Shown one piece after another: positions 1-64,000 of a DNA stretch of 64,000 nt (its first letter is position 1; every line of letters starts with the position of its first letter). The position numbers were made by a program, and so were the translations under genes. The DNA is taken from the NCBI GenBank assembly GCA_963842525.1, contig CAWJGT010000003.1, forward strand, positions 1,504,001 through 1,568,000. Reading direction: 5' to 3'. The DNA is from an uncultured Holophagales bacterium (GTDB lineage: Bacteria > Acidobacteriota > Thermoanaerobaculia > Multivoradales > UBA5704). The notes under the pieces were generated by a model, which was given only the letters and a program-made list of their open reading frames with translations, ran no database searches and was not told the origin of the DNA.

Positions 1-179
1 AGGGCTGTGAGCGTGGCCGCGAGCATCATTCCCGAGAACTGGGTCACGGACCGGGTCTGCTGGAAGAGCCAGACCCCCAGCGAGAAGCTGCCGAGGCCGG
101 TGCCCAGGTTGGATATCGTCTGCCCGGCCCAGATCGTGCCGTAGATCCGCAGCCCGTGCGATGCGCTCTTCCTTGCCAT
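1..179 (-). CDS. MFS transporter (DHA3/MFS_3-like efflux pump), N-terminal part, runs off the window
   Basis: Not in the ORF track. Manual translation from ATG at 179 gives MARKSASHGLRIYGTIWAGQTISNLGTGLGSFSLGVWLFQQTRSVTQFSGMMLAATLTA, matching the W.GQ..S..G...F.LG.W...T.S N-terminal pattern of MFS_3/MefA-like exporters. An AAGGAG RBS lies upstream. Confidence 0.8.
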   Translation of the reverse strand, partial: MARKSASHGLRIYGTIWAGQTISNLGTGLGSFSLGVWLFQQTRSVTQFSGMMLAATLTA

Positions 180-184
180 CTGCT

Positions 185-190
185 CTCCTT
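185..190 (-). promoter_or_regulatory. Shine-Dalgarno site (AAGGAG) for the MFS gene
   Basis: The minus strand reads TAG GAAGGAGAGCAG ATG between the NRPS stop (192-194) and the ATG at 179. Confidence 0.7.
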
Positions 191-191
191 C

Positions 192-3100
192 CTACGACCC
201 TGATCTGCCCGCTTTGGGAGACATGGCGCCGCGGAGCCAGCCGCCGAGCCGCCGGAGGGCGGAGGGGCGCGGCGCGCTCTCCCGCACCACCCGGGCCAAT
301 CCCTCCAGCGTGGGACGGGCGAAGAGGTCCGCCACGGGCACCGCATGGCTCCAGCGCCCGGCGATCTGCGCCAGGAGCCGGACCGCCTGCAGCGAGTCGC
401 CCCCCAAGGCGAAGAAGTCGTCCCGCGAGCTCTCGGGGCGCCGGCCCAGGAGCTTCTCCCAGAGGCCGGCCAGCGCGGCTTCCACCTCGTCCCAGCCCGC
501 GGCGACGCGGGCCGGCGGCTGCGGCGGGACCGGCAGGGCGGCGAGGTCCACGTCCCCTCCGGCCGTGCGCGGCAGCGCCTCCAGGCGTACGAAGGCGTCG
601 GGGACGAGGTGCGCGGGCAGGCAGGCGCGCAGATGGCGGCGCAGCTCGTCGTCGGACGGAGCGCGGTCCTCTGGGGCGGCCAGCCAGGCGAGCAGCCGTC
701 CGCCGGCTGCGGTTCCCTCCCGCCAGGCCACGGCGGCCTCGCGCACCTCCGGATGGCCGGCCAGGGCCGCCTCGATCCGCCGCGGATCGGCGCTGTAGCC
801 CAGGCATTCGGGGAGCGGCTCCGGCGGGAAGTCGAGGGGCCGGCCGGGGGGCGGGGTCGGAGACGCCTCGTCCCAGCTCTCGGGCTCCCGGGCGAGGCGT
901 TCGAGCAGACGGCGGTAGCCGGCGAGCAGATCCGGGACCAGTTCTGCAGGGAGGACCTCCTCCACCGCCTGGCAGATCAGGTCCAGCCGCCCATCGTCGC
1001 CTTCCAGGGTGACGCAGAGCAGCAGCACCTGCGGGAGCGAGATCCGCACGTCCGTCTGCGTCAGGTCGATGTCGAAGCGCGGCGCCTCCCCGGCCTCGGT
1101 CTCCGGCTGCCGCGGGGCGGCCGGGGTCTGGTCCACGATGCTGTCGAAGAGCACCGGCAGGAGGGCACGGGCGCCGCAGCCGCGCCGGCGGTTCCATTCG
1201 CGCAGCGCCCGGTAGCCGGGGAAGTGCCGGTGCTCGAGGTCCTCGGCCAGGCGCTGCTGGAGGCGCCGGGCCCGCGTGCGGAACGTCCCCGGCGCGCCGG
1301 CGCCGCCCTCCACCGCCAGCAGGTGCAGACTGGTGAAGGTACCGAGCAGGCGCGAGATCTGCAGGTGGACCTCCGGCCGGTAGACGCCGACCACGCCGAG
1401 CGTGAAACGCGGCGCGGCGCACCATCCGGTCAGCGTCTCGGCGAAGGCGGCGGTCAGCAGGCCGGCCGGGGTGAGCCCCTCCTGGGCGGCGCGCTGCCGG
1501 AGGGAGAGCCAGTCGTCCGCCTCCAGCAGGCGCTGGCGCCGCCACTCGATGCGCGGCACGGTCTCGGGACCGAGGTCGCGCGCCAGCGGCAGGCGGGGTG
1601 GCGGCGGCAGCGCGGGAAGGCGGTCCATCCACCAGGCGCGGCAGCGCTCGTAGGTCGCGGTGGCGCGGAAGCCGTCGATGGCGCGCGCCCAGTCGAGATA
1701 GGAGATCTCCAGGGCCGGCAGCGCGCTCTCGCCGCCGTTGAGGATCGCGATCAGCTCGGAAACGAGAAGGCCGCGCGTGTGGCCGTCCATCAGCAGGGCG
1801 TCGAAGCGGGCGTGGAGACGCACCCGGCCGTTGTCGAGCTGGTGGACGACGATCTCGAAGAGCGGCCAGCGGCCGGCGGCCGGGCGGGCGTAGCGCAGCT
1901 CGTCGCGGACGGCTTCCAGGTGGCGCTCGACGCGCTCAGCCGGCCAGCCGCTCAGGTCCTCCACGCCGACGCTGCAGGCGGGGAGCTCCGCGAGGACCTC
2001 CAGCCGGCCGTCCGGGAGCACGACAGTGCGCAGGAGCTCGTGCCGCGCGACGACCCGCTGCAGGGCCTGCTCCAGGGCCGGGGCGAAGGTCCAGGCCGAC
2101 TCGGGAAATTCGTATTCGATGTAGACGTTCGGGCCGGAGCCGCCGAGGTCGAAGAGGCCGCTGTGGCCGATCCAGAAGACCTCCTGGGCGTCGGTCAGCG
2201 GCACAGGCGCCGCGCGGTCGACCGGTCCCTCGGCGATGCGAGGAACCTCGGGGGCGCTCGTCTTCCTCTCTTCGATGTTCTCGATCTTCTCTGCCAGGCG
2301 GGCAATCGTGCCCGTCTCGTAGAAGGCGCGCAGCGGAAGGTCGATCTGGAAAGCGCTGCGGATCCGCGACACGAGCTGCATGGCCACCAGCGAGTGGCCT
2401 CCCACCTCGAGGAACTCATCGTCGACGCTCACACGCTCCAGAGCGAGCGCTTCGGCCCAGATCCGGGCGAGCAGCTCCTCGGTGGGGGTGCGCGGAGCCA
2501 CGAAGGGGCGCGCGAGGTCCAGCCGGTCGGAGCCCGGCGCGGGGAGTGCGCGCACGTCGAGCTTGCCGTGGACGGTGAGCGGCATATGGTCGAGCGGGAT
2601 CAAGGCGCTCGGTACCATGTAGTCCGGCAGCCGATCCTGGAGCGCGGCACGCACCGAATCGACGAGCCCTTGGAGGCTGCTCCAGGCAAAGCGCTCGTCC
2701 GCGTTCCCGGGGAGGGCCGGCGGTGCCTCCCGGTCCCCGGGCCGCACGGCGAAGACGTTGTACAGCCGGGTCCGCCGCAGCGCCGCGTCCTGCTCGACCG
2801 CCACCCGGAAGCCGCGGCGCTCGAGCATCCCGGTAACCTCGGCCAGGCGCCCGTCGAGGTCGTGGACCTCCACCGCGACTTGGCGGACCCGTGGCCAGTG
2901 CTCCTCGGCCAGGCCGGCGAGGACCTCCATCTCGCTCTTCTCCACGTCGATCTTGAGCAGGTCGATCCGCTCGACCCCCTCCTGCGCAATGACTTGCGAC
3001 AGAGTCTTGAGCTCGCAGTCGACGGTCTGGCTGGTCAGCCGCTCGTCCAGGAGCTCCTCGAGATCGACGCCGTCCGCCTGCGCCTCGCCGTCGATGAGGA

Positions 3101-6100
3101 AGGAGCGGACCACCTCCCGCTCTTCGGCGGCGTCGGCAAAGCGGCCGGAGATGACCGAGACGTGGGGGTAGTAGACGAGCTCGGCGCGGCCCTGGGCGGC
3201 GGCCAGGCCGCACTCGAAGACGCGGGCGTCGAGCCCGTAGAGCTCGGTGTTCAGCCGCAGCGGCTCGCAGACCTGCGGGATGGGCTCGAAGATGTAGTAC
3301 CGGGCGCGGCGCAGGTGGCGGGCCGCCCAGACCGAGAACAGGCCGATGTTGGCCCCCACGTCGAAGATGCAGGCGTCCTCCTCGAGCCGGATGCCGTGGT
3401 GCAGATAGCTCTGCTCCAGGAAGATCTCGCGGTAGAGGAATTCGGTCTCGCTGCGGTTCAGATGGAAGACCGGCATGCCGTTGGGAAGCTCGTGGAGAGG
3501 GCGGCCGTCGGTCCTCCCTTCACGCTCTAGGCGCAGGAGCTGGAGCACCGGCAGGGCGCGGTCGGGCCGCGGCACCAGATAGGCGGCCAGGAGCCGGTCT
3601 CCGTCCGCGCCCTCGCGGGCGACCACCCGCGCCTCGGCGACCGCGGGATGGCGCGCGAGGGCCGCTTCGATCTCGCCCGGCTCGATGCGGAACCCCCGTA
3701 CCTTCACCTGCTGGTCGACCCGGCCGAGGTGCTCCAGGTCCCTCCCGGCGGTGGTGAAGAGGGCCCGCGCCAGGTCGCCGGTGCGGTACAGGCGCCCGCC
3801 GGGCTCCGGGCTCCAGGGGTCCGGGACGAACCGCTCCGCCGTGAGGTCGGGACGGCCGAGATAGCCGCGGGAGAGCCCGCGGCCGGCCACGTGGATCTCC
3901 CCCGGCACGAACGGGAGCGCGAGCTGGCCGTGGCCGTCCAGGACGCAGGTCCGCAGATCGGGGATGGCGACCCCCACGACGCTGCCGGATCCGTCCGCGA
4001 GGTCCGCCGCGGCGAGCGGCCGCCAGGTGACGTGCACGGTCGTCTCGGTGATGCCGTACATGTTGACCAGCCGGGGGCGCTCGTCGCCATGGCGCTCGAA
4101 CCAGGGGGCCAGGGACTGGAGGTCCAGGGCTTCGCCGCCGAAGATCACCCAGCGCAGGGCCAGATTCCTGGGGGAGGCCGCCTCCCGTTCCGCCTGGACG
4201 AGCTGGCGGAACGCCGAGGGCGTCTGGTTGAGCACCGTCACCCGCTCGCTTTCGAGGAGCGCGAGGAACACGTCCGGCGACCGGCTCACCCAGAACGGCA
4301 CGACCACCAGCCGGCCGCCATAGGCGAGGGCTCCCCAGACCTCCCAGACCGAGAAGTCGAAGGCGGAGGAGTGGAAGAGGGTCCAGACGTCGTCGGGGGA
4401 GAAGCCGAACCAGGGCTCGGTGGCGGTGAGCAGGCGGGCGGCGTTGCCGTGGGTGACCACCACCCCCTTGGGCCGGCCGGTCGAGCCGGACGTGTAGATC
4501 ACGTAGGCGGCGTTGCCAGCCCGCGGCTCCCCCGGACCGGCGGGGAGCGGCTCGCCGCTCTCTGTCTCGATGGCGGCGCGGTCTGCTTCGAGATCGACCA
4601 CCGCGAGGCCTCCGGCCGCGGGCAGGCGGTCGCGCACGTGCGGCTCGGTGACCAGCACGCGGCTCACGCAGTCGGCGAGCAGGAAGGCGAGCCGCTCGGA
4701 CGGGTAGTCGGGATCCAGGGGAACGTAGGCGGCGCCCGCCTTGAGGATGCCGAGGAGGCCCACCACCATCCCGGGAGAGCGGCCGACGCAGAGCGCCACC
4801 CGGCTCTCCGGCCCCACGCCCAGGCGCACCAGGAAGCGGGCGAGCCGGTTGGCGCGGCGGTCGAGCTCGCCGTAGGTGAGGGCCTGCCCCTCGCCGCGGA
4901 CCGCCTCGGCGTTGGGACGGCGCGCCGCCGTGGCCTCGAACCAGCGATGCAGGAGAGGCGGATCGGAGGCCCCGAGGGCCTCTGCGCCATCCAGGAGCTG
5001 CCGGCGCTCCGCGTCGAGGAGCAGAGCGACCTCCTCGTAGCGCGCGTCGGGCGCGGAGGCGAAGCTGGCCAGAGCCGCCTCGTAGCGGCGCACGGCCGCG
5101 CTCATCTGGTCGGGATGGAGCTCGGCCCGGTCGTACTGAAGGCGCAGAAGGAGGTGGGAGCCGAAGGGGTCGAGGTTGAAGCTCGCCATGTAGGTGAAGT
5201 TGATCTCCTCGTGGTACGTGCCGCCCAGGGTGCTGATCTCCGGGAACTGCTCCAACCCCTGGTAGATGTGGAAGTGCACGTACCCGAACGCCGCCTCGTA
5301 GAGCGGCCGGCCGCCCATTTCGCGCTGGAGGTCCACCATGGGATACCGCCGGTGCGGGAGCATTCCGCTCTCCGCCTCGAAGGCCTGCCGCGCCAGCTCC
5401 CGCCACGTGCCTCCGGCAAGGCGCAGGCGGACGGGAGGCGTGTTGAGGAAGAGGCCCAGCACCCGCTCGCCCTCGTCCTCTTCGAGCCGGCCGTTGCTGA
5501 CCATGCCGCTGACCACCTCCTCGGACCCGGAGAGCACCGACAGCACCCGCGAATGGGCGGCGAGGAGCACGCTCTTCAAGGGCAGGCCGGAGGCGCGGGA
5601 GAGGGCCCGCAGGTCCTCGCTCAGCCCGGGCGGCAGCGGCACCTCCACGAGCCCGGCGCCGCGCTCTCCCTGCCGGCCCGGCAGGGGGTGCCAGCGGGCG
5701 ATGGGCGAGACCCTGGCGCCGGCGAGGAGATCGCGCCAGTATCTGCGGCTGTCCTCGGAGGCCGCGGCCTGGCGTTCGAGCGCCACGAACTGCCGGTAGG
5801 AGCCGCCCGTTCCCAGCGCGGGAGGCTCGTCCCCCCGGAGCAGGGCCAGGTAGGTCCGGAACAGCTCCGCCATCAGCGTCGCCACGCTCCAGCCGTCGAG
5901 GATGGCGTGGTGGAAGCTCATGGAGAGCTGAAAGCTCTCTTCGCTCCGCCGGTCGATGCGGAAGCGCGCCAGGGGGGCACAGGCCCATTCGAAGGGCCGC
6001 CGCTTCTCCTCCTCGGTCCAGGCCGCCAGGGCCTCCTCCTGCCGCCCGGGGTCGAGGGCGCGCAGGTCCCCGAATTCCAGATCGAGCCCCACCTCGCGCT

Positions 6101-9100
6101 GCACGAGCTGGAGGGGCTCGCCGAAGCTGATCATGTCGAACGAGGTGCGCAGCACCGGGTGAGCGGTCACGACGTGCTCGAAGGCGCGGCGGAGCAGCCC
6201 GCTGTCGAACGGCGCGCGGAGATGGTTGGTGTAGATGTCGTGATAGACGGCGCTCTCCGGGGTGAGCTCGCTGTGGAAGAGCATGCCCGCCTGCAGGCGC
6301 GAGAGGGGGTAGGCATCCTCGACGCCCGCGGGCATACGCTCCCTCTCCTCCGCCGTCACCAGATCGAACGGCGCGGTCCGGAGCGGCGGCTCTGCTGCGA
6401 GGCTGGCGGCGCGGGCCAGGTCCCGCACGGTCTGATGCTGGAAGAGCTGCTGCAGGGTCAGGTGCATCCCCGTCTGCCGGACGCGGGAGAGGAGGCGGAT
6501 GCTCAAGATCGAGTCGCCGCCCAGGGCGAAGAAGTTGTCGAGCGCGCCGACCCGGTCGAGACCGAGGACCTCGGCCCAGAGGCTCGCGAGGATCTCCTCG
6601 CGGGCGGTGGCCGGGGGCTCGTAGGCGGTCTCCGGCGTTGCCGGGTCCGGGGCGGGAAGGGCCCGGCGGTCGAGCTTGCCGTTGGGCGATAGCGGCAGGG
6701 CGTCCAGCCGCACGCAGGCGGCGAGCAGCATGTAGTCGGGAAGCCGCTCGGCGGCGAAGCGGCGCAGGGTCTCCAGCGAAGGGGAGCGGTCCGGCGCGGG
6801 GACGATGTAGGCCACCAGCCGCTTCGTGCCGCCGTCCTCGCGGGCGAGCACCACGGCCTCGCGCACCTCCGGGTGCTCCGCCAGCACGCTCTCGACCTCG
6901 CCCAGCTCGATGCGGAAGCCGCGCACCTTGACCTGGTGGTCGATCCGCCCCAGGTACTCGATGGCGCCGTCGATCCGGGTGCGGGCGAGGTCGCCGGTGC
7001 GGTAGAGGCGGGCTCCCGGCTCGCCCGGGCCGGCGTACGGATCGGGCACGAACCGCTCGGCCGTCAGCGCGGACCGGTCGAGGTAGGCCCGGCCCACGTT
7101 CAAGCCGCCGATGCACAGCTCGCCCGGCACGCCGAGCGGGGCCGTCCGCCCACCCGTGTCGAGCAGGTGAATGCGGGTGTTGGCGATCGGGCGGCCGATC
7201 GGAACCGGCGTCCGGGCACCGGCGCAGCTCCAGCGCGTGACGTCGACGGCGGCCTCGGTCGGACCGTAAAGGTTCTCCAGACGGGCCGCCGGCAGGCGTT
7301 CGCCGCACCGCCGCGCGAGCTCGGCCGGGAGAGCCTCGCCGCTCGCCACGACCAGCCGGAGGGTCCTGCAGGCCGGGAGATCCGCCTCCTCCAGGAAGGC
7401 CTGGAGCATGGACGGGACGAAGTGCAGCACCGTGACTCCTTCGGCCCGGATCAGGCCGGCCAGATAGGCGGGGTCGCGGTGACCGCCCGGCCGCGCCAGG
7501 ACCAGCCGGGCGCCGGCGAGCAGCGGCCAGAAGAGCTCCCAGACCGAGACGTCGAAGCTGAACGGGGTCTTCTGGAGCACCGTGTCCGCCGGGGTCAGGC
7601 GGTAGGCGTCCTGCATCCAGACCAGGCGGTTGACGATCGCCCGGTGGTGCACCATGGCCCCCTTGGGCCGCCCCGTGGAGCCGGAGGTGTAGATCACATA
7701 GGCGAGCCCCGAGCCGCCGGCCGGAACCTCGGGACCAGGCTCCGCGGTCTCCTCGAAGGCATCGAGGCAGAGCACCGGCCCGGCGAACGGGGGCAGCGAC
7801 GGCAGCAGCCGCTCCTGGGTCAGAAGGGCCGCCGGCCGGGAGTCCTCCAGCAGATAGGCCAGCCGGTCGCGCGGGTAGTCGGGGTCGAGGGGCACGTAGG
7901 CGGCCCCGGCCTCGAGAGTGCCGAGGAGGGCGACCATCAGCTCGGCGGATCGCTCCATGGCGATCCCCACCCGGCTCTCGGGGCCGCAGCCCAGGGCACG
8001 CAGGCGGGCGGTGAGCGCGCGGGCGCGGCTCCCGAGCTCCGCCCAGGTCAGGCCGCGGCCTTCGAACGTGACGGCCACGGCCCCGGGGGTCCGCCGCTCC
8101 TGCGCGGCCACGAGCCCGTGCAGCGAGGGCTCCCCGGAAAGCTCGGGATAGCCCGAGAGGGTGTCGTTCCACTCGCGCTCGACCTGGTGGGCCTCGGCGG
8201 CGGAGAGCAGGGGCAGGGCCGACAGCGGGAGCAGGGGTTGGGCGGCGGCCGCTGCCACCAATGCCTCGAAGCGGCGGGCGAACCGCTGTGCCGTCGGCGG
8301 ATCGAACAGGTCGGTGCGGTACTCCAGGTCCCCTTCGATGCCACGCGGCCCCTCCATGAGGATGAGATGGAGGTCGAACTGCGCCGTGCGCACCTCGAAG
8401 CCGTAGGGGCTCAGGGCCAGGCCGTCCGGCCTCTCACCCCCTGCCGCCGGCAGGTTCTGGAAGGTGAGCACCACCTGGAACAGCGGGCTGCGCGACAGAT
8501 CCCGGGGGAGGTCGAGGGCGTCCACCAGCTTCTCGAACGGCAGGTCCTGGTGCGTGCCGGCATCCATCACCATGGCGCGGATCCGCGGCAGGAGATCCTG
8601 GAAGAGGGGGTCGCCCGCGAGGTCGAGGCGCAGCACCAGGGTGTTGACGAAGAACCCGATGAGGCTCTCGATCTCTGGGCGGTTGCGGCCCGCGACGGGA
8701 GTGCCGATCAGAAGGTCCTCCTGTCCGGTGGCGCGCAGCAACAGGGTGCCGAACGCCGCCGCCAGGGCCATGAACGGCGTGGCACCGCACGCGCGGGCGA
8801 CCTCGCGGAGGGCCGCGGCGGTGGCGGCCGGCACGGCCACGGGCTCGCGGCGGCCGTGGAAGGTCTGCACCGGGGGGCGCGGCCGGTCGGCCGGCAGCTC
8901 CAGGGCGGTGGGGGCGCCCGCCAGGCGCTCCCGCCAGAAGCGCAGGTGCGACTCCAGCACCTCTCCCTGGAGGTGGCCCCGCTGCCATTCGGCGAAGTCC
9001 GGGTACTGGATCGGCAGCTCCGGCAGCGGCGATGGGAGCCCGGCGGCGTAGAGCGTGGTCAGCTCGCGCACCAGGAGGCCCATCGACCAGCCGTCGGAGA

Positions 9101-9626
9101 CGGCGTGGTGCATACCCAGGACGAGGACATGCTCGTCCGTACCCAGGCGCAGGAGGAGCGGCACGAAGAGGGGTCCGCGCGCAAGATCAAATGGCTGGAG
9201 GCGCAGCGCGCCGGCCAGGCGGGCCATCTCGGCCGCGCAGGCGGCCTCGGGAAGCGCCGCGAGGTCGGCCCGCGGCAGCCCCGTCCCTGTCCAGGGTTGG
9301 ACGGCCTGGACCGGCTCTCCGTCCGTGGCCGGAAAGGTGGTGCGCAGCGCCTCGTGCCGGCGGACGACCTCGGCCAGGGCGCGCTGGAGAGCCGGTCCGT
9401 CGAGATCGCCGCGGAGGTGAACCGCTTCCATCAGGTTGTAGGCCGGGCTTACCGGGTCGAGCTGGTGCAGGAACCAGAGCCGCTGCTGGCCGAAGGAGAG
9501 GCGGGCCGGCCCGGTCCCGGCGCGGCGGGGGATCCGCTGCGGCGCCTCGGCGGCGAAGCCTTCCTTGCGCAGGAGCCGGGCGCGCAGCAGGCGCCGCTTG
9601 TCGGAGGTGGACAGGGCCTCGGTCAT
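192..9626 (-). CDS. Terminal NRPS (~3144 aa): C-A(Ser)-PCP-C(DCL-like)-A(Thr)[FkbM-type MT]-PCP-Cy-A_sub(vestigial)-PCP, no TE
   Basis: The true start is MTEALSTSDKRRLL at 9626 (ATGA overlap with the upstream stop). Motifs: HHAVSDG; Ser code DVWHVSLVDK; GGDS PCP; HHAILDG; Thr code DFWNIGMVHK; MT motifs FDVGANIG and LLKIDVE inside the A domain; Cy motifs PLTDAQEVFWIG and DALLMDG; final PCP FFALGGDSL. Confidence 0.93.
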   Translation of the reverse strand: MTEALSTSDKRRLLRARLLRKEGFAAEAPQRIPRRAGTGPARLSFGQQRLWFLHQLDPVSPAYNLMEAVHLRGDLDGPALQRALAEVVRRHEALRTTFPATDGEPVQAVQPWTGTGLPRADLAALPEAACAAEMARLAGALRLQPFDLARGPLFVPLLLRLGTDEHVLVLGMHHAVSDGWSMGLLVRELTTLYAAGLPSPLPELPIQYPDFAEWQRGHLQGEVLESHLRFWRERLAGAPTALELPADRPRPPVQTFHGRREPVAVPAATAAALREVARACGATPFMALAAAFGTLLLRATGQEDLLIGTPVAGRNRPEIESLIGFFVNTLVLRLDLAGDPLFQDLLPRIRAMVMDAGTHQDLPFEKLVDALDLPRDLSRSPLFQVVLTFQNLPAAGGERPDGLALSPYGFEVRTAQFDLHLILMEGPRGIEGDLEYRTDLFDPPTAQRFARRFEALVAAAAAQPLLPLSALPLLSAAEAHQVEREWNDTLSGYPELSGEPSLHGLVAAQERRTPGAVAVTFEGRGLTWAELGSRARALTARLRALGCGPESRVGIAMERSAELMVALLGTLEAGAAYVPLDPDYPRDRLAYLLEDSRPAALLTQERLLPSLPPFAGPVLCLDAFEETAEPGPEVPAGGSGLAYVIYTSGSTGRPKGAMVHHRAIVNRLVWMQDAYRLTPADTVLQKTPFSFDVSVWELFWPLLAGARLVLARPGGHRDPAYLAGLIRAEGVTVLHFVPSMLQAFLEEADLPACRTLRLVVASGEALPAELARRCGERLPAARLENLYGPTEAAVDVTRWSCAGARTPVPIGRPIANTRIHLLDTGGRTAPLGVPGELCIGGLNVGRAYLDRSALTAERFVPDPYAGPGEPGARLYRTGDLARTRIDGAIEYLGRIDHQVKVRGFRIELGEVESVLAEHPEVREAVVLAREDGGTKRLVAYIVPAPDRSPSLETLRRFAAERLPDYMLLAACVRLDALPLSPNGKLDRRALPAPDPATPETAYEPPATAREEILASLWAEVLGLDRVGALDNFFALGGDSILSIRLLSRVRQTGMHLTLQQLFQHQTVRDLARAASLAAEPPLRTAPFDLVTAEERERMPAGVEDAYPLSRLQAGMLFHSELTPESAVYHDIYTNHLRAPFDSGLLRRAFEHVVTAHPVLRTSFDMISFGEPLQLVQREVGLDLEFGDLRALDPGRQEEALAAWTEEEKRRPFEWACAPLARFRIDRRSEESFQLSMSFHHAILDGWSVATLMAELFRTYLALLRGDEPPALGTGGSYRQFVALERQAAASEDSRRYWRDLLAGARVSPIARWHPLPGRQGERGAGLVEVPLPPGLSEDLRALSRASGLPLKSVLLAAHSRVLSVLSGSEEVVSGMVSNGRLEEDEGERVLGLFLNTPPVRLRLAGGTWRELARQAFEAESGMLPHRRYPMVDLQREMGGRPLYEAAFGYVHFHIYQGLEQFPEISTLGGTYHEEINFTYMASFNLDPFGSHLLLRLQYDRAELHPDQMSAAVRRYEAALASFASAPDARYEEVALLLDAERRQLLDGAEALGASDPPLLHRWFEATAARRPNAEAVRGEGQALTYGELDRRANRLARFLVRLGVGPESRVALCVGRSPGMVVGLLGILKAGAAYVPLDPDYPSERLAFLLADCVSRVLVTEPHVRDRLPAAGGLAVVDLEADRAAIETESGEPLPAGPGEPRAGNAAYVIYTSGSTGRPKGVVVTHGNAARLLTATEPWFGFSPDDVWTLFHSSAFDFSVWEVWGALAYGGRLVVVPFWVSRSPDVFLALLESERVTVLNQTPSAFRQLVQAEREAASPRNLALRWVIFGGEALDLQSLAPWFERHGDERPRLVNMYGITETTVHVTWRPLAAADLADGSGSVVGVAIPDLRTCVLDGHGQLALPFVPGEIHVAGRGLSRGYLGRPDLTAERFVPDPWSPEPGGRLYRTGDLARALFTTAGRDLEHLGRVDQQVKVRGFRIEPGEIEAALARHPAVAEARVVAREGADGDRLLAAYLVPRPDRALPVLQLLRLEREGRTDGRPLHELPNGMPVFHLNRSETEFLYREIFLEQSYLHHGIRLEEDACIFDVGANIGLFSVWAARHLRRARYYIFEPIPQVCEPLRLNTELYGLDARVFECGLAAAQGRAELVYYPHVSVISGRFADAAEEREVVRSFLIDGEAQADGVDLEELLDERLTSQTVDCELKTLSQVIAQEGVERIDLLKIDVEKSEMEVLAGLAEEHWPRVRQVAVEVHDLDGRLAEVTGMLERRGFRVAVEQDAALRRTRLYNVFAVRPGDREAPPALPGNADERFAWSSLQGLVDSVRAALQDRLPDYMVPSALIPLDHMPLTVHGKLDVRALPAPGSDRLDLARPFVAPRTPTEELLARIWAEALALERVSVDDEFLEVGGHSLVAMQLVSRIRSAFQIDLPLRAFYETGTIARLAEKIENIEERKTSAPEVPRIAEGPVDRAAPVPLTDAQEVFWIGHSGLFDLGGSGPNVYIEYEFPESAWTFAPALEQALQRVVARHELLRTVVLPDGRLEVLAELPACSVGVEDLSGWPAERVERHLEAVRDELRYARPAAGRWPLFEIVVHQLDNGRVRLHARFDALLMDGHTRGLLVSELIAILNGGESALPALEISYLDWARAIDGFRATATYERCRAWWMDRLPALPPPPRLPLARDLGPETVPRIEWRRQRLLEADDWLSLRQRAAQEGLTPAGLLTAAFAETLTGWCAAPRFTLGVVGVYRPEVHLQISRLLGTFTSLHLLAVEGGAGAPGTFRTRARRLQQRLAEDLEHRHFPGYRALREWNRRRGCGARALLPVLFDSIVDQTPAAPRQPETEAGEAPRFDIDLTQTDVRISLPQVLLLCVTLEGDDGRLDLICQAVEEVLPAELVPDLLAGYRRLLERLAREPESWDEASPTPPPGRPLDFPPEPLPECLGYSADPRRIEAALAGHPEVREAAVAWREGTAAGGRLLAWLAAPEDRAPSDDELRRHLRACLPAHLVPDAFVRLEALPRTAGGDVDLAALPVPPQPPARVAAGWDEVEAALAGLWEKLLGRRPESSRDDFFALGGDSLQAVRLLAQIAGRWSHAVPVADLFARPTLEGLARVVRESAPRPSALRRLGGWLRGAMSPKAGRSGS
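2750..3500 (-). other. FkbM-family methyltransferase domain embedded in the Thr A domain (approximate limits)
   Basis: LYREIF...YLHHGI, CIFDVGANIG, FEPIP and IDLLKIDVEKSE lie between A8 (VKVRGFRIE) and A9 (LPDYMVP). Confidence 0.85.
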
Positions 9627-12600
9627 GGCAGGTCCCCTTGCGCCTGGGTCAACATCGCCTCGATCTGGTCGTCCGGCAGCTCTGCGAGCTCCAGGGTCAG
9701 CTCGGCGGAGCGGGTCACGTGATCGCGCCGCGCAGGGTCGGCGAGGAGCGCCTCGGCCAGCGTCGCGATCGTCGACGCCTCGAAGATCTGGCGCAGCTCC
9801 AGGTCGACCTCCAGCTCGTCGCGGATGCGGCTGGCGACCTGGGTGGCGAGCAGCGAATGGCCGCCCAGCTCGAAGAAGTCGTCGAAGGCACCGACCTCGG
9901 GGACGCCCAGCACCTGCTGCCAAATCCCGGCGAGGACCCGCTCGACCGCGGTGCGGGGAGGCTGGTGCTCGCTGCTGCGGCGGAGCAGGGCGTGATCGGG
10001 GGCCGGCAGCGCCCGGCGGTCCACCTTGCCGCTCGCGAGCAGCGGCATCTCGTCGAGGAGGACGAACGCCGACGGGATCATGAAGTCGGGAAGCGCGGCG
10101 GCAAGAAAGGTCCGCAGCTCGACGGGCGCAGGCGGGGCGGCCTCCTCGGCAGTGAAGTAGGCCACCAGCCGGCGGACGCCGTTCGCCTCTTCCGGCGCGG
10201 TCACCACGGCCTCCCGCACGGCGGGGTGGCGCGCCAGGACCGCCTCGATCTCCTCCAGCTCCACACGGAAGCCGCGGATCTTTACCTGATGATCGGCGCG
10301 GCCGAGGAACTCGAGGTGTCCATCCGGCAGCCAGCGCGCCAGATCGCCGGTGCGGTAGAGGCGCTCGCCGGGAGCGGCGCCCTCGGGGACCGGGACGAAC
10401 GCCTCGGCCGTGAGCCCGGGGCTCCCCAGGTAGCAGCGGGCCAGCCCGGCGCCGCCGATGTAGATCTCCCCCGGCACGCCCGCCGGCACGGGCCGGCGGC
10501 TCCGGTCGAGGAGATGGACCCAGGTGCCGGGGAGCGGCTGGCCGATCGGCACCGTCTCCCAGGAGAGCGCTGCCGCTTCGCCACCGCGGGTGCGAAACAG
10601 GGCCGTTGTCACCGTGGCCTCGGTGGGGCCGTAGGAGGAGAGGAAGCCGGCGGAGCCCGCAACTCTCCCCGCCCAGGTGCGTAGGCGGGCCGTGGGCACG
10701 CTTTCGCCCCCGGTCAGGAAGAACCGCAGGCCGGCGGGCAGCGCGCTCCGTCGCTCCGCCACCTCTTCGACCCACTGCCGCCAGAGGGCTGCGGGCAGGT
10801 CGAGCACCGTCACGCCGTGGCGTTCGCAGAAGGCCAGGATCTCGCCGCTCCCCAGCTCCCGCGGGGCGGGATGGATGGCGAGGGAGCCACCGCAGGCGAG
10901 GACAGGGAAGATCTGCAGCACCGAGGCGTCGAAGCTGAGCGGCGCGAACAGCAGCAGGCGGTCGTCCGGTCCGAGCTTCACGGCGGCGGAGAGGCCGCGA
11001 ACGAAGTTGACCGCGCCGCGGTGCGTGGCGACCACCCCCTTGGCGGCTCCGGTCGAGCCCGAGGTGTAGATCACATAGGCGGCGCCGTCCGGCAGCGCGG
11101 ATGCCGGTCCCGGGGGGATCTCTCTGCCGGAACCCGCCGCGGCCTCGACCGCGAGGACCGGTGGCGTCGCCGTTTGCGGCCCGGTAACCGGCGCGGTGAA
11201 GGCGGAGATGAACCGCTCGTGGGTGATGAGGGCGGCGAGGCCGGCAGAGGCCGCAATCGTCTCCAGGCGTTCGCGCGGCCAGTCCGGGTCGAGCGGCACG
11301 TAGGCACCTCCGGCCTCGAGCACGCCAAGGAGGGCCGCGATGGCTTCGGCCGAGCGCTCCAGGCAGACGCCCACGCGCGACTCCGGCCCGATGCCGAGAT
11401 CGGCCAGGGTCCGGGCGAGGCGCGCCGCCCGCCGCGCGAGCTCGCCGTAGGTCAGGCTCCCGGCGTCGCTGACCACGGCCACGGCTTCGGGGCGGCGGGC
11501 CGCCTGCTCCTCGAAGAGCTGGTGCAGGCAGCTCTCCTCGGCAGGGTGCGGCCCGGTCCGGCGCCACAGGACCTGCTGCCGCTCCTCCTCATCGAGCAGC
11601 GGGAGGTCTGCCATCGGCGTATCGGGCGCGGCGGCCGCCGCGCCCAGCAGGTGTCCGAACAGCCGCAGCATGCGCGCGGCGGTCCCGGGCTCGAAGAGAT
11701 CGGCGCTGTAGTCGAGGGCGCAGAGGAGCTGGTCCCCCCGGTCGAGGCAGTCGAGAGTCAGGTCGAAGCGGGAGGCCGGGTTGCCGGAACCGAAGCTGCC
11801 CAGGGTGAGGCCCGGCAGCGGCTGCGCCTGCTGCGGCGGATACCGGAGCACGAGCATCACCTGGAAGACCGGTGCCCGGCTCATGTCCCGTTGCGGCTGC
11901 AGCTCGTCGACCAGCTTGTCGAACGGCAGATCCTGGTGGGCATAGGCCGCGAGAGAGGTGTCGCGCACCCGGGCGAGCAGGTCGCGGAAGCCTTGCCCGT
12001 CCACGAGGTCGACGCGCAGGGCCAGGGTGTTGGCGAACAGGCCGATCAGCTCTTCGAGCTCGGCGCGGCGGCGGCCGGCGATCGGCGTGCCCACCACGAC
12101 CGTGTCCTGAGAGGAGTAGCGGTGGAGCAGGAGCGCGAGCCCGGCGAGGAGGGTCATGAACGGCGTGCTTCCTGCCCGCCGGCCGAGGGCTCGCAGGGCG
12201 CCGGCCTCGGCGGCAGGGATCGACCGTCGCTCACGGCCGCCCCGGAAGCTCGGGACGGGAGGACGCGGCCGGTCGGTGGGCAGGTCGAGAGCCGGCGGCG
12301 CCCCCGCCAATTGCCGGCGCCAGAAGGCGATCTGCTCGTCCAGGACCTCGCCCTGCAGCCACTGGCGCTGCCACCAGGCAAAATCGGCGTACTGGAGGGG
12401 CAGCTCAGGCAGCCGCGGCGTCCGCCCCGTGGCGAAGGCGGCATAGAGCTCGGTCAGCTCGCGCGTCAGCACGTCGACCGACCAGCCGTCGCCGCTCACG
12501 TGATGGATCGTGAAGAGCAGGGCATGCTCCTCCTCGCCCAGCCGCAGCAGCCGGGCCCGGGTCACCGGAGGCCGCGAGAGATCGAACGGGCGCGCCGCCT

Positions 12601-15600
12601 CGGCGTCCGCCAGGGCGGTGGCCGCGGCTTCGCGGACCCCCGGGGCCAGAGCGGTGAGATCGATGACCGGCAGCGGCTCGGGCGCCGGGTGCGCGATCTC
12701 CTGCACCGGCCGGCCGCCGCGCCCCGGGAAGCTGGTGCGCAGCACCTCGTGGCGGCGGACTACCTCGGACAGGGCCCGCGCGAGCGCCGGCACGTCGAGC
12801 CGTCCGGCCAGGAGGAAGGAGAACGGCAGGTTGTAGGCCGCGCTCTCCGGGGCGAGCTGGTGGAGGAACCAGAGCCGCTGCTGGGCGAAGGAGAGCAGCA
12901 GCTCGCGGTCGCGCGGGATGGGGATGACCGGCGGCAGCTCCAGCCCTTCTCCCGCGTGGCGCACCGCCTCGATGCGCGCGGCGAGCCCCGCGAGCGTCGA
13001 CTGCTCGAACAGGGCTTGCAGCGGCAGCTCGACCCCGAAGGAGTCGCGCACCCGCGAGACGACGCGGGTGGCGAGGAGCGAGTGGCCGCCGAGGGCGAAG
13101 AAGTCGTCCTCGGCCCGCACCTTCTCGACCCGGAGCACCTCCTCCCAGATGCCGGCGAGCAGTTCCTCGACCGGGGTGCGCAGCGCGGCGCCGGCCGGCC
13201 GCGGAGCCGCCGGCTCCGGCGCGGGCAGGCGCGCCCGGTCGACCTTGCCGTGCGCGGTGCGCGGCAGGTCTTCGAGGACCGTGAGCGAGGAGGGCATCAT
13301 GGGCTCGGGGAGGCGCCCGGCCAGCCACGCCCGCAGCTCCGGGCCGGCAAGGCTCCGCCCCGGGTGTGGCACCAGGTAGGCCGCGAGCCGCCGGTCCCCC
13401 TCTTCATCGCGCACGGCCACCGCGGCCGCCGCCACGTCCGGGTGGCTCGCCAGCGCCGCCTCGATCTCGCCGAGCTCGATGCGGAAGCCGCGGACCTTGA
13501 CCTGGTCGTCGCGCCGCCCCAGGTATTCGAGGGTTCCGTCGGGGCGGCGCCGGGCGAGGTCGCCGCTGCGGTAGAGGCGCTCGCCGGGGGCCGTGGCGAA
13601 GGGGTGGGGCACGAACCGCTCGGCGGTCAGCGCGGGGCGGCGCAGGTAGCCGCGCGCCAGGCCGAGGCCGCCGATGTAGATCTCCCCCGTCACGCCGATG
13701 GGGACGGGGGCGCAGGCGGCGTCGAGCAGATGGATCCCGGTGTTGGCGATCGGCCGGCCGATGGGTACCGGTCCCGCGAGGGAGGAGCCCGGCGCCACCT
13801 CGTGGACCGCGCAGCCGACGACGGTCTCGGTCGGGCCGTACTCGTTGATCAGCCGTGTCCGGGGTGCGCGGTCGCGCCAGGGGGCCAAGCTCTCGCCCGC
13901 GAGGGCCTCGCCGCCCAGGATCAACACCCCAGTCGATCCGGCGAGCTTCAGCGCCGGAAGCTCGGGCGCCAGCGCCGCGAGGTGGGCGGGGGTGAGCTTC
14001 AAGAGGCTGAAGCCGCCGGGGCCGCGGAGGGCCTCGACCAGCGGCGCGAGCCCGCGCTCCTCACGCAGCAGAACGACGGTGCGGCCGGCGAGCAGGGGGG
14101 CGAAGAGGCTCGTCACCGTCAGGTCGAAGCCGAGCGGCGAGTGGACCGGCGCTCCCCGGCCCTCCGCCGCCCTGTAGGCCTGCACGGCCCAGGTGAGATA
14201 GTGGACGAGCCCGCGGTGCGGGACGACCACGCCCTTCGGCAGGCCGGTCGATCCCGAGGTGTAGATCACATAGGCCGGGTGCTCGGGGAGGACGGCGGGA
14301 GCCGGACCCCGCTCGGCTCCCCCGGCATCCTCCAAGAGGACCGGCGCGGCGCCCGAAGCGCCGGCCAGGGCGGAGAGGCGGGAGAGGAGCTTCTCCTGGG
14401 TGAGCACCAGGCGCGCCCCGGAGTCCGCCAGCAGGAAGGCGAGCCGCTCGTCCGGATAGGACGCATCGATCGGCACGTAGGCACCGCCGGCCTTGAGCAC
14501 CGCGAGCAACCCGACGAGCAGCTCCGGGGAACGCTCGGCGGCCACCGCGACGCTCACCTCCGGGCCGACACCGGCGGCGGCGAGGCGCCAGGCGAGCGCG
14601 TTGGCCCGCGCATCGAGCTCGCCGTAGGTGAGCTCGGTCCCCTTGCAGACCACCGCCGGGGCGTTGGGATGGCGCGCCGCCTGCTCGGCCAGGAGCTCGT
14701 GCAGGCACCGGTCCCCGGGCTGCTCCAGGCGGGTGTCGTTCCACTCCCACAGAAGCTGGGCGCGCTCGGCTTCCGAGAGGAGGGGCAGGGACGAGAGGCG
14801 CCGGTACGGGTCGGTGGCCGCCCCTTCGAGCAGCAGGAGGAGGCTCCCGAGGAGGCGCAGGGCCGTCGGCTCGTCGAACAGGTCGGCCGCGTACTCCAGA
14901 GAGCAGCCGATTCCGTCCGGCCCCTCCACGGCGCTCAGCGTCAGGTCGAACTTCGCGGCGCCGCTGTGGGCCTCTACCGGGCTCAGGGTGAGGCCGGGGA
15001 GCTCGAGCGCCGGCCGCGGGGTGTTCTGGAGCACGAACATCACCTGGAACAGCGGTGTATGGCTGAGGTTGCGCTCGGGCGCCAGCTCCTCGACCAGCTT
15101 CTCGAACGGCAGGTCCTGGTGGGCGTGGGCATCGAGCGCCCTCTTCCGGGCGCGGCCCAGGAGGTCGCGGAAGGTGGGGTCGCCCGTGAGGTCGGTGCGC
15201 AGGACCAGCGTGTTGATGAAGAGGCCGATCAGCCCCTCGGTCTCTACCCGGGTGCGGCCGGCGACCGGCGTGCCGAGGCTCAGATCCTCGCTGCCGGTGA
15301 CGCGGCCGAGCAGGGCCGCGAAGCCGGCGAGCACGGTCATGAACAGGGTGGCCCCCTCGCGGCGGCCGAGCGCCAGGAGGGCGCGCGACGGCCCGGCGCC
15401 GAGGGCCGCGCTCCGGACCGCGCCTCGCGGGCTGCGCACCGGCGGGCGGGACCGGTCCGTGGGGAGGTCGAGGACCGGCGGGGCTCCGGCCAGACGCTGG
15501 CGCCAATGGTCCATCTGGGCGTCCAGCACCTGGCCGGACAGCCACCGGCGCTGCCACGCGGCATGGTCCGCGTACTGGATCGGAAGCTCCGGGAGCGGCG

Positions 15601-18600
15601 ACGGGCGGCCGGCCGAAAACGCCTGGTAGAGGAGCCCCACCTCGCGAGCCAGAACGCCGCTCGACCAGCCGTCGCTCGCGATGTGGTGCATGGTCGAGAG
15701 CGCCAGGTGGTCCCGGGCTCCCAGCCGCAGGAGCGTGGCCCGCAGGAACGGGGCGCGTTCCAGGTCGAACGGCAGGCGGGCCTCATCCCGCGCCAGGCGG
15801 TACGCCTCGGGCTCGCGCACCGGCTCCGGGAGCCCGGCGAGGTCGACCAGCGGCAGCGGGATCCCCGCCGCGGGATGGATGCGCTGGACCGGCGCGCCGT
15901 CCCCGGCGGCGAAGGACGTGCGCAGCACCTCGTGGCGGCGCACGACCTCGGTCAGCACCCGCGCCAGGACCGGCGCCTCCAGGTCCCCCTGGAGCCGCAG
16001 CGCGGTGGGCACGTTGTAGGCCGGGTTGTGCGGCTCCCATTGGTGGAGGAACCAGAGCCTCTGCTGGGCGAAGGAGAGCGGCAGCTCGCGGTCGCGCGGG
16101 ATGGGGAGGATCGGCGGCAGCTCCAGCCTCTCCCCCGCTTGGAGAGCCGCCGCGATGCGCGCGGCGAGCCCGGCGAGCGTCGGCTGCTCGAACAAGGCCT
16201 GGAGGGGCAGCTCGACCCCGAAGGAGTCGCGCACCCGCGAGGTGACGCGGGTGGCGAGGAGCGAGTGGCCGCCGAGGGCGAAGAAGTCGTCCTCGGCCCG
16301 CACCCGCTCGACCCGGAGCACCTCCTCCCAGATACCGGCGAGCAGCTCCTCGACCGGAGTGCGCAGCGCGGCGCCGGCCGGCCGCGGGACCGCAGGCTCC
16401 GGCGCGGGCAGGGCCGTGCGGTCGATCTTGCCGTTGCGGGTCAACGGCAGGGCCGCGAGCTCCACGAAGACCGCGGGCACCATGTGCTGGGGGAGCCGCC
16501 GGCCGAGCTGCTCGCGCAGCTCCAGGGCATCGAGCTCCGAGCTGGCCGGAACCACGTAGGCCACCAGGCGCGGCTCTCCCCCATCCGCGCGGGACACGAC
16601 CACCGCCGCCTCGACCGCCGCGTTCTCGGCGAGAGCCGCTTCGATCTCCCCCAGCTCGATCCGGAAGCCACGCACCTTGACCTGGTGGTCCTGCCGTCCC
16701 AGGTACTCCAGGCTGCCGTCCGGCAGACTGCGCACCAGGTCGCCCGTGCGATAGAGACGGGCGCCGGGCTCGGCACCGAAGGGATCGGCCACGAACCTCT
16801 CCGCCGTCAGATCCGGCCGTCCCACATAGCCCCGGGCCAGACCCTCGCCTCCGATCCACAGCTCGCCCGGAACCCCCAACGGCTGCAGGGAATGGCCCTC
16901 CACCACGTAGACCTGTGTGGCCCGGACCGGCCGGCCGATCGGCACCGTGCGTCCGCCGGGGGCCACCCGCGCGAAGGTCGAATACGTCGTGTCCTCCGAC
17001 GGGCCGTAGAGGTTGTAGACCCGCTCCACGTGACCGGTCCGGTAGAGCTCGTCCACCAGCCAGCGCGGCAGCGCCTCGCCCGCCAGGTTCACCGTCCGCA
17101 CCGTCCGCGGCAGCCCCAGACGCAGCAGCTCCGCCATGGCCGACGGTACCGTGTTGACCAGCGTCACCGCCGCATCCAGACCCGGCAGGGCCAGGGCGTT
17201 GTCCGCCAGCACCACCGTGCCGCCGCGGCTCAGCGGGAGAAACAGCTCGTAGACGGACAGGTCGAACGAGACCGGCGTCGCCGCCAGGACCCGCGACAGC
17301 TCCTCCGGTCCGAACACCTCCTCGGCCCAGGCGAGCAGGATCGCCGCGCTGCCGTGGCGGATGCCGACCGCCTTCGGCCGGCCCGTCGAGCCCGAGGTGT
17401 AGATCAGGTAGGCCAGATGGTCCGGATCGACCCGGACCGTCCGCTCCGGCCCCCCCGCGGTCTCCTCGTCGTCTCCGTCGCTCTCCACCCGGCAGACCGG
17501 CACGGACCCGGGAAGAGCGGTCTCCAGCTCCGGCCGGCTGATCACCGCCACGGCCCGGGAGTCCTCCAGCATCAGGGCCAGCCGCTCCCGGGGATAGGCC
17601 GGGTCGAGCGGCAGGTAGGCGCCGCCCGCTTCGAGCACCGCCAGCAGCGCGACCACCAGCTCCGGCCGGCGCTCCAGGCAGACCCCCGCCACCGTCTCAG
17701 GCCCCACGCCCAGGCGGCGCAGCCGGCGGGCCAGGCGGCTCACCCGCCGGGCCAGCTCGCCGTAGCGGACCTGCTCACCGCCCCAGATCAAAGCCACGGC
17801 CTCCGGCCGGGCCGCAGCCTGCCGCGCGAACAGCTCGTGGATCAACAGTGCTCTCTCGGCCCCCACGCCCGTGTCGTTCCACTCCCGCGACAGCTGGTGG
17901 CGCTCCGCCTCGTTCAACAGGACCAGATCGCGCAGCGGACGGCCGAGGTTCGCGCAGGCCGCCTCCAGCAGAGCCGGGAAGTGACCCAGCAGACGGCCGG
18001 CCGTCGGAGCGTCGAACAGGTCGGCGTCGTACTCGAGGGCTCCGCCGAACCCTTCCTGGCGTGGCGCGAGCTCCAGCGTCAGGTCGAACTTGGCGGTGTG
18101 GAAGCCCACCGCCTCCGGTGTGAGGCGCAACCCGGGGAGGTCGACCCGCGGTGCCTCGTGGTCGAGCACCAGCATCACCTGGAAGAGCGGCGACCAGGCG
18201 AGGCTGCGCTGCGGCGCGAGCTCCTCGACCAGGCTCGCGAACGGTACGTCCTGGTGGGCATAGGCGTCGAGCGCCGCCGCGCGCGCCCGCCGCACGAGCG
18301 CGGGGAAGGTGGGGTCGCCGCCGAGGTCGCCCCGCAGCACGAGGGTATTGATGAAGAGGCCGATCATCCCCTCGGTTTCGCGGTGGCGCCGTCCGGCGAT
18401 CGGCGTGCCCACACAGACGTCGCTCTGTCCCGACCAGCGCGCGAGCAGAGCCTGGAAGGCGGCCAGGAGGACCATGAAGGGGGTCGCCTGATCCCTCCGC
18501 GCCAGGGCCCTGATCCCCGGCGCCAGCCCTCCGCCCAGGGAGAGCGGCAACCGCCCGCCGCGGCGGCGCGGCATCGCCGGCCGCGGCCGGTCGGTGGGCA

Positions 18601-21600
18601 GCGCCAGGACCGGCGCTCCGGCGAGCCGCTCCCGCCAGTGGGCGATCTCGGCCGCGAGAGTTGCGCCGGACAACCAGGAGCGCTGCCAGACGGCGTAGTC
18701 CGCGTACTGGATGGGCAACGGGGGGAGGTCGGCCGGGGTCCCGGCGAGGTCCGCCCGGTAGAGCGCCGACAGCTCTGCGACCAGGATGCCCATCGACCAG
18801 CCGTCGGTGACCACGTGGTGCAGGGCGAGGAGCAGCCGGTGCTCCTCGGGCGCCAGGTGCAGCAGCGCGGTCCTCAGCAGCGGCCCCGCGGCGAGATCGA
18901 ACGGCCGCCGCGCCTCCTCGGCGGCGAGCCTGCGGGCCTCGGCGGTGCGCACCGCGGTGGGCAGGCCGGCCAGGTCCACGACCGGCAACGGCCAGCTCTC
19001 CGGCGGCGGGGCGATCGCCTGGACCGGCGCGCCGGCGCTCTCCGGGAAGGTGGTGCGTAGCGCTTCGTGCCGGGCCACCAGCGCGGCCAGAGCGCGGGCC
19101 AAGCCGGCGGCCGACAGCGGCCCGTCGATCCGCAGAGCCTGCGTGAGGTTGTAGGCCGCGCTCCAGGGCTCGAGCTGATGCAGGAACCAGAGCCGCTGCT
19201 GGGCGAAGGAGAGGGGCGGCGGGGTGTCGCGCGCCATCGGGACCGGCGGCGGGGGCGTGGAGCTGCCGCCGCGCAGGGCCGTCTCGACCACCGCCGCGAA
19301 TCCGGAGACCGACGGCGCCTCGAAGAGCGAGCGCAACGGCACGTCGACCCCGAACACCGACCGGACGCGGGCGACCGCGCGGGTGGCGAGGAGCGAGTGC
19401 CCGCCGAGATCGAAGAAGCTGTCGTGGGCGTCGACGGCCTCGATGTCCAGGACCTCTGCCCAGATCGCGGCCAGGGCCTCCTCGACCGGCCCCCGGGGCG
19501 GCACCCGGGAGGCCCCTGCCTCCTGCCGCGCGCTTCCCAGATCGGGCAGGGCGCGGCGGTCGACCTTGCCATGCGGCGTGACCGGCAGCGCATCGAGGAT
19601 GACGAAGGCCGCAGGGAGCATGGGCTCGGGCAGCCAGGCGCGCAGGGAGGACCGGAGGCCGCCGGCGGTGAGGCCGGCAGCGCCCGCGCCGCGCGGAACC
19701 ACATAGGCCACCAGCCGGTCCTCCCGGAGCGCCACCACCGCCTCGCGCACCTGCGGATGCCGCGCGAGCGCCGCCTCGACCTCGCCAAGCTCGATGCGGT
19801 GGCCGCGGACCTTGACCTGATGGTCGGCGCGGCCCAGATACTCAAGCTCGCCGTCCGGCCGGTGGCGCGCCAGGTCGCCGGTGCGGTAGAGCCGGGCTCC
19901 GGTGCTCCCGGGGCCGCAGAAGGGGTCGGGGACGAAGCGCTCGGCCGTCAGCTCCGGACGGCCGAGATAGCCGCGCGCGAGCCCCGGCCCGCCGACGTGG
20001 ATCTCACCGGCGGCGCCGATCGGCACCGGCTCCAGGCGCGCGTCGAGCAGCCGCAGGCGCAGGTCCGGAATGGCGCGGCCGACCGGGCTCGAGCGGCCGT
20101 CGAGGTCGGCCGCCGACATCTCGCGCCAGGTCACGTGCACCGTGGTCTCGGTGATGCCGTACATGTTGACCAGGCGCGGCCGGTGGCCGCCATGACGGGA
20201 GAGCCAGGGGCCGAGGGTTGCGGGCTCCAGGGCCTCGCCCCCGAAGATCACCCAGCGCAGTGCGAGCCGGTCCGCCCCCTCCGGGCCGGAGACCTCCTCA
20301 TCGGCCCGCGCAAGCTGGCGGAAGGCCGAGGGGGTCTGGTTGAGCACGGTCACCCGCTCGCGGAGCAGCAGCCCGCGGAAGCTCTCCGGCGAGCGGCTCG
20401 TCCAATGGGGGACGACGACCAGCCGGCCGCCGTAGAGCAGGGCGCCCCAGATCTCCCAGACCGAGAAGTCGAAGGCGTAGGAGTGCAAAAGGGTCCAGGC
20501 GTCGCCTTCGCCGAAGCCGAATCGGCCGGCCGTGGCGGCGAACAGGCGCACGGCGTTGCCGTGGGTGACCAGGACCCCCTTGGGCCGGCCCGTCGAGCCC
20601 GAGGTGTAGATCACATAGGCCAGGTTGCCGGGGGAGGGCCCGGAGCCTGCGGCGGGCCCGCCGCCCGGGCTCTCCTCCCGCTCCACATCCTCGATGCGGA
20701 GGAGGCGTGCCGCGGTCTCGGGCACGGCGGTCTTCTCGTCGGTGATCAGGACCGGCGCGCCGCTGTCCTCCAGCAGAAACGAGATCCTGTCGGCGGGATA
20801 GAGCGGATCGATGGGAATGTAGGCCCCGCCGGCCTTGAGCACGGCCAGGAGGGCCGCCACCAGGCGGGGCGAGCGCTCCAGGCAGAGGGCGGCGGGGACA
20901 TCCGGCCCGACGCCGAGGGCGCGCAGCCGGGAGGCCAGCCGCTCGGCGCGGGCGTCGAGCTCGCGGTAGGTGAGCGCCTCCTCGCCGCAGGAGACGGCCA
21001 CGGCCTCCGGCCGCCGTGCGGCGACCGCCTCGAACAGGCGGTGCAGGCAGGTGGTGGAGCCGAATGACTCGCTCTCTCCCCATTCGAAGAGGAGCTGCTG
21101 CCGCTCCTCCGGAGTCAGGAGCGGCAGATCCTCCGGGCACCGCCGCGGGTCCTCGGCCATGGCCGCGAGCAGGGTCCGCAGATGCCCCAGCGTCCGCGCC
21201 GCACCGGCCGGATCGATGCGCGACCGGTCGTAGAGGGCGTGGAGCACGAGCGGCGCACCCGGGGCCACCACCAGGGTGAGCGGGTAGTTGGTGCGGCCGA
21301 CGCCGTGGAGCTCGCGGGTGCGCAGTTGCACCGCCGCGTGGCTCAGGGCCTCGGACATCTGGTTTTCGAACACCACGATCGTCTCGAAGAGCGGGCGGCC
21401 CGGAGGGATCTCGCTCCACGCCTGGATGCGGGCGAGCGGCGTGTGCTCGTGGTCGCGGGCTTCGGCCTGCCGCTCCTGGAGCTCGCGCAGCCAGGGGAGG
21501 AGCGGCTCCGCGAGCGGCGCCGCGGCCCGCACCGGCAGGGTGTTGATGAACAGCCCGACCATCGCTTCGGAGCCCGGCAGGGAGGCCGGACGTCCCGAGA

Positions 21601-22438
21601 CGGTGGTGCCGAAGAGCACGTCGCGCTGGCCGCTCCAGCGGGCCAGCAGGAGCGCCCATGCCGCCTGGACCATGGTGTTGAGGGTGAGCTGGTGCGTCCG
21701 TGCGAAACCCTGGAGGGCCGCGGCCCGGTCCGCCGGCAGCACGTCGCGGACCTCCGCCGCGGCGTCGGCATCCGCGGCCGACCGGCCGGCCGCGGGACCC
21801 GGGGCCGGCAGCGGGGTCGGATGGTGGAAGCCGGCGAGCTCGCGGCGCCAGAACGCCTCATCGCCGGAGGTGTCGCGGCTCTGCAGCCAGAGGAGAAACT
21901 CGCGGTAGGGCCGCGGCCGTTGTAGGCGCGGCGCCTGTCTGCGCTGCAGCGCCTCGTAGGCGATGGAAACATCGCGGAAGACGAAGGGCAGGCACCAGCC
22001 GTCGAGCAGGATGTGGTGGAAGCTGAGCACGAGTTGGTGGCTCTGCTCGCCGAGGCGGAAGAGCGCGAGGCGGAGGAGCGGCGCGCGGCCGAGCTCGAAG
22101 CCGCGGGACCTATCCTCGCGGAGATGGGCCGCGAGCCGCTCCCGTTGCGTGGCCGGGGAGAGCCCGCGCCAGTCGCCGCGGTGCCAGGAAGGCTCGACCC
22201 GGCGGTGGACCGCCTGCAGGGGCTTCGGCAGTCCCTCCCAGTGAAACGCGGTGCGCAGCACCGGATGGCGCTCGATCACCGACTCCCAGCCGCGCTCGTA
22301 CGCAGCCGTGTCCAGGTCCCCTTCGAGCACACAGGCGCGCTGCTCGTGGTACACCCCGGATCCCGGCGCGTAGAGGGTGTGGAAGAGCATCCCCTCCTGT
22401 ACCGGGGTGAGCTGCATAGAGATCTTCGAGCTTGTCCT

Positions 22439-22442
<4 letters not shown>
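9623..22442 (-). CDS. Four-module NRPS (~4272 aa): C(DCL)-A(Thr)-PCP-C-A(Ala)-PCP-C-A(Asn)-PCP-C-A(unassigned)-PCP, with a 1-nt frameshift at ~22412
   Basis: ORF 9623..22417 plus the N-terminus MKDKLEDLY in another frame (ATG 22442, ATGA overlap). Codes read by eye: DFWNIGMVHK (Thr), DLYNNALTYK (Ala), DLTKIGEVGK (Asn), DALDLGSVTK (unassigned). Four GGHS PCPs and HHxxxDG in each C domain. Confidence 0.92.
12858..13229. repeat. Copy A of a ~372 bp near-identical direct repeat (PCP plus start of C)
   Basis: Aligns without gaps to 16041-16412. Both encode LPAPEPA.PRPAGAALRTPVEELLAGIWEEVLRVE.VRAEDDFFALGGHSLLATRV.SRVRDSFGVELPLQALFEQ...SFAQQRLWFLHQ. Confidence 0.9.
16041..16412. repeat. Copy B of the ~372 bp direct repeat (PCP plus start of C)
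   Basis: Same length and near-identical nucleotide sequence to 12858-13229. Confidence 0.9.
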
Positions 22443-35914
<13,472 letters not shown>

Positions 35915-35935
35915 ATCGTCTTGACTCCGCGCCGT

Positions 35936-38900
35936 CTAGCTCTCCGTCACCGGGACCAGACGGCGTTGTGCCCGCCGGACCACCTGGCTCTGGCGTTGCT
36001 GAGCCCGCATCCGCCGCGCCGCGGGATCGAGCCCCCGCAGCTCTGCCGCCAGCTCGCCCACCCCGGCGTCCGGCCGGGCGGCGGCGCACACCACCGCCAC
36101 GAAACCGTCGAGCAGGCTCACGGCGGTCGGCGCCGTGAAGAGATCCGTGCTGTACTCCAGGCGCACGTCGAGCCCCGAGCCGCTCTCCGTCAGGTTGAAC
36201 AGCAGGTCGAACTTGGCCGTGCGGGTATCAAGGTCCAGGTGGGTGACCGTCAGATTGCACGCGCGCCGCACCGCGGCCGGGGTGTTCTGCAGCACGAGCT
36301 TGACCTGGAAGAGCGGCGTGCGGCTCAGATCGCGCGCCGGTTTCAATGCCTCCACCACCTTGTCGAAGGGGGCATCCTGGTGGGCATAGGCGTCGAGCGT
36401 CAGGCGCCGCACGCGGCGCAGCAGCTCGCGGAACGTAGGCTCCCCTGACACGTCGATACGCAGCGCGAGCTGGTTGACGAAGAGCCCGATCAGCCGTTCG
36501 GTCGCGCTCTGCGTCCGGTTGGCGATGTCGGTTCCGATCACCAGGTCATCGCTCCCCGAGGCGTGCCGCAGCAGCACCGAGAAGGCCGCGAGCAGGGCCA
36601 TGAAGAGAGTCGCCTCCTCCTCGCGCAGGGTCTGGCGTAGCGGCTCGATGATCTCGCTGCGGATCCAGGTCCGCTCGACGGCACCATGGCCTGTGCGGAC
36701 GCAGGGGCGCGGCCGGTCGGTGGGCAGCTCCAGGAGCGGCAGCCCGGCGAGCCGCTGCCGCCAGTAGTCGATCTGCCGGGAAAGGACCTCCCCCTCCAGC
36801 CAGCCGCGCTGCCAGGCGGCGTAGTCGGCGTACTGCACCGGCAGCTCGGACAGCCGCGCCTCGCGCCCTTCGACGAGCGCTTCATAGAACTCCAGCACCT
36901 CGCCGAAGACGACGCTCCAGGACCAGCCGTCCGCGGCGATGTGGTGGATGTTGAGCAGGAGCTCGGACTCCGTGGGCGCGAGCCGCAGCAGGCAGGCCCG
37001 GAGGATGGGGCCGCGGTAGAGATCCAGCGGCAGGCGGGCGGCCTCCAGGGCGACGCGCCGGCTCTCGGCCTCGGTCCGGGAGGCCGGCAGGGCGCCGAGA
37101 TCGATCAGCGGCAGGGCGCCCAGGAAACGCCCCTCCGCGGGCGCGATCACCTGGCGCTGCTCGCTCTCGTCCACCGCGAAAACGGTGCGCAGCACCTCGT
37201 GCCGCTCCACGAGCCGCTCCAGCGCGGTACGCAGCGCCTGCCGGTCCAGCTCGCCGCTCAGCCGCAGGACCACCGGCAGGTGGTAGGAGGCGTCTCCCGG
37301 CGCGAGCCGTTCCAGGAAAAGCAGCCGCTGCTGCGCGAACGAGAGAGGCAGGGGAGCGGTACGCGGCACCCGGACGATCAGCGGCGTGCTGCCGTCCTCG
37401 CGCCGCTCCCCGATCCGCGCCGCGAGGCCCGCGACCGTGGGCGCCGCGAAGAAGCTATCCAGGGTCAGCTCGCAGCCGAAGGTCTCACGCACCTGCGAGA
37501 TCACCCGGGTGGCGAGGAGGGAGTGCCCGCCGAGCTCGAAGAAGTCGTCGTACACCCCGATCTCCGCGATGCCCAGGAGCGCCTGCCAGACCGCGACCAG
37601 GCGCCGCTCGACCGCGTTGCGCGGCGCCACGTACGCCGTACCCAGGTCCGGCCGCGCGTGCCCGGCGGCCGTTTCCACGGCGGCCTGCGCCGGAGCCGGC
37701 GCCTCGGCAGTTTCCTGCGTGGCGGGCGCGGCCTGCAGCGCCCGGCGTTCGATCCAGTAGCGCCGCCGCTGGAACGGGTAGGTGGGCAACGGGATGCGCC
37801 GCCGCGCCTCGCCGGCCCAGAACGCCTGCCAATCGACCGCGGCGCCGGCCAGCCAGAGCCTGCCGAGGGCGCGCAGCAGCACGGCCAGATCGGACCCTTC
37901 CTCGCGCGGGTGGCGCAGGGAGGCGACCACGTCATGCCCCGCTCCGGGCGGGATCTGCCGCCGCGCCAGCTCGCCAAGGGTGCGGCCGGGACCGACTTCG
38001 AGGAGCGTCAGGCCCTCGATCGCTTCCGCCAGGAGCTGCTGGAGGCCCGGTCCGAAGCGCACGGTTTCGCGCAGGTGGCGTACCCAGTAGGCGGGATCGG
38101 TGGCCTGCCCGGCGGTGATCCAGGTCCCGGTCAAATTGGAAAGATAGGGAGTCGCCGGGGCGAGCAGAGTCACCCGCGACACCCGCTCGGCGAAGGGGCG
38201 GAGGGCCGGTTCCATCATTGCGGAGTGGAAGGCGTGGGAGGTCTGCAGCCGGCGGGTGACCGCGCCGCGCGATTCCAGGCGCCTCTCCAGGTCCGCGATC
38301 TCCTCCTCCGGTCCCGCGACGGCGCAGAGCCCCGGGCCGTTCACCGCGGCCAGGGCCAGGCCGCCGGCGAGCTCCCGCTCGATCTCCGCCTCCGTCAGAT
38401 CGACCGCGAGCATGGCGCCCGGGGGCAGCTCCTGCATCAGCTCCCCGCGCGTCGCGATCAGGTCGAGGGCATCCTCCAGCGAAAGGACGCCGGCGAGGCA
38501 GGCCGCTGTGTACTCGCCGAGGCTGTGGCCGATGAGAGCAGCAGGCTCCACCCCCCAGGACAGCCACAGGCGGGCCAGAGCGTGCTCGACGGCGAAGAGG
38601 GCCGGCTGCGCGTAGCGGGTCTGGCGCAGCCGGCGCTCCGCCGAGACCGCCGGCTCTCCGGCCGCCGGGTACAGGAGCGTGCGCAGGTCGCATCCCAGCC
38701 GCGGCGCGACCCTTTCGGCGCACTCGTCGAGGGCACGGCGGAACGCGGGCTCGCTCTCGTAGAGACCGCGTCCCATGCCCGGGTGCTGCGCCCCCTGCCC
38801 GGGGAAGAGGAAGGCGACGGGGCGGCGCTCCGCGGCGCGGCGCGTCACGAGCCGTTGGGGGTCGCGTTCGCGCAATGCCGCGGCCGCCTCCTCCGGTGCG

Positions 38901-41900
38901 GAACAGACCAGCGCGCGGCGGCAGGGGAAAGGCCGGCGCCCGATCTGCAGGGTGTAGCAGGCGTCGGCCAGGCTGTTGCCGGGGTGGCGGGCCAGGTGCT
39001 CGGCGAGCCGGCCGGTCGCCTCCTCCAGCGCGGCCGGGGTGCGGGCGGACAGGAGGAGGAGCTGGAAGGGCCGCGACGGACCGCCGGGGAGGGGCTCAGG
39101 AGCCTCCTCGAGGACGGCGTGGGCGTTGGTGCCGCCGATGCCGAACGAGCTGACGCCGGCGCGGCGCGGTGTGTCGCCGGCCGGCCAGTCGGCCAGCCGG
39201 GTATTGACATAGAAGGGGCTGGAAGCGAAGTCGATGGCCGGGTTCGGCTGCTCGAAGTGGAGGCTGGGCGGGATCTGCCGGTGCTTCAAGGCGAGCGTCG
39301 CCTTGAGGAAGCCGGCGATTCCGGCGGCGGTGTCCAGGTGCCCGATGTTGGTCTTGATCGACCCCAGGGCGCAGAAGCCGGTCCGCTGCGACCCTCCGGC
39401 GCGGAAGGCGCGGGTCAGTGCGGCGACCTCGACGGGATCGCCGAGCTGCGTGCCCGTGCCGTGGGCCTCCACGCAGCTCACGCTGTCGGGGTGGACGCCG
39501 GCCGCGGCTTGTGCGGCCGCGATCACCTGCGCCTGCCCTTCGACACCTGGGGCGGTGAACCCGACCTTCAGCGCGCCGTCGTTGTTGATGGCGGTACCCC
39601 GCACCACGGCGTGAAGGGTGTCGCCGTCGCGCAGGGCGTCGTCCAGGCGTTTGAGCACCACGACGCCCACGCCGCTGCCGGGCACCGCGCCGCGCGAAGC
39701 CGCGTCGAAGGCGCGGCAGTGACCGTCCGGCGACAGGACGCCCGCGTCCTGGTAGAGATAGCCGGTCCCCAGCGGGACGCGTACCGCCACGCCGCCGGCC
39801 AGGGCCATGTCGCACTCCCGGTTGGCCAGCGCCTGGCAGGCGAAGTGGATGGCGACCAGGGAGGTCGAGCACGCCGTCTGCACCGCCACGCTGGGCCCCT
39901 TGAGGTCGAGGGCATAGGAGGTGCGGGTCGCCACGTAGTCCTTGTCGACGCTGGGCTGCAGAGCGAAGGGTCCGAGCGCCTCCAGGATGTCCGGCCGCGA
40001 GAGCAGGTTGAAGAGGTAGGTGCTCATCTGCGCTCCGGCGTAGACCCCCACCGGGCCGGACGGCCGCCGCGAGTCGTAGCCGGCGTGCTCCAGCGCCTGC
40101 CAGGCGTGCTCCAGGAAGAGACGCTGCTGCGGGTCGAGAACCTCGGCGTCGCGCGGGCTCAGGCCGAAGAATTCGGCATCGAACAGGTCGATGTCGGTGA
40201 GCTCGGAGGCTGCCTTGACGTAGCGGTCCAAGGCCAGGAGCTCGGGCCTGATGCCGTTGGCCAGGAGCTCGTTGACCGTCAGCCAGCGGAGCGACTCGAC
40301 GCCGCGGCGCAGGTTGTCCCAGATCTGGTCGAGGTCGGCGCCGCCCGGGAAGCGGCCGGACATGCCGATGACTGCGAAGGCGGGGCGGCCGGCGACCCGG
40401 TCCGGCGCGGGAACCGGCCGGCTGCTGGCCGCCGGCTCCCCTCCCGCCAGGTGGGCGGCGAGCCTGGCCACCGTGGGGTACTGGAACAGCTCCACGATTG
40501 GGATGTCGCGACCCAGGGAACGGAGCAGGCGGGCATGGACCTCGACGAGCCGCAGGGAGTGGCCTCCGAGGTCGAAGAAGTTGTCGTGCAGCCCCACCCG
40601 CTCGACCCCGAGGACCTCCTGCCAGGCGGCGGCGATCCGGCGCTCGATCTCGCTCCCGGGCACCGCATGGGTGGGCCGCTCGCGGACGGCTTCGTCCGGC
40701 GGGGGCAGGGCGCGGCGGTCCATCTTGCCGTTGGGGCTGAGCGGCAGGGCGCCCAGGAAGACGAACGCAGACGGGACCATGAATTCGGGCAGCCGCTCGC
40801 GAAGGAAAGCCCGCAGCTCCGCGGCGGGCGGGTGCGAAGCGGCACCGGCGGCGATCCAGGCGACGAGGATCTCTTCACCGCGATGGTCGTTGCGGACGCC
40901 GGCCGCTGCCTCCCGCACGGCGGGATGGAGGGTCAGGGCCGCCTCGATCTCGCCGGGTTCGATGCGGAAGCCGCGCACCTTGACCTGGTCGTCGATGCGG
41001 CCGACGAGATCGAGCGCGCCGTCCGGCCGCCAGCGGACGAGGTCGCCGGTGCGATAGAGACGGTCGCCGGGCCCGGCGCCGAACGGATCGGGGATGAAGC
41101 GCTCCGCCGTGGCCGCCGGCCGGGCCAGATATCCCCGCGCCAGGGCGATGCCGCCGAGGAGCAGCTCTCCGGGCACGCCCTTAGGCACCGGTGCCAGCGC
41201 CGGGCCGAGCAGGTGCACGCGCAGCCCCGCCAGGGGGCGGCCGATGGGAACCCGCTCGCTCTCGTGGCCGGTGGCCTGGTGGAGGCTGGCGCAGACCGTC
41301 GCCTCGGTGGGGCCGTAGGCGTTGAAGAAGCGCCGGCCCGGCGACCACAGGCGGGCCAGCGGGACCGGGCAGGGCTCACCCGCCACGATCAGGGTGCGCA
41401 GCGCCGGGAGCTGCTCCGGCGCGTCCGCGGGCATGGCCGCCAGCGCCGTGGGCGGCAGAGTGGCGTGGGTGACCCCCTGGCGCCGCAGCAGAGCCAGCAG
41501 GCCGGGACCGGGCAGCAGCTTCTCCCGGGGCGCGAGCACCAGGGTGGCACCCGCGGCCAGCGCCATCCAGATCTCCGAGACGGACGCGTCAAAGCCGGGC
41601 GAGGAGAATTGGAGGATGCGGTCCCCAGGCCCGACGCCGAAGGCATGCCCCTGGGCAGCGGCCAGGTGGGGGATGCCGCCGTGCTGCACCAGGACCCCCT
41701 TGGGCCTTCCCGTGGAGCCGGAGGTGTAGATCACGTAAGCGAGCTGGTCCGGCTGCAGCGGCGGCAGCGCGGGCGGGGGAGCCTGGGAGGAGGCAGCCTC
41801 GAGCTCGCGGTCGAGCCGGACGATCCGTACCGCGGGGCCGGCCAGGGCGGAGAGCCGGTCGGACAGCGCGGAAGTGGTGAGCAGGAAACGCGCCCCGGAG

Positions 41901-44900
41901 TCCGCCAGCAGCAGGCGGAGCCGCTCGGGCGGATAGTCCGGATCGAGGGGCAGGTAGGCGCCCCCGGCGAGGAGCGTGCCGAGCATGGCCTCCACCAGAC
42001 GCGGCGAACGTTCGCAGCAGAGGGCCGCCAGATCCTCCGGTCCGATGCCGAGAGCGCGCAGGTGGCGGGCCAGGAGCCCGGCGCGGCGGGCCAGCTCACC
42101 GTAGGAGATCCGCTCCTCGCCGTGGAGCAGGGCTGGGGCCGCGGGATCGCTGGCGGCGTGGGCGGCAAAGAGCTCCGGTGCGGTGGGAACGGCCGTAGCG
42201 GTGGGCCCGCCCTGACTCCAGACGCGCAGCTCCTCTGACTCGGCCATGCCGAGGAGCGGCAGGTCTGCCAGGGTGAGATCCGGCCGGGCGGCCGCCCCCT
42301 CCAGCAGGGTGCGCAGGTGCTCGAGGAGCCGCCTCGCCGTGGACCGGTCGAAGAGGTCGGCGGCGTGCTCCAGCGCGGCGGCCAGGCCGGCATCCGTCTC
42401 GGTCACGGAGAGCGTCAGGTCGAATTTGGACACCTCGGAGGCCACCGCCACGGGGGAGAGGGTCAGGCCCGGCAGCTCCAGCGGCTCCAGGGGCGCATTC
42501 TGGAGCGCTAGCATGACCTGGAAGAGCGGGCCATGGGCGAGCCTGCGCTCGATCCCCAGGTCGTCCACCAGCCGCTCGAAGGGGAGCTCCTGGTGAGCGT
42601 AGGCGCCCAGTGCCGTGGTGCGGGCCCGCGCCAGAGCCTCGCGGAAGGCGAGCCCGGGGGACAGGCGGACGCGCAGCACGAGGGTGTTGGCGAAGAAGCC
42701 GACCAGGTTCTCAAGCTCGGCATGGTTGCGGTTGGCGATGGGCGTGCCGACGAGGAGGTCCCCGTCGCCGCTGTAGCGGTGCAGCAGGGCCTGGAAACCG
42801 GCGAGGAGGACCATGAACAGCGTGGCGCCCTCCCGCCGTGCGAGATCCGCCAGCGCCTGGGCGAGAGGCGGACCGAAGGTGGTGAGCTCGACGGCGCCGC
42901 GGTAGCTCGGGACGGGGGGCCGCGGCCGGTCGGTGGGCAGCTCGAGGAGAGCCGGCGCCCCGGCGAGCTTCCCGGCGCCACCAGGCGAGCTGGGCGTCCA
43001 GAGCCTCGCCCTGCAGCCAGCCGCGCTGCCAGATGGCATAGTCGGCGTACTGGACCGGCAGCGCGGGCAGCGGCGAGGGCTCACCGCGAAGGAAGGCGGG
43101 GTAGAGGGCTGAGACCTCCCGGACCAGCACGCCTACGGACCAGCCGTCGCTCACGATGTGATGCAGGTTGAGCAGGGCGGCGTGCTCCTCCGCGGCGAGC
43201 CGCAGCAAGGTGACCCGGACCAGGGGGCCAAGCTCGAGGTCGAAAGGCCGCATCGCCGCGGCGGTCAGGAGGGAGCGGACCTCCCGCTGCCGGACCTCCT
43301 GCGGCAGGCCGGCGAGGTCGACGAGGGGCAGCTCGAGCCGCGGCGCAGCGGAGATCACCTGGAAGGGCCGGCCCTCCGCCGCCAGGAACGTCGTGCGCAG
43401 CACCTCATGGCGGCGAGCCACCTCGGCGAGGCTCGCGGCCAGCGCCGGCACGGAGAGCAGGCCGCGAAGCCCGAGGGCCAGCGGGACGTTGTAGGCCGGG
43501 CTGCCCGGCTCGAGCTGATCGATGAACCAGAGACGCTGCTGCGCGAACGACAGAGGCACGGGCCCCTGGCGCGGCATCGGGACCAGGGGCGGAGCGAGCG
43601 GGCCCGCACCGGCCCGCCGCGCCGCCTCGACCCGCGCCGCGAAATCTGCCAGCACCGGGGCCTCGAACAGATCGCGCAGCGGCATCTCCACCTTGCAGAC
43701 GCTGCGCAGACGGGACGTCACCTGCGTCGCCAGCAGCGAGTGTCCGCCCAGATCGAAAAAGTGGTCGGCCGACCCGACCCGTTCGAGACCGAGGAGCTCG
43801 GCCCAGATCCCGGCGAGGATCTCTTCGACCGGCGTCCGCGGCGCCAGACAGGTTTCTGCGCTCTGCAAATCCGGAGCGGGCAGGGCCTTCCGGTCCACCT
43901 TGCCATTCGGGGTGAGGGGGAGCGCTGCGAGCATGACGAACGCGGCCGGCACCATGTAGTCCGGCAGCCGCTCGCCCAAGGCCTGGCGCAGCTCCTCGGC
44001 AGTGGCGTCACCGGTGACATAGGCAATCAGCCGCCGGTCGCCCGGCGATCGGACGGATCGGTCTGATCGGTCGGATCCGTCCGATCGCGCTACCACGACC
44101 GCCTCGCGAACCCCGGGCAGGGCGACCAGCGTCGCTTCGATCTCGCCGAGCTCGATGCGGAAGCCGCGGACCTTCACCTGGTGGTCGGTGCGGCCGAGGA
44201 ACTCCAGGCGCCCGTCCGGAAGCTGGCGCGCCAGGTCGCCGCTGCGGTAGACGCGGCGGCTTCCGATCTCGGGGAACCTCTCCGCCGTGAGCTCCGGACG
44301 GCCGAGATAGCCGCGGGCGACCCCTGCGCCGGCGATGCAGACCTCGCCCGGCACCCCGATCGGGACCGGATCGCCCCAGCGGTCCAGCAGCAGGACCGCC
44401 GCGCTGTCCAGGGGACGGCCGAGCGGCGTCGCTCCGGGGCTGCCGGACCAGCCGGCCCGCGCTTCCTGGCGGCAGCAGATAATGGTGGCCTCGGTCGGGC
44501 CGTAGAGCACCTGGACGCGCGCCCGGGGGAAGACCTCCTCCATGTCTGCCAGGAGGTCCGGGGGCACCGCGTCGCCACCGACGAACGCCATGCGCAGGCC
44601 GGGCCAGGGGCCGCTCTCCCGCGCCGCCTCCACGACCTGGCGCATCAGCGCCGGTACGGCGTGGAGGAGGGTCATCTCCCCCAACCGCCCCACCAGATGG
44701 CCGACATCGAGCGTCGGGCGCAGGCCGAAGAGGACGGTACAGCCGCCGGCGAGCAGCGGGCTCAACAGCTCGAACAGGAAGATGTCGAACGAGAAGGATG
44801 CGAGGCAGGGCATGCGGTCGGCCGCCGAGAAGCTGAAGGCGCGCCGGGCCGCCGCGAGGGTGCTCGCCAGGCTCCGGTGCTCGACGACCACGCCCTTGGG

Positions 44901-46766
44901 GAGGCCGGTGGTCCCGGAGGTGTAGATCACGTAGGCCGGGGCTCCGGGCTCGGCGCGCGAGGCCCATCCTGCCGGCTCCTCCCCGCTGCCGAGCGCCTCG
45001 CCCATGCTCAGCACGCGGGCGCGGGCCGGCGCGAGACCCGCCACCCGCTCCCGCAGCGGCTCGTCCGCCAGGACGACGGGTGCCTCCGCCTGGCCGAGGG
45101 CGTCCTCTAGGAGGAGGGCGAGGCGGGTGTCGGGGTAGGCCGGATCCAGGGGCAGATAGGCGCCCCCAGTCTTCCAGATCCCCAGGATGGCGGCCGGCAG
45201 GTCCGGCGTGCGCTCGCAGCAGAGGCCAACCAGCGCGCCCGGAGCCACGCCCAGCCGCGCCAGGTGCCGCGCCAGCCGCTTGGCCCGCAGGTCGAGCTCG
45301 CGGTAGGTCGTCTCGTCTCCGTCCTGGAGGACCGCGACGGCCTCCGGGGACTGCCGCGCCCGCTCCTGGAAGAGCTCGACGACCGTTTCCACGGGAGCGT
45401 CCTCCGGCCGCGTGTCGTTCCACTCGGCGAGGAGCTGGTGCCGTTCACTCTCCGGGAGCGCCGGCAGGCCGCCGAGGGTGAGCCCGGGGGTGGCCGCGGA
45501 GAAGGTCCGCAGCACGCCCTCGAGATGCCGCAGCAGGCGCACCACCGCGGCGGCCTCGAAACGGTCCGTGTAGAAGCCCGCCCGCAGCTCGAGCCGGGGG
45601 CCGGGCCAGGCGGCCAGGGTGAGGGGGAAGTGGGTGCGCTGGTGCGCCTCCCAGCCGCTTCCCTTGCCGGCGCTCGCGTCCGCGGCATAGTTCTCGAAGA
45701 CCAGGATCGCCGAGAACAGCGGCCGGTCGCCGGGAAGCCCGCTCCACCGGCGGATCTCGGACAGCGGGCTGTGCTCGAAGCGGCGCAGCTCGAGCTGGGC
45801 CTCCTGCAGGTCCCTCAGCCAGCCGGCGAGATCCTGGCCGGGGTCGATGCGGGCGCGCGCGGGAAGAGTGTTGATGAAGCAGCCGATCATGCCTTCGGCG
45901 CCCGGGAGCGTGGTGGGCCGGCCCGCGGTGGTATTTCCGAAGACCACGTCCCGCTCGGCGCTGTAGCGGGCGAGCGTCAGGGCGAAGGCTCCCTGGACCA
46001 GGGTATTGAGGGTGAGGCGCTGCCGCCGCGCGAGCTCCTGGAGGGAGGCCGTGAGGTCTTCCGGCAGCACGGCCGCGGCTTCGGCGTAATGATCTCCCGG
46101 CGCCACCGTGCGGCCGGGGGAGCGGTCGATCCCGATCGTCGTCGGCTCGACGAAGCCCGCGAGCGTCTGCCGCCAGCAGGCCTCGGCCGCGCCGAGATCC
46201 TGCTGGCGCAGCCAGGCGACGTAGTCGCGGAAGGGGCGCCGCGTCTCCAGGGCGGGCTCGGCGCCGCGCGCCAGGGCCTCGTAGGCGGCGGCCACCTCCC
46301 GCAGGACCAGGGCGGCCGACCACCCGTCCAGAATCAGATGGTGATAGCTCCAGACGACGCGCCAGCCGGTGCCGCTCCAGCGGATGGCGGCCAGCCGCAT
46401 CAGGGGGGCCTGGTCGAGGGCGAAGCCGCGGGCGCGGTCCTCGCCCAGGAACGCCCGTAGCTTCTCCTCTCTGGCCGCGGAGTCCAGATCGCGCCAGTCC
46501 AGCCGCTCGAACGGCAGCTCGGCCTGCTGCCGCACGAGCTGGACCGGCTCCTCCACCTCTTCCCAGAAGAAGGCGGTGCGCAGGACCGGATGGCGGGCGG
46601 CGATCCTCCGCCAGGCCTGCTCCAGGAGCCCGATGTCGAGGCCCGCCTCGAAGCGGAGGACGAACTGGTCGAAGTACGCTCCGGTGACCCGAGCGTACAG
46701 GGTCTCGAACAGCATCCCCTGCTGGACCGGGGTCAGGCGGTAGATGTCTTCGACGTCGTGCTTCAA
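35936..46766 (-). CDS. Hybrid NRPS-PKS (~3609 aa after repairing a frameshift at ~42968): C(DCL)-A(unassigned)-PCP-C-A(Tyr)-PCP-KS-AT-ACP-C
   Basis: ORFs 42711..46766 (TTG start overlapping the upstream TGA) and 35936..43084 join inside the second C domain. Codes DIFHFGLIIK and DASTIAAVCK (Tyr-type). KS motifs TACSTS, HGTGT, NIGH. AT motifs GHSLG and HAFH (malonyl). C-terminal C domain with HHIAADG. Confidence 0.9.
44045..44088. repeat. Intragenic 9-bp tandem repeat (GGATCGGTC-like) forming a perfect 15-bp inverted repeat
   Basis: GCGATCGGACGGATC (44045-44059) and GATCCGTCCGATCGC (44074-44088) are reverse complements around a 14-nt loop. It encodes RSDGSDRSDRSVRS in an A-domain loop. Confidence 0.85.
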
Positions 46767-49700
46767 GCCATCCCCCTGGCTTTTGCCAGCAGCCGGTCCA
46801 GGCTCTCCTGGGACAGCCCCGCCTCGGGGAAGTCCAGGGGCGAAAAGGCCTCCTTGTGCGTCGAGGGGGGTGCGGTGTCGGCCGCCTCCGGGACGGCCGG
46901 CTTTTCGAGGGCGCGGGCGAGAGCCGCGATGGTCTGGTGCCGGAAGAGCTGCTCGGGCGTGATGCCGAGGCCGCGGGCCGCCGCTTGGGCGGCAAGCTGG
47001 ATACCCACCACCGAGTCCCCACCCAGATCAAAGAAATTGTCGTGGATGCCCACCCGCTCGAGCCCCAGCACCGTCTGCCAGACGTCGGCGAGGGCGGACT
47101 CGATCGATGTCCCGGGTGCGGCATAGTCGGTCTCCAGCTCCGGCCGGGAGAACCGCCGCGCCTCGGCGGGGGGCTCCGCCCGGCGCGCTGCCTCCCTGCG
47201 CAGCGCGTTGATGGCCGCCGGGAGGTCCGTGGGGGAGATCGCGACCTGGGCGAAGCGCCCGCGGGAGAGGGCGCGCCGGAAGGCGTCGACTCCCTCCGCG
47301 GGCGCGATCCAGAGGTGGTTCCCGGCGGGAGTCCGGGGCCGGGCCGCTCCGGGGCCGGCGGCGCCGGCCGCGACGCGCTTCAGGGTGAAGCCGTCGATGT
47401 CCACCAGTACCCGCCCGTCGTCGTCGAGCAGGGTCACGTCGAAGCGCAGGGTTTCACCGGCGGTGCGGACGTGCGCGTGGATGCGGCCGGGGAGTGGCTC
47501 CAGCACCGCCACCCGGTCGTAGGAGTGCGGGAGCATGGCTCCGTCTCCTGTCAGGGAGGCGCCGGCGGCGGTCGCCACGTCGAGCAACGCGGGGTGGAGG
47601 GCGAGGCCGTCCAGGTCGCCCGCGTGCTCGGCCGGCAGCTCCAGGGTGACGAGCGCCTCGGAGGTCCCCAGGCTCGCCCTCTGGAAGCTCTGCCAGCGCG
47701 CGCCCCAGGAGACCACGCCCGCGGCCACTGAGGAGACATTGCCCTGGGCCTCGATGTCGCGGACGCCGCAGCGGGCGCGGAGGGCCAGGATGTCGAGCCG
47801 GGCCGGCGCCGCGCCGTCGAGCGGACGCAGCCGGCCGTGGGCGTGCTCCTGCCAGGCGGCGCCGGCGCCGGTGCGGCTCGCGATCCGGAATCGCGTCTCC
47901 CCCGTCTCCGCGACACTGGGCTCCAGGGTGGTACGCACCTCCCGCGCGTCGCCATCGACGATCAGGAGCGGCCCGGTGAAAGCGACGTCGCGGATCTCGA
48001 CTTGCCGCACGCCGGTCGCGTCGGCAAAGGCCGCCCGCGCCATCTCCAGGTAGGTGGTGCCAGGGAGGGTCGGCGTGCCGAGTAGGCGGTGCTCGGCGAG
48101 GACCCAGTGCCGCGAGGGCGAGAAGTGGGTCTCGTAGACCGCTCCGCCGCCGTTCTCCGTGCCCAGGCGGCGATCGAGGAATGGATGGACCGGCGCCTCC
48201 GGCGGCGCGGGAGCGGCGGACCGGGCCGTCGCGTCGACCGCCATGCCGACCTCCCGCCAGGCCCCCCAGCCCAGGGACACCGCCCGGATGCCGCGCTCCG
48301 CGGCGAGATGACGGGCGAAGGCGTCGAGGAAGCTGTTGGCGGCGCAGTAGTCCACCTGGCCCACACCGCCTGTCAGGGCATAGGTCGAGGAGCAGAAGAC
48401 CAGCAGGTCCAGCGGCTCGCCAGCCAGGACGTTCGCCAGCACCCGCGCGCCGCGCATCTTGGGGGCCAGCACGCGCGCCGCCGCCTCGGCGGTCTTGAGC
48501 TGGATGACTCCGCCACCCGGCACGCCCGCCGCATGGATGGCACCCTGGAGGGGACCAAAGCGTTCGCGTGTCCGCAGGACCACGTCGCGCATGGCCGCCT
48601 CGTCCGTCACATCGGCCGCCAGCGCGAGCACCTCGGCTCCCAGCGCCTCCAGCTCCTGGATCGCCGGGTGGTCCGGCCCGCGCAGCGCTCGGCCGGTCAG
48701 CACCAGACGGGCGCGGAACGACCGCGCCAGCTCGCGAGCCAGAGTCAGGCCGAGGCCGCCCAGGCCGCCGGTGATCAGGTAGACGCCGCGCTCGCGCAGC
48801 GGCAGGCGCGCCGGATCGGCGGCCGGCAGCCGCACGGGATCGAAGCGCTCCACCCAGCGCTCGTCGCCCCGCCACGCCACTACGGCCGCGTCCGCGGGCG
48901 CGAACGCCTCGTTGATCAGGATCTCTGCCAGCCTCTCGCGGGAGGCGTCGTCCCACGGGGCCTCCACGTCCACGGCTGCGCAGCCCAGATTCGGGTGCTC
49001 CAGCGGCAGGACCCGGACCGGACCCAGGACGGTCGCCTGGTCCGGGGCGAGCACCACCTCCCGGCCCACGGCCTGCAGCCCGCAGGTGACGACCCGCAGC
49101 TCGGCGCGCCCGGGGAGACGGCCCAGCTCCTGCGCCAGGCCGAGGAGGCCGTGGAAGATCTCCTCGCCGTCCGGCCCGGTCTCCCCAAGGCACCCGAGAT
49201 GGACGATCCGGTCGGCCTCGCCCCCCTTCTCGGCGATCGTGTGTCCCTGCTCGCGCAGGCGGCGGGCCATGACCTCGGCGAGACCACCGCCGTCCCCGAG
49301 CAGCAGCCAGCGCAACGGCCCGGCCTCCGGCTCCGGCGGCACCGACCGCTGCCAGGACGGAAGGTAGAACCAGTCGGAGATCTCCTTGCGCACATCGGGC
49401 CGCGCCGCGCCCGGCACGCTCTCGGGCCGCCGGTCGATCCAATAGCGCTGCCGCTCGAAGGGATAGGACGGCAGCTCGACCCTCCGGCGGGCGGTACCGG
49501 CATGGAAGCCCTGCCAGTCGATCTCCACCCCGGCGAGCCAGAGCCGGCCCACGGCGCCGGTCAGGAACCGGCCGTCGGGCTCGGCCTCCTTCGGGTGCGG
49601 CAGCGAGCGCACCACCGCCTGGCTCGCCGGGCGGTCGGGGCTCTGCCGCGCGAAGGAGGCCAGCGCCTGCCCGGGGCCGACCTCCAGCAGCACCGCCTCG

Positions 49701-52096
49701 GGCTCGGCGGCCAGGGTCCGCAGGCCGTCGCCGAAGCGCACTGTGCCGCGCAGTTGGCGGGCCCAGTAGCGCGGGTCGATCGCCTCCTCGGCGGTGATCC
49801 AGCCGCCGGTCAGGTTGGAGACGAAGGGGATCTCGGGCGGGCGCCGCCGGACGGCGGCCACGCGCGCCTCGAACGGGGCCAGGACCGGCTCCATCATCGG
49901 CGAATGGAAGGCGTGCGAGGTGTGAAGGGACCGGCAGGCGACCCCGCGGCCGGCGAGCTCCGCGGCCAGGGCCTCGACCGCCTCGCGCGGACCGGAGACG
50001 ACCGCGCGGCCGGGGCCATTGACCGCCGCCAGGGCCAGGCCGGGGCCAAGGAGGGGTGCGATCTCCTCCTCGGGCACCGGCACCGAGAGCATGGCGCCGG
50101 GGGGCATGGACTGCATCAGCCGACCGCGCTCCGCCACCAGGGCCAGGGCGTCCTCCAGGGAGAAGACGCCGGCCAGGCAGGCGGCCACGAACTCGCCGAC
50201 GCTGTGGCCGAGCAGGGCCCGCGGGCGTACACCCCATTCCATCCAGAGGCCGGCCAGGGAGTGCTCGACGACGAAGAGCGCCGGCTGGGCCAGGGCGGTC
50301 TGCTCCAGGCGGCGGGCAGCGTCCTCCTCCTGCCCCGGCCGCGGATAGAGCACCTCGCGCAGGTCCAGGCCCAGGAGGGGGCGCAGGATCTCGCAGCAGC
50401 GGTCCACCGCCCGGCGGAAAGAAGCCTCGGTTTCGTAGACCTCCCGGGCCATGCCGGGGTGCTGCGAGCCCTGACCGGGGAACAGGAAGACGGCCGGCCG
50501 CGCGTTTTTCTCCTGGCGCGCCGTGGCGAAGAGATCGGAATCCCCGGCCTCCAGGGCCGCGGAGGCCTCCTCGGGCGAGCGGCAGACGAGGGCTCCCCGG
50601 TGCCGCAGACGCCGGCGTCCCACTTGAAGCGTCCAGGCGGCATCAGCCAGGGGCAACTCTGGATGCCGGTGCAGGTGCTCGGCCAGGCGGGTCCGGGCTG
50701 CCGCCAGGGCGGTCGCCGTGTGGGCCGAGAGGACTAGGAGCTGCCAGGGCCGCGCCGGAGGGGGCGACGGCTCGCGGGCCGGCGGCTCCTCCACGATGAC
50801 ATGCGCGTTGGTGCCGCCGACGCCGAACGAGCTGACCCCCGCCCGCAGCGGTATGCCGCCGGCGTTCCACTCGCGCAGCCGGTCGTTGACGAAGAACGGG
50901 CTGCTCGCGAAATCGATCAGCGGGTTGGGCCGCTCGAAGTGGAGGCTCGGCGGGATCTGCCGGTGCCGGAGGGAGAGCACCGTCTTGATCAGGCCGGTCA
51001 CGCCGGCGGCCGAGCGCAGGTGACCGACGTTGGTCTTGGCCGACCCGAGGGCGCAGAAGCCGCTCTTGTCCGTGCCGGCGCGGAACGCCCGCGTCAGGGC
51101 CGCCACCTCGATAGGGTCCCCCATCGAGGTTCCCGTGCCGTGCGCCTCGACATAGGTGATCGTCTCGGGGCCAACCTCGGCCTGGAGGTGGGCAGTGCGG
51201 ACGACCTGGTATTGCCCTTCGCCTCCCGGCGCGCTGTAGCCCGCCTTCTGCGAGCCATCGTTGTTGACCGCCGAGCCCCGGATCACGGCATGGATCAGGT
51301 CGCCGTCGGCGAGAGCATCCGGCAGGCGCTTCAGCACCACCAGGCCGATGCCGCTGCCGAAGACCGTCCCCTGGGCACGCGCGTCGAAGGCCCGGCAGTG
51401 GCCGTCGGGAGAGTGGATGCCTCCCTCGGCGGCCCTATACCCCGATTTCGCCGGCAGCTTGAGCGAGACGCCGCCGGCCAGGGCCATGTCGCACTCGCCG
51501 GAGAGCAGGGCCTGGCAGGCGAGGTGGACGGCCACCAGGGAGGTCGAGCAGGCCGACTGGACCGTGAGGCTCGGGCCGCGCAGGCTCAGCTTGTAGGAGG
51601 TCCGGGTCGCCAGGTAGTCCTTGTCGCTGGACACCTCGAGCTGGAAGGCGCCGGCCGTCTCGATGACCTCGGGCTGGGAGAAGAGGTTGTGCAGATAGGT
51701 GTTCATCTCCACGCCGGCGTAGAGGCCCACCAGCCCCGGGTAGCGCTCGCTGTCGTAGCCGGCCCGCTCGAGGGCCTCCCAGGCGGTCTCCAGGAACAGG
51801 CGGTGCTGCGGGTCCAGCAGGCGCGCTTCGTGCGGCGGGATGTCGAACAGGGCGGCGTCGAAGAGCTCGACGCCTTCGAGCACCGACGCAGCCGGCACGT
51901 AGCCCGGCCGGGCGAGCTGGGCCGGGCTGACGCCCGCCTCCAGCAGCTCCTGCTCGGTGAAGAAGGAGATCGACTCGACCCCGTTCTTCAGGTTCTCCCA
52001 GAGCTGCTCGACGGAGGGGGCTCCCGGGAAGCGGCCCGCCAGGCCGATCACGGCCACCTCGGCGCCAGTGCGCTCGTCTGCGTCGCCTCGTTCCAT
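46763..52096 (-). CDS. Type I cis-AT PKS module (~1777 aa): KS-AT(malonyl)-KR with inserted DH-ACP-COM-like tail
   Basis: ORF 46763..52111, with the ATG at 52096 preceded by AGGAAGAG. KS motifs SACSTS, HGTGT, NVGH. AT motifs GHSVG and HAFHS. KR motifs ITGGLGGLG and YCAAN. DH motifs HRLLGTPTLPG and HPALLD. ACP FFDLGGDS. Confidence 0.93.
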   Translation of the reverse strand: MERGDADERTGAEVAVIGLAGRFPGAPSVEQLWENLKNGVESISFFTEQELLEAGVSPAQLARPGYVPAASVLEGVELFDAALFDIPPHEARLLDPQHRLFLETAWEALERAGYDSERYPGLVGLYAGVEMNTYLHNLFSQPEVIETAGAFQLEVSSDKDYLATRTSYKLSLRGPSLTVQSACSTSLVAVHLACQALLSGECDMALAGGVSLKLPAKSGYRAAEGGIHSPDGHCRAFDARAQGTVFGSGIGLVVLKRLPDALADGDLIHAVIRGSAVNNDGSQKAGYSAPGGEGQYQVVRTAHLQAEVGPETITYVEAHGTGTSMGDPIEVAALTRAFRAGTDKSGFCALGSAKTNVGHLRSAAGVTGLIKTVLSLRHRQIPPSLHFERPNPLIDFASSPFFVNDRLREWNAGGIPLRAGVSSFGVGGTNAHVIVEEPPAREPSPPPARPWQLLVLSAHTATALAAARTRLAEHLHRHPELPLADAAWTLQVGRRRLRHRGALVCRSPEEASAALEAGDSDLFATARQEKNARPAVFLFPGQGSQHPGMAREVYETEASFRRAVDRCCEILRPLLGLDLREVLYPRPGQEEDAARRLEQTALAQPALFVVEHSLAGLWMEWGVRPRALLGHSVGEFVAACLAGVFSLEDALALVAERGRLMQSMPPGAMLSVPVPEEEIAPLLGPGLALAAVNGPGRAVVSGPREAVEALAAELAGRGVACRSLHTSHAFHSPMMEPVLAPFEARVAAVRRRPPEIPFVSNLTGGWITAEEAIDPRYWARQLRGTVRFGDGLRTLAAEPEAVLLEVGPGQALASFARQSPDRPASQAVVRSLPHPKEAEPDGRFLTGAVGRLWLAGVEIDWQGFHAGTARRRVELPSYPFERQRYWIDRRPESVPGAARPDVRKEISDWFYLPSWQRSVPPEPEAGPLRWLLLGDGGGLAEVMARRLREQGHTIAEKGGEADRIVHLGCLGETGPDGEEIFHGLLGLAQELGRLPGRAELRVVTCGLQAVGREVVLAPDQATVLGPVRVLPLEHPNLGCAAVDVEAPWDDASRERLAEILINEAFAPADAAVVAWRGDERWVERFDPVRLPAADPARLPLRERGVYLITGGLGGLGLTLARELARSFRARLVLTGRALRGPDHPAIQELEALGAEVLALAADVTDEAAMRDVVLRTRERFGPLQGAIHAAGVPGGGVIQLKTAEAAARVLAPKMRGARVLANVLAGEPLDLLVFCSSTYALTGGVGQVDYCAANSFLDAFARHLAAERGIRAVSLGWGAWREVGMAVDATARSAAPAPPEAPVHPFLDRRLGTENGGGAVYETHFSPSRHWVLAEHRLLGTPTLPGTTYLEMARAAFADATGVRQVEIRDVAFTGPLLIVDGDAREVRTTLEPSVAETGETRFRIASRTGAGAAWQEHAHGRLRPLDGAAPARLDILALRARCGVRDIEAQGNVSSVAAGVVSWGARWQSFQRASLGTSEALVTLELPAEHAGDLDGLALHPALLDVATAAGASLTGDGAMLPHSYDRVAVLEPLPGRIHAHVRTAGETLRFDVTLLDDDGRVLVDIDGFTLKRVAAGAAGPGAARPRTPAGNHLWIAPAEGVDAFRRALSRGRFAQVAISPTDLPAAINALRREAARRAEPPAEARRFSRPELETDYAAPGTSIESALADVWQTVLGLERVGIHDNFFDLGGDSVVGIQLAAQAAARGLGITPEQLFRHQTIAALARALEKPAVPEAADTAPPSTHKEAFSPLDFPEAGLSQESLDRLLAKARGMA

Positions 52097-52114
52097 CGTC
52101 TCTTCCTGCACTTC

Positions 52115-55100
52115 CTAACCCCTCGCCCGCTGTGCCTTCTGCAGGCGCTGCCGGCGGAAGTCCCGGCCCTCGCGGAGCTTTTCGGATCGATCGGGCTCCG
52201 GGCGGGACGCAGCCGGTCCTGCTTCCGGTTTCGCGATCCCCGAACCGATCAGATGCCGCGCAAGCAGGCCCACGCTCGGGTGGTTGAACATCTCGACCAG
52301 GGAGATCTCCCGGTCGAGCGCCTGGTACAGCGCGTTGTGGAAGCGGACCACGTGCACCGACGTGGCGCCGAGGTCGAAGAAGTTGTCGTCTACGCCCACC
52401 CGCGGCAGCCCGAGCACCTCGGTCACCACGCCGGCGAGGACCCGCTCCAGCTCCGTCTCCGGCGCCACGTAGGGCCGGGTGGCCGGCTTCGCTTCCGCCT
52501 GTAGCGCATCCGGAGGCGGCAGGGCCTTGCGGTCGACCTTGCCGTTGAGGCTCAAGGGGATCTCCTCCAGACGCACGAAGTGGGCGGGCACCATGTACTC
52601 GGGGAGCCGGCCGTGCAGGTGCTCCCGCAGGTCGGCGAGGACCTCGCGCTCCGGCCGCGGGGCCGGCGGCGGCGCGCCCTCCGGTCCGAGCAGGCGCACC
52701 AGCTCGCGGTCTTGGGCCGCTTCGGCCTGGAAGGCGGCGAGCCCGGTCTGGCCAGCGGCGAGCCGGCCGCCCAGGATCGCGTGTACCAGCTCGTGGCTCT
52801 CATCCAGGCCGAAGTGCCTCCGGACCTCGCCGAAGCGGACACCGCCCACCTGCGACAGGCCGATCCGGCGCTCCGGCGCCGACATCTCCAGGAGCTGGGT
52901 CATCAGACCCGCCTCCAGGAGCGCGAAGTCCCGGGCGCGCTCGCCGTAGAGCGGCGCGATCGCAGCCATCCGCGCAATCAGGAAGACGGCGAACGCCGCC
53001 TCCTCGAAGGTCGCCCGGTTGACCGGGTCGTAGAGCGAAGCGTCGAGCCCGGCCCCGGCGAGCCGTGCCAGCCGGTGCTCCCGCGGGTCGTAGTAGTAGA
53101 TCCCCTCGTCCAGTGCTTCCACCCGGCCCGGCTTGATCCAGAGATGGGCCTGGACCGGGTAGAGGTTCCCCGCTGAGCCGTAGCGGAGCTTGGGGAACGG
53201 CGACCCTTCGACGTCCACCTGAAGGAGGCAGGAGAGGAACCCGGCGAGGTCGTCCAACGGGACGGGCTCGCGCAGGAACTTGCGGAAGCTGCGCCGCCGC
53301 AGGTAGCGGGCCTCCAGCTCCTCCGGCGTCAGCTCCGGCCGTTTCAGAGAGACGGTTGCGAAGTCTCCGAGGTCGCGGCGCAGGCCGTGGTGCTGGAGCT
53401 TGAAGCGCAGCCGCTCCACCGGATCGACCGGAGCCGCCGGAGCAGGGGGCTGCTCGTCGCGCAGGACGACCCAGGCGACGAGCTGTTTGGTCCCCTGGCG
53501 CTCCCCCACGGCATCGACGACCGCCGCGGCCACGGCCGGGTGGCGGGACAGGGCAGCCTCGATCTCGCCGAGCTCGATGCGGTGCCCCTGGACCTTCACC
53601 TGGAAGTCGTCGCGGCCGAGGAACTCGATGTTGCCGTCCGGCAGCAGGCGCCCGAGGTCGCCGGTACGATAGAGCCGTTCGCCGGTCCGCGGATGGACGA
53701 TAAAAGCGGCGGCGGTCTTCTTCTCGTCGCGCCAGTACCCCCGGGCCAGGCCGGCGCCGCCGATATAGAGGTGCCCCAAGACCCAGACCGGCCGCGGCTC
53801 CAGCTCCTCGTCGAGCACATGGAACCGCTGGCTCGCCATGGCCTTGCCGTAGGGGATGCTCGCCCAGCCCGGCGCGACCTCGCCGATGGGATAGAGGATC
53901 GACCAGATCGACGCCTCGGTGGCGCCGCCCAGGCTGATCACACGGGCCCCTGGGAACGCCGCCCGTACGCGGTCCGGCAGGCGCAACGGGATCCAGTCGC
54001 CGGAGAGAAGGACCGCGCGCAGCGGGAAGCCCGGCACGTCCGGACGCCCCTCCCCGTACTCGACGAGCATCTCTATCAGGGCCGGCACGGTGTTCCAGAC
54101 CGTCACGCCGGTGCGCGCCGCGAGCTCGGCCCAGTGGGCAGGGTTGCGCTCCGTCCCGGGATCAGGTACGACCACGGCGCCGCCCGCCGCCAGCAGCCCG
54201 AAGAGGTCCCAGACCGAGAGGTCGAAGCTCAGCGAAGACAGGGCGAGGACCCGGTCGCCCGGGCCGGTCCCGAGCCGCTGGTTGACGTCCATCACGGTGT
54301 TGAGGGCGCCGCGGTGGTCGATCATCACTCCCTTGGGCTGGCCCGTGGAGCCGGAGGTGAAGATCACGTACGCCAGATCGCCGGGCCGCTGGATCGGCGG
54401 CAGCGGCTCGCCGCGCGCCGCAGAGAGCATCTCCGTGCACACGGCGATGGGCTCGACGCCGGGCGGCCCATCGAGATCGATTCCGCTCTGCGTCAGCGCG
54501 ATCGACACCTCGCCGCTCTCCAGGAGGTGGCGGATCCGCTCGCGTGGCAGGCGGGCGTCGACCGGCAGGTAGGCGGCGCCGGCGCGGAGGATGGCGAGGA
54601 CCGCCAGCGCCTGCTCCCAGCCCTTGTCCATGACTACCGCGACCAGGGTGTCGGGGCGGGCGCCGAGGTGCCGCAGGCGGCGCGCCAGGGCCAGGGAGGC
54701 ACGGTCGAGCTCGCCGTAGGTGACCGTGCGGCGCGAGGTGATCACCGCCGGCGCGTCCGGGCGCCGCCGGGCCTGCACCAGGAACGGCTCGTGGAGGAGA
54801 CGGGACGGGACCGGAGCGTCCGTGGCGTTGGCCTCGGCGATCAGCGCCCGGTGGGCCGCGGGCAGCAGGTCGCAGACCGGCTCGCGCCAGGCCTCCTCCC
54901 CCTCCGCGAGGCGCTGCACCAGCCGGCCGTACGCCGCGAACATGTCGTCGAGCAGACCGGGCGGGAAGAGCTCCTCGACCGCGTCCCAGCTCCAGGCCAG
55001 GACGCCGCCGGACTCGGCCACCTGGTGGTCGAGCCAGACCTGGGGCGTCTGGGTGATGCTGTAGACCGTCTCGCCGTCGAAGGGGCTCTCCGTCTCCGCC

Positions 55101-58100
55101 TCGTCGCCGGTCCCGGCCTGGTTGAGGGTGCTGGTAAAGACCACGGGCATCAGGGTGCCCGGGCCGCCCTGGACGCGGGCCAGCTCGCGCAGCACGCGGA
55201 CGCCGCTGACCAGCCAGTTCTCCAGGTCGTCCCAGAGCCGGCCCTGGAGGCGGCGCGCCCGCTCCTCGAACGGCTCGCCGGGCAGCGGCTCGGAGGCGAG
55301 GAGGGTCAGCGAGGTGAAGTCGCCGACGATGCGGTCCACCTCGGGGTGGAGCGGCGGCCGGTTGAACAGGGTCAGGTTGAGGGTCAGCCGCGGGCTCTGG
55401 CTCCACGCCGCCAGCACCTGGGCGTAGGCCGCGGCCAGCAGGCTCGACGGCGTGAGAGCCACGCGGGCCGCCCGGACCTTGAGGCGCGACCAGGCGTCCC
55501 GCTCGAGGCTTGCCCGCCGGCGCACGAAGCGCGGCGCGGCAAGCGACGACGGGCTCTGCGCCAGCGGCAGGGCGGGCGAGGGGGGGAGGCTCGCGAGCCG
55601 GCCGCGCCAGTAGTGGAACGCCCGCCGGTACGCCTCCGTCTCGTGGAGGGCCGCCTCGGCCAGAACGCAATCGCGGAAGGAGAGCGTGAGCGGCTCGAGC
55701 TCCGTCCCGGGATCGGCATAGAGGAGCGCCAGCTCGCGCCCCAGGAGGCGGAAGCTCCAGGCGTCGCCGATCAGGAGGTCGAGGCTGACGTGCAGCCGCG
55801 TGCGGCCGCCGGGGAGCCGCGAGGCCGCGATCTCGAAGAGCGGCCAGCGGTCGCTGGGGAGGACCTGATGCGACAGGCGGCCGCGCACAGCTTCCAGGGC
55901 CTCCTCCTCCGCGGCGTTCGCCGCCTGCCGCAGGTCCACCACGCCGATCCGGTAGGGGGGCACCTCGGGAAGGATGCGCTGCCGGCCGTCGGGCTGGACC
56001 ACGGCCCGCAGCATGCTGTGGCGGTCGATGAGGCGCCGCAGGGCCGACTCCAGCCGGGCCAGGTCGAGCCCGCGGAGGTCCACTTCGAAGTAGATGTGGG
56101 TCGCGACCGAGCCCAGCTCCAGGGCGCCGCTGCGGCCGATCCAATACGCTTCCTGGACGTCGGTCAGCGGGAACGGGAGGTGCATCGAGGCCGGGTCGGG
56201 CACGAGGCGCGGCAGGGCCACGTCCGCCGGCTCACCTTCCGGCCGCGCAGCCACGGCAGCGGCAAGCCCGGCCACCGTCGGGTTTTCGAACAGCACCCGC
56301 AGCGGCAGATCGGCGCCGAAGTCCTGCTGGATCCGGTACATCAGCCGGGTGGCCAGGATGGAGTGGCCGCCGAGCTCGAAGAAGTTGTCCTGCGCGCCCA
56401 CCCGCTCCACGCCCAGGATGTCGCCCCAGAGTGCTGTCATCGACTCCTCCACCGGTCCCCGCGGCGCCACCCAATCCGCGGCGGCGGTCTCCCGGCGCGA
56501 GGGCGTCACCGCGCGGACGGTCCTGGCGGCCAGGGGCGCGAGCAGCGGCAGCTCCGAGAGGCGCTGCCCGGGATCGGCGGCGGCGCCGGCGAGCAGGGCT
56601 GCGAGCTGCGCGGCAAGGCGCTCGGCCGTGGTGCGGTCGAACAGGTCGGCGTTGTGCTCCAGGGAACCGGCGAGGCCGTCCTCCACCTCGGCGAAGGAGA
56701 GAAGCAGCTCCAACTTGGCCGCGCCGGTGGCGACCGGCTGCAGCGACAGGGCGAGCCCGGGGAGCTGGAGTCGCTGCGCCGGGGCGTTCTGCAGGATGAC
56801 CATCACCTGGAAGAGCGGCGGCCGGGCCAGATCGCGCGGCGGCTGCAGCTCCTCCACCAACTTCTCGAAGGGGAGGTCCTGGAGGGCGTAGGCATCGAGA
56901 GCGGCCTCGCGTACCCGGCCGAGCAGGGTGCGGAACGCCGGGTCGCCTGCGAGGTCGCCGCGCAACGGCAGGGTGTTGAGGAAGAGGCCGATCAGGTCCT
57001 CCACCTCCGGACGGTTGCGGCCGGCCACGGGTGTGCCCACCACCAGGTCGTCCTGGCCGCTCACGCGGTGGAGGAGGACCTGGAAGGCGGCGAGCAGCGC
57101 CATGAAAAGGCTCGCCCCCTCGCCACGGGCCAGAGCCAGGAGGTCCGCCGCCGCCCCGCGGTCCAGGCGGAAGGGCACGCTGCCACCGCGGAAGCTCTGT
57201 ACCGGCGGGTACGGACGGTCGGTGGAGAGGTCGAGGGCAACGGGGGCTCCGGCGAGGCGCGCGCGCCAGCGGTCCGCGAGCCGCGCTACCGTCTCAGGGG
57301 TCAGCCAGCGCCGTTGCCAGGCAGCGAAGTCGGCGTACTGGACCGGGAGCTCCGGCAGGGACGCGCTCCCGCCCTCCAGAGCCGCGGCATAGAAGGCCGA
57401 GAGCTCGCGTACGAAGATGCCGACCGACCAGGCGTCGCAGACGATGTGGTGCGCCACCAGGAGAACACCGTGCTCCCGCGCGCCGAGCCGGAACAGGGTT
57501 GCAAGCAGGAGCGGCCCGGCCGCGAGGTTGAACGGCCGCGCGGCCCCGGAGGCAGCCTGCCAGTCCAATTCGGCGTCGCGCCGGCCGGCCGGCAGGGCCG
57601 CCAGATCGACCATGGGCAGAGGAACCGCGGCGGCCGGCGCGATCACCTGCCGCGGCTCGCCCGCGACCGCCGGGAAGGTGGTGCGCAGGGCCTCATGGCG
57701 GCGGACCACCCTGGCCAGGGCCGCCGCCAGGGCCGTTGCATCGAGGCCGCCCTCCAGACGGAGGAGGGCTGGCAGGTTGTACGAGCCGCTCCGCTCCAGC
57801 CGGTCGAGGAACCAGAGCCGCTGCTGGGCGAAGGAGAGGGGGATCTCTCCGTCGCGCCCGGTGGGTACGACCGGCGGGGCCTCGGGGGCACGGCCGACCC
57901 GCATCGCGGAGGCGAGGCGGCCGGCGAGCCCGCGCACCGTGGGCCGTTCGAAGATCCAGCGCACCGGCGGCGTGACACCCAGGGCGCGCCCGGCGCGGGA
58001 GGCGATCCGTGTCGCCAGCAGAGAGTGCCCGCCCAGGGCGAAGAAGTCGTCGTCGATCCCCACGCGCCCGGCGCCCAGCACCTCGGCAAAGAGGCTGGCC

Positions 58101-61100
58101 AGCAGCTCCTCCACCGGATCGCGGGGCGCTGCGAAGGCGGCGGCCGGGGCGGCGGCCTGCGGCGCCGGCAGGGCCTTGCGGTCCACCTTCCGGTTCGGGG
58201 TGAGGGGGAGGGCCGGCAGGACGACGAAGGCGGAGGGCGCCATGTAGTCGGGCAGCCTCTCGCGGAGCCAGGAGGAGAGCGCCGGTTTGAAATCCGACGG
58301 ATCGGTCGGATTAGTCGGATCGGTCGGATCGGGGACCACGTAGCCCACGAGCCGCAGGTCGCCACGGTCCTGGCGGGCCACCACCACAGCCTGGGCCACG
58401 GCGGGGTGCAGGCAGAGGGCCGCCTCGATCTCCCCCAGCTCGATGCGGTGGCCGCGGATCTTGACCTGCTGGTCGGCGCGGCCGAGAAAGACCAGCCGGC
58501 CGTCCGCCTGCGGCCTGGCGAGGTCGCCGGTGCGGTAGAGGCGGGCCCCGGGCGCCTCTGCGACCGGATCGGGCACGAACCGCTCGGCGGTCAGCTCCGG
58601 CCGGCCGAGGTAGCCGCGCGCCAGTCCCGCGCCGCCGAGGAAGACCTCGCCGGTCATCCCGAGAGGCACTGGCTGCATCCGGCGGTCGAGGACGTAGATC
58701 TGCGTCGCGGCCACCGGCCGGCCCAGCGGGACCGCCCCGTCGTGGTCACGGTCGACACGGAGCACGGCCGACCAGACCGTTGTCTCGGTCGGGCCGTAGA
58801 GGTTCCACAGCTCGCTGCCGCGCCGCCGCAGGCTCGCTGCCAGGTCGCCCAGGAGCGCTTCGCCGCCGGAGAGGATGCGCAGGAGGCCGGCCCCCTCCTC
58901 CCATCCCGCTTCGAGGAGCAGCCGCCAGGTGGACGGCGTGGCCTGGACCACGGTGGCGCCCGATCCGCGGACGCGCTCCAGCAGGCGGCGGCCGTCGCGG
59001 ACCACCTCGCCCGGGGCGATCTCCAGCCGCGCGCCGGCGAGGAGCGGGAGATAGAGCTCCAGCGCCGCGATGTTGAACGACAGCGAGGTAACGGCGAGGA
59101 GCGTGTCCGCAGCCGACAGCCCCGGCTCGCGGAGCATGGAGAGGAGGAAGTTGGCCAGGGCGCCGTGGGGGATCTGCACGCCTTTCGGCGTCCCCGTGGA
59201 GCCCGAGGTGTAGATCACATAGGCCAGGTTGTCCGGACCGGCGCCGCCATCCCCCGCCTCCACGCTGCTCTCCTCGATCCGATCGACGAGGAGCAGGCGG
59301 GCGCCGTGCTCCGGCAGGGAGCCGGCCAGCGCGCTGTGGGAGACCAGGGCACAGACCCCGCTGTGGCGCAGCATGAAGGCGAGCCGCTCGGCGGGATAGG
59401 ACGGATCGAGGGGGACGTAGGCGCCCCCCGCCTTCCACACCGCCAGGGCGGCGGCAAGCAGCTCAGGGGAGCGTTCCAGGGCGATGCCGACCCGCACCTC
59501 AGGACCGACGCCCACGGCGCGCAGCGCTCCGGCCAGCCGCCCCGCCCGCGCCTCCAGCTCCTGGTAGGTCCAGCGCCCGCCGTCGAAGACCACCGCCACG
59601 GCATCAGGCGTGAGCGCGGCCTGCGCGGCCACGAGCTGATGGACGCAGGCCGCGGGAGCCAGGTGTCCGGGAGCGCTCCAGCCGGTGACGAGCTGGCGTT
59701 GCTCGGCCTCGCCGAGGATCGGCAGCTCGGAGATCCGGCGCTCCGGCCCGGCCGCCGCCGCGGCCAGAAGCTGGACGAAGTGCCCGGCCCAGCGCGCGGC
59801 GGTGGCGGCGTCGATCAGGTCCGCTTTGTATTCGAGATAGCCGGCGATCCCGCCGTCCATCTCGAGGAGGGAGACTGTGAGGTCGAAACGCGCCACGCCG
59901 TGGAAAGAGTCGAGGGGGCGCAGCGTCAGGCGATCCGTGGACGCCATGGCCTCCGCCGGCGCGTTCTGCAGGATGAAGAGGGCCTGGAACAGCGGCGAGT
60001 GGCCGAGGCTGCGCTCCGGCCGCAGCTCCTCCACGAGCTTTTCGAAGGGCAGCTCCTGGTGGTCGAAGGCGCCCAGGGCCGCTCCGCGCACCCGTGCCAG
60101 AGCCTCGGCGAAGGCCGGATCGCCTCCGAGGTCCGTGCGCAGCACCAGGGTGTTGATGAACAGGCCGATCAGGCCCTCCACCTCGGCGCGGGTCCGGCCG
60201 GCGATGGGAGAGCCCACGGCCAGATCCTCCTGGCCGGTATAACGGTAGAGGAGGACGTCGAAGGCGGTCAGAAGAGTCATGAAGAGGGTGGCGCCCCGCC
60301 CCAGGCCGAGGGCGTTCAGCGCCGCCGTCAAGTCCGCCGGGATGGAGATCGCCTGCCGCCCTCCCCGGAAGGTCTCGACAGCCGGCCGTGGCCGGTCCGT
60401 GGGCAGCTCCAGCAGCGGGGGCTCTGGGGTCAGCAGCTCCTTCCACCAGGCGAGGAGCTCCACCATCACAGGGCCGGAAAGCCCTTGCCGCTGCCAGTGT
60501 GCGAAGTCGGCGTACTGGATCGGCAGCTCCGCCAGGGGTGAAGGAGCGCCGGCGGTGAAGGCCTGGTACAAGGTCCGCAGCTCGTGGACGAGGATCCCCA
60601 GCGACCAGCCGTCGGAGACGATGTGATGCTGGTTGACCAAGAACAGATGGTCGCGCCCGCCGAGAAGCACGACGGCGGCGCGGAGCAACGGTCCGCGAAC
60701 CAGGTCGAAGGGCCGCCGCGGCTCCTCCGAGGCCAGACGTAGCGCCTCGGCCTCCCGGCGATCCGCTGCGAGGGCGGTCAGGTCCACCAGTGGAAGAGGG
60801 ACCGGGGAGGGTGGCGAGATCCTCGGCGCCGGAGTCCCCTCGGCGGCGGGGAAGATAGTGCGCAGCACCGTGTGGCGCCGCACCACCTCGCTCAGGGCGC
60901 TCTCCAGGGCCGCCGGATCGAGGTCGCCGTCCAGGCGGATCGCTGCGGGGATGTTGTAGGCGGCGCTGCCGGGGTCGAGCTGATCGAGGAACCAGAGCCT
61001 CTCCTGGGCGAAGGAAAGGGGCAGAACGGCCTCGCCCTGGGGCAGCGGCGCAAGCGGCGGCGCCTTGGGCCCCACGGCAGTCCGTGCCGCTGACTCGGCC

Positions 61101-64000
61101 CGCTCCGCGAGCTCCGCCGGCGTGGGTGCGTTGAAGAGCGTCTCGATCCGCAGCTCGACTCCGGTCTCCTCCCGGAGACGGGTGAGGAGCCGGGTGCCGA
61201 GCAGCGAGTGGCCGCCCAGCGCGAAGAAGCTGTCGTGGATCCCGGCGGCCTCGACCCCGAGGAGCTGTTCGAACATCCGGGCGATCCGCGCCTCGGTCTC
61301 GGTGCGGGGAGGCGCGTACGTCCTCCGCAGGCCCGTGCGCGGAAGGGCTGTGGCGGCGAGAGCCTGAGGCCTGTCGTGCGCCGGCTCGGCCGGGGGCAGC
61401 GAGCGTCCGCTTCGCTGCTCCCGCGCCGGCTCGATCCAGTAGCGGCGGCGCTGGAAGGCATAGGCCGGCAGAGGCAGCCGCCGCCGGCGTTCTCCGGCGT
61501 GCAGGGCCTCCCAACCCACCTCGGCCCCAGCCAGCCAGAGCCTGCCGAGCGCGTCCAGCAGGAAAGCTTCGTCGGGCTGCCGGTCGTAGGCATGGGGCAG
61601 CGAGGGGACGGCGGTCCTCGGGGCGTCGCCCTGCGCCGCGGGGTGCTGGAGCGCCAGGGACGACAACCCGTTGCCCGGCCCTACTTCGAGGAGCACCCGC
61701 GAGGGGTCCGCGAGCAGCGTCGCCAGGGCGTCCGAGAAGCGGACGGCGCCGCAGAGGTGGCGAGCCCAGTAGCCGGGGTCCGTCGCCTCCTCGGGGGTCA
61801 TCCACCGGCCTGTCACGTTGGACAGACAGGGGATGGCCGGCGGCGCCAGCGATATCTGCCGCACTCGCTCCGTCAGCTCGCCGGCGATCGCCTCCATCTG
61901 CCGCGAGTGGAAGGCGTGGGTGGTCGGAAGCTCCCGGGAGGGGATCCCCTCGGCGGTGAGGTTCGCGGCCAGAGCTGCGGCCTCCTCCGGCGGGCCCGAG
62001 ACGACCGAAAGCTGCGGCCCGTTGACCGCGGCGAGATCAAGCCCGGCCGATAGCCGCGGGCGCAGCTCCTCCTCCGGCATCGGCACGGCGAGCATGGAGC
62101 CGGCGGGGAGCGCCTCGATGAGGCGTGCCCGCTCGGCCACGAGCCAGAGTGCGTCCTCCAGAGAGAAGACCCCCGCCAGGCAGGCCGCCAGGTACTCGCC
62201 CAGGCTGTAGCCGAGGAGCGCAGAGGGCGCGATGCCCCACGACATCCAGAGGCGGGCCAGGGCATAGCTCACGGCGAAGACCGCCGGCTGGGCGAAAAGA
62301 GTGCGGTCGAGCCGCCGGGCCGCCTCACCTTCCCGGCGACCGCGGCCCACCAGGCGGCGCAGGTCGAGCCCTCCTTCCTCTTCGCGGATCCCGGCGAAGA
62401 TCACCTCCCGCAGATCGCAGCCGAGATGCCCGCGCAGCACCTCGGCGCAGCGGTCGAGCTCCTCCCGGAAAACGGGCTCGCTCGCGTAGAGGCCACGCCC
62501 CATCCCCAGGTAGTGGTCGCCGACGCCGGGAAACAGGAAGGCCACTGGCCGGCTCCCCGGCTCCTGGAACGCCGTCGACAGCCGGTGGGGGTCGCGGCCG
62601 GCCAGAGCGAGGCGGGCCTCCTTGACATCACGGCAGACGAGGGTGCGGCGCCAAGGGAAGGGGCGGCGGCCTGCCTGGAGGGTCCAGGCCACGTCCGCCA
62701 ACCCGGCTTCGGAGTGGCGGTCGAGCCAGCCGGCCAAGCGGTCCGTGGCCGCTTCGAGGGCCTCCTCGCTGCGGGCCGAGAGCACCAGGAGCTGCCAGGG
62801 GCGCGCCGGGGAGCCCGGCTCGCTCTCCGGCGCCTCTTCGAGCACGAGGTGGACGTTGGTGCCTCCGATGCCGAACGAGCTCACGCCGGCCCGCCGCGGA
62901 CCCCGGTCTGCCGGCCAGTCCGCCAGGCGGGCGTTGACATAGAACGGGCTCGCCGCAAAGTCGATCTTCGGGTTCGGCGTCTCGAAGTGGAGACTCGGGG
63001 GGATCTGCCGGTGCTCCAGGGAGAGCACGGTCTTGATCAGGCTGGTGACGCCGGCGGCGGCTCCCAGATGCCCGACGCTCGTCTTGGCCGAGCCGATGGG
63101 GCACCGGCCCGTCTTCTCCATCGGGCCGAACGCCCGGGTCAGAGCCGCCACCTCGATGGGGTCGCCCAGCTCGGTCCCGCAGCCGTGGCACTCGACATAG
63201 CCGATGGATTCCGGCGCGATCCCGGCGAGATCCTGGGCCTCTGCGATCACCTCCGCCTGCCCCTCGATGCTGGACGCCGTGTAACCGACCCTGCACGAGC
63301 CGTCGTTGTTCATGGCCGAGCCCCGGATGACGGCGCGGATCTGGTCGCCGTCGGCCAGGGCGTCCTCCAGGCGCCTGAGGACGACGAGGCCGACGCCGCC
63401 GCCGTAGATCGAGCCGTCGGCCTTCGCGTCGAAGGCCCGGCAACGCCCGGTGGACGAGTCGAGGCCCCCTTCCTGGTAGAGATAGCCCGTCACCTGGGGC
63501 ACCTTGATCGAGACGCCGCCAGCCAGCGCCATGTCGCAGTCGCCGACGAAGAGAGCCCGGCACGCGAGGTGGACCGCCACCAGAGAGGTGGAGCAGGCCG
63601 TCTGGACGTTGACGCTCGGCCCGCGCAAGTCGAGCTTGTAGGAGGCCTGCGTGGCCAGGAAGTCGCGGTCCGTGGCGATGGCCATGTGGTAGCCGCCGAG
63701 CTCCTGGAGCAGCTCCGGACGGGACAGGAGATGGTTCAGAAAATAGGTCGACACCGTCACGCCAGCGTGGAGGCCGATCCGGCCGGCGAAGCGGCGGCTG
63801 TCGTAGCCGGCGTTCTCCAGCGCCTCCCAGGCGCACTCCAGGAACACCCGGAGCTGGGGGTCCATGATCTCGGCCTGGCGCGGCGCATAGTCGAAGAAGC
63901 CGGCGTCGAAGAGATCGGCATCCTCCAGCACGCCCCGGGCCTTGACGTACTTGGGGTGGCGAACCAGCTCCGGATCGATACCGGCGGCGAGGAGCTCCTC
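52115..64000 (-). CDS. Hybrid PKS-NRPS, 5'-truncated by the window: KS-AT-ACP-C-A(Gly-like)-PCP-C-PCP-Cy-A(Cys)[Ox]-PCP
   Basis: The frame stays open to the window edge (EELLAAGIDPELVRHPKYVKARGVLEDA). KS TACSTS; AT GYSLG and HAFH; C motifs HHIVSDG and HHIVCDA; Cy DLLIGD; Cys-type code DLWNLSLIWK; FMN oxidase motifs RRRSFRKF and YGSAGNLYPVQ between A8 and A9. Confidence 0.93.
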   Translation of the reverse strand, partial: EELLAAGIDPELVRHPKYVKARGVLEDADLFDAGFFDYAPRQAEIMDPQLRVFLECAWEALENAGYDSRRFAGRIGLHAGVTVSTYFLNHLLSRPELLQELGGYHMAIATDRDFLATQASYKLDLRGPSVNVQTACSTSLVAVHLACRALFVGDCDMALAGGVSIKVPQVTGYLYQEGGLDSSTGRCRAFDAKADGSIYGGGVGLVVLRRLEDALADGDQIRAVIRGSAMNNDGSCRVGYTASSIEGQAEVIAEAQDLAGIAPESIGYVECHGCGTELGDPIEVAALTRAFGPMEKTGRCPIGSAKTSVGHLGAAAGVTSLIKTVLSLEHRQIPPSLHFETPNPKIDFAASPFYVNARLADWPADRGPRRAGVSSFGIGGTNVHLVLEEAPESEPGSPARPWQLLVLSARSEEALEAATDRLAGWLDRHSEAGLADVAWTLQAGRRPFPWRRTLVCRDVKEARLALAGRDPHRLSTAFQEPGSRPVAFLFPGVGDHYLGMGRGLYASEPVFREELDRCAEVLRGHLGCDLREVIFAGIREEEGGLDLRRLVGRGRREGEAARRLDRTLFAQPAVFAVSYALARLWMSWGIAPSALLGYSLGEYLAACLAGVFSLEDALWLVAERARLIEALPAGSMLAVPMPEEELRPRLSAGLDLAAVNGPQLSVVSGPPEEAAALAANLTAEGIPSRELPTTHAFHSRQMEAIAGELTERVRQISLAPPAIPCLSNVTGRWMTPEEATDPGYWARHLCGAVRFSDALATLLADPSRVLLEVGPGNGLSSLALQHPAAQGDAPRTAVPSLPHAYDRQPDEAFLLDALGRLWLAGAEVGWEALHAGERRRRLPLPAYAFQRRRYWIEPAREQRSGRSLPPAEPAHDRPQALAATALPRTGLRRTYAPPRTETEARIARMFEQLLGVEAAGIHDSFFALGGHSLLGTRLLTRLREETGVELRIETLFNAPTPAELAERAESAARTAVGPKAPPLAPLPQGEAVLPLSFAQERLWFLDQLDPGSAAYNIPAAIRLDGDLDPAALESALSEVVRRHTVLRTIFPAAEGTPAPRISPPSPVPLPLVDLTALAADRREAEALRLASEEPRRPFDLVRGPLLRAAVVLLGGRDHLFLVNQHHIVSDGWSLGILVHELRTLYQAFTAGAPSPLAELPIQYADFAHWQRQGLSGPVMVELLAWWKELLTPEPPLLELPTDRPRPAVETFRGGRQAISIPADLTAALNALGLGRGATLFMTLLTAFDVLLYRYTGQEDLAVGSPIAGRTRAEVEGLIGLFINTLVLRTDLGGDPAFAEALARVRGAALGAFDHQELPFEKLVEELRPERSLGHSPLFQALFILQNAPAEAMASTDRLTLRPLDSFHGVARFDLTVSLLEMDGGIAGYLEYKADLIDAATAARWAGHFVQLLAAAAAGPERRISELPILGEAEQRQLVTGWSAPGHLAPAACVHQLVAAQAALTPDAVAVVFDGGRWTYQELEARAGRLAGALRAVGVGPEVRVGIALERSPELLAAALAVWKAGGAYVPLDPSYPAERLAFMLRHSGVCALVSHSALAGSLPEHGARLLLVDRIEESSVEAGDGGAGPDNLAYVIYTSGSTGTPKGVQIPHGALANFLLSMLREPGLSAADTLLAVTSLSFNIAALELYLPLLAGARLEIAPGEVVRDGRRLLERVRGSGATVVQATPSTWRLLLEAGWEEGAGLLRILSGGEALLGDLAASLRRRGSELWNLYGPTETTVWSAVLRVDRDHDGAVPLGRPVAATQIYVLDRRMQPVPLGMTGEVFLGGAGLARGYLGRPELTAERFVPDPVAEAPGARLYRTGDLARPQADGRLVFLGRADQQVKIRGHRIELGEIEAALCLHPAVAQAVVVARQDRGDLRLVGYVVPDPTDPTNPTDPSDFKPALSSWLRERLPDYMAPSAFVVLPALPLTPNRKVDRKALPAPQAAAPAAAFAAPRDPVEELLASLFAEVLGAGRVGIDDDFFALGGHSLLATRIASRAGRALGVTPPVRWIFERPTVRGLAGRLASAMRVGRAPEAPPVVPTGRDGEIPLSFAQQRLWFLDRLERSGSYNLPALLRLEGGLDATALAAALARVVRRHEALRTTFPAVAGEPRQVIAPAAAVPLPMVDLAALPAGRRDAELDWQAASGAARPFNLAAGPLLLATLFRLGAREHGVLLVAHHIVCDAWSVGIFVRELSAFYAAALEGGSASLPELPVQYADFAAWQRRWLTPETVARLADRWRARLAGAPVALDLSTDRPYPPVQSFRGGSVPFRLDRGAAADLLALARGEGASLFMALLAAFQVLLHRVSGQDDLVVGTPVAGRNRPEVEDLIGLFLNTLPLRGDLAGDPAFRTLLGRVREAALDAYALQDLPFEKLVEELQPPRDLARPPLFQVMVILQNAPAQRLQLPGLALSLQPVATGAAKLELLLSFAEVEDGLAGSLEHNADLFDRTTAERLAAQLAALLAGAAADPGQRLSELPLLAPLAARTVRAVTPSRRETAAADWVAPRGPVEESMTALWGDILGVERVGAQDNFFELGGHSILATRLMYRIQQDFGADLPLRVLFENPTVAGLAAAVAARPEGEPADVALPRLVPDPASMHLPFPLTDVQEAYWIGRSGALELGSVATHIYFEVDLRGLDLARLESALRRLIDRHSMLRAVVQPDGRQRILPEVPPYRIGVVDLRQAANAAEEEALEAVRGRLSHQVLPSDRWPLFEIAASRLPGGRTRLHVSLDLLIGDAWSFRLLGRELALLYADPGTELEPLTLSFRDCVLAEAALHETEAYRRAFHYWRGRLASLPPSPALPLAQSPSSLAAPRFVRRRASLERDAWSRLKVRAARVALTPSSLLAAAYAQVLAAWSQSPRLTLNLTLFNRPPLHPEVDRIVGDFTSLTLLASEPLPGEPFEERARRLQGRLWDDLENWLVSGVRVLRELARVQGGPGTLMPVVFTSTLNQAGTGDEAETESPFDGETVYSITQTPQVWLDHQVAESGGVLAWSWDAVEELFPPGLLDDMFAAYGRLVQRLAEGEEAWREPVCDLLPAAHRALIAEANATDAPVPSRLLHEPFLVQARRRPDAPAVITSRRTVTYGELDRASLALARRLRHLGARPDTLVAVVMDKGWEQALAVLAILRAGAAYLPVDARLPRERIRHLLESGEVSIALTQSGIDLDGPPGVEPIAVCTEMLSAARGEPLPPIQRPGDLAYVIFTSGSTGQPKGVMIDHRGALNTVMDVNQRLGTGPGDRVLALSSLSFDLSVWDLFGLLAAGGAVVVPDPGTERNPAHWAELAARTGVTVWNTVPALIEMLVEYGEGRPDVPGFPLRAVLLSGDWIPLRLPDRVRAAFPGARVISLGGATEASIWSILYPIGEVAPGWASIPYGKAMASQRFHVLDEELEPRPVWVLGHLYIGGAGLARGYWRDEKKTAAAFIVHPRTGERLYRTGDLGRLLPDGNIEFLGRDDFQVKVQGHRIELGEIEAALSRHPAVAAAVVDAVGERQGTKQLVAWVVLRDEQPPAPAAPVDPVERLRFKLQHHGLRRDLGDFATVSLKRPELTPEELEARYLRRRSFRKFLREPVPLDDLAGFLSCLLQVDVEGSPFPKLRYGSAGNLYPVQAHLWIKPGRVEALDEGIYYYDPREHRLARLAGAGLDASLYDPVNRATFEEAAFAVFLIARMAAIAPLYGERARDFALLEAGLMTQLLEMSAPERRIGLSQVGGVRFGEVRRHFGLDESHELVHAILGGRLAAGQTGLAAFQAEAAQDRELVRLLGPEGAPPPAPRPEREVLADLREHLHGRLPEYMVPAHFVRLEEIPLSLNGKVDRKALPPPDALQAEAKPATRPYVAPETELERVLAGVVTEVLGLPRVGVDDNFFDLGATSVHVVRFHNALYQALDREISLVEMFNHPSVGLLARHLIGSGIAKPEAGPAASRPEPDRSEKLREGRDFRRQRLQKAQRARG
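52700..53400 (-). other. Thiazoline oxidase (Ox, nitroreductase fold) embedded in the Cys A domain (approximate limits)
   Basis: RRRSFRKF, YGSAGNLYPVQ, GIYYYDP and ALLEAGLM, the same arrangement as the EpoB-type Cy-A-Ox-PCP module. Confidence 0.85.
58291..58334. repeat. Intragenic 9-bp tandem repeat (GGATCGGTC x ~4) with an 8-bp inverted repeat
   Basis: GGATCGGTC GGATTAGTC GGATCGGTC GGATCGGGG, with an AATCCGAC/GTCGGATT stem. It encodes PDPTDPTNPTDPSD in an A-domain loop. Confidence 0.8.

Follow-up and report, generated by a model that had tools for sequence, protein, structure and literature searches.

A predicted fatty-acid-primed NRPS–PKS assembly line with an unusual ending in an uncultured acidobacterium

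Cy-A-Ox-PCP thiazole modules followed by a PKS module are known from epothilone EpoB, myxothiazol and bleomycin, and in the yersiniabactin synthetases HMWP1/HMWP2 an A-less Cy-PCP module is charged in trans, with the Cys A domain of a different module supplying the residue. The motif and function of CmodAA condensation domains are given in the accessible text of PMC11342130, and the identity of the McyA2 construct in that of bioRxiv 10.1101/2023.11.13.566838. Uncultured Acidobacteriota rich in biosynthetic gene clusters, for example the family UBA5704, are described in the accessible part of Burian et al. (2025; PMC12818350). Here we compare with these systems a 64-kb stretch of DNA from an uncultured Holophagales bacterium, the whole of which is called the window.

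The window has a GC content of 73% and is coding on the minus strand only, the strand of all features given below. A domain scan with HMMs made from the window's own Pfam-defined domains identified 18 carriers (T/ACP), 3 PKS and 15 NRPS, in six coupled genes, an independent reproduction of the count and arrangement put forward in the original prediction; the attachment serine is kept in 18/18. Besides the carriers, the window contains three KS-AT modules, one A-domain remnant and 13 A domains whose specificity code can be read. Of its 18 C-like domains, 14 are C, two are E and two are Cy; two of the C domains belong to the CmodAA type and one has a degenerate motif. A single Ox, KR and DH are present, as are two methyltransferase inserts, one N-MT-type and the other FkbM-type. 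HHxxxD[G/A] is kept in 14 of the 16 non-Cy C-like domains (12/14 C, 2/2 E) and the A10 GK in 13 A domains. All three KS domains have TACS/SACS, HG(T/C)GT and (V/I)GH; the AT active-site serine lies in GHSxG in AT2 and AT3 and in GYSLG in AT1, and all three AT domains carry HAFH (malonyl). The repeated C-A-T order with its catalytic motifs places the locus among hybrid NRPS/type I PKS systems.

The original prediction described an 18-carrier line, which proved too few: gene 1 crosses the 5′ end of the window at 64000, and the line is not contained within it. The flanks hold FAAL-ACP-C and six C-A-T modules upstream of the window. The full line begins ~21 kb upstream, at window coordinate +85301, ends with a last gene that stops at 192, and holds 25 carriers over ~85 kb. 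Its 5′ end encodes AMP-binding and DIP2-like domains, PP-binding and Condensation in the start gene (L002:2-3301; Pfam AMP-binding 9.5e-72, AMP-dom_DIP2-like 5.2e-11), the order of ligase, ACP and C at a line start that marks a FAAL-primed lipopeptide synthetase; we infer a FAAL-type ligase here and not a CoA-ligase. Beyond this end lie housekeeping genes (riboflavin synthase, threonine aldolase-like, RidA), and most ORFs between +85301 and +90000 gave no Pfam match. It is quite probable that the window's 64 kb cover the middle and the end of an ~85-kb collinear, fatty-acid-primed NRPS/type I PKS line, with six breaks that are assembly errors and a product that is uncharacterised.

Substrate names for the A-domain codes quoted here are tentative assignments rather than computed ones, and the domain order was taken as collinear. 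By Pfam and the window's own HMMs, the 3′ part of gene 1 (52115..64000) reads KS(partial)-AT-ACP, C-A1-T, C-T, Cy-A3-Ox-T. The code of A1, NILQLGLVWK, is Gly-like, a name that may be wrong because Asn replaces the α-amino-binding Asp. The second NRPS module is a C-T without an A domain, and the order A-T-C-T-Cy-A-Ox-T of this gene also occurs, in a single frame, in a relative (L005). In the third module the Cy motif (DLLIGDAWS) retains DxxxxD, the Cys-like code of A3 (DLWNLSLIWK) agrees at 9/10 positions with what we take to be the Cys code, DLYNLSLIWK, and a nitroreductase-type Ox insert lies within A3 (53299-52775; PF00881, 1.1e-16), so that all the marks of a thiazole-forming Cy-A-Ox-T module are present. 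At the junction with gene 2, a TAG is followed by a GTG 3 nt on or an ATG 18 nt on. Gene 2 (46763..52111), called in the same way as KS-AT-KR-DH-ACP, has an AT with HAFH, a DH motif HxxxGxxxxP and a KR (1109-1287) that precedes the DH (1309-1585) in the Pfam matches. It overlaps gene 3 in TTG/TGA. Gene 3 (35936..46766) encodes C-A4-T, C-A5-T, KS-AT-ACP and a terminal C (HHIAADG), with the codes DIFHFGLIIK (X) for A4 and DASTIAAVCK (Tyr-like) for A5.

A gap of 21 nt separates gene 3 from gene 4 (22439..35914), which reads C*-A6-T, CmodAA-A7-T-E, C(QMMLLDG)-A8-MT-T-E. The HH motif is absent from C*, which reads LPALAAD; with this loss of the His pair and QMMLLDG in the C at 28291, some steps may be inactive or work differently. 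The codes are DLTKVGEVGK for A6 (Asn-like), DAPTVAAVCK for A7 (aromatic, a vague assignment) and DIWEITADDK for A8 (Dab-like), the last with a Methyltransf_12 insert by Pfam (25345-25010); the final E domain of the gene matched TIGR01720. The predicted β-hydroxylation of the Asn residue found no counterpart, as the flanks contain no hydroxylase gene. PF02668 gave eight hits in the genome, only one of them on contig C3, at 432710 and >1 Mb from the window; PF05118 gave zero genome hits, and its control likewise gave zero, which makes this negative uninformative. C* might be an I-domain, that is, hydroxylase-docking, which we offer as an idea only.

Once a 1-nt indel at ~22417 is removed, genes 4 and 5 overlap in ATGA, and gene 5 probably starts in truth at the ATG in this overlap with the gene 4 stop. 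By Pfam, the window's own HMMs and the codes, gene 5 (9623..22417) encodes four C-A-T modules, with, in order, DFWNIGMVHK (Thr-like), DLYNNALTYK (Ala-like), DLTKIGEVGK (Asn-like) and DALDLGSVTK (X). A further ATGA overlap at 9626/9623 leads into gene 6 (192..9626), which reads C-A13-T, CmodAA-A14-FkbM-T, Cy-A remnant-T and has no TE. A13 has the code DVWHVSLVDK (Ser-like) and A14 the code DFWNIGMVHK (Thr-like); the FkbM methyltransferase insert in A14 lies at 3362-2802.

Both CmodAA domains are set apart by their solved-structure matches and by the motif KSVLLAAH, which is exact in the two and in no other of the 24 C-like domains examined (2/24). The domain in gene 4 (31412..32722) scored 402.6 bits against McyA2 (8jbr) and 235.7 against AmbE (7r9x), with the next PDB entry at 136.8; the domain in gene 6 (6311-4995) scored 390.5 and 220.3 bits against the same two entries, and 147.5 against the next. 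Each combines the [K/R]SVLLAAH signature with McyA2/AmbE as closest matches. The donor module loads a Ser-like residue at 6311 and an Asn-like one, neither Ser nor Thr, at 32722; genome-wide, the codes upstream of CmodAA domains are Ser-like in three cases, Thr-like in two and Asn-like in one. Because the C domain after the Ser module is of the CmodAA type, Dha is favoured there, which narrows the 'Ser (or Dha)' of the original prediction toward Dha. The domain after the Asn module, which offers no obvious dehydration substrate, appears oddly placed.

The line ends in a Cy domain (2204-879; motif DALLMDG), an A remnant (800-558) with GD where the A10 GK would be expected, and a T domain (467-291). 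It is followed by an MFS exporter gene (1..179, continuing to window coordinate -1188; Pfam MFS_1 7.8e-27). The flanks had been expected to supply a release enzyme; between +85301 and -24901 there is no PF00975 thioesterase. Gene 6 and the MFS gene share a frame and are separated by one TAG (192-194) and 12 nt; in the window they are two genes and not a single-frame fusion. Among the matches listed, NRPS and MFS are fused in the paralogue on contig C34 of the host genome and in 23 other database proteins. Cy-(decayed A)-T with a homologous MFS gene occurs in 3/3 comparators, which are the three best matches only: the paralogous line on C34 and the same-genus genomes G004 and G005. In all three, the genes after the MFS gene are unrelated. 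DUF3326 was rejected as a part of the ending, since it follows the MFS gene in the C34 paralogue only and is absent from that position in the window, G004 and G005. Among the papers listed in a literature search, none dealt with NRPS-MFS fusions by title or abstract, although such work may be in print.

Read collinearly, the line should make a fatty-acid-capped peptide of ~24 building blocks with a thiazole ring, and for the part within the window our domain and specificity calls matched the originally proposed backbone step by step. A fatty acyl chain would be extended by six residues (Ala, Gln/Glu-like, Ala, Val, X, X), next by one malonyl and one Gly-like unit, and then by the unit on the A-less carrier, necessarily loaded in trans. 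Cys would be cyclised and oxidised to the thiazole, and the next malonyl unit would become an enoyl group through reduction and dehydration. After X, Tyr, a malonyl left unreduced and an Asn-type residue would come a D-aromatic one, followed by N-methyl-D-Dab, Thr, Ala, Asn and X. Ser would be converted to dehydroalanine by the next CmodAA domain, and a methylated Thr added. The last module (Cy, A remnant, T) probably contributes a thiazoline, made from Cys loaded in trans.

The six indels of the original prediction are accounted for by five intra-domain frame breaks, one in the gene 3 C domain (~42873-42970) and four in gene 4 (~30380-30395, 28927-28974, 27782-27810 and 26503-26578), together with the gene 4/gene 5 break at ~22417. 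These six breaks in 64 kb could be read as real lesions in a decaying pseudogene array that makes no product, in which the C* without HH motif, the QMMLLDG of the C at 28291, the A-less module, the A15 remnant without the A10 lysine and the missing TE would all be signs of decay. We consider this very unlikely. Split C, A, KS and AT domains occur throughout the genome at the same rate (92/767, or 0.94 per 10 kb, against 6/55, or 0.89 per 10 kb, in the window's own bin). In related soil-metagenome contigs (~93-97% identical), net 1-base differences are found at three sites (27800, 28952-28972 and 42970), every one a break site, with one soil contig lacking one base at 42970. The reads resolved three of the five intra-domain breaks, but not those at ~30385 and ~26540. 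One related contig is gapless across 26496-27421, which speaks for decay. Only three soil runs shared words with the sample taken from the window, in low proportions (0.05-0.08), and these come from relatives, not the same strain, so that habitat abundance is not inferable from them. Many of the 'joints' in the read comparison are repeats or other organisms. Also at odds with decay are the A-less C-T module kept in frame in L005, the Cy-A*-T-MFS ending kept in the paralogous line and two other genomes, a GC3 of 0.81-0.97 in the coding frame throughout, and the serine in every carrier. The six breaks look like assembly noise, not lesions, and as soil appears to contain intact versions, the frameshifts need not deter cloning or synthesis.

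The locus also appears not to match a described cluster. That it makes an already characterised compound, as an unrecognised MIBiG homologue, is extremely unlikely: the nearest loci lie in uncultured Thermoanaerobaculia MAGs at 82% and 65%, with all others at ≤60%, and named proteins are ≤55% identical. For module 1 of gene 5, identity to the 119 other proteins among the matches listed is 39-55%, and gene 2 has no full-length match >65% in a search of 41 genomes that included the window's own. In the literature we found no matching compound or characterised product of this kind from the source lineage. The lead of trigintamicin and erutacidin was set aside, as in the accessible text of Burian et al. 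(2025) trigintamicin takes its name from 30 °C and no link to this architecture is made for either compound. By these proxies, namely the identity of named homologues and the uncultured origin of the nearest loci, the cluster appears to be a real orphan with familiar machinery and an unusual ending. A different question is whether the line continues past 192 and joins the FAAL-ACP, C-X-T and C-A-T genes that extend to -21919 in one pathway of >30 carriers, for example two lipopeptide chains joined. The second FAAL-ACP line shares the strand of the first, begins 3.3 kb downstream of it and is likewise without a PF00975 TE, and for this reason a joint pathway has to be weighed. It is improbable, as a second FAAL-ACP starter normally means a new line, a ~2-kb intergenic stretch of lower GC (60-65%) holds no convincing gene, and 3/3 comparators end at the MFS gene. 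Pfam gave no match for three small ORFs at -22000 to -24900 or for the 625 aa that separate C from T in the downstream protein. The preferred reading remains a line of 25 carriers that ends at gene 6.

The ending raises a further, tentative proposal that we regard as rather doubtful. The Cy-dispensable A-T-MFS arrangement without TE may be a distinct mode of termination, in which the last carrier sits at the membrane and release is coupled to export, alongside D235N A domains that might load α-hydroxy acids and a CmodAA domain that acts on an Asn-derived residue. If true, the product would be a lipopeptide–polyketide scaffold with chemistry not previously described for NRPS. Three features pose testable questions of NRPS enzymology: the recurring Cy-T-MFS ending without TE, the CmodAA domain preceded by an Asn module, and the A domains with Asn235. 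The locus provides a nearly complete blueprint of a large hybrid lipopeptide of ~24 units.

Like the UBA5704 Acidobacteriota in the accessible part of Burian et al., the host genome is very rich in NRPS/PKS, with 767 C/A/KS/AT domains that cover ~0.98 Mb of its 9.95 Mb (~10%); relatives are equally rich. The host, an acidobacterium of high GC, resembles uncultured Thermoanaerobaculia, to whose MAGs the nearest named loci belong. Proteins annotated by NCBI as 'non-ribosomal peptide synthetase/MFS transporter' in actinomycetes likewise join a terminal NRPS module to MFS_1/MFS_3; among the matches listed, 24 actinomycete fusions read C-A-T-TE-MFS, whereas the 24 closest proteins, from Thermoanaerobaculia and metagenomes, are without TE. 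By analogy with HMWP1/HMWP2, the terminal Cy-T has no working A domain and one Cys-type A domain may serve it from elsewhere in the line; HMWP1, however, ends in a TE, whereas an MFS exporter, fused in relatives, follows here. Known CmodAA domains are those of McyA2, AmbE and Crz1-C2, and McyA2 and AmbE are by far the best solved-structure matches of both window domains. As far as the accessible sources go, McyA of microcystin synthetase has its CmodAA after a Ser module, as does the domain at 6311, whereas the other window domain follows an Asn-type module, with Asn lacking a β-hydroxyl and no hydroxylase nearby. Last, the thiazole module resembles those of EpoB, myxothiazol and bleomycin in domains and motifs (DxxxxD Cy, Cys-like code, FMN-type nitroreductase in the A domain, KS next), but it stands in the middle of a 25-carrier line and is followed by a PKS module with the KR before the DH.

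The window has a GC content of 73%, and its real coding lies entirely on the minus strand, where long ORFs matched the Pfam families Condensation, AMP-binding, PP-binding, KS, AT, KR, DH, nitroreductase, along with methyltransferases of two kinds. Because the Pfam output gave only the best stretch per family, we took a single copy of each domain in the window as the basis of an HMM and ran the resulting profiles over every stop-to-stop piece. This yielded gene 1 (64000 to 52115, open at the window edge; KS-AT-T, C-A1-T, C-T without an A domain, Cy-A3(Ox)-T), gene 2 (52111 to 46763; KS-AT-KR-DH-T), gene 3 (46766 to 35936; C-A4-T, C-A5-T, KS-AT-T, C), gene 4 (35914 to 22439; C*-A6-T, C-A7-T-E, C-A8(MT)-T-E), gene 5 (22417 to 9623; four C-A-T modules) and gene 6 (9626 to 192; C-A13-T, C-A14(FkbM)-T, Cy, A remnant, T), all on the minus strand. 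The HMM scan and the junction sequences bore out the gene junctions and the 18 window carriers of the original prediction; three carriers lie in PKS modules, and the attachment serine is present in all 18. HAFH occurs in all three AT domains, AT1 having GYSLG instead of GHSxG; the KS domains have their triads, and the DH motif is HxxxGxxxxP. The two Cy domains carry DLLIGDAWS and DALLMDGHT, both E domains align with the E region of PRK05691 (the complete one matches TIGR01720 at 6.4e-45), the C domain at 28291 has QMMLLDG, and in gene 4 the C-like domain at the N terminus reads LPALAAD, without the His pair. In the gene 2 PKS module (48787-47357) KR precedes DH, an order also found in its paralogue on C34, another contig of this genome, and the KR is without an LDD motif. 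The carriers of modules 13 and 14 (16336-12974) are nearly identical across ~68 residues, pointing to internal duplication or gene conversion in the recent past.

A MAFFT alignment with the A4/A5 motifs as anchors supplied the ten-residue specificity codes, which their canonical look validates; all substrate names are putative assignments. The codes are DLWNLSLIWK (A3, Cys), DASTIAAVCK (A5, Tyr), DLTKVGEVGK (A6, Asn), DAPTVAAVCK (A7, aromatic), DIWEITADDK (A8, Dab), DFWNIGMVHK (A9 and A14, Thr), DLYNNALTYK (A10, Ala), DLTKIGEVGK (A11, Asn) and DVWHVSLVDK (A13, Ser), with no substrate given for DIFHFGLIIK (A4) and DALDLGSVTK (A12). The last A domain of gene 6 is a C-terminal remnant only, in which GD replaces GK. 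The A1 code, NILQLGLVWK, is presumably Gly-like, yet has Asn at position 235. Asn replaces the conserved Asp235 in 5 of the 288 A domains of the genome (window 59626-58190; C9:1571847; C9:1375257; C34:696291; C20:40949) within otherwise canonical codes (Gly-, Leu-, Gln- and Ala-like), and such domains may load non-amino (hydroxy) acids.

On the genome contig, gene 1 extends upstream through six further C-A-T modules (codes DLFNNALTY, DAWPFG..MID, DLFNNALTY, DALWLGGTF, DFFHHGGVN and DPRHLVLRA) to the first part of the line, AMP-binding/DIP2-like, ACP and C domains at window coordinate +85301. The predicted 18-carrier line is therefore correct within the window but not for the whole, which comprises 25 carriers over ~85 kb. 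Genes for riboflavin synthase, a threonine-aldolase-like protein and RidA lie past +85301 and mark the cluster edge. The A-less module of gene 1 is real, since a related locus (L005) keeps the module order A-T-C-T-Cy-A-Ox-T-KS-AT-KR in a single frame.

Five frame breaks cut domains and a sixth displaces the gene 5 start; removal of one base at the sixth restored MKDKLEDLY-QLTPVQEG and an ATGA overlap. Across the genome, frame breaks interrupt 92 of 767 C, A, KS and AT domains, a rate of 0.94 per 10 kb of domain sequence, and the window's bin has a similar rate (6 of 55; 0.89 per 10 kb). Three soil runs contain relatives as contigs, roughly 93-97% identical, which are short by a net single base at 27800 (two runs), 28952-28972 (16 bases in all) and 42970; they gave no resolution at the breaks near 30385 and 26540. 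Given the genome-like rate and the net one-base differences, the pattern fits long-read assembly indel errors, not decay.

Gene 6 stops 33 codons past the last T domain, and an MFS exporter gene follows 12 nt later in the same frame. No PF00975 thioesterase was found from +85301 to -24901; the nearest lies 79 kb off, in another line. The best matches of the terminal Cy-A*-T, where A* is a decayed A domain (53-56% identity), are in the C34 line and in two genomes of the same genus (G004 and G005). In all three a homologous MFS gene is directly next (phmmer scores 478-624), fused in frame to the last module in C34, and the genes after it are unrelated. The terminal A domain is nearly whole in G004, partial in C34, a remnant in the window and absent in G005. 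A database search returned 24 proteins, including the query, with Condensation and MFS but no thioesterase, and another 24, from actinomycetes, with C-A-T-TE-MFS, some named 'non-ribosomal peptide synthetase/MFS transporter'; the window TAG falls in the variable linker of the NRPS/MFS protein alignment. We consider it probable that the line ends at gene 6 and that the fatty acyl-AMP ligase (FAAL)-ACP line from -3148, past a 2-kb gap of lower GC, is separate. Cys may be loaded in trans onto the terminal module by A3, by analogy with yersiniabactin. Directly after the MFS gene, G005 has a PhyH-family dioxygenase gene (L096, G005:C2, 3702-4397), a candidate tailoring hydroxylase absent from the window's flanks.

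The gap itself (-1188 to -3148; L003:16343-18312) has 60-65% GC, and the only gene signal in it was a weak, sub-threshold His_kinase match in a 486-aa plus-strand ORF. The co-directional second line (-3148 to -21919; L003/L004) reads FAAL-ACP, C, 625 aa without a Pfam match, T, C-A(Gly)-T-C-A-T-KS-(no AT)-T-C-A(Gly)-T; its final C domain is cut at profile position 158, and a TE is also absent. A third NRPS/PKS cluster (-24901 to -79032) has a plus-strand FAAL-T-C-A-T-KS-AT-T and, in divergent orientation to it, a minus-strand line with a KS at its start and the nearest thioesterase (C3:1424969-1425712, on the window's contig) at its end. The complete island spans ~164 kb. The 767 core domains occupy ~0.98 Mb of the 9.95-Mb genome, roughly a tenth, and relatives in the same family are likewise rich (tens of KS matches each).

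Two C domains, 32722-31412 and 6311-4995, share an unusual N terminus. Their PDB matches were McyA (8jbr; 402.6 and 390.5 bits) and AmbE (7r9x; 235.7 and 220.3 bits), with every other C domain at ≤147.5. The 8jbr entry is described as C-A-PCP of McyA module 2, its C domain being downstream of a Ser/Mdha module (bioRxiv 10.1101/2023.11.13.566838), and CmodAA domains are described as dehydrating carrier-bound Ser/Thr, with consensus [K/R]SVLLAAH (PMC11342130). KSVLLAAH occurs in exactly these 2 of 24 C-like domains examined; genome-wide, the A codes upstream of the six motif-bearing C domains are Ser-like (three), Thr-like (two) and Asn-like (one). Domain 6311-4995 follows the Ser module, which supports dehydroalanine as the likely form of the residue originally called Ser or Dha. 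Domain 32722-31412 is oddly preceded by an Asn-type module. Predicted beta-hydroxylation of this Asn, followed by dehydration, is possible, but no gene found supports it, and no TauD-type gene was detected on the contig within 1 Mb.

For gene 2, the closest loci lie on two MAG contigs named 'Thermoanaerobaculia bacterium' (82% and 65%), and all remaining loci are at ≤60%. Among 40 related genomes no match exceeded 70% and those at 69-70% were partial; the best full-length match was the C34 paralogue (65%). That ~120-kb line (G000:C34:235000-361000, in the window's own genome) is organised alike, with Cy-A-Ox-T, KS-AT-KR-DH-T, C-A-T-C / C*-A-T and terminal Cy-A*-T-MFS. Among the matches listed, gene 5 module 1 shares 39-55% identity with 119 other proteins. 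The family UBA5704 of Acidobacteriota is described as having >3 BGCs per Mb (PMC12818350). Literature searches found no matching compound. The cluster is real and large and, judged by the loci, proteins and literature searched, orphan. It is built of standard parts; the unusual details that merit experiments are the way the line ends, the CmodAA domain behind an Asn-type module and the A domains with Asn235.

What the first reader, a model, noticed from the sequence alone, without database searches (positions are those of the whole stretch)
192..2200. TE-less terminus: Cy domain, vestigial A subdomain without the catalytic Lys, and PCP
Seen: the last module has a Cy domain with an intact DxxxxD motif (DALLMD). 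It is followed by only the small C-terminal A subdomain (GYSADPRRIEAALAGHPEV...LPRTAGGDVD), with the whole A core missing and the A10 Lys replaced by Asp. An intact GGDS PCP follows, and the next gene is a transporter, so there is no TE or reductase. Inference: the PCP is loaded in trans, with A_sub kept as a docking scaffold, or the Cy domain itself performs release, macrocyclisation or heterocyclisation. Either would be a non-canonical termination.
Basis: partly seen in the sequence, partly recalled or inferred. Interest (0 to 1): 0.8.

Follow-up and report, generated by a model that had tools for sequence, protein, structure and literature searches.

The report
Degenerate thioesterase-less NRPS terminal module
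The last module of this giant lipopeptide assembly line is a conserved relic (a ring-forming domain without its ring-forming residues, the stump of a dead loading domain, and an intact carrier domain beside an export pump), and it belongs to a widespread family of assembly-line ends without the usual release enzyme, for which I found no description.

Summary
The minus-strand NRPS gene (window 9626-192, 3144 aa) ends in Cy-like domain, AMP-binding_C only, then PCP. An MFS gene starts 12 bp later. It is not a misassembly: a Thermoanaerobaculia MAG contig (87% aa identity) and a soil-metagenome contig show the same junction.

DxxxxD is kept, but the Asp-Thr cyclodehydration dyad, the helper Gln and a tunnel Tyr are replaced. 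The Asub is one stage in the decay of a dead A domain; relatives carry full-length, half-length or no relics.

The Cy-like domains of 43 proteins form one clade. Of these, 35 are stand-alone Cy*-(A*)-PCP-MFS fusions. None has the dyad Asp, an intact A3 loop or a TE. All keep the PCP serine.

No TE, R, alpha/beta-hydrolase or PBP-type hit lies near this line or its paralogue.

Most likely the module makes no heterocycle. It hands the finished chain to an exporter-coupled PCP for TE-independent off-loading. That mechanism is inferred, not shown.

The parts
192..9626 (-). Terminal NRPS gene (3144 aa): C-A(Ser code)-PCP-C'(dehydrating type)-A(Thr code, FkbM MT inserted)-PCP-Cy*-Asub relic-PCP
   Evidence: ORF and translation; Pfam; domain map by tblastn with this protein's own domains
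807..2216 (-). Cy* : heterocyclisation-type condensation domain with a degenerate active site
   Evidence: Best PDB matches are EpoB Cy 5t7z (E 4.8e-63) and BmdB Cy2 5t3e (E 1.5e-60) over the full domain. Member of a 43-row clade with SH-like support 100, apart from 11 canonical Cy rows
1785..1802 (-). DALLMD = DxxxxD motif, retained
2157..2204 (-). N-terminal Cy motif VPLTDAQEVFWIGHSG: tunnel Tyr is Phe and the Arg that pairs with DxxxxD is His
   Evidence: At these columns, 114 of 125 Cy rows have Tyr and 113 of 125 have Arg. Roles of Y1505 and R1509 are from PMC9547227
1134..1154 (-). VLFDSIV in place of VVFTS: dyad Thr replaced by Asp
   Evidence: Alignment to EpoB and BmdB; motif table of 125 Cy rows; dyad defined in PMC9547227
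1008..1037 (-). LPQVLLLCVT in place of TPQVWLDHQV: dyad Asp replaced by Leu, helper Gln by Val, latch Thr by Leu
1188..1205 (-). LREWNR: Arg aligned with the conserved helix Arg of Cy domains; I read it as the alpha10 Arg said to bind the acceptor PCP's phosphate. Retained
   Evidence: Arg in 8 of 9 Cy* rows and 116 of 125 Cy rows; role of R1812 from PMC9547227. The residue correspondence is my inference from alignment
537..806 (-). Relic of a dead A domain: C-terminal subdomain only, from the A8-derived LGYSADPRRIE (771-803) to the A10 relic LPRTAGGDVD (546-575, Lys to Asp)
   Evidence: Pfam AMP-binding_C E 3e-9, no AMP-binding core; 44% identity to this protein's own A1 subdomain; relic series in relatives; dN/dS 0.30
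252..506 (-). Terminal PCP with intact GGDS (Ser codon 393-395)
   Evidence: PP-binding E 4.9e-13. Ser kept in 9 of 9 rows and 35 of 35 rows; these are overlapping sets, since C34 is P0271
195..284 (-). Conserved basic 30-aa tail after the PCP, equivalent to the PCP-MFS linker of fused relatives
   Evidence: 97% identity and dN/dS 0.095 against L005. In 21 of 35 fusions where my pattern hit, Ser to first MFS motif is 71-108 aa; the equivalent distance here is 86
1..179 (-). Start of the MFS (EntS-like) exporter gene; runs on to C3:1502812 outside the window
   Evidence: MFS_1 E 7.6e-27, MFS_3 E 1.4e-10; 82% identical to the MFS after the same module in L005; fused in frame in C34/P0271, P0004 and L104
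4992..6311 (-). C' domain of the dehydrating (CmodAA/DHC) type after the Ser module
   Evidence: PDB: McyA 8jbr 407 bits, AmbE 7r9x 234 bits, next best 151 bits. Same position at 47-49% identity in P0004, P0009, P0049 and C34
2292..4922 (-). Penultimate module: A2 core 3840-4922 (code DFWNIGMVHK), FkbM-type MT 2772-3386 inside the A subdomain, PCP2 2292-2489

Best explanation
This is the real, conserved end of an assembly line with about 25 carrier domains. The line starts with a FAAL-ACP loading module and mixes NRPS and PKS modules. The last module descends from a Cy-A-PCP heterocyclisation module in which both catalysts have decayed.

The Cy-derived domain (Cy*) keeps its fold, DxxxxD and an Arg that I read as the acceptor-PCP-binding Arg. 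It has lost the Asp-Thr(-Gln) cyclodehydration residues. The A domain is dead and here is trimmed to its C-terminal subdomain. Only the PCP is fully intact, and it sits directly before an EntS-like MFS exporter. In most relatives it is fused to that exporter.

Proposed working (inferred):
- Cy* makes no oxazoline.
- Cy* moves the finished lipopeptidyl chain from PCP2 onto the terminal PCP. The most likely route is direct transthioesterification to the holo-PCP thiol, as reported for the A-less C2-T2 pair of AmbE.
- The chain is thereby parked at the exporter and leaves without a dedicated TE.
- The Asub stump is a structural leftover that is tolerated, and perhaps useful as a spacer, but not required.

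Shown: the architecture, the residue losses, the conservation, the MFS coupling, and the absence of TE, R or hydrolase hits nearby. Inferred: the direction of transfer, the absence of an aminoacyl acceptor, and the release step.
For: (1) The architecture is real. L005 has the same Cy*-Asub-PCP-stop-12 bp-MFS at 87% and 82% aa identity. Soil contig X5 record 26 bridges window 676-1713 with no insert.

(2) Active-site decay. VVFTS is VLFDS, TPQVWLDHQ is LPQVLLLCV, and Tyr is Phe. The dyad is defined in PMC9547227.

(3) One clade. 43 Cy* rows sit against 11 canonical rows, with SH-like support 100 (the earlier 6-row test is).

(4) Family-wide states. The dyad Asp is absent in 9 of 9 rows and 35 of 35 rows. 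The A3 P-loop is intact in 0 of 35, and the A10 Lys survives in 1 of 35. The PCP Ser is kept in 9 of 9 and 35 of 35. The two sets overlap, since C34 is P0271.

(5) An A domain dead throughout the sampled family, together with polar-to-hydrophobic changes at residues that contact the acceptor substrate in canonical Cy, argues that no Cys/Ser/Thr acceptor is processed.

(6) The Arg aligned with the acceptor-PCP-binding Arg is kept in 8 of 9 rows. So the PCP probably still docks at the acceptor side.

(7) Precedent. AmbE is Q-A-MT-T1-C2-T2-TE, and after C2 acts the chain is transthioesterified from T1 to the A-less T2 (PMC10880069, passages).

(8) MFS coupling. The MFS is fused in frame in C34/P0271, P0004, L104 and 34 further listed proteins. 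Here and in L005 it is split in the linker.

(9) No release enzyme found. PF00975, PF07993, PF12697 and PF00144 give no hit within C3 1.48-1.60 Mb or C34 0.29-0.365 Mb.

(10) Purifying selection on every part: dN/dS 0.10-0.30.
Against: - No experiment and no product is known.
- Transthioesterification by a Cy-type domain has not been shown. In AmbE a TE still follows T2.
- HMWP2 shows that A-less Cy-PCP modules can be aminoacylated by a neighbouring A domain (PMC9547227). A Ser-coded A domain is conserved two modules upstream in 5 of 5 lines examined. An aminoacyl acceptor therefore cannot be excluded.
- The release step itself is unexplained.
- The Stachelhaus positions and the code-to-substrate readings are recalled from memory.
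- The trees are FastTree only.
- dN/dS rests on one sequence pair, with 19 synonymous and 16 non-synonymous changes in the Asub.
- The assembly shows several apparent frame breaks elsewhere in the line, so the line may not be functional in this strain.
Confidence: 0.45

Rival explanations
1. Condensation-only module with an amino acid loaded by another A domain, as in HMWP2 and HMWP1. The Ser-coded A1 or the Thr-coded A2 of the same protein aminoacylates the terminal PCP. Cy* adds that residue without cyclising it. Release is by an unlinked hydrolase or is spontaneous.
For: The HMWP2 A domain loads PCP1 and PCP2 in cis and PCP3 of HMWP1 in trans (PMC9547227). A-less Cy modules are common: 25 of 124 Cy domains among the 121 proteins examined, a count that includes the window's own protein twice. 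DxxxxD and the Arg I read as the acceptor-PCP Arg are kept. The code DVWH[VI]SLVD- is conserved two modules upstream in 5 of 5 lines.
Against: The penultimate A code differs in all 5 lines: DFWNIGMVHK, DLTKIGEVGK, DIFHFGLIIK, DVWQFGMIDK and DASTVAAVCK. 35 of 35 fusion proteins are stand-alone, so loading would always have to be in trans. The residues that contact the acceptor's heteroatom in canonical Cy are replaced by hydrophobic ones. The canonical A-less Cy domains in the same data set keep the dyad.
Confidence: 0.25
2. Cy* is itself the release catalyst. Options are hydrolysis, cyclisation, or a cleavage off-loading that uses the dehydroalanine made by the preceding dehydrating C' domain. 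The terminal PCP would serve only as a holder, or to recruit the exporter.
For: Cy domains with altered dyads do off-loading chemistry. TlnC Cy has N-D in place of T-D and forms a thiocarboxylate that leaves the line (bioRxiv 10.1101/2024.12.18.629141, passages). Cleavage off-loading is proposed for photoxenobactins (PMC9396620, passages). A McyA/AmbE-like C' follows the Ser module in 5 of 5 lines. No TE was found.
Against: TlnC keeps the dyad Asp, which was needed for its reaction. Here that Asp is absent in every family member examined. The universal retention of the PCP Ser and of the Arg I read as the acceptor-site Arg argues that the PCP takes part as an acceptor. No candidate catalytic residue specific to the clade was identified.
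Confidence: 0.12
3. Non-functional relic: the module, or the whole line in this strain, is decaying and does nothing.
For: Both catalytic domains are degenerate. There are apparent frame breaks inside domains of upstream genes near window 26500, 27800, 29150 and 42970.
Against: dN/dS is 0.10-0.30 on all parts against L005. The 3144-aa gene is open. The clade of 43 includes members that their sources name Thermoanaerobaculia and others named Chloroflexia or Herpetosiphonaceae, with the PCP Ser always kept. Frame breaks fit indel errors of a long-read assembly; that is an inference.
Confidence: 0.05
4. The line continues on the NRPS genes that lie beyond the MFS on the same strand.
For: FAAL-ACP, C-?-PCP and GT-A-PCP-C-A... 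genes follow within 3 to 22 kb on the same strand.
Against: The first of them is a starter module (FAAL-ACP). A 338-aa secreted ORF and about 2 kb lie in between. L005 shares nothing after the MFS by blastn or tblastx. The C34 paralogue shows no hit to my NRPS domain queries from its MFS (ends 359330) to 380000. That second line has no PF00975 hit either.
Confidence: 0.04
5. Assembly artefact: a 1.3-kb A core was collapsed.
For: The assembly has apparent indel errors elsewhere.
Against: The same junction is seen in L005, whose contig name (k141_...) suggests a separate assembly; that is my reading. It is also seen in soil contig X5 record 26, in P0202 and in the 14 proteins mapped as Cy-as-T-MFS, of which four have a relic as short as this one, 157-162 aa.
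Confidence: 0.01

Closest known systems
Yersiniabactin synthetase HMWP2 (ArCP-Cy1-A(E)-PCP1-Cy2-PCP2) and HMWP1 Cy3-PCP3
   Same: Cy domain followed by a PCP with no A domain of its own; in HMWP2 the protein ends in Cy-PCP without a TE (PMC9547227, passages).
   Different: HMWP2-Cy2 has the D1862/T1830/Q1864 residues and makes a thiazoline. Its PCP passes the chain on to a PKS, and a TE ends the line (the TE in HMWP1 is recalled). Here the dyad is gone, an A relic remains, nothing follows but an exporter, and no TE was found.
AmbE C2-T2 (Q-A-MT-T1-C2-T2-TE) of AMB biosynthesis
   Same: An A-less C-type domain followed by a carrier domain; the chain is moved T1 to T2 by transthioesterification, with no amino acid added (PMC10880069, passages).
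   Different: C2 is an HHxxxDG dehydrating C domain, not a Cy type, and a TE follows T2. In the window a C' of that type sits one module earlier.
TlnC Cy domain of thiolactomycin biosynthesis
   Same: A Cy domain with a non-canonical dyad, used for chemistry that takes the chain off the line rather than for ring formation (bioRxiv 10.1101/2024.12.18.629141, passages).
   Different: TlnC has N-D and needs the Asp. Its partner PCP is loaded with Cys by a working A domain (TlnD). Here the Asp is lost and no working A domain exists.
Actinomycete proteins that NCBI names 'non-ribosomal peptide synthetase/MFS transporter' (C-A-T-TE-MFS)
   Same: A homologous MFS (30-37% identity to the C34 query) fused to the C-terminus of a terminal NRPS module. 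62 of 120 listed proteins map as C-type NRPS-MFS fusions.
   Different: Going by the precomputed Pfam column, which I did not tabulate row by row, these carry a working-looking A domain and a PF00975 thioesterase between PCP and MFS. The Cy* family shows neither.
Interrupted A domains and the pseudo-Asub of StsA
   Same: Asub-like pieces exist apart from a normal A core. Relatives P0003 (MT inserted) and P0015 (Ox inserted, also AAGDVD) have Cy-Asub(insert)-PCP without an A core. 'Pseudo Asub' is a heading in PMC10510592 (passage).
   Different: Those Asub pieces frame an inserted tailoring domain. Here nothing is inserted and the Cy partner is degenerate.
Terminal condensation-like release domains (crocacin CroK-C2, fungal CT domains)
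   Same: C-superfamily domains that end a line without a TE (recalled from memory, no call).
   Different: They are the last domain and act on the upstream carrier. Here a conserved PCP follows the C-type domain.

Membership tests
NRPS heterocyclisation (Cy) domain | Sequence and fold homology to solved Cy domains | tested here: met
   EpoB 5t7z E 4.8e-63 and BmdB 5t3e E 1.5e-60, aligned end to end
NRPS heterocyclisation (Cy) domain | DxxxxD in place of HHxxxDG | tested here: met
   DALLMD at 1785-1802
NRPS heterocyclisation (Cy) domain | Asp-Thr dyad (plus helper Gln) needed for cyclodehydration | tested here: not met
   Thr to Asp, Asp to Leu, Gln to Val. Dyad per PMC9547227 and bioRxiv 10.1101/2024.12.18.629141. 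Not filed as a working Cy domain.
NRPS heterocyclisation (Cy) domain | Partner A domain (own or neighbouring) supplying Cys, Ser or Thr to the acceptor PCP | tested here: inconclusive
   The module's own A is dead. A1 (Ser code) and A2 (Thr code) lie in the same protein (code readings recalled). Loading was not testable.
Adenylation domain | A core with the A3 P-loop and A4/A5 motifs | tested here: not met
   No PF00501 hit up to E = 1 in the last 709 aa. 158 residues lie between the end of Cy and the PCP core motif.
Adenylation domain | A10 catalytic Lys | tested here: not met
   GGDVD against NGKLD in A1. Requirement for the Lys per PMC10510592.
Adenylation domain | C-terminal subdomain homology | tested here: met
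   PF13193 E 3e-9, over its cut-off
Peptidyl carrier protein | PF00550 match with the GGxS phosphopantetheine serine | tested here: met
   E 4.9e-13, GGDS present. Phosphopantetheinylation itself is not testable here.
HMWP2-type A-less Cy-PCP module | Working Cy (dyad present) and a downstream module that accepts the chain | tested here: not met
   Dyad absent. The next gene is an MFS, and no continuing module was found.
Canonical NRPS termination (TE or R domain) | PF00975 or PF07993 domain at the end of the line or in the cluster | tested here: not met
   No hit within C3 1.426-1.780 Mb for PF00975, and none near the cluster for PF07993. PF12697 and PF00144 also give none nearby.
Cy*-(A*)-PCP-MFS terminal units (family defined here) | Cy-type domain in the dyad-less clade | tested here: met
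   In the tree the window groups with L005 and P0202 inside a 43-row clade with support 100
Cy*-(A*)-PCP-MFS terminal units (family defined here) | PCP followed by the homologous MFS, fused or adjacent | tested here: met
   Adjacent here, with a 12-bp gap. The split lies in the linker of the fused forms.

The most novel reading that the evidence does not exclude
Cy*-(A*)-PCP-MFS units are a distinct class of NRPS termination device, TE-independent and membrane-coupled. A Cy-derived domain has been re-purposed from ring formation to hand the finished chain to a carrier domain tethered to its own exporter, so that off-loading and export are one step. The conserved Ser module plus dehydrating C' just upstream may supply a dehydroalanine that takes part in the release chemistry.
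Probability: 0.3. Interest if true: 0.85.

Novelty: new variant of a known kind. Interest (0 to 1): 0.68.

Why it matters
Chain release is the step that fixes the final shape of a non-ribosomal peptide. It is also a main obstacle when predicting products from genomes or re-engineering assembly lines.

A recurring terminal unit without TE, R or terminal C domain would mean two things. It is seen here in 43 proteins, including soil Acidobacteriota and Chloroflexota by their sources' names. First, genome-mining tools are likely to mis-annotate these lines as incomplete or as oxazoline-forming; that is my expectation, not a tested claim. Second, a release route physically tied to an exporter may exist.

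The family also gives a natural deletion series of a dead A domain, running from full length to Asub only to nothing. This bears on how much of the A domain a C/Cy-PCP pair needs as a spacer, which is useful for module engineering.

The organisms are uncultured-type soil bacteria rich in such clusters, and I found no described product for this family.

Tried and rejected
- First scan of genome contigs with the tridomain. 7 loci came back. The apparent 'short' matches in Kribbella, Pyrinomonadaceae, Actinoplanes and Cellvibrionaceae (L006-L010) were rotated matches (Asub-PCP of one module plus the Cy of the next). All are ordinary Cy-A-PCP. L011 was a weak Asub-only match.
- The search of protein representatives with the Cy-end/Asub/PCP junction. 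There were 110,262 hits at E <= 0.001. The best 150 were almost all giant NRPSs scoring through repeated Asub-PCP units. Only P0202 and P0004 were informative.
- Second genome-contig scan with alignment A2. The patterns came from the generic Asub/PCP part, and none of the new loci had the architecture. The metagenome scan gave 2 loci; one (L104) was a member.
- Scans with P0049 and P0009. P0049's own locus (L106) and a paralogue (L107) were found. P0009's genome was not.
- Class-wide search of 301 genomes. 8 had a match at E <= 1e-40. Outside the own genome, all matches were 37-44% identical over the Cy part only, so no orthologue was found in those searched.
- Downstream genes. No common gene was seen after the MFS or after Cy*-PCP: an Asp/Glu racemase in L005, Peptidase_M28 then MFS in L107, and a convergent PKS/NRPS in L106.
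- A 575-aa AMP-binding ORF lies about 8 kb beyond the start of the line on the other strand, beside sulfatase and UbiA genes. I considered it as a trans-loading enzyme and set it aside as unlinked. It was not tested.
- Complex prediction of MFS (A4) with PCP plus tail (A3): no answer, score 0.00. It counts neither for nor against binding.
- The look-up of sequencing runs gave only small shares, at most 0.10 of the sampled words, in soil metagenomes. No habitat or strain claim is made. Uncovered bins mean nothing.
No model was seen or used.
So the genomic context of P0009, P0202 and the 35 fusion proteins was not seen.
- Literature. Searches found no paper on dyad-less terminal Cy domains with A relics or on NRPS-MFS fusions. 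One search, on six phrases, found 0 papers. This covers only the held library. Supplementary files were not consulted, and the supplementary figures cited in the Cy-domain papers (for example the alignments of the TlnC preprint) may hold related alignments.


Full report
WHAT IS THERE. The window is G000:C3:1504001-1568000 of a 9.95-Mb genome in 34 contigs, at about 74% G+C. The finding lies at the 3' end of a minus-strand gene. The ATG is at 9626 and the stop at 192-194, giving 3144 aa.

Pfam finds Condensation x3, AMP-binding x2, AMP-binding_C x3, PP-binding x3 and an FkbM-type methyltransferase. In the last 709 residues it finds only three things: Condensation (E 4.1e-22), AMP-binding_C (E 3e-9) and PP-binding (E 4.9e-13). 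There is no A core even at E = 1.

Mapping with the protein's own domains gives this order:
- C 8172-9506
- A 6657-8111
- PCP 6387-6611
- C' 4995-6305
- A core 3840-4922, with the methyltransferase at 2772-3386 inside the A subdomain
- PCP 2292-2489
- Cy-type domain 807-2216
- Asub 537-806
- PCP 252-506

The next gene starts at 179 and is a 455-aa MFS_1/MFS_3 transporter.

IS IT AN ARTEFACT? No. A contig of a Thermoanaerobaculia MAG (L005, DASWME010000230.1) carries the same arrangement: Cy C-half, Asub, PCP, stop, 12 bp, MFS. Identity is 87% over 508 aa and 82% over the MFS, and Asp again stands in place of the A10 Lys.

A 1039-nt contig of a soil metagenome (run X5, record 26) lies on window 676-839 and 951-1713. 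The stretch between has the same length but has diverged, so the contig bridges the Cy/Asub junction without an insert. A 716-aa JGI protein (P0202, 62% identical) aligns as one stretch across the junction.

WHERE THE LINE STARTS AND ENDS. All NRPS/PKS genes from relative position +85301 down to +192 are on the minus strand. They hold 25 carrier-domain hits. The first gene opens with a FAAL-type AMP-binding domain, an ACP and a C domain. The genes before it encode riboflavin-synthase-like, beta-eliminating-lyase and phosphoribosyltransferase proteins.

Beyond the MFS come, in order:
- about 2 kb holding a 338-aa secreted ORF without a Pfam hit
- a second FAAL-ACP gene
- a C-?-PCP gene
- a glycosyltransferase-fused NRPS

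I read this as a separate line, for three reasons. It begins with its own starter module. L005 shares nothing with the window after the MFS, by blastn or tblastx. And the paralogous line on contig C34 shows no hit to my NRPS domain queries from its MFS (ends 359330) to 380000.

The genome has 14 PF00975 matches, none between C3:1425712 and 1779956. It has 11 PF07993 matches, none near the cluster. No PF12697 or PF00144 match lies within C3 1.48-1.60 Mb or C34 0.29-0.365 Mb. The terminus is TE-less as far as these four families can tell.

THE CY DOMAIN IS NOT INTACT. The domain aligns end to end with EpoB Cy (5t7z) and BmdB Cy2 (5t3e). The JBC paper on HMWP2-Cy2 (PMC9547227, passages read) names several residues:
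- a putative catalytic Asp-Thr dyad (D1862, T1830)
- a helper Gln (Q1864)
- latch residues T1856-P-Q1858
- Y1505 and R1509 in helix alpha1
- R1812, which binds the acceptor PCP

In the alignments the Thr is the T of VVFTS and the Asp is the D of TPQVWLDHQ. I checked this by the 30-residue spacing in BmdB.

In the window these positions read as follows:
- VLFDS: Thr to Asp
- LPQVLLLCV: latch Thr to Leu, dyad Asp to Leu, helper Gln to Val
- GTFTS in place of GDFTS
- EVFWIGH: Tyr to Phe, Arg to His

Among 125 Cy-type rows taken from the hits, 114 have the Tyr and 113 the Arg. Nearly all rows outside the clade described below read FTS and LD.Q. The line's other Cy domain (window 54881-56176, in a Cy-A-Ox-PCP module) is canonical (row P0030). 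By contrast, the Arg that I align with the acceptor-PCP-binding Arg is kept (LREW): 8 of 9 clade rows and 116 of 125 rows overall.

THE ASUB IS A STAGE OF DECAY. The first nine relatives found show a series. The residue counts run from the last Cy helix to the PCP core motif:

| Relative | Residues | A10 position |
|---|---|---|
| C34 paralogue | 427 | Ala |
| P0004 | 337 | Arg |
| Window and L005 | 158 | Asp |
| P0202 | 152 | loop deleted |
| P0009, L104, P0049, L107 | 64-82 | none |

A search with the PCP-linker-MFS part of the paralogue among longer proteins listed 120 proteins. By my domain mapping they fall into these groups:
- 35 are Cy-...-PCP-MFS fusions: 14 Cy-A-as-T-MFS, 14 Cy-as-T-MFS and 7 Cy-T-MFS.
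- 62 carry a C-type NRPS module before the MFS. Most are actinomycete proteins listed with PF00975, and NCBI names many of them 'non-ribosomal peptide synthetase/MFS transporter'.
- 22 show the MFS without an NRPS part. Their precomputed Pfam lists Peptidase_M28, penicillin amidase or FtsX-like domains.
- 1 maps as C-A-as-MFS.

All 35 begin with the Cy domain at residue 43-62, so they are stand-alone proteins. For these 35:
- 35 of 35 lack the dyad Asp.
- 35 of 35 keep the PCP Ser.
- 0 of 35 have an intact A3 P-loop, even the nine with 531-606-residue A-like regions.
- Only P0306 keeps the A10 Lys.

The A8-derived motif (A)LGYGA.PR.VE, which is LGYSADPRRIE in the window, recurs in many of them.

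In a FastTree tree, the 43 dyad-less domains form one clade with SH-like support 100 on a long stem, against 11 canonical Cy rows. The earlier test was 6 rows among 125, also support 100. Inside the clade, near relatives differ in relic length: P0271 has 427, P0277 has 431, P0272 has 160, P0273 has 159 and P0278 has 67. So the relic has been trimmed repeatedly.

Between the window and L005 every part is under purifying selection:

| Part | dN/dS |
|---|---|
| Cy | 0.23 |
| Asub | 0.30 |
| PCP | 0.195 |
| 30-aa tail | 0.095 |

This rests on one pair, and the counts for the Asub are small.

COUPLING TO THE EXPORTER. The MFS is fused in frame to the PCP in the C34 protein P0271, in P0004, in L104 and in the other fusions. 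In the window and in L005 the gene is split inside the linker. The NRPS ends ...GWLRGAMSPKAGRSGS and the MFS begins MARKSASHGLRIY..., which matches ...ARRTASHGLRMY... inside the fused proteins. The distance from the PCP Ser to the first MFS motif is 86 residues here. It is 71-108 in the 21 of 35 fusions where my pattern hit.

Homologous MFS genes (39-46% identity) also follow ordinary termini elsewhere. L187, L189 and L201 show a GxSxG stretch after the last PCP, which I read as a TE. L235 shows a reductase-like stretch.

UPSTREAM CONTEXT. Specificity codes were read at positions recalled from memory and anchored on motifs. A1 reads DVWHVSLVDK, which I recall as a Ser code. A2 reads DFWNIGMVHK, which I recall as the Thr code. 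The A1 code recurs in P0004, P0009, P0049 and C34; in C34 the last position reads H. The penultimate code differs in every line.

The C' domain between them matches McyA (8jbr, 407 bits) and AmbE (7r9x, 234 bits) far better than other C domains (at most 151 bits). AmbE C2 is a dehydrating condensation domain (PMC10510592; PMC10880069). The same C' stands at the same place, at 47-49% identity, in P0004, P0009, P0049 and C34. So the conserved cassette is A(Ser)-PCP-C'(dehydrating type)-A(x)-PCP-Cy*-(A relic)-PCP-MFS. That the Ser becomes dehydroalanine is an inference.

HOW IT MOST LIKELY WORKS. Heterocyclisation is unlikely. The residues whose mutation severely affects cyclodehydration (PMC9547227) are absent in every member. 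Self-loading of the PCP is excluded, because the A core is missing and the A10 Lys needed for adenylation is gone (PMC10510592).

The PCP Ser and the putative acceptor-site Arg are universally kept. This suggests that the PCP still enters the acceptor side of Cy*. Two models then remain.

(a) Hand-over. Cy* moves the chain from PCP2 to the thiol of holo-PCP3, as reported for AmbE, where an A-less C2-T2 pair passes the chain by transthioesterification (PMC10880069). This fits three points: an A domain that is dead in every sampled member; acceptor-substrate contacts that have turned hydrophobic; and stand-alone units with no A domain in the same polypeptide.

(b) HMWP2-type loading by a neighbouring A domain (PMC9547227), followed by condensation without ring closure. 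This fits the conserved Ser-coded A1.

I prefer (a), at 0.45 against 0.25. In either case the chain ends up on a carrier tethered to, or placed next to, its exporter, and it leaves without a TE. How the thioester is finally cleaved is not explained by anything I saw.

There are precedents for Cy domains with altered dyads doing off-loading chemistry (TlnC; photoxenobactin cleavage off-loading). These keep a third model alive, in which Cy* itself releases the chain.

COMPARISON AND NOVELTY. A-less Cy-PCP modules are known, and they were frequent in my sample: 25 of 124 Cy domains, with the own protein counted twice. NRPS-MFS fusions already carry an NCBI product name. What I did not find described is this combination: a monophyletic set of dyad-less Cy domains, each with a dead or deleted A domain, an intact PCP, no TE, and an MFS fused or adjacent. 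The literature searches were made, limited to the held library and without supplements.

I rate it a new variant of a known kind. The window's copy is an unusual member, being fused to the preceding modules and split from the MFS.

LIMITS.
- No experiment.
- FastTree trees only.
- One pair for dN/dS.
- Code readings from memory.
- Gene context unseen for most members.
- The structure prediction was not returned.
- The complex prediction gave no answer.
- The assembly shows apparent frame breaks in upstream genes of the line.

Noticed in passing
window 56276-57838 (minus strand): A second A-less module in the same line: a normal C domain (56516-57838, 53% identical to C1) is followed directly by a PCP (56276-56449), with no A domain at all.
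   Followed up: no
window 52256-56176 (minus strand): Cy-A-Ox-PCP module with a canonical Cy (FTS, LDHQ) and a nitroreductase-type oxidase inside the A subdomain. This points to a thiazole or oxazole in the product.
   Followed up: partly
window near 26500, 27800, 29150, 42970; beyond the window at relative 69990, 75200, 77950: NRPS domains are split between overlapping ORFs in different frames. These are apparent frameshifts, either indel errors of a long-read assembly or decay of the line.
   Followed up: no
window 36077-37345 | 34640-35887 and 22439-23860 | 21092-22399: Twice a gene ends in a C domain and the next gene begins with another, divergent C-type domain (28-32% identical to C1). 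This tandem across a gene border is unexplained.
   Followed up: no
window 31409-32722 and 4992-6311: Two C domains of the McyA/AmbE (dehydrating) type in one line, 48% identical to each other. This suggests two dehydro-amino acids in the product.
   Followed up: partly
window 2772-3386: An FkbM-family methyltransferase is inserted in the A subdomain of the Thr-coded module. In P0049 the same insert sits in the Ser-coded module.
   Followed up: no
L001:11131-14586 (minus), G000:C3:1495131-1498586: In the neighbouring second line, a 1151-aa protein has a C domain and a PCP separated by about 620 residues without any Pfam hit at E <= 0.001. This may be another dead A domain.
   Followed up: no
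L001:2531-11134 (minus): Glycosyltransferase group 1 domain at the N-terminus of an NRPS reading frame. GC3 suggests a frame change near C3:1488400 into the next 2111-aa frame.
   Followed up: no
G000:C34:355122-359400 (L260): Paralogous line in the same genome ends in a stand-alone 1479-aa protein (P0271): Cy*, a full-length but degenerate A domain, PCP and MFS in one frame.
   Followed up: yes
proteins P0305-P0329 and P0343; L107:22487-24862: By the precomputed Pfam lists, the same MFS family is fused to Peptidase_M28, penicillin-amidase (PF01804) or FtsX-like domains in the 22 of 120 listed proteins that map as MFS only. In L107 an M28 peptidase gene lies between Cy*-PCP and the MFS. This hints at export-coupled trimming of lipopeptides.
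   Followed up: no
L003:1000-2016 (minus), G000:C3:1501000-1502016: A 338-aa ORF with a signal-peptide-like start and no Pfam hit lies between the MFS and the next line. It is not present after the MFS in L005.
   Followed up: no
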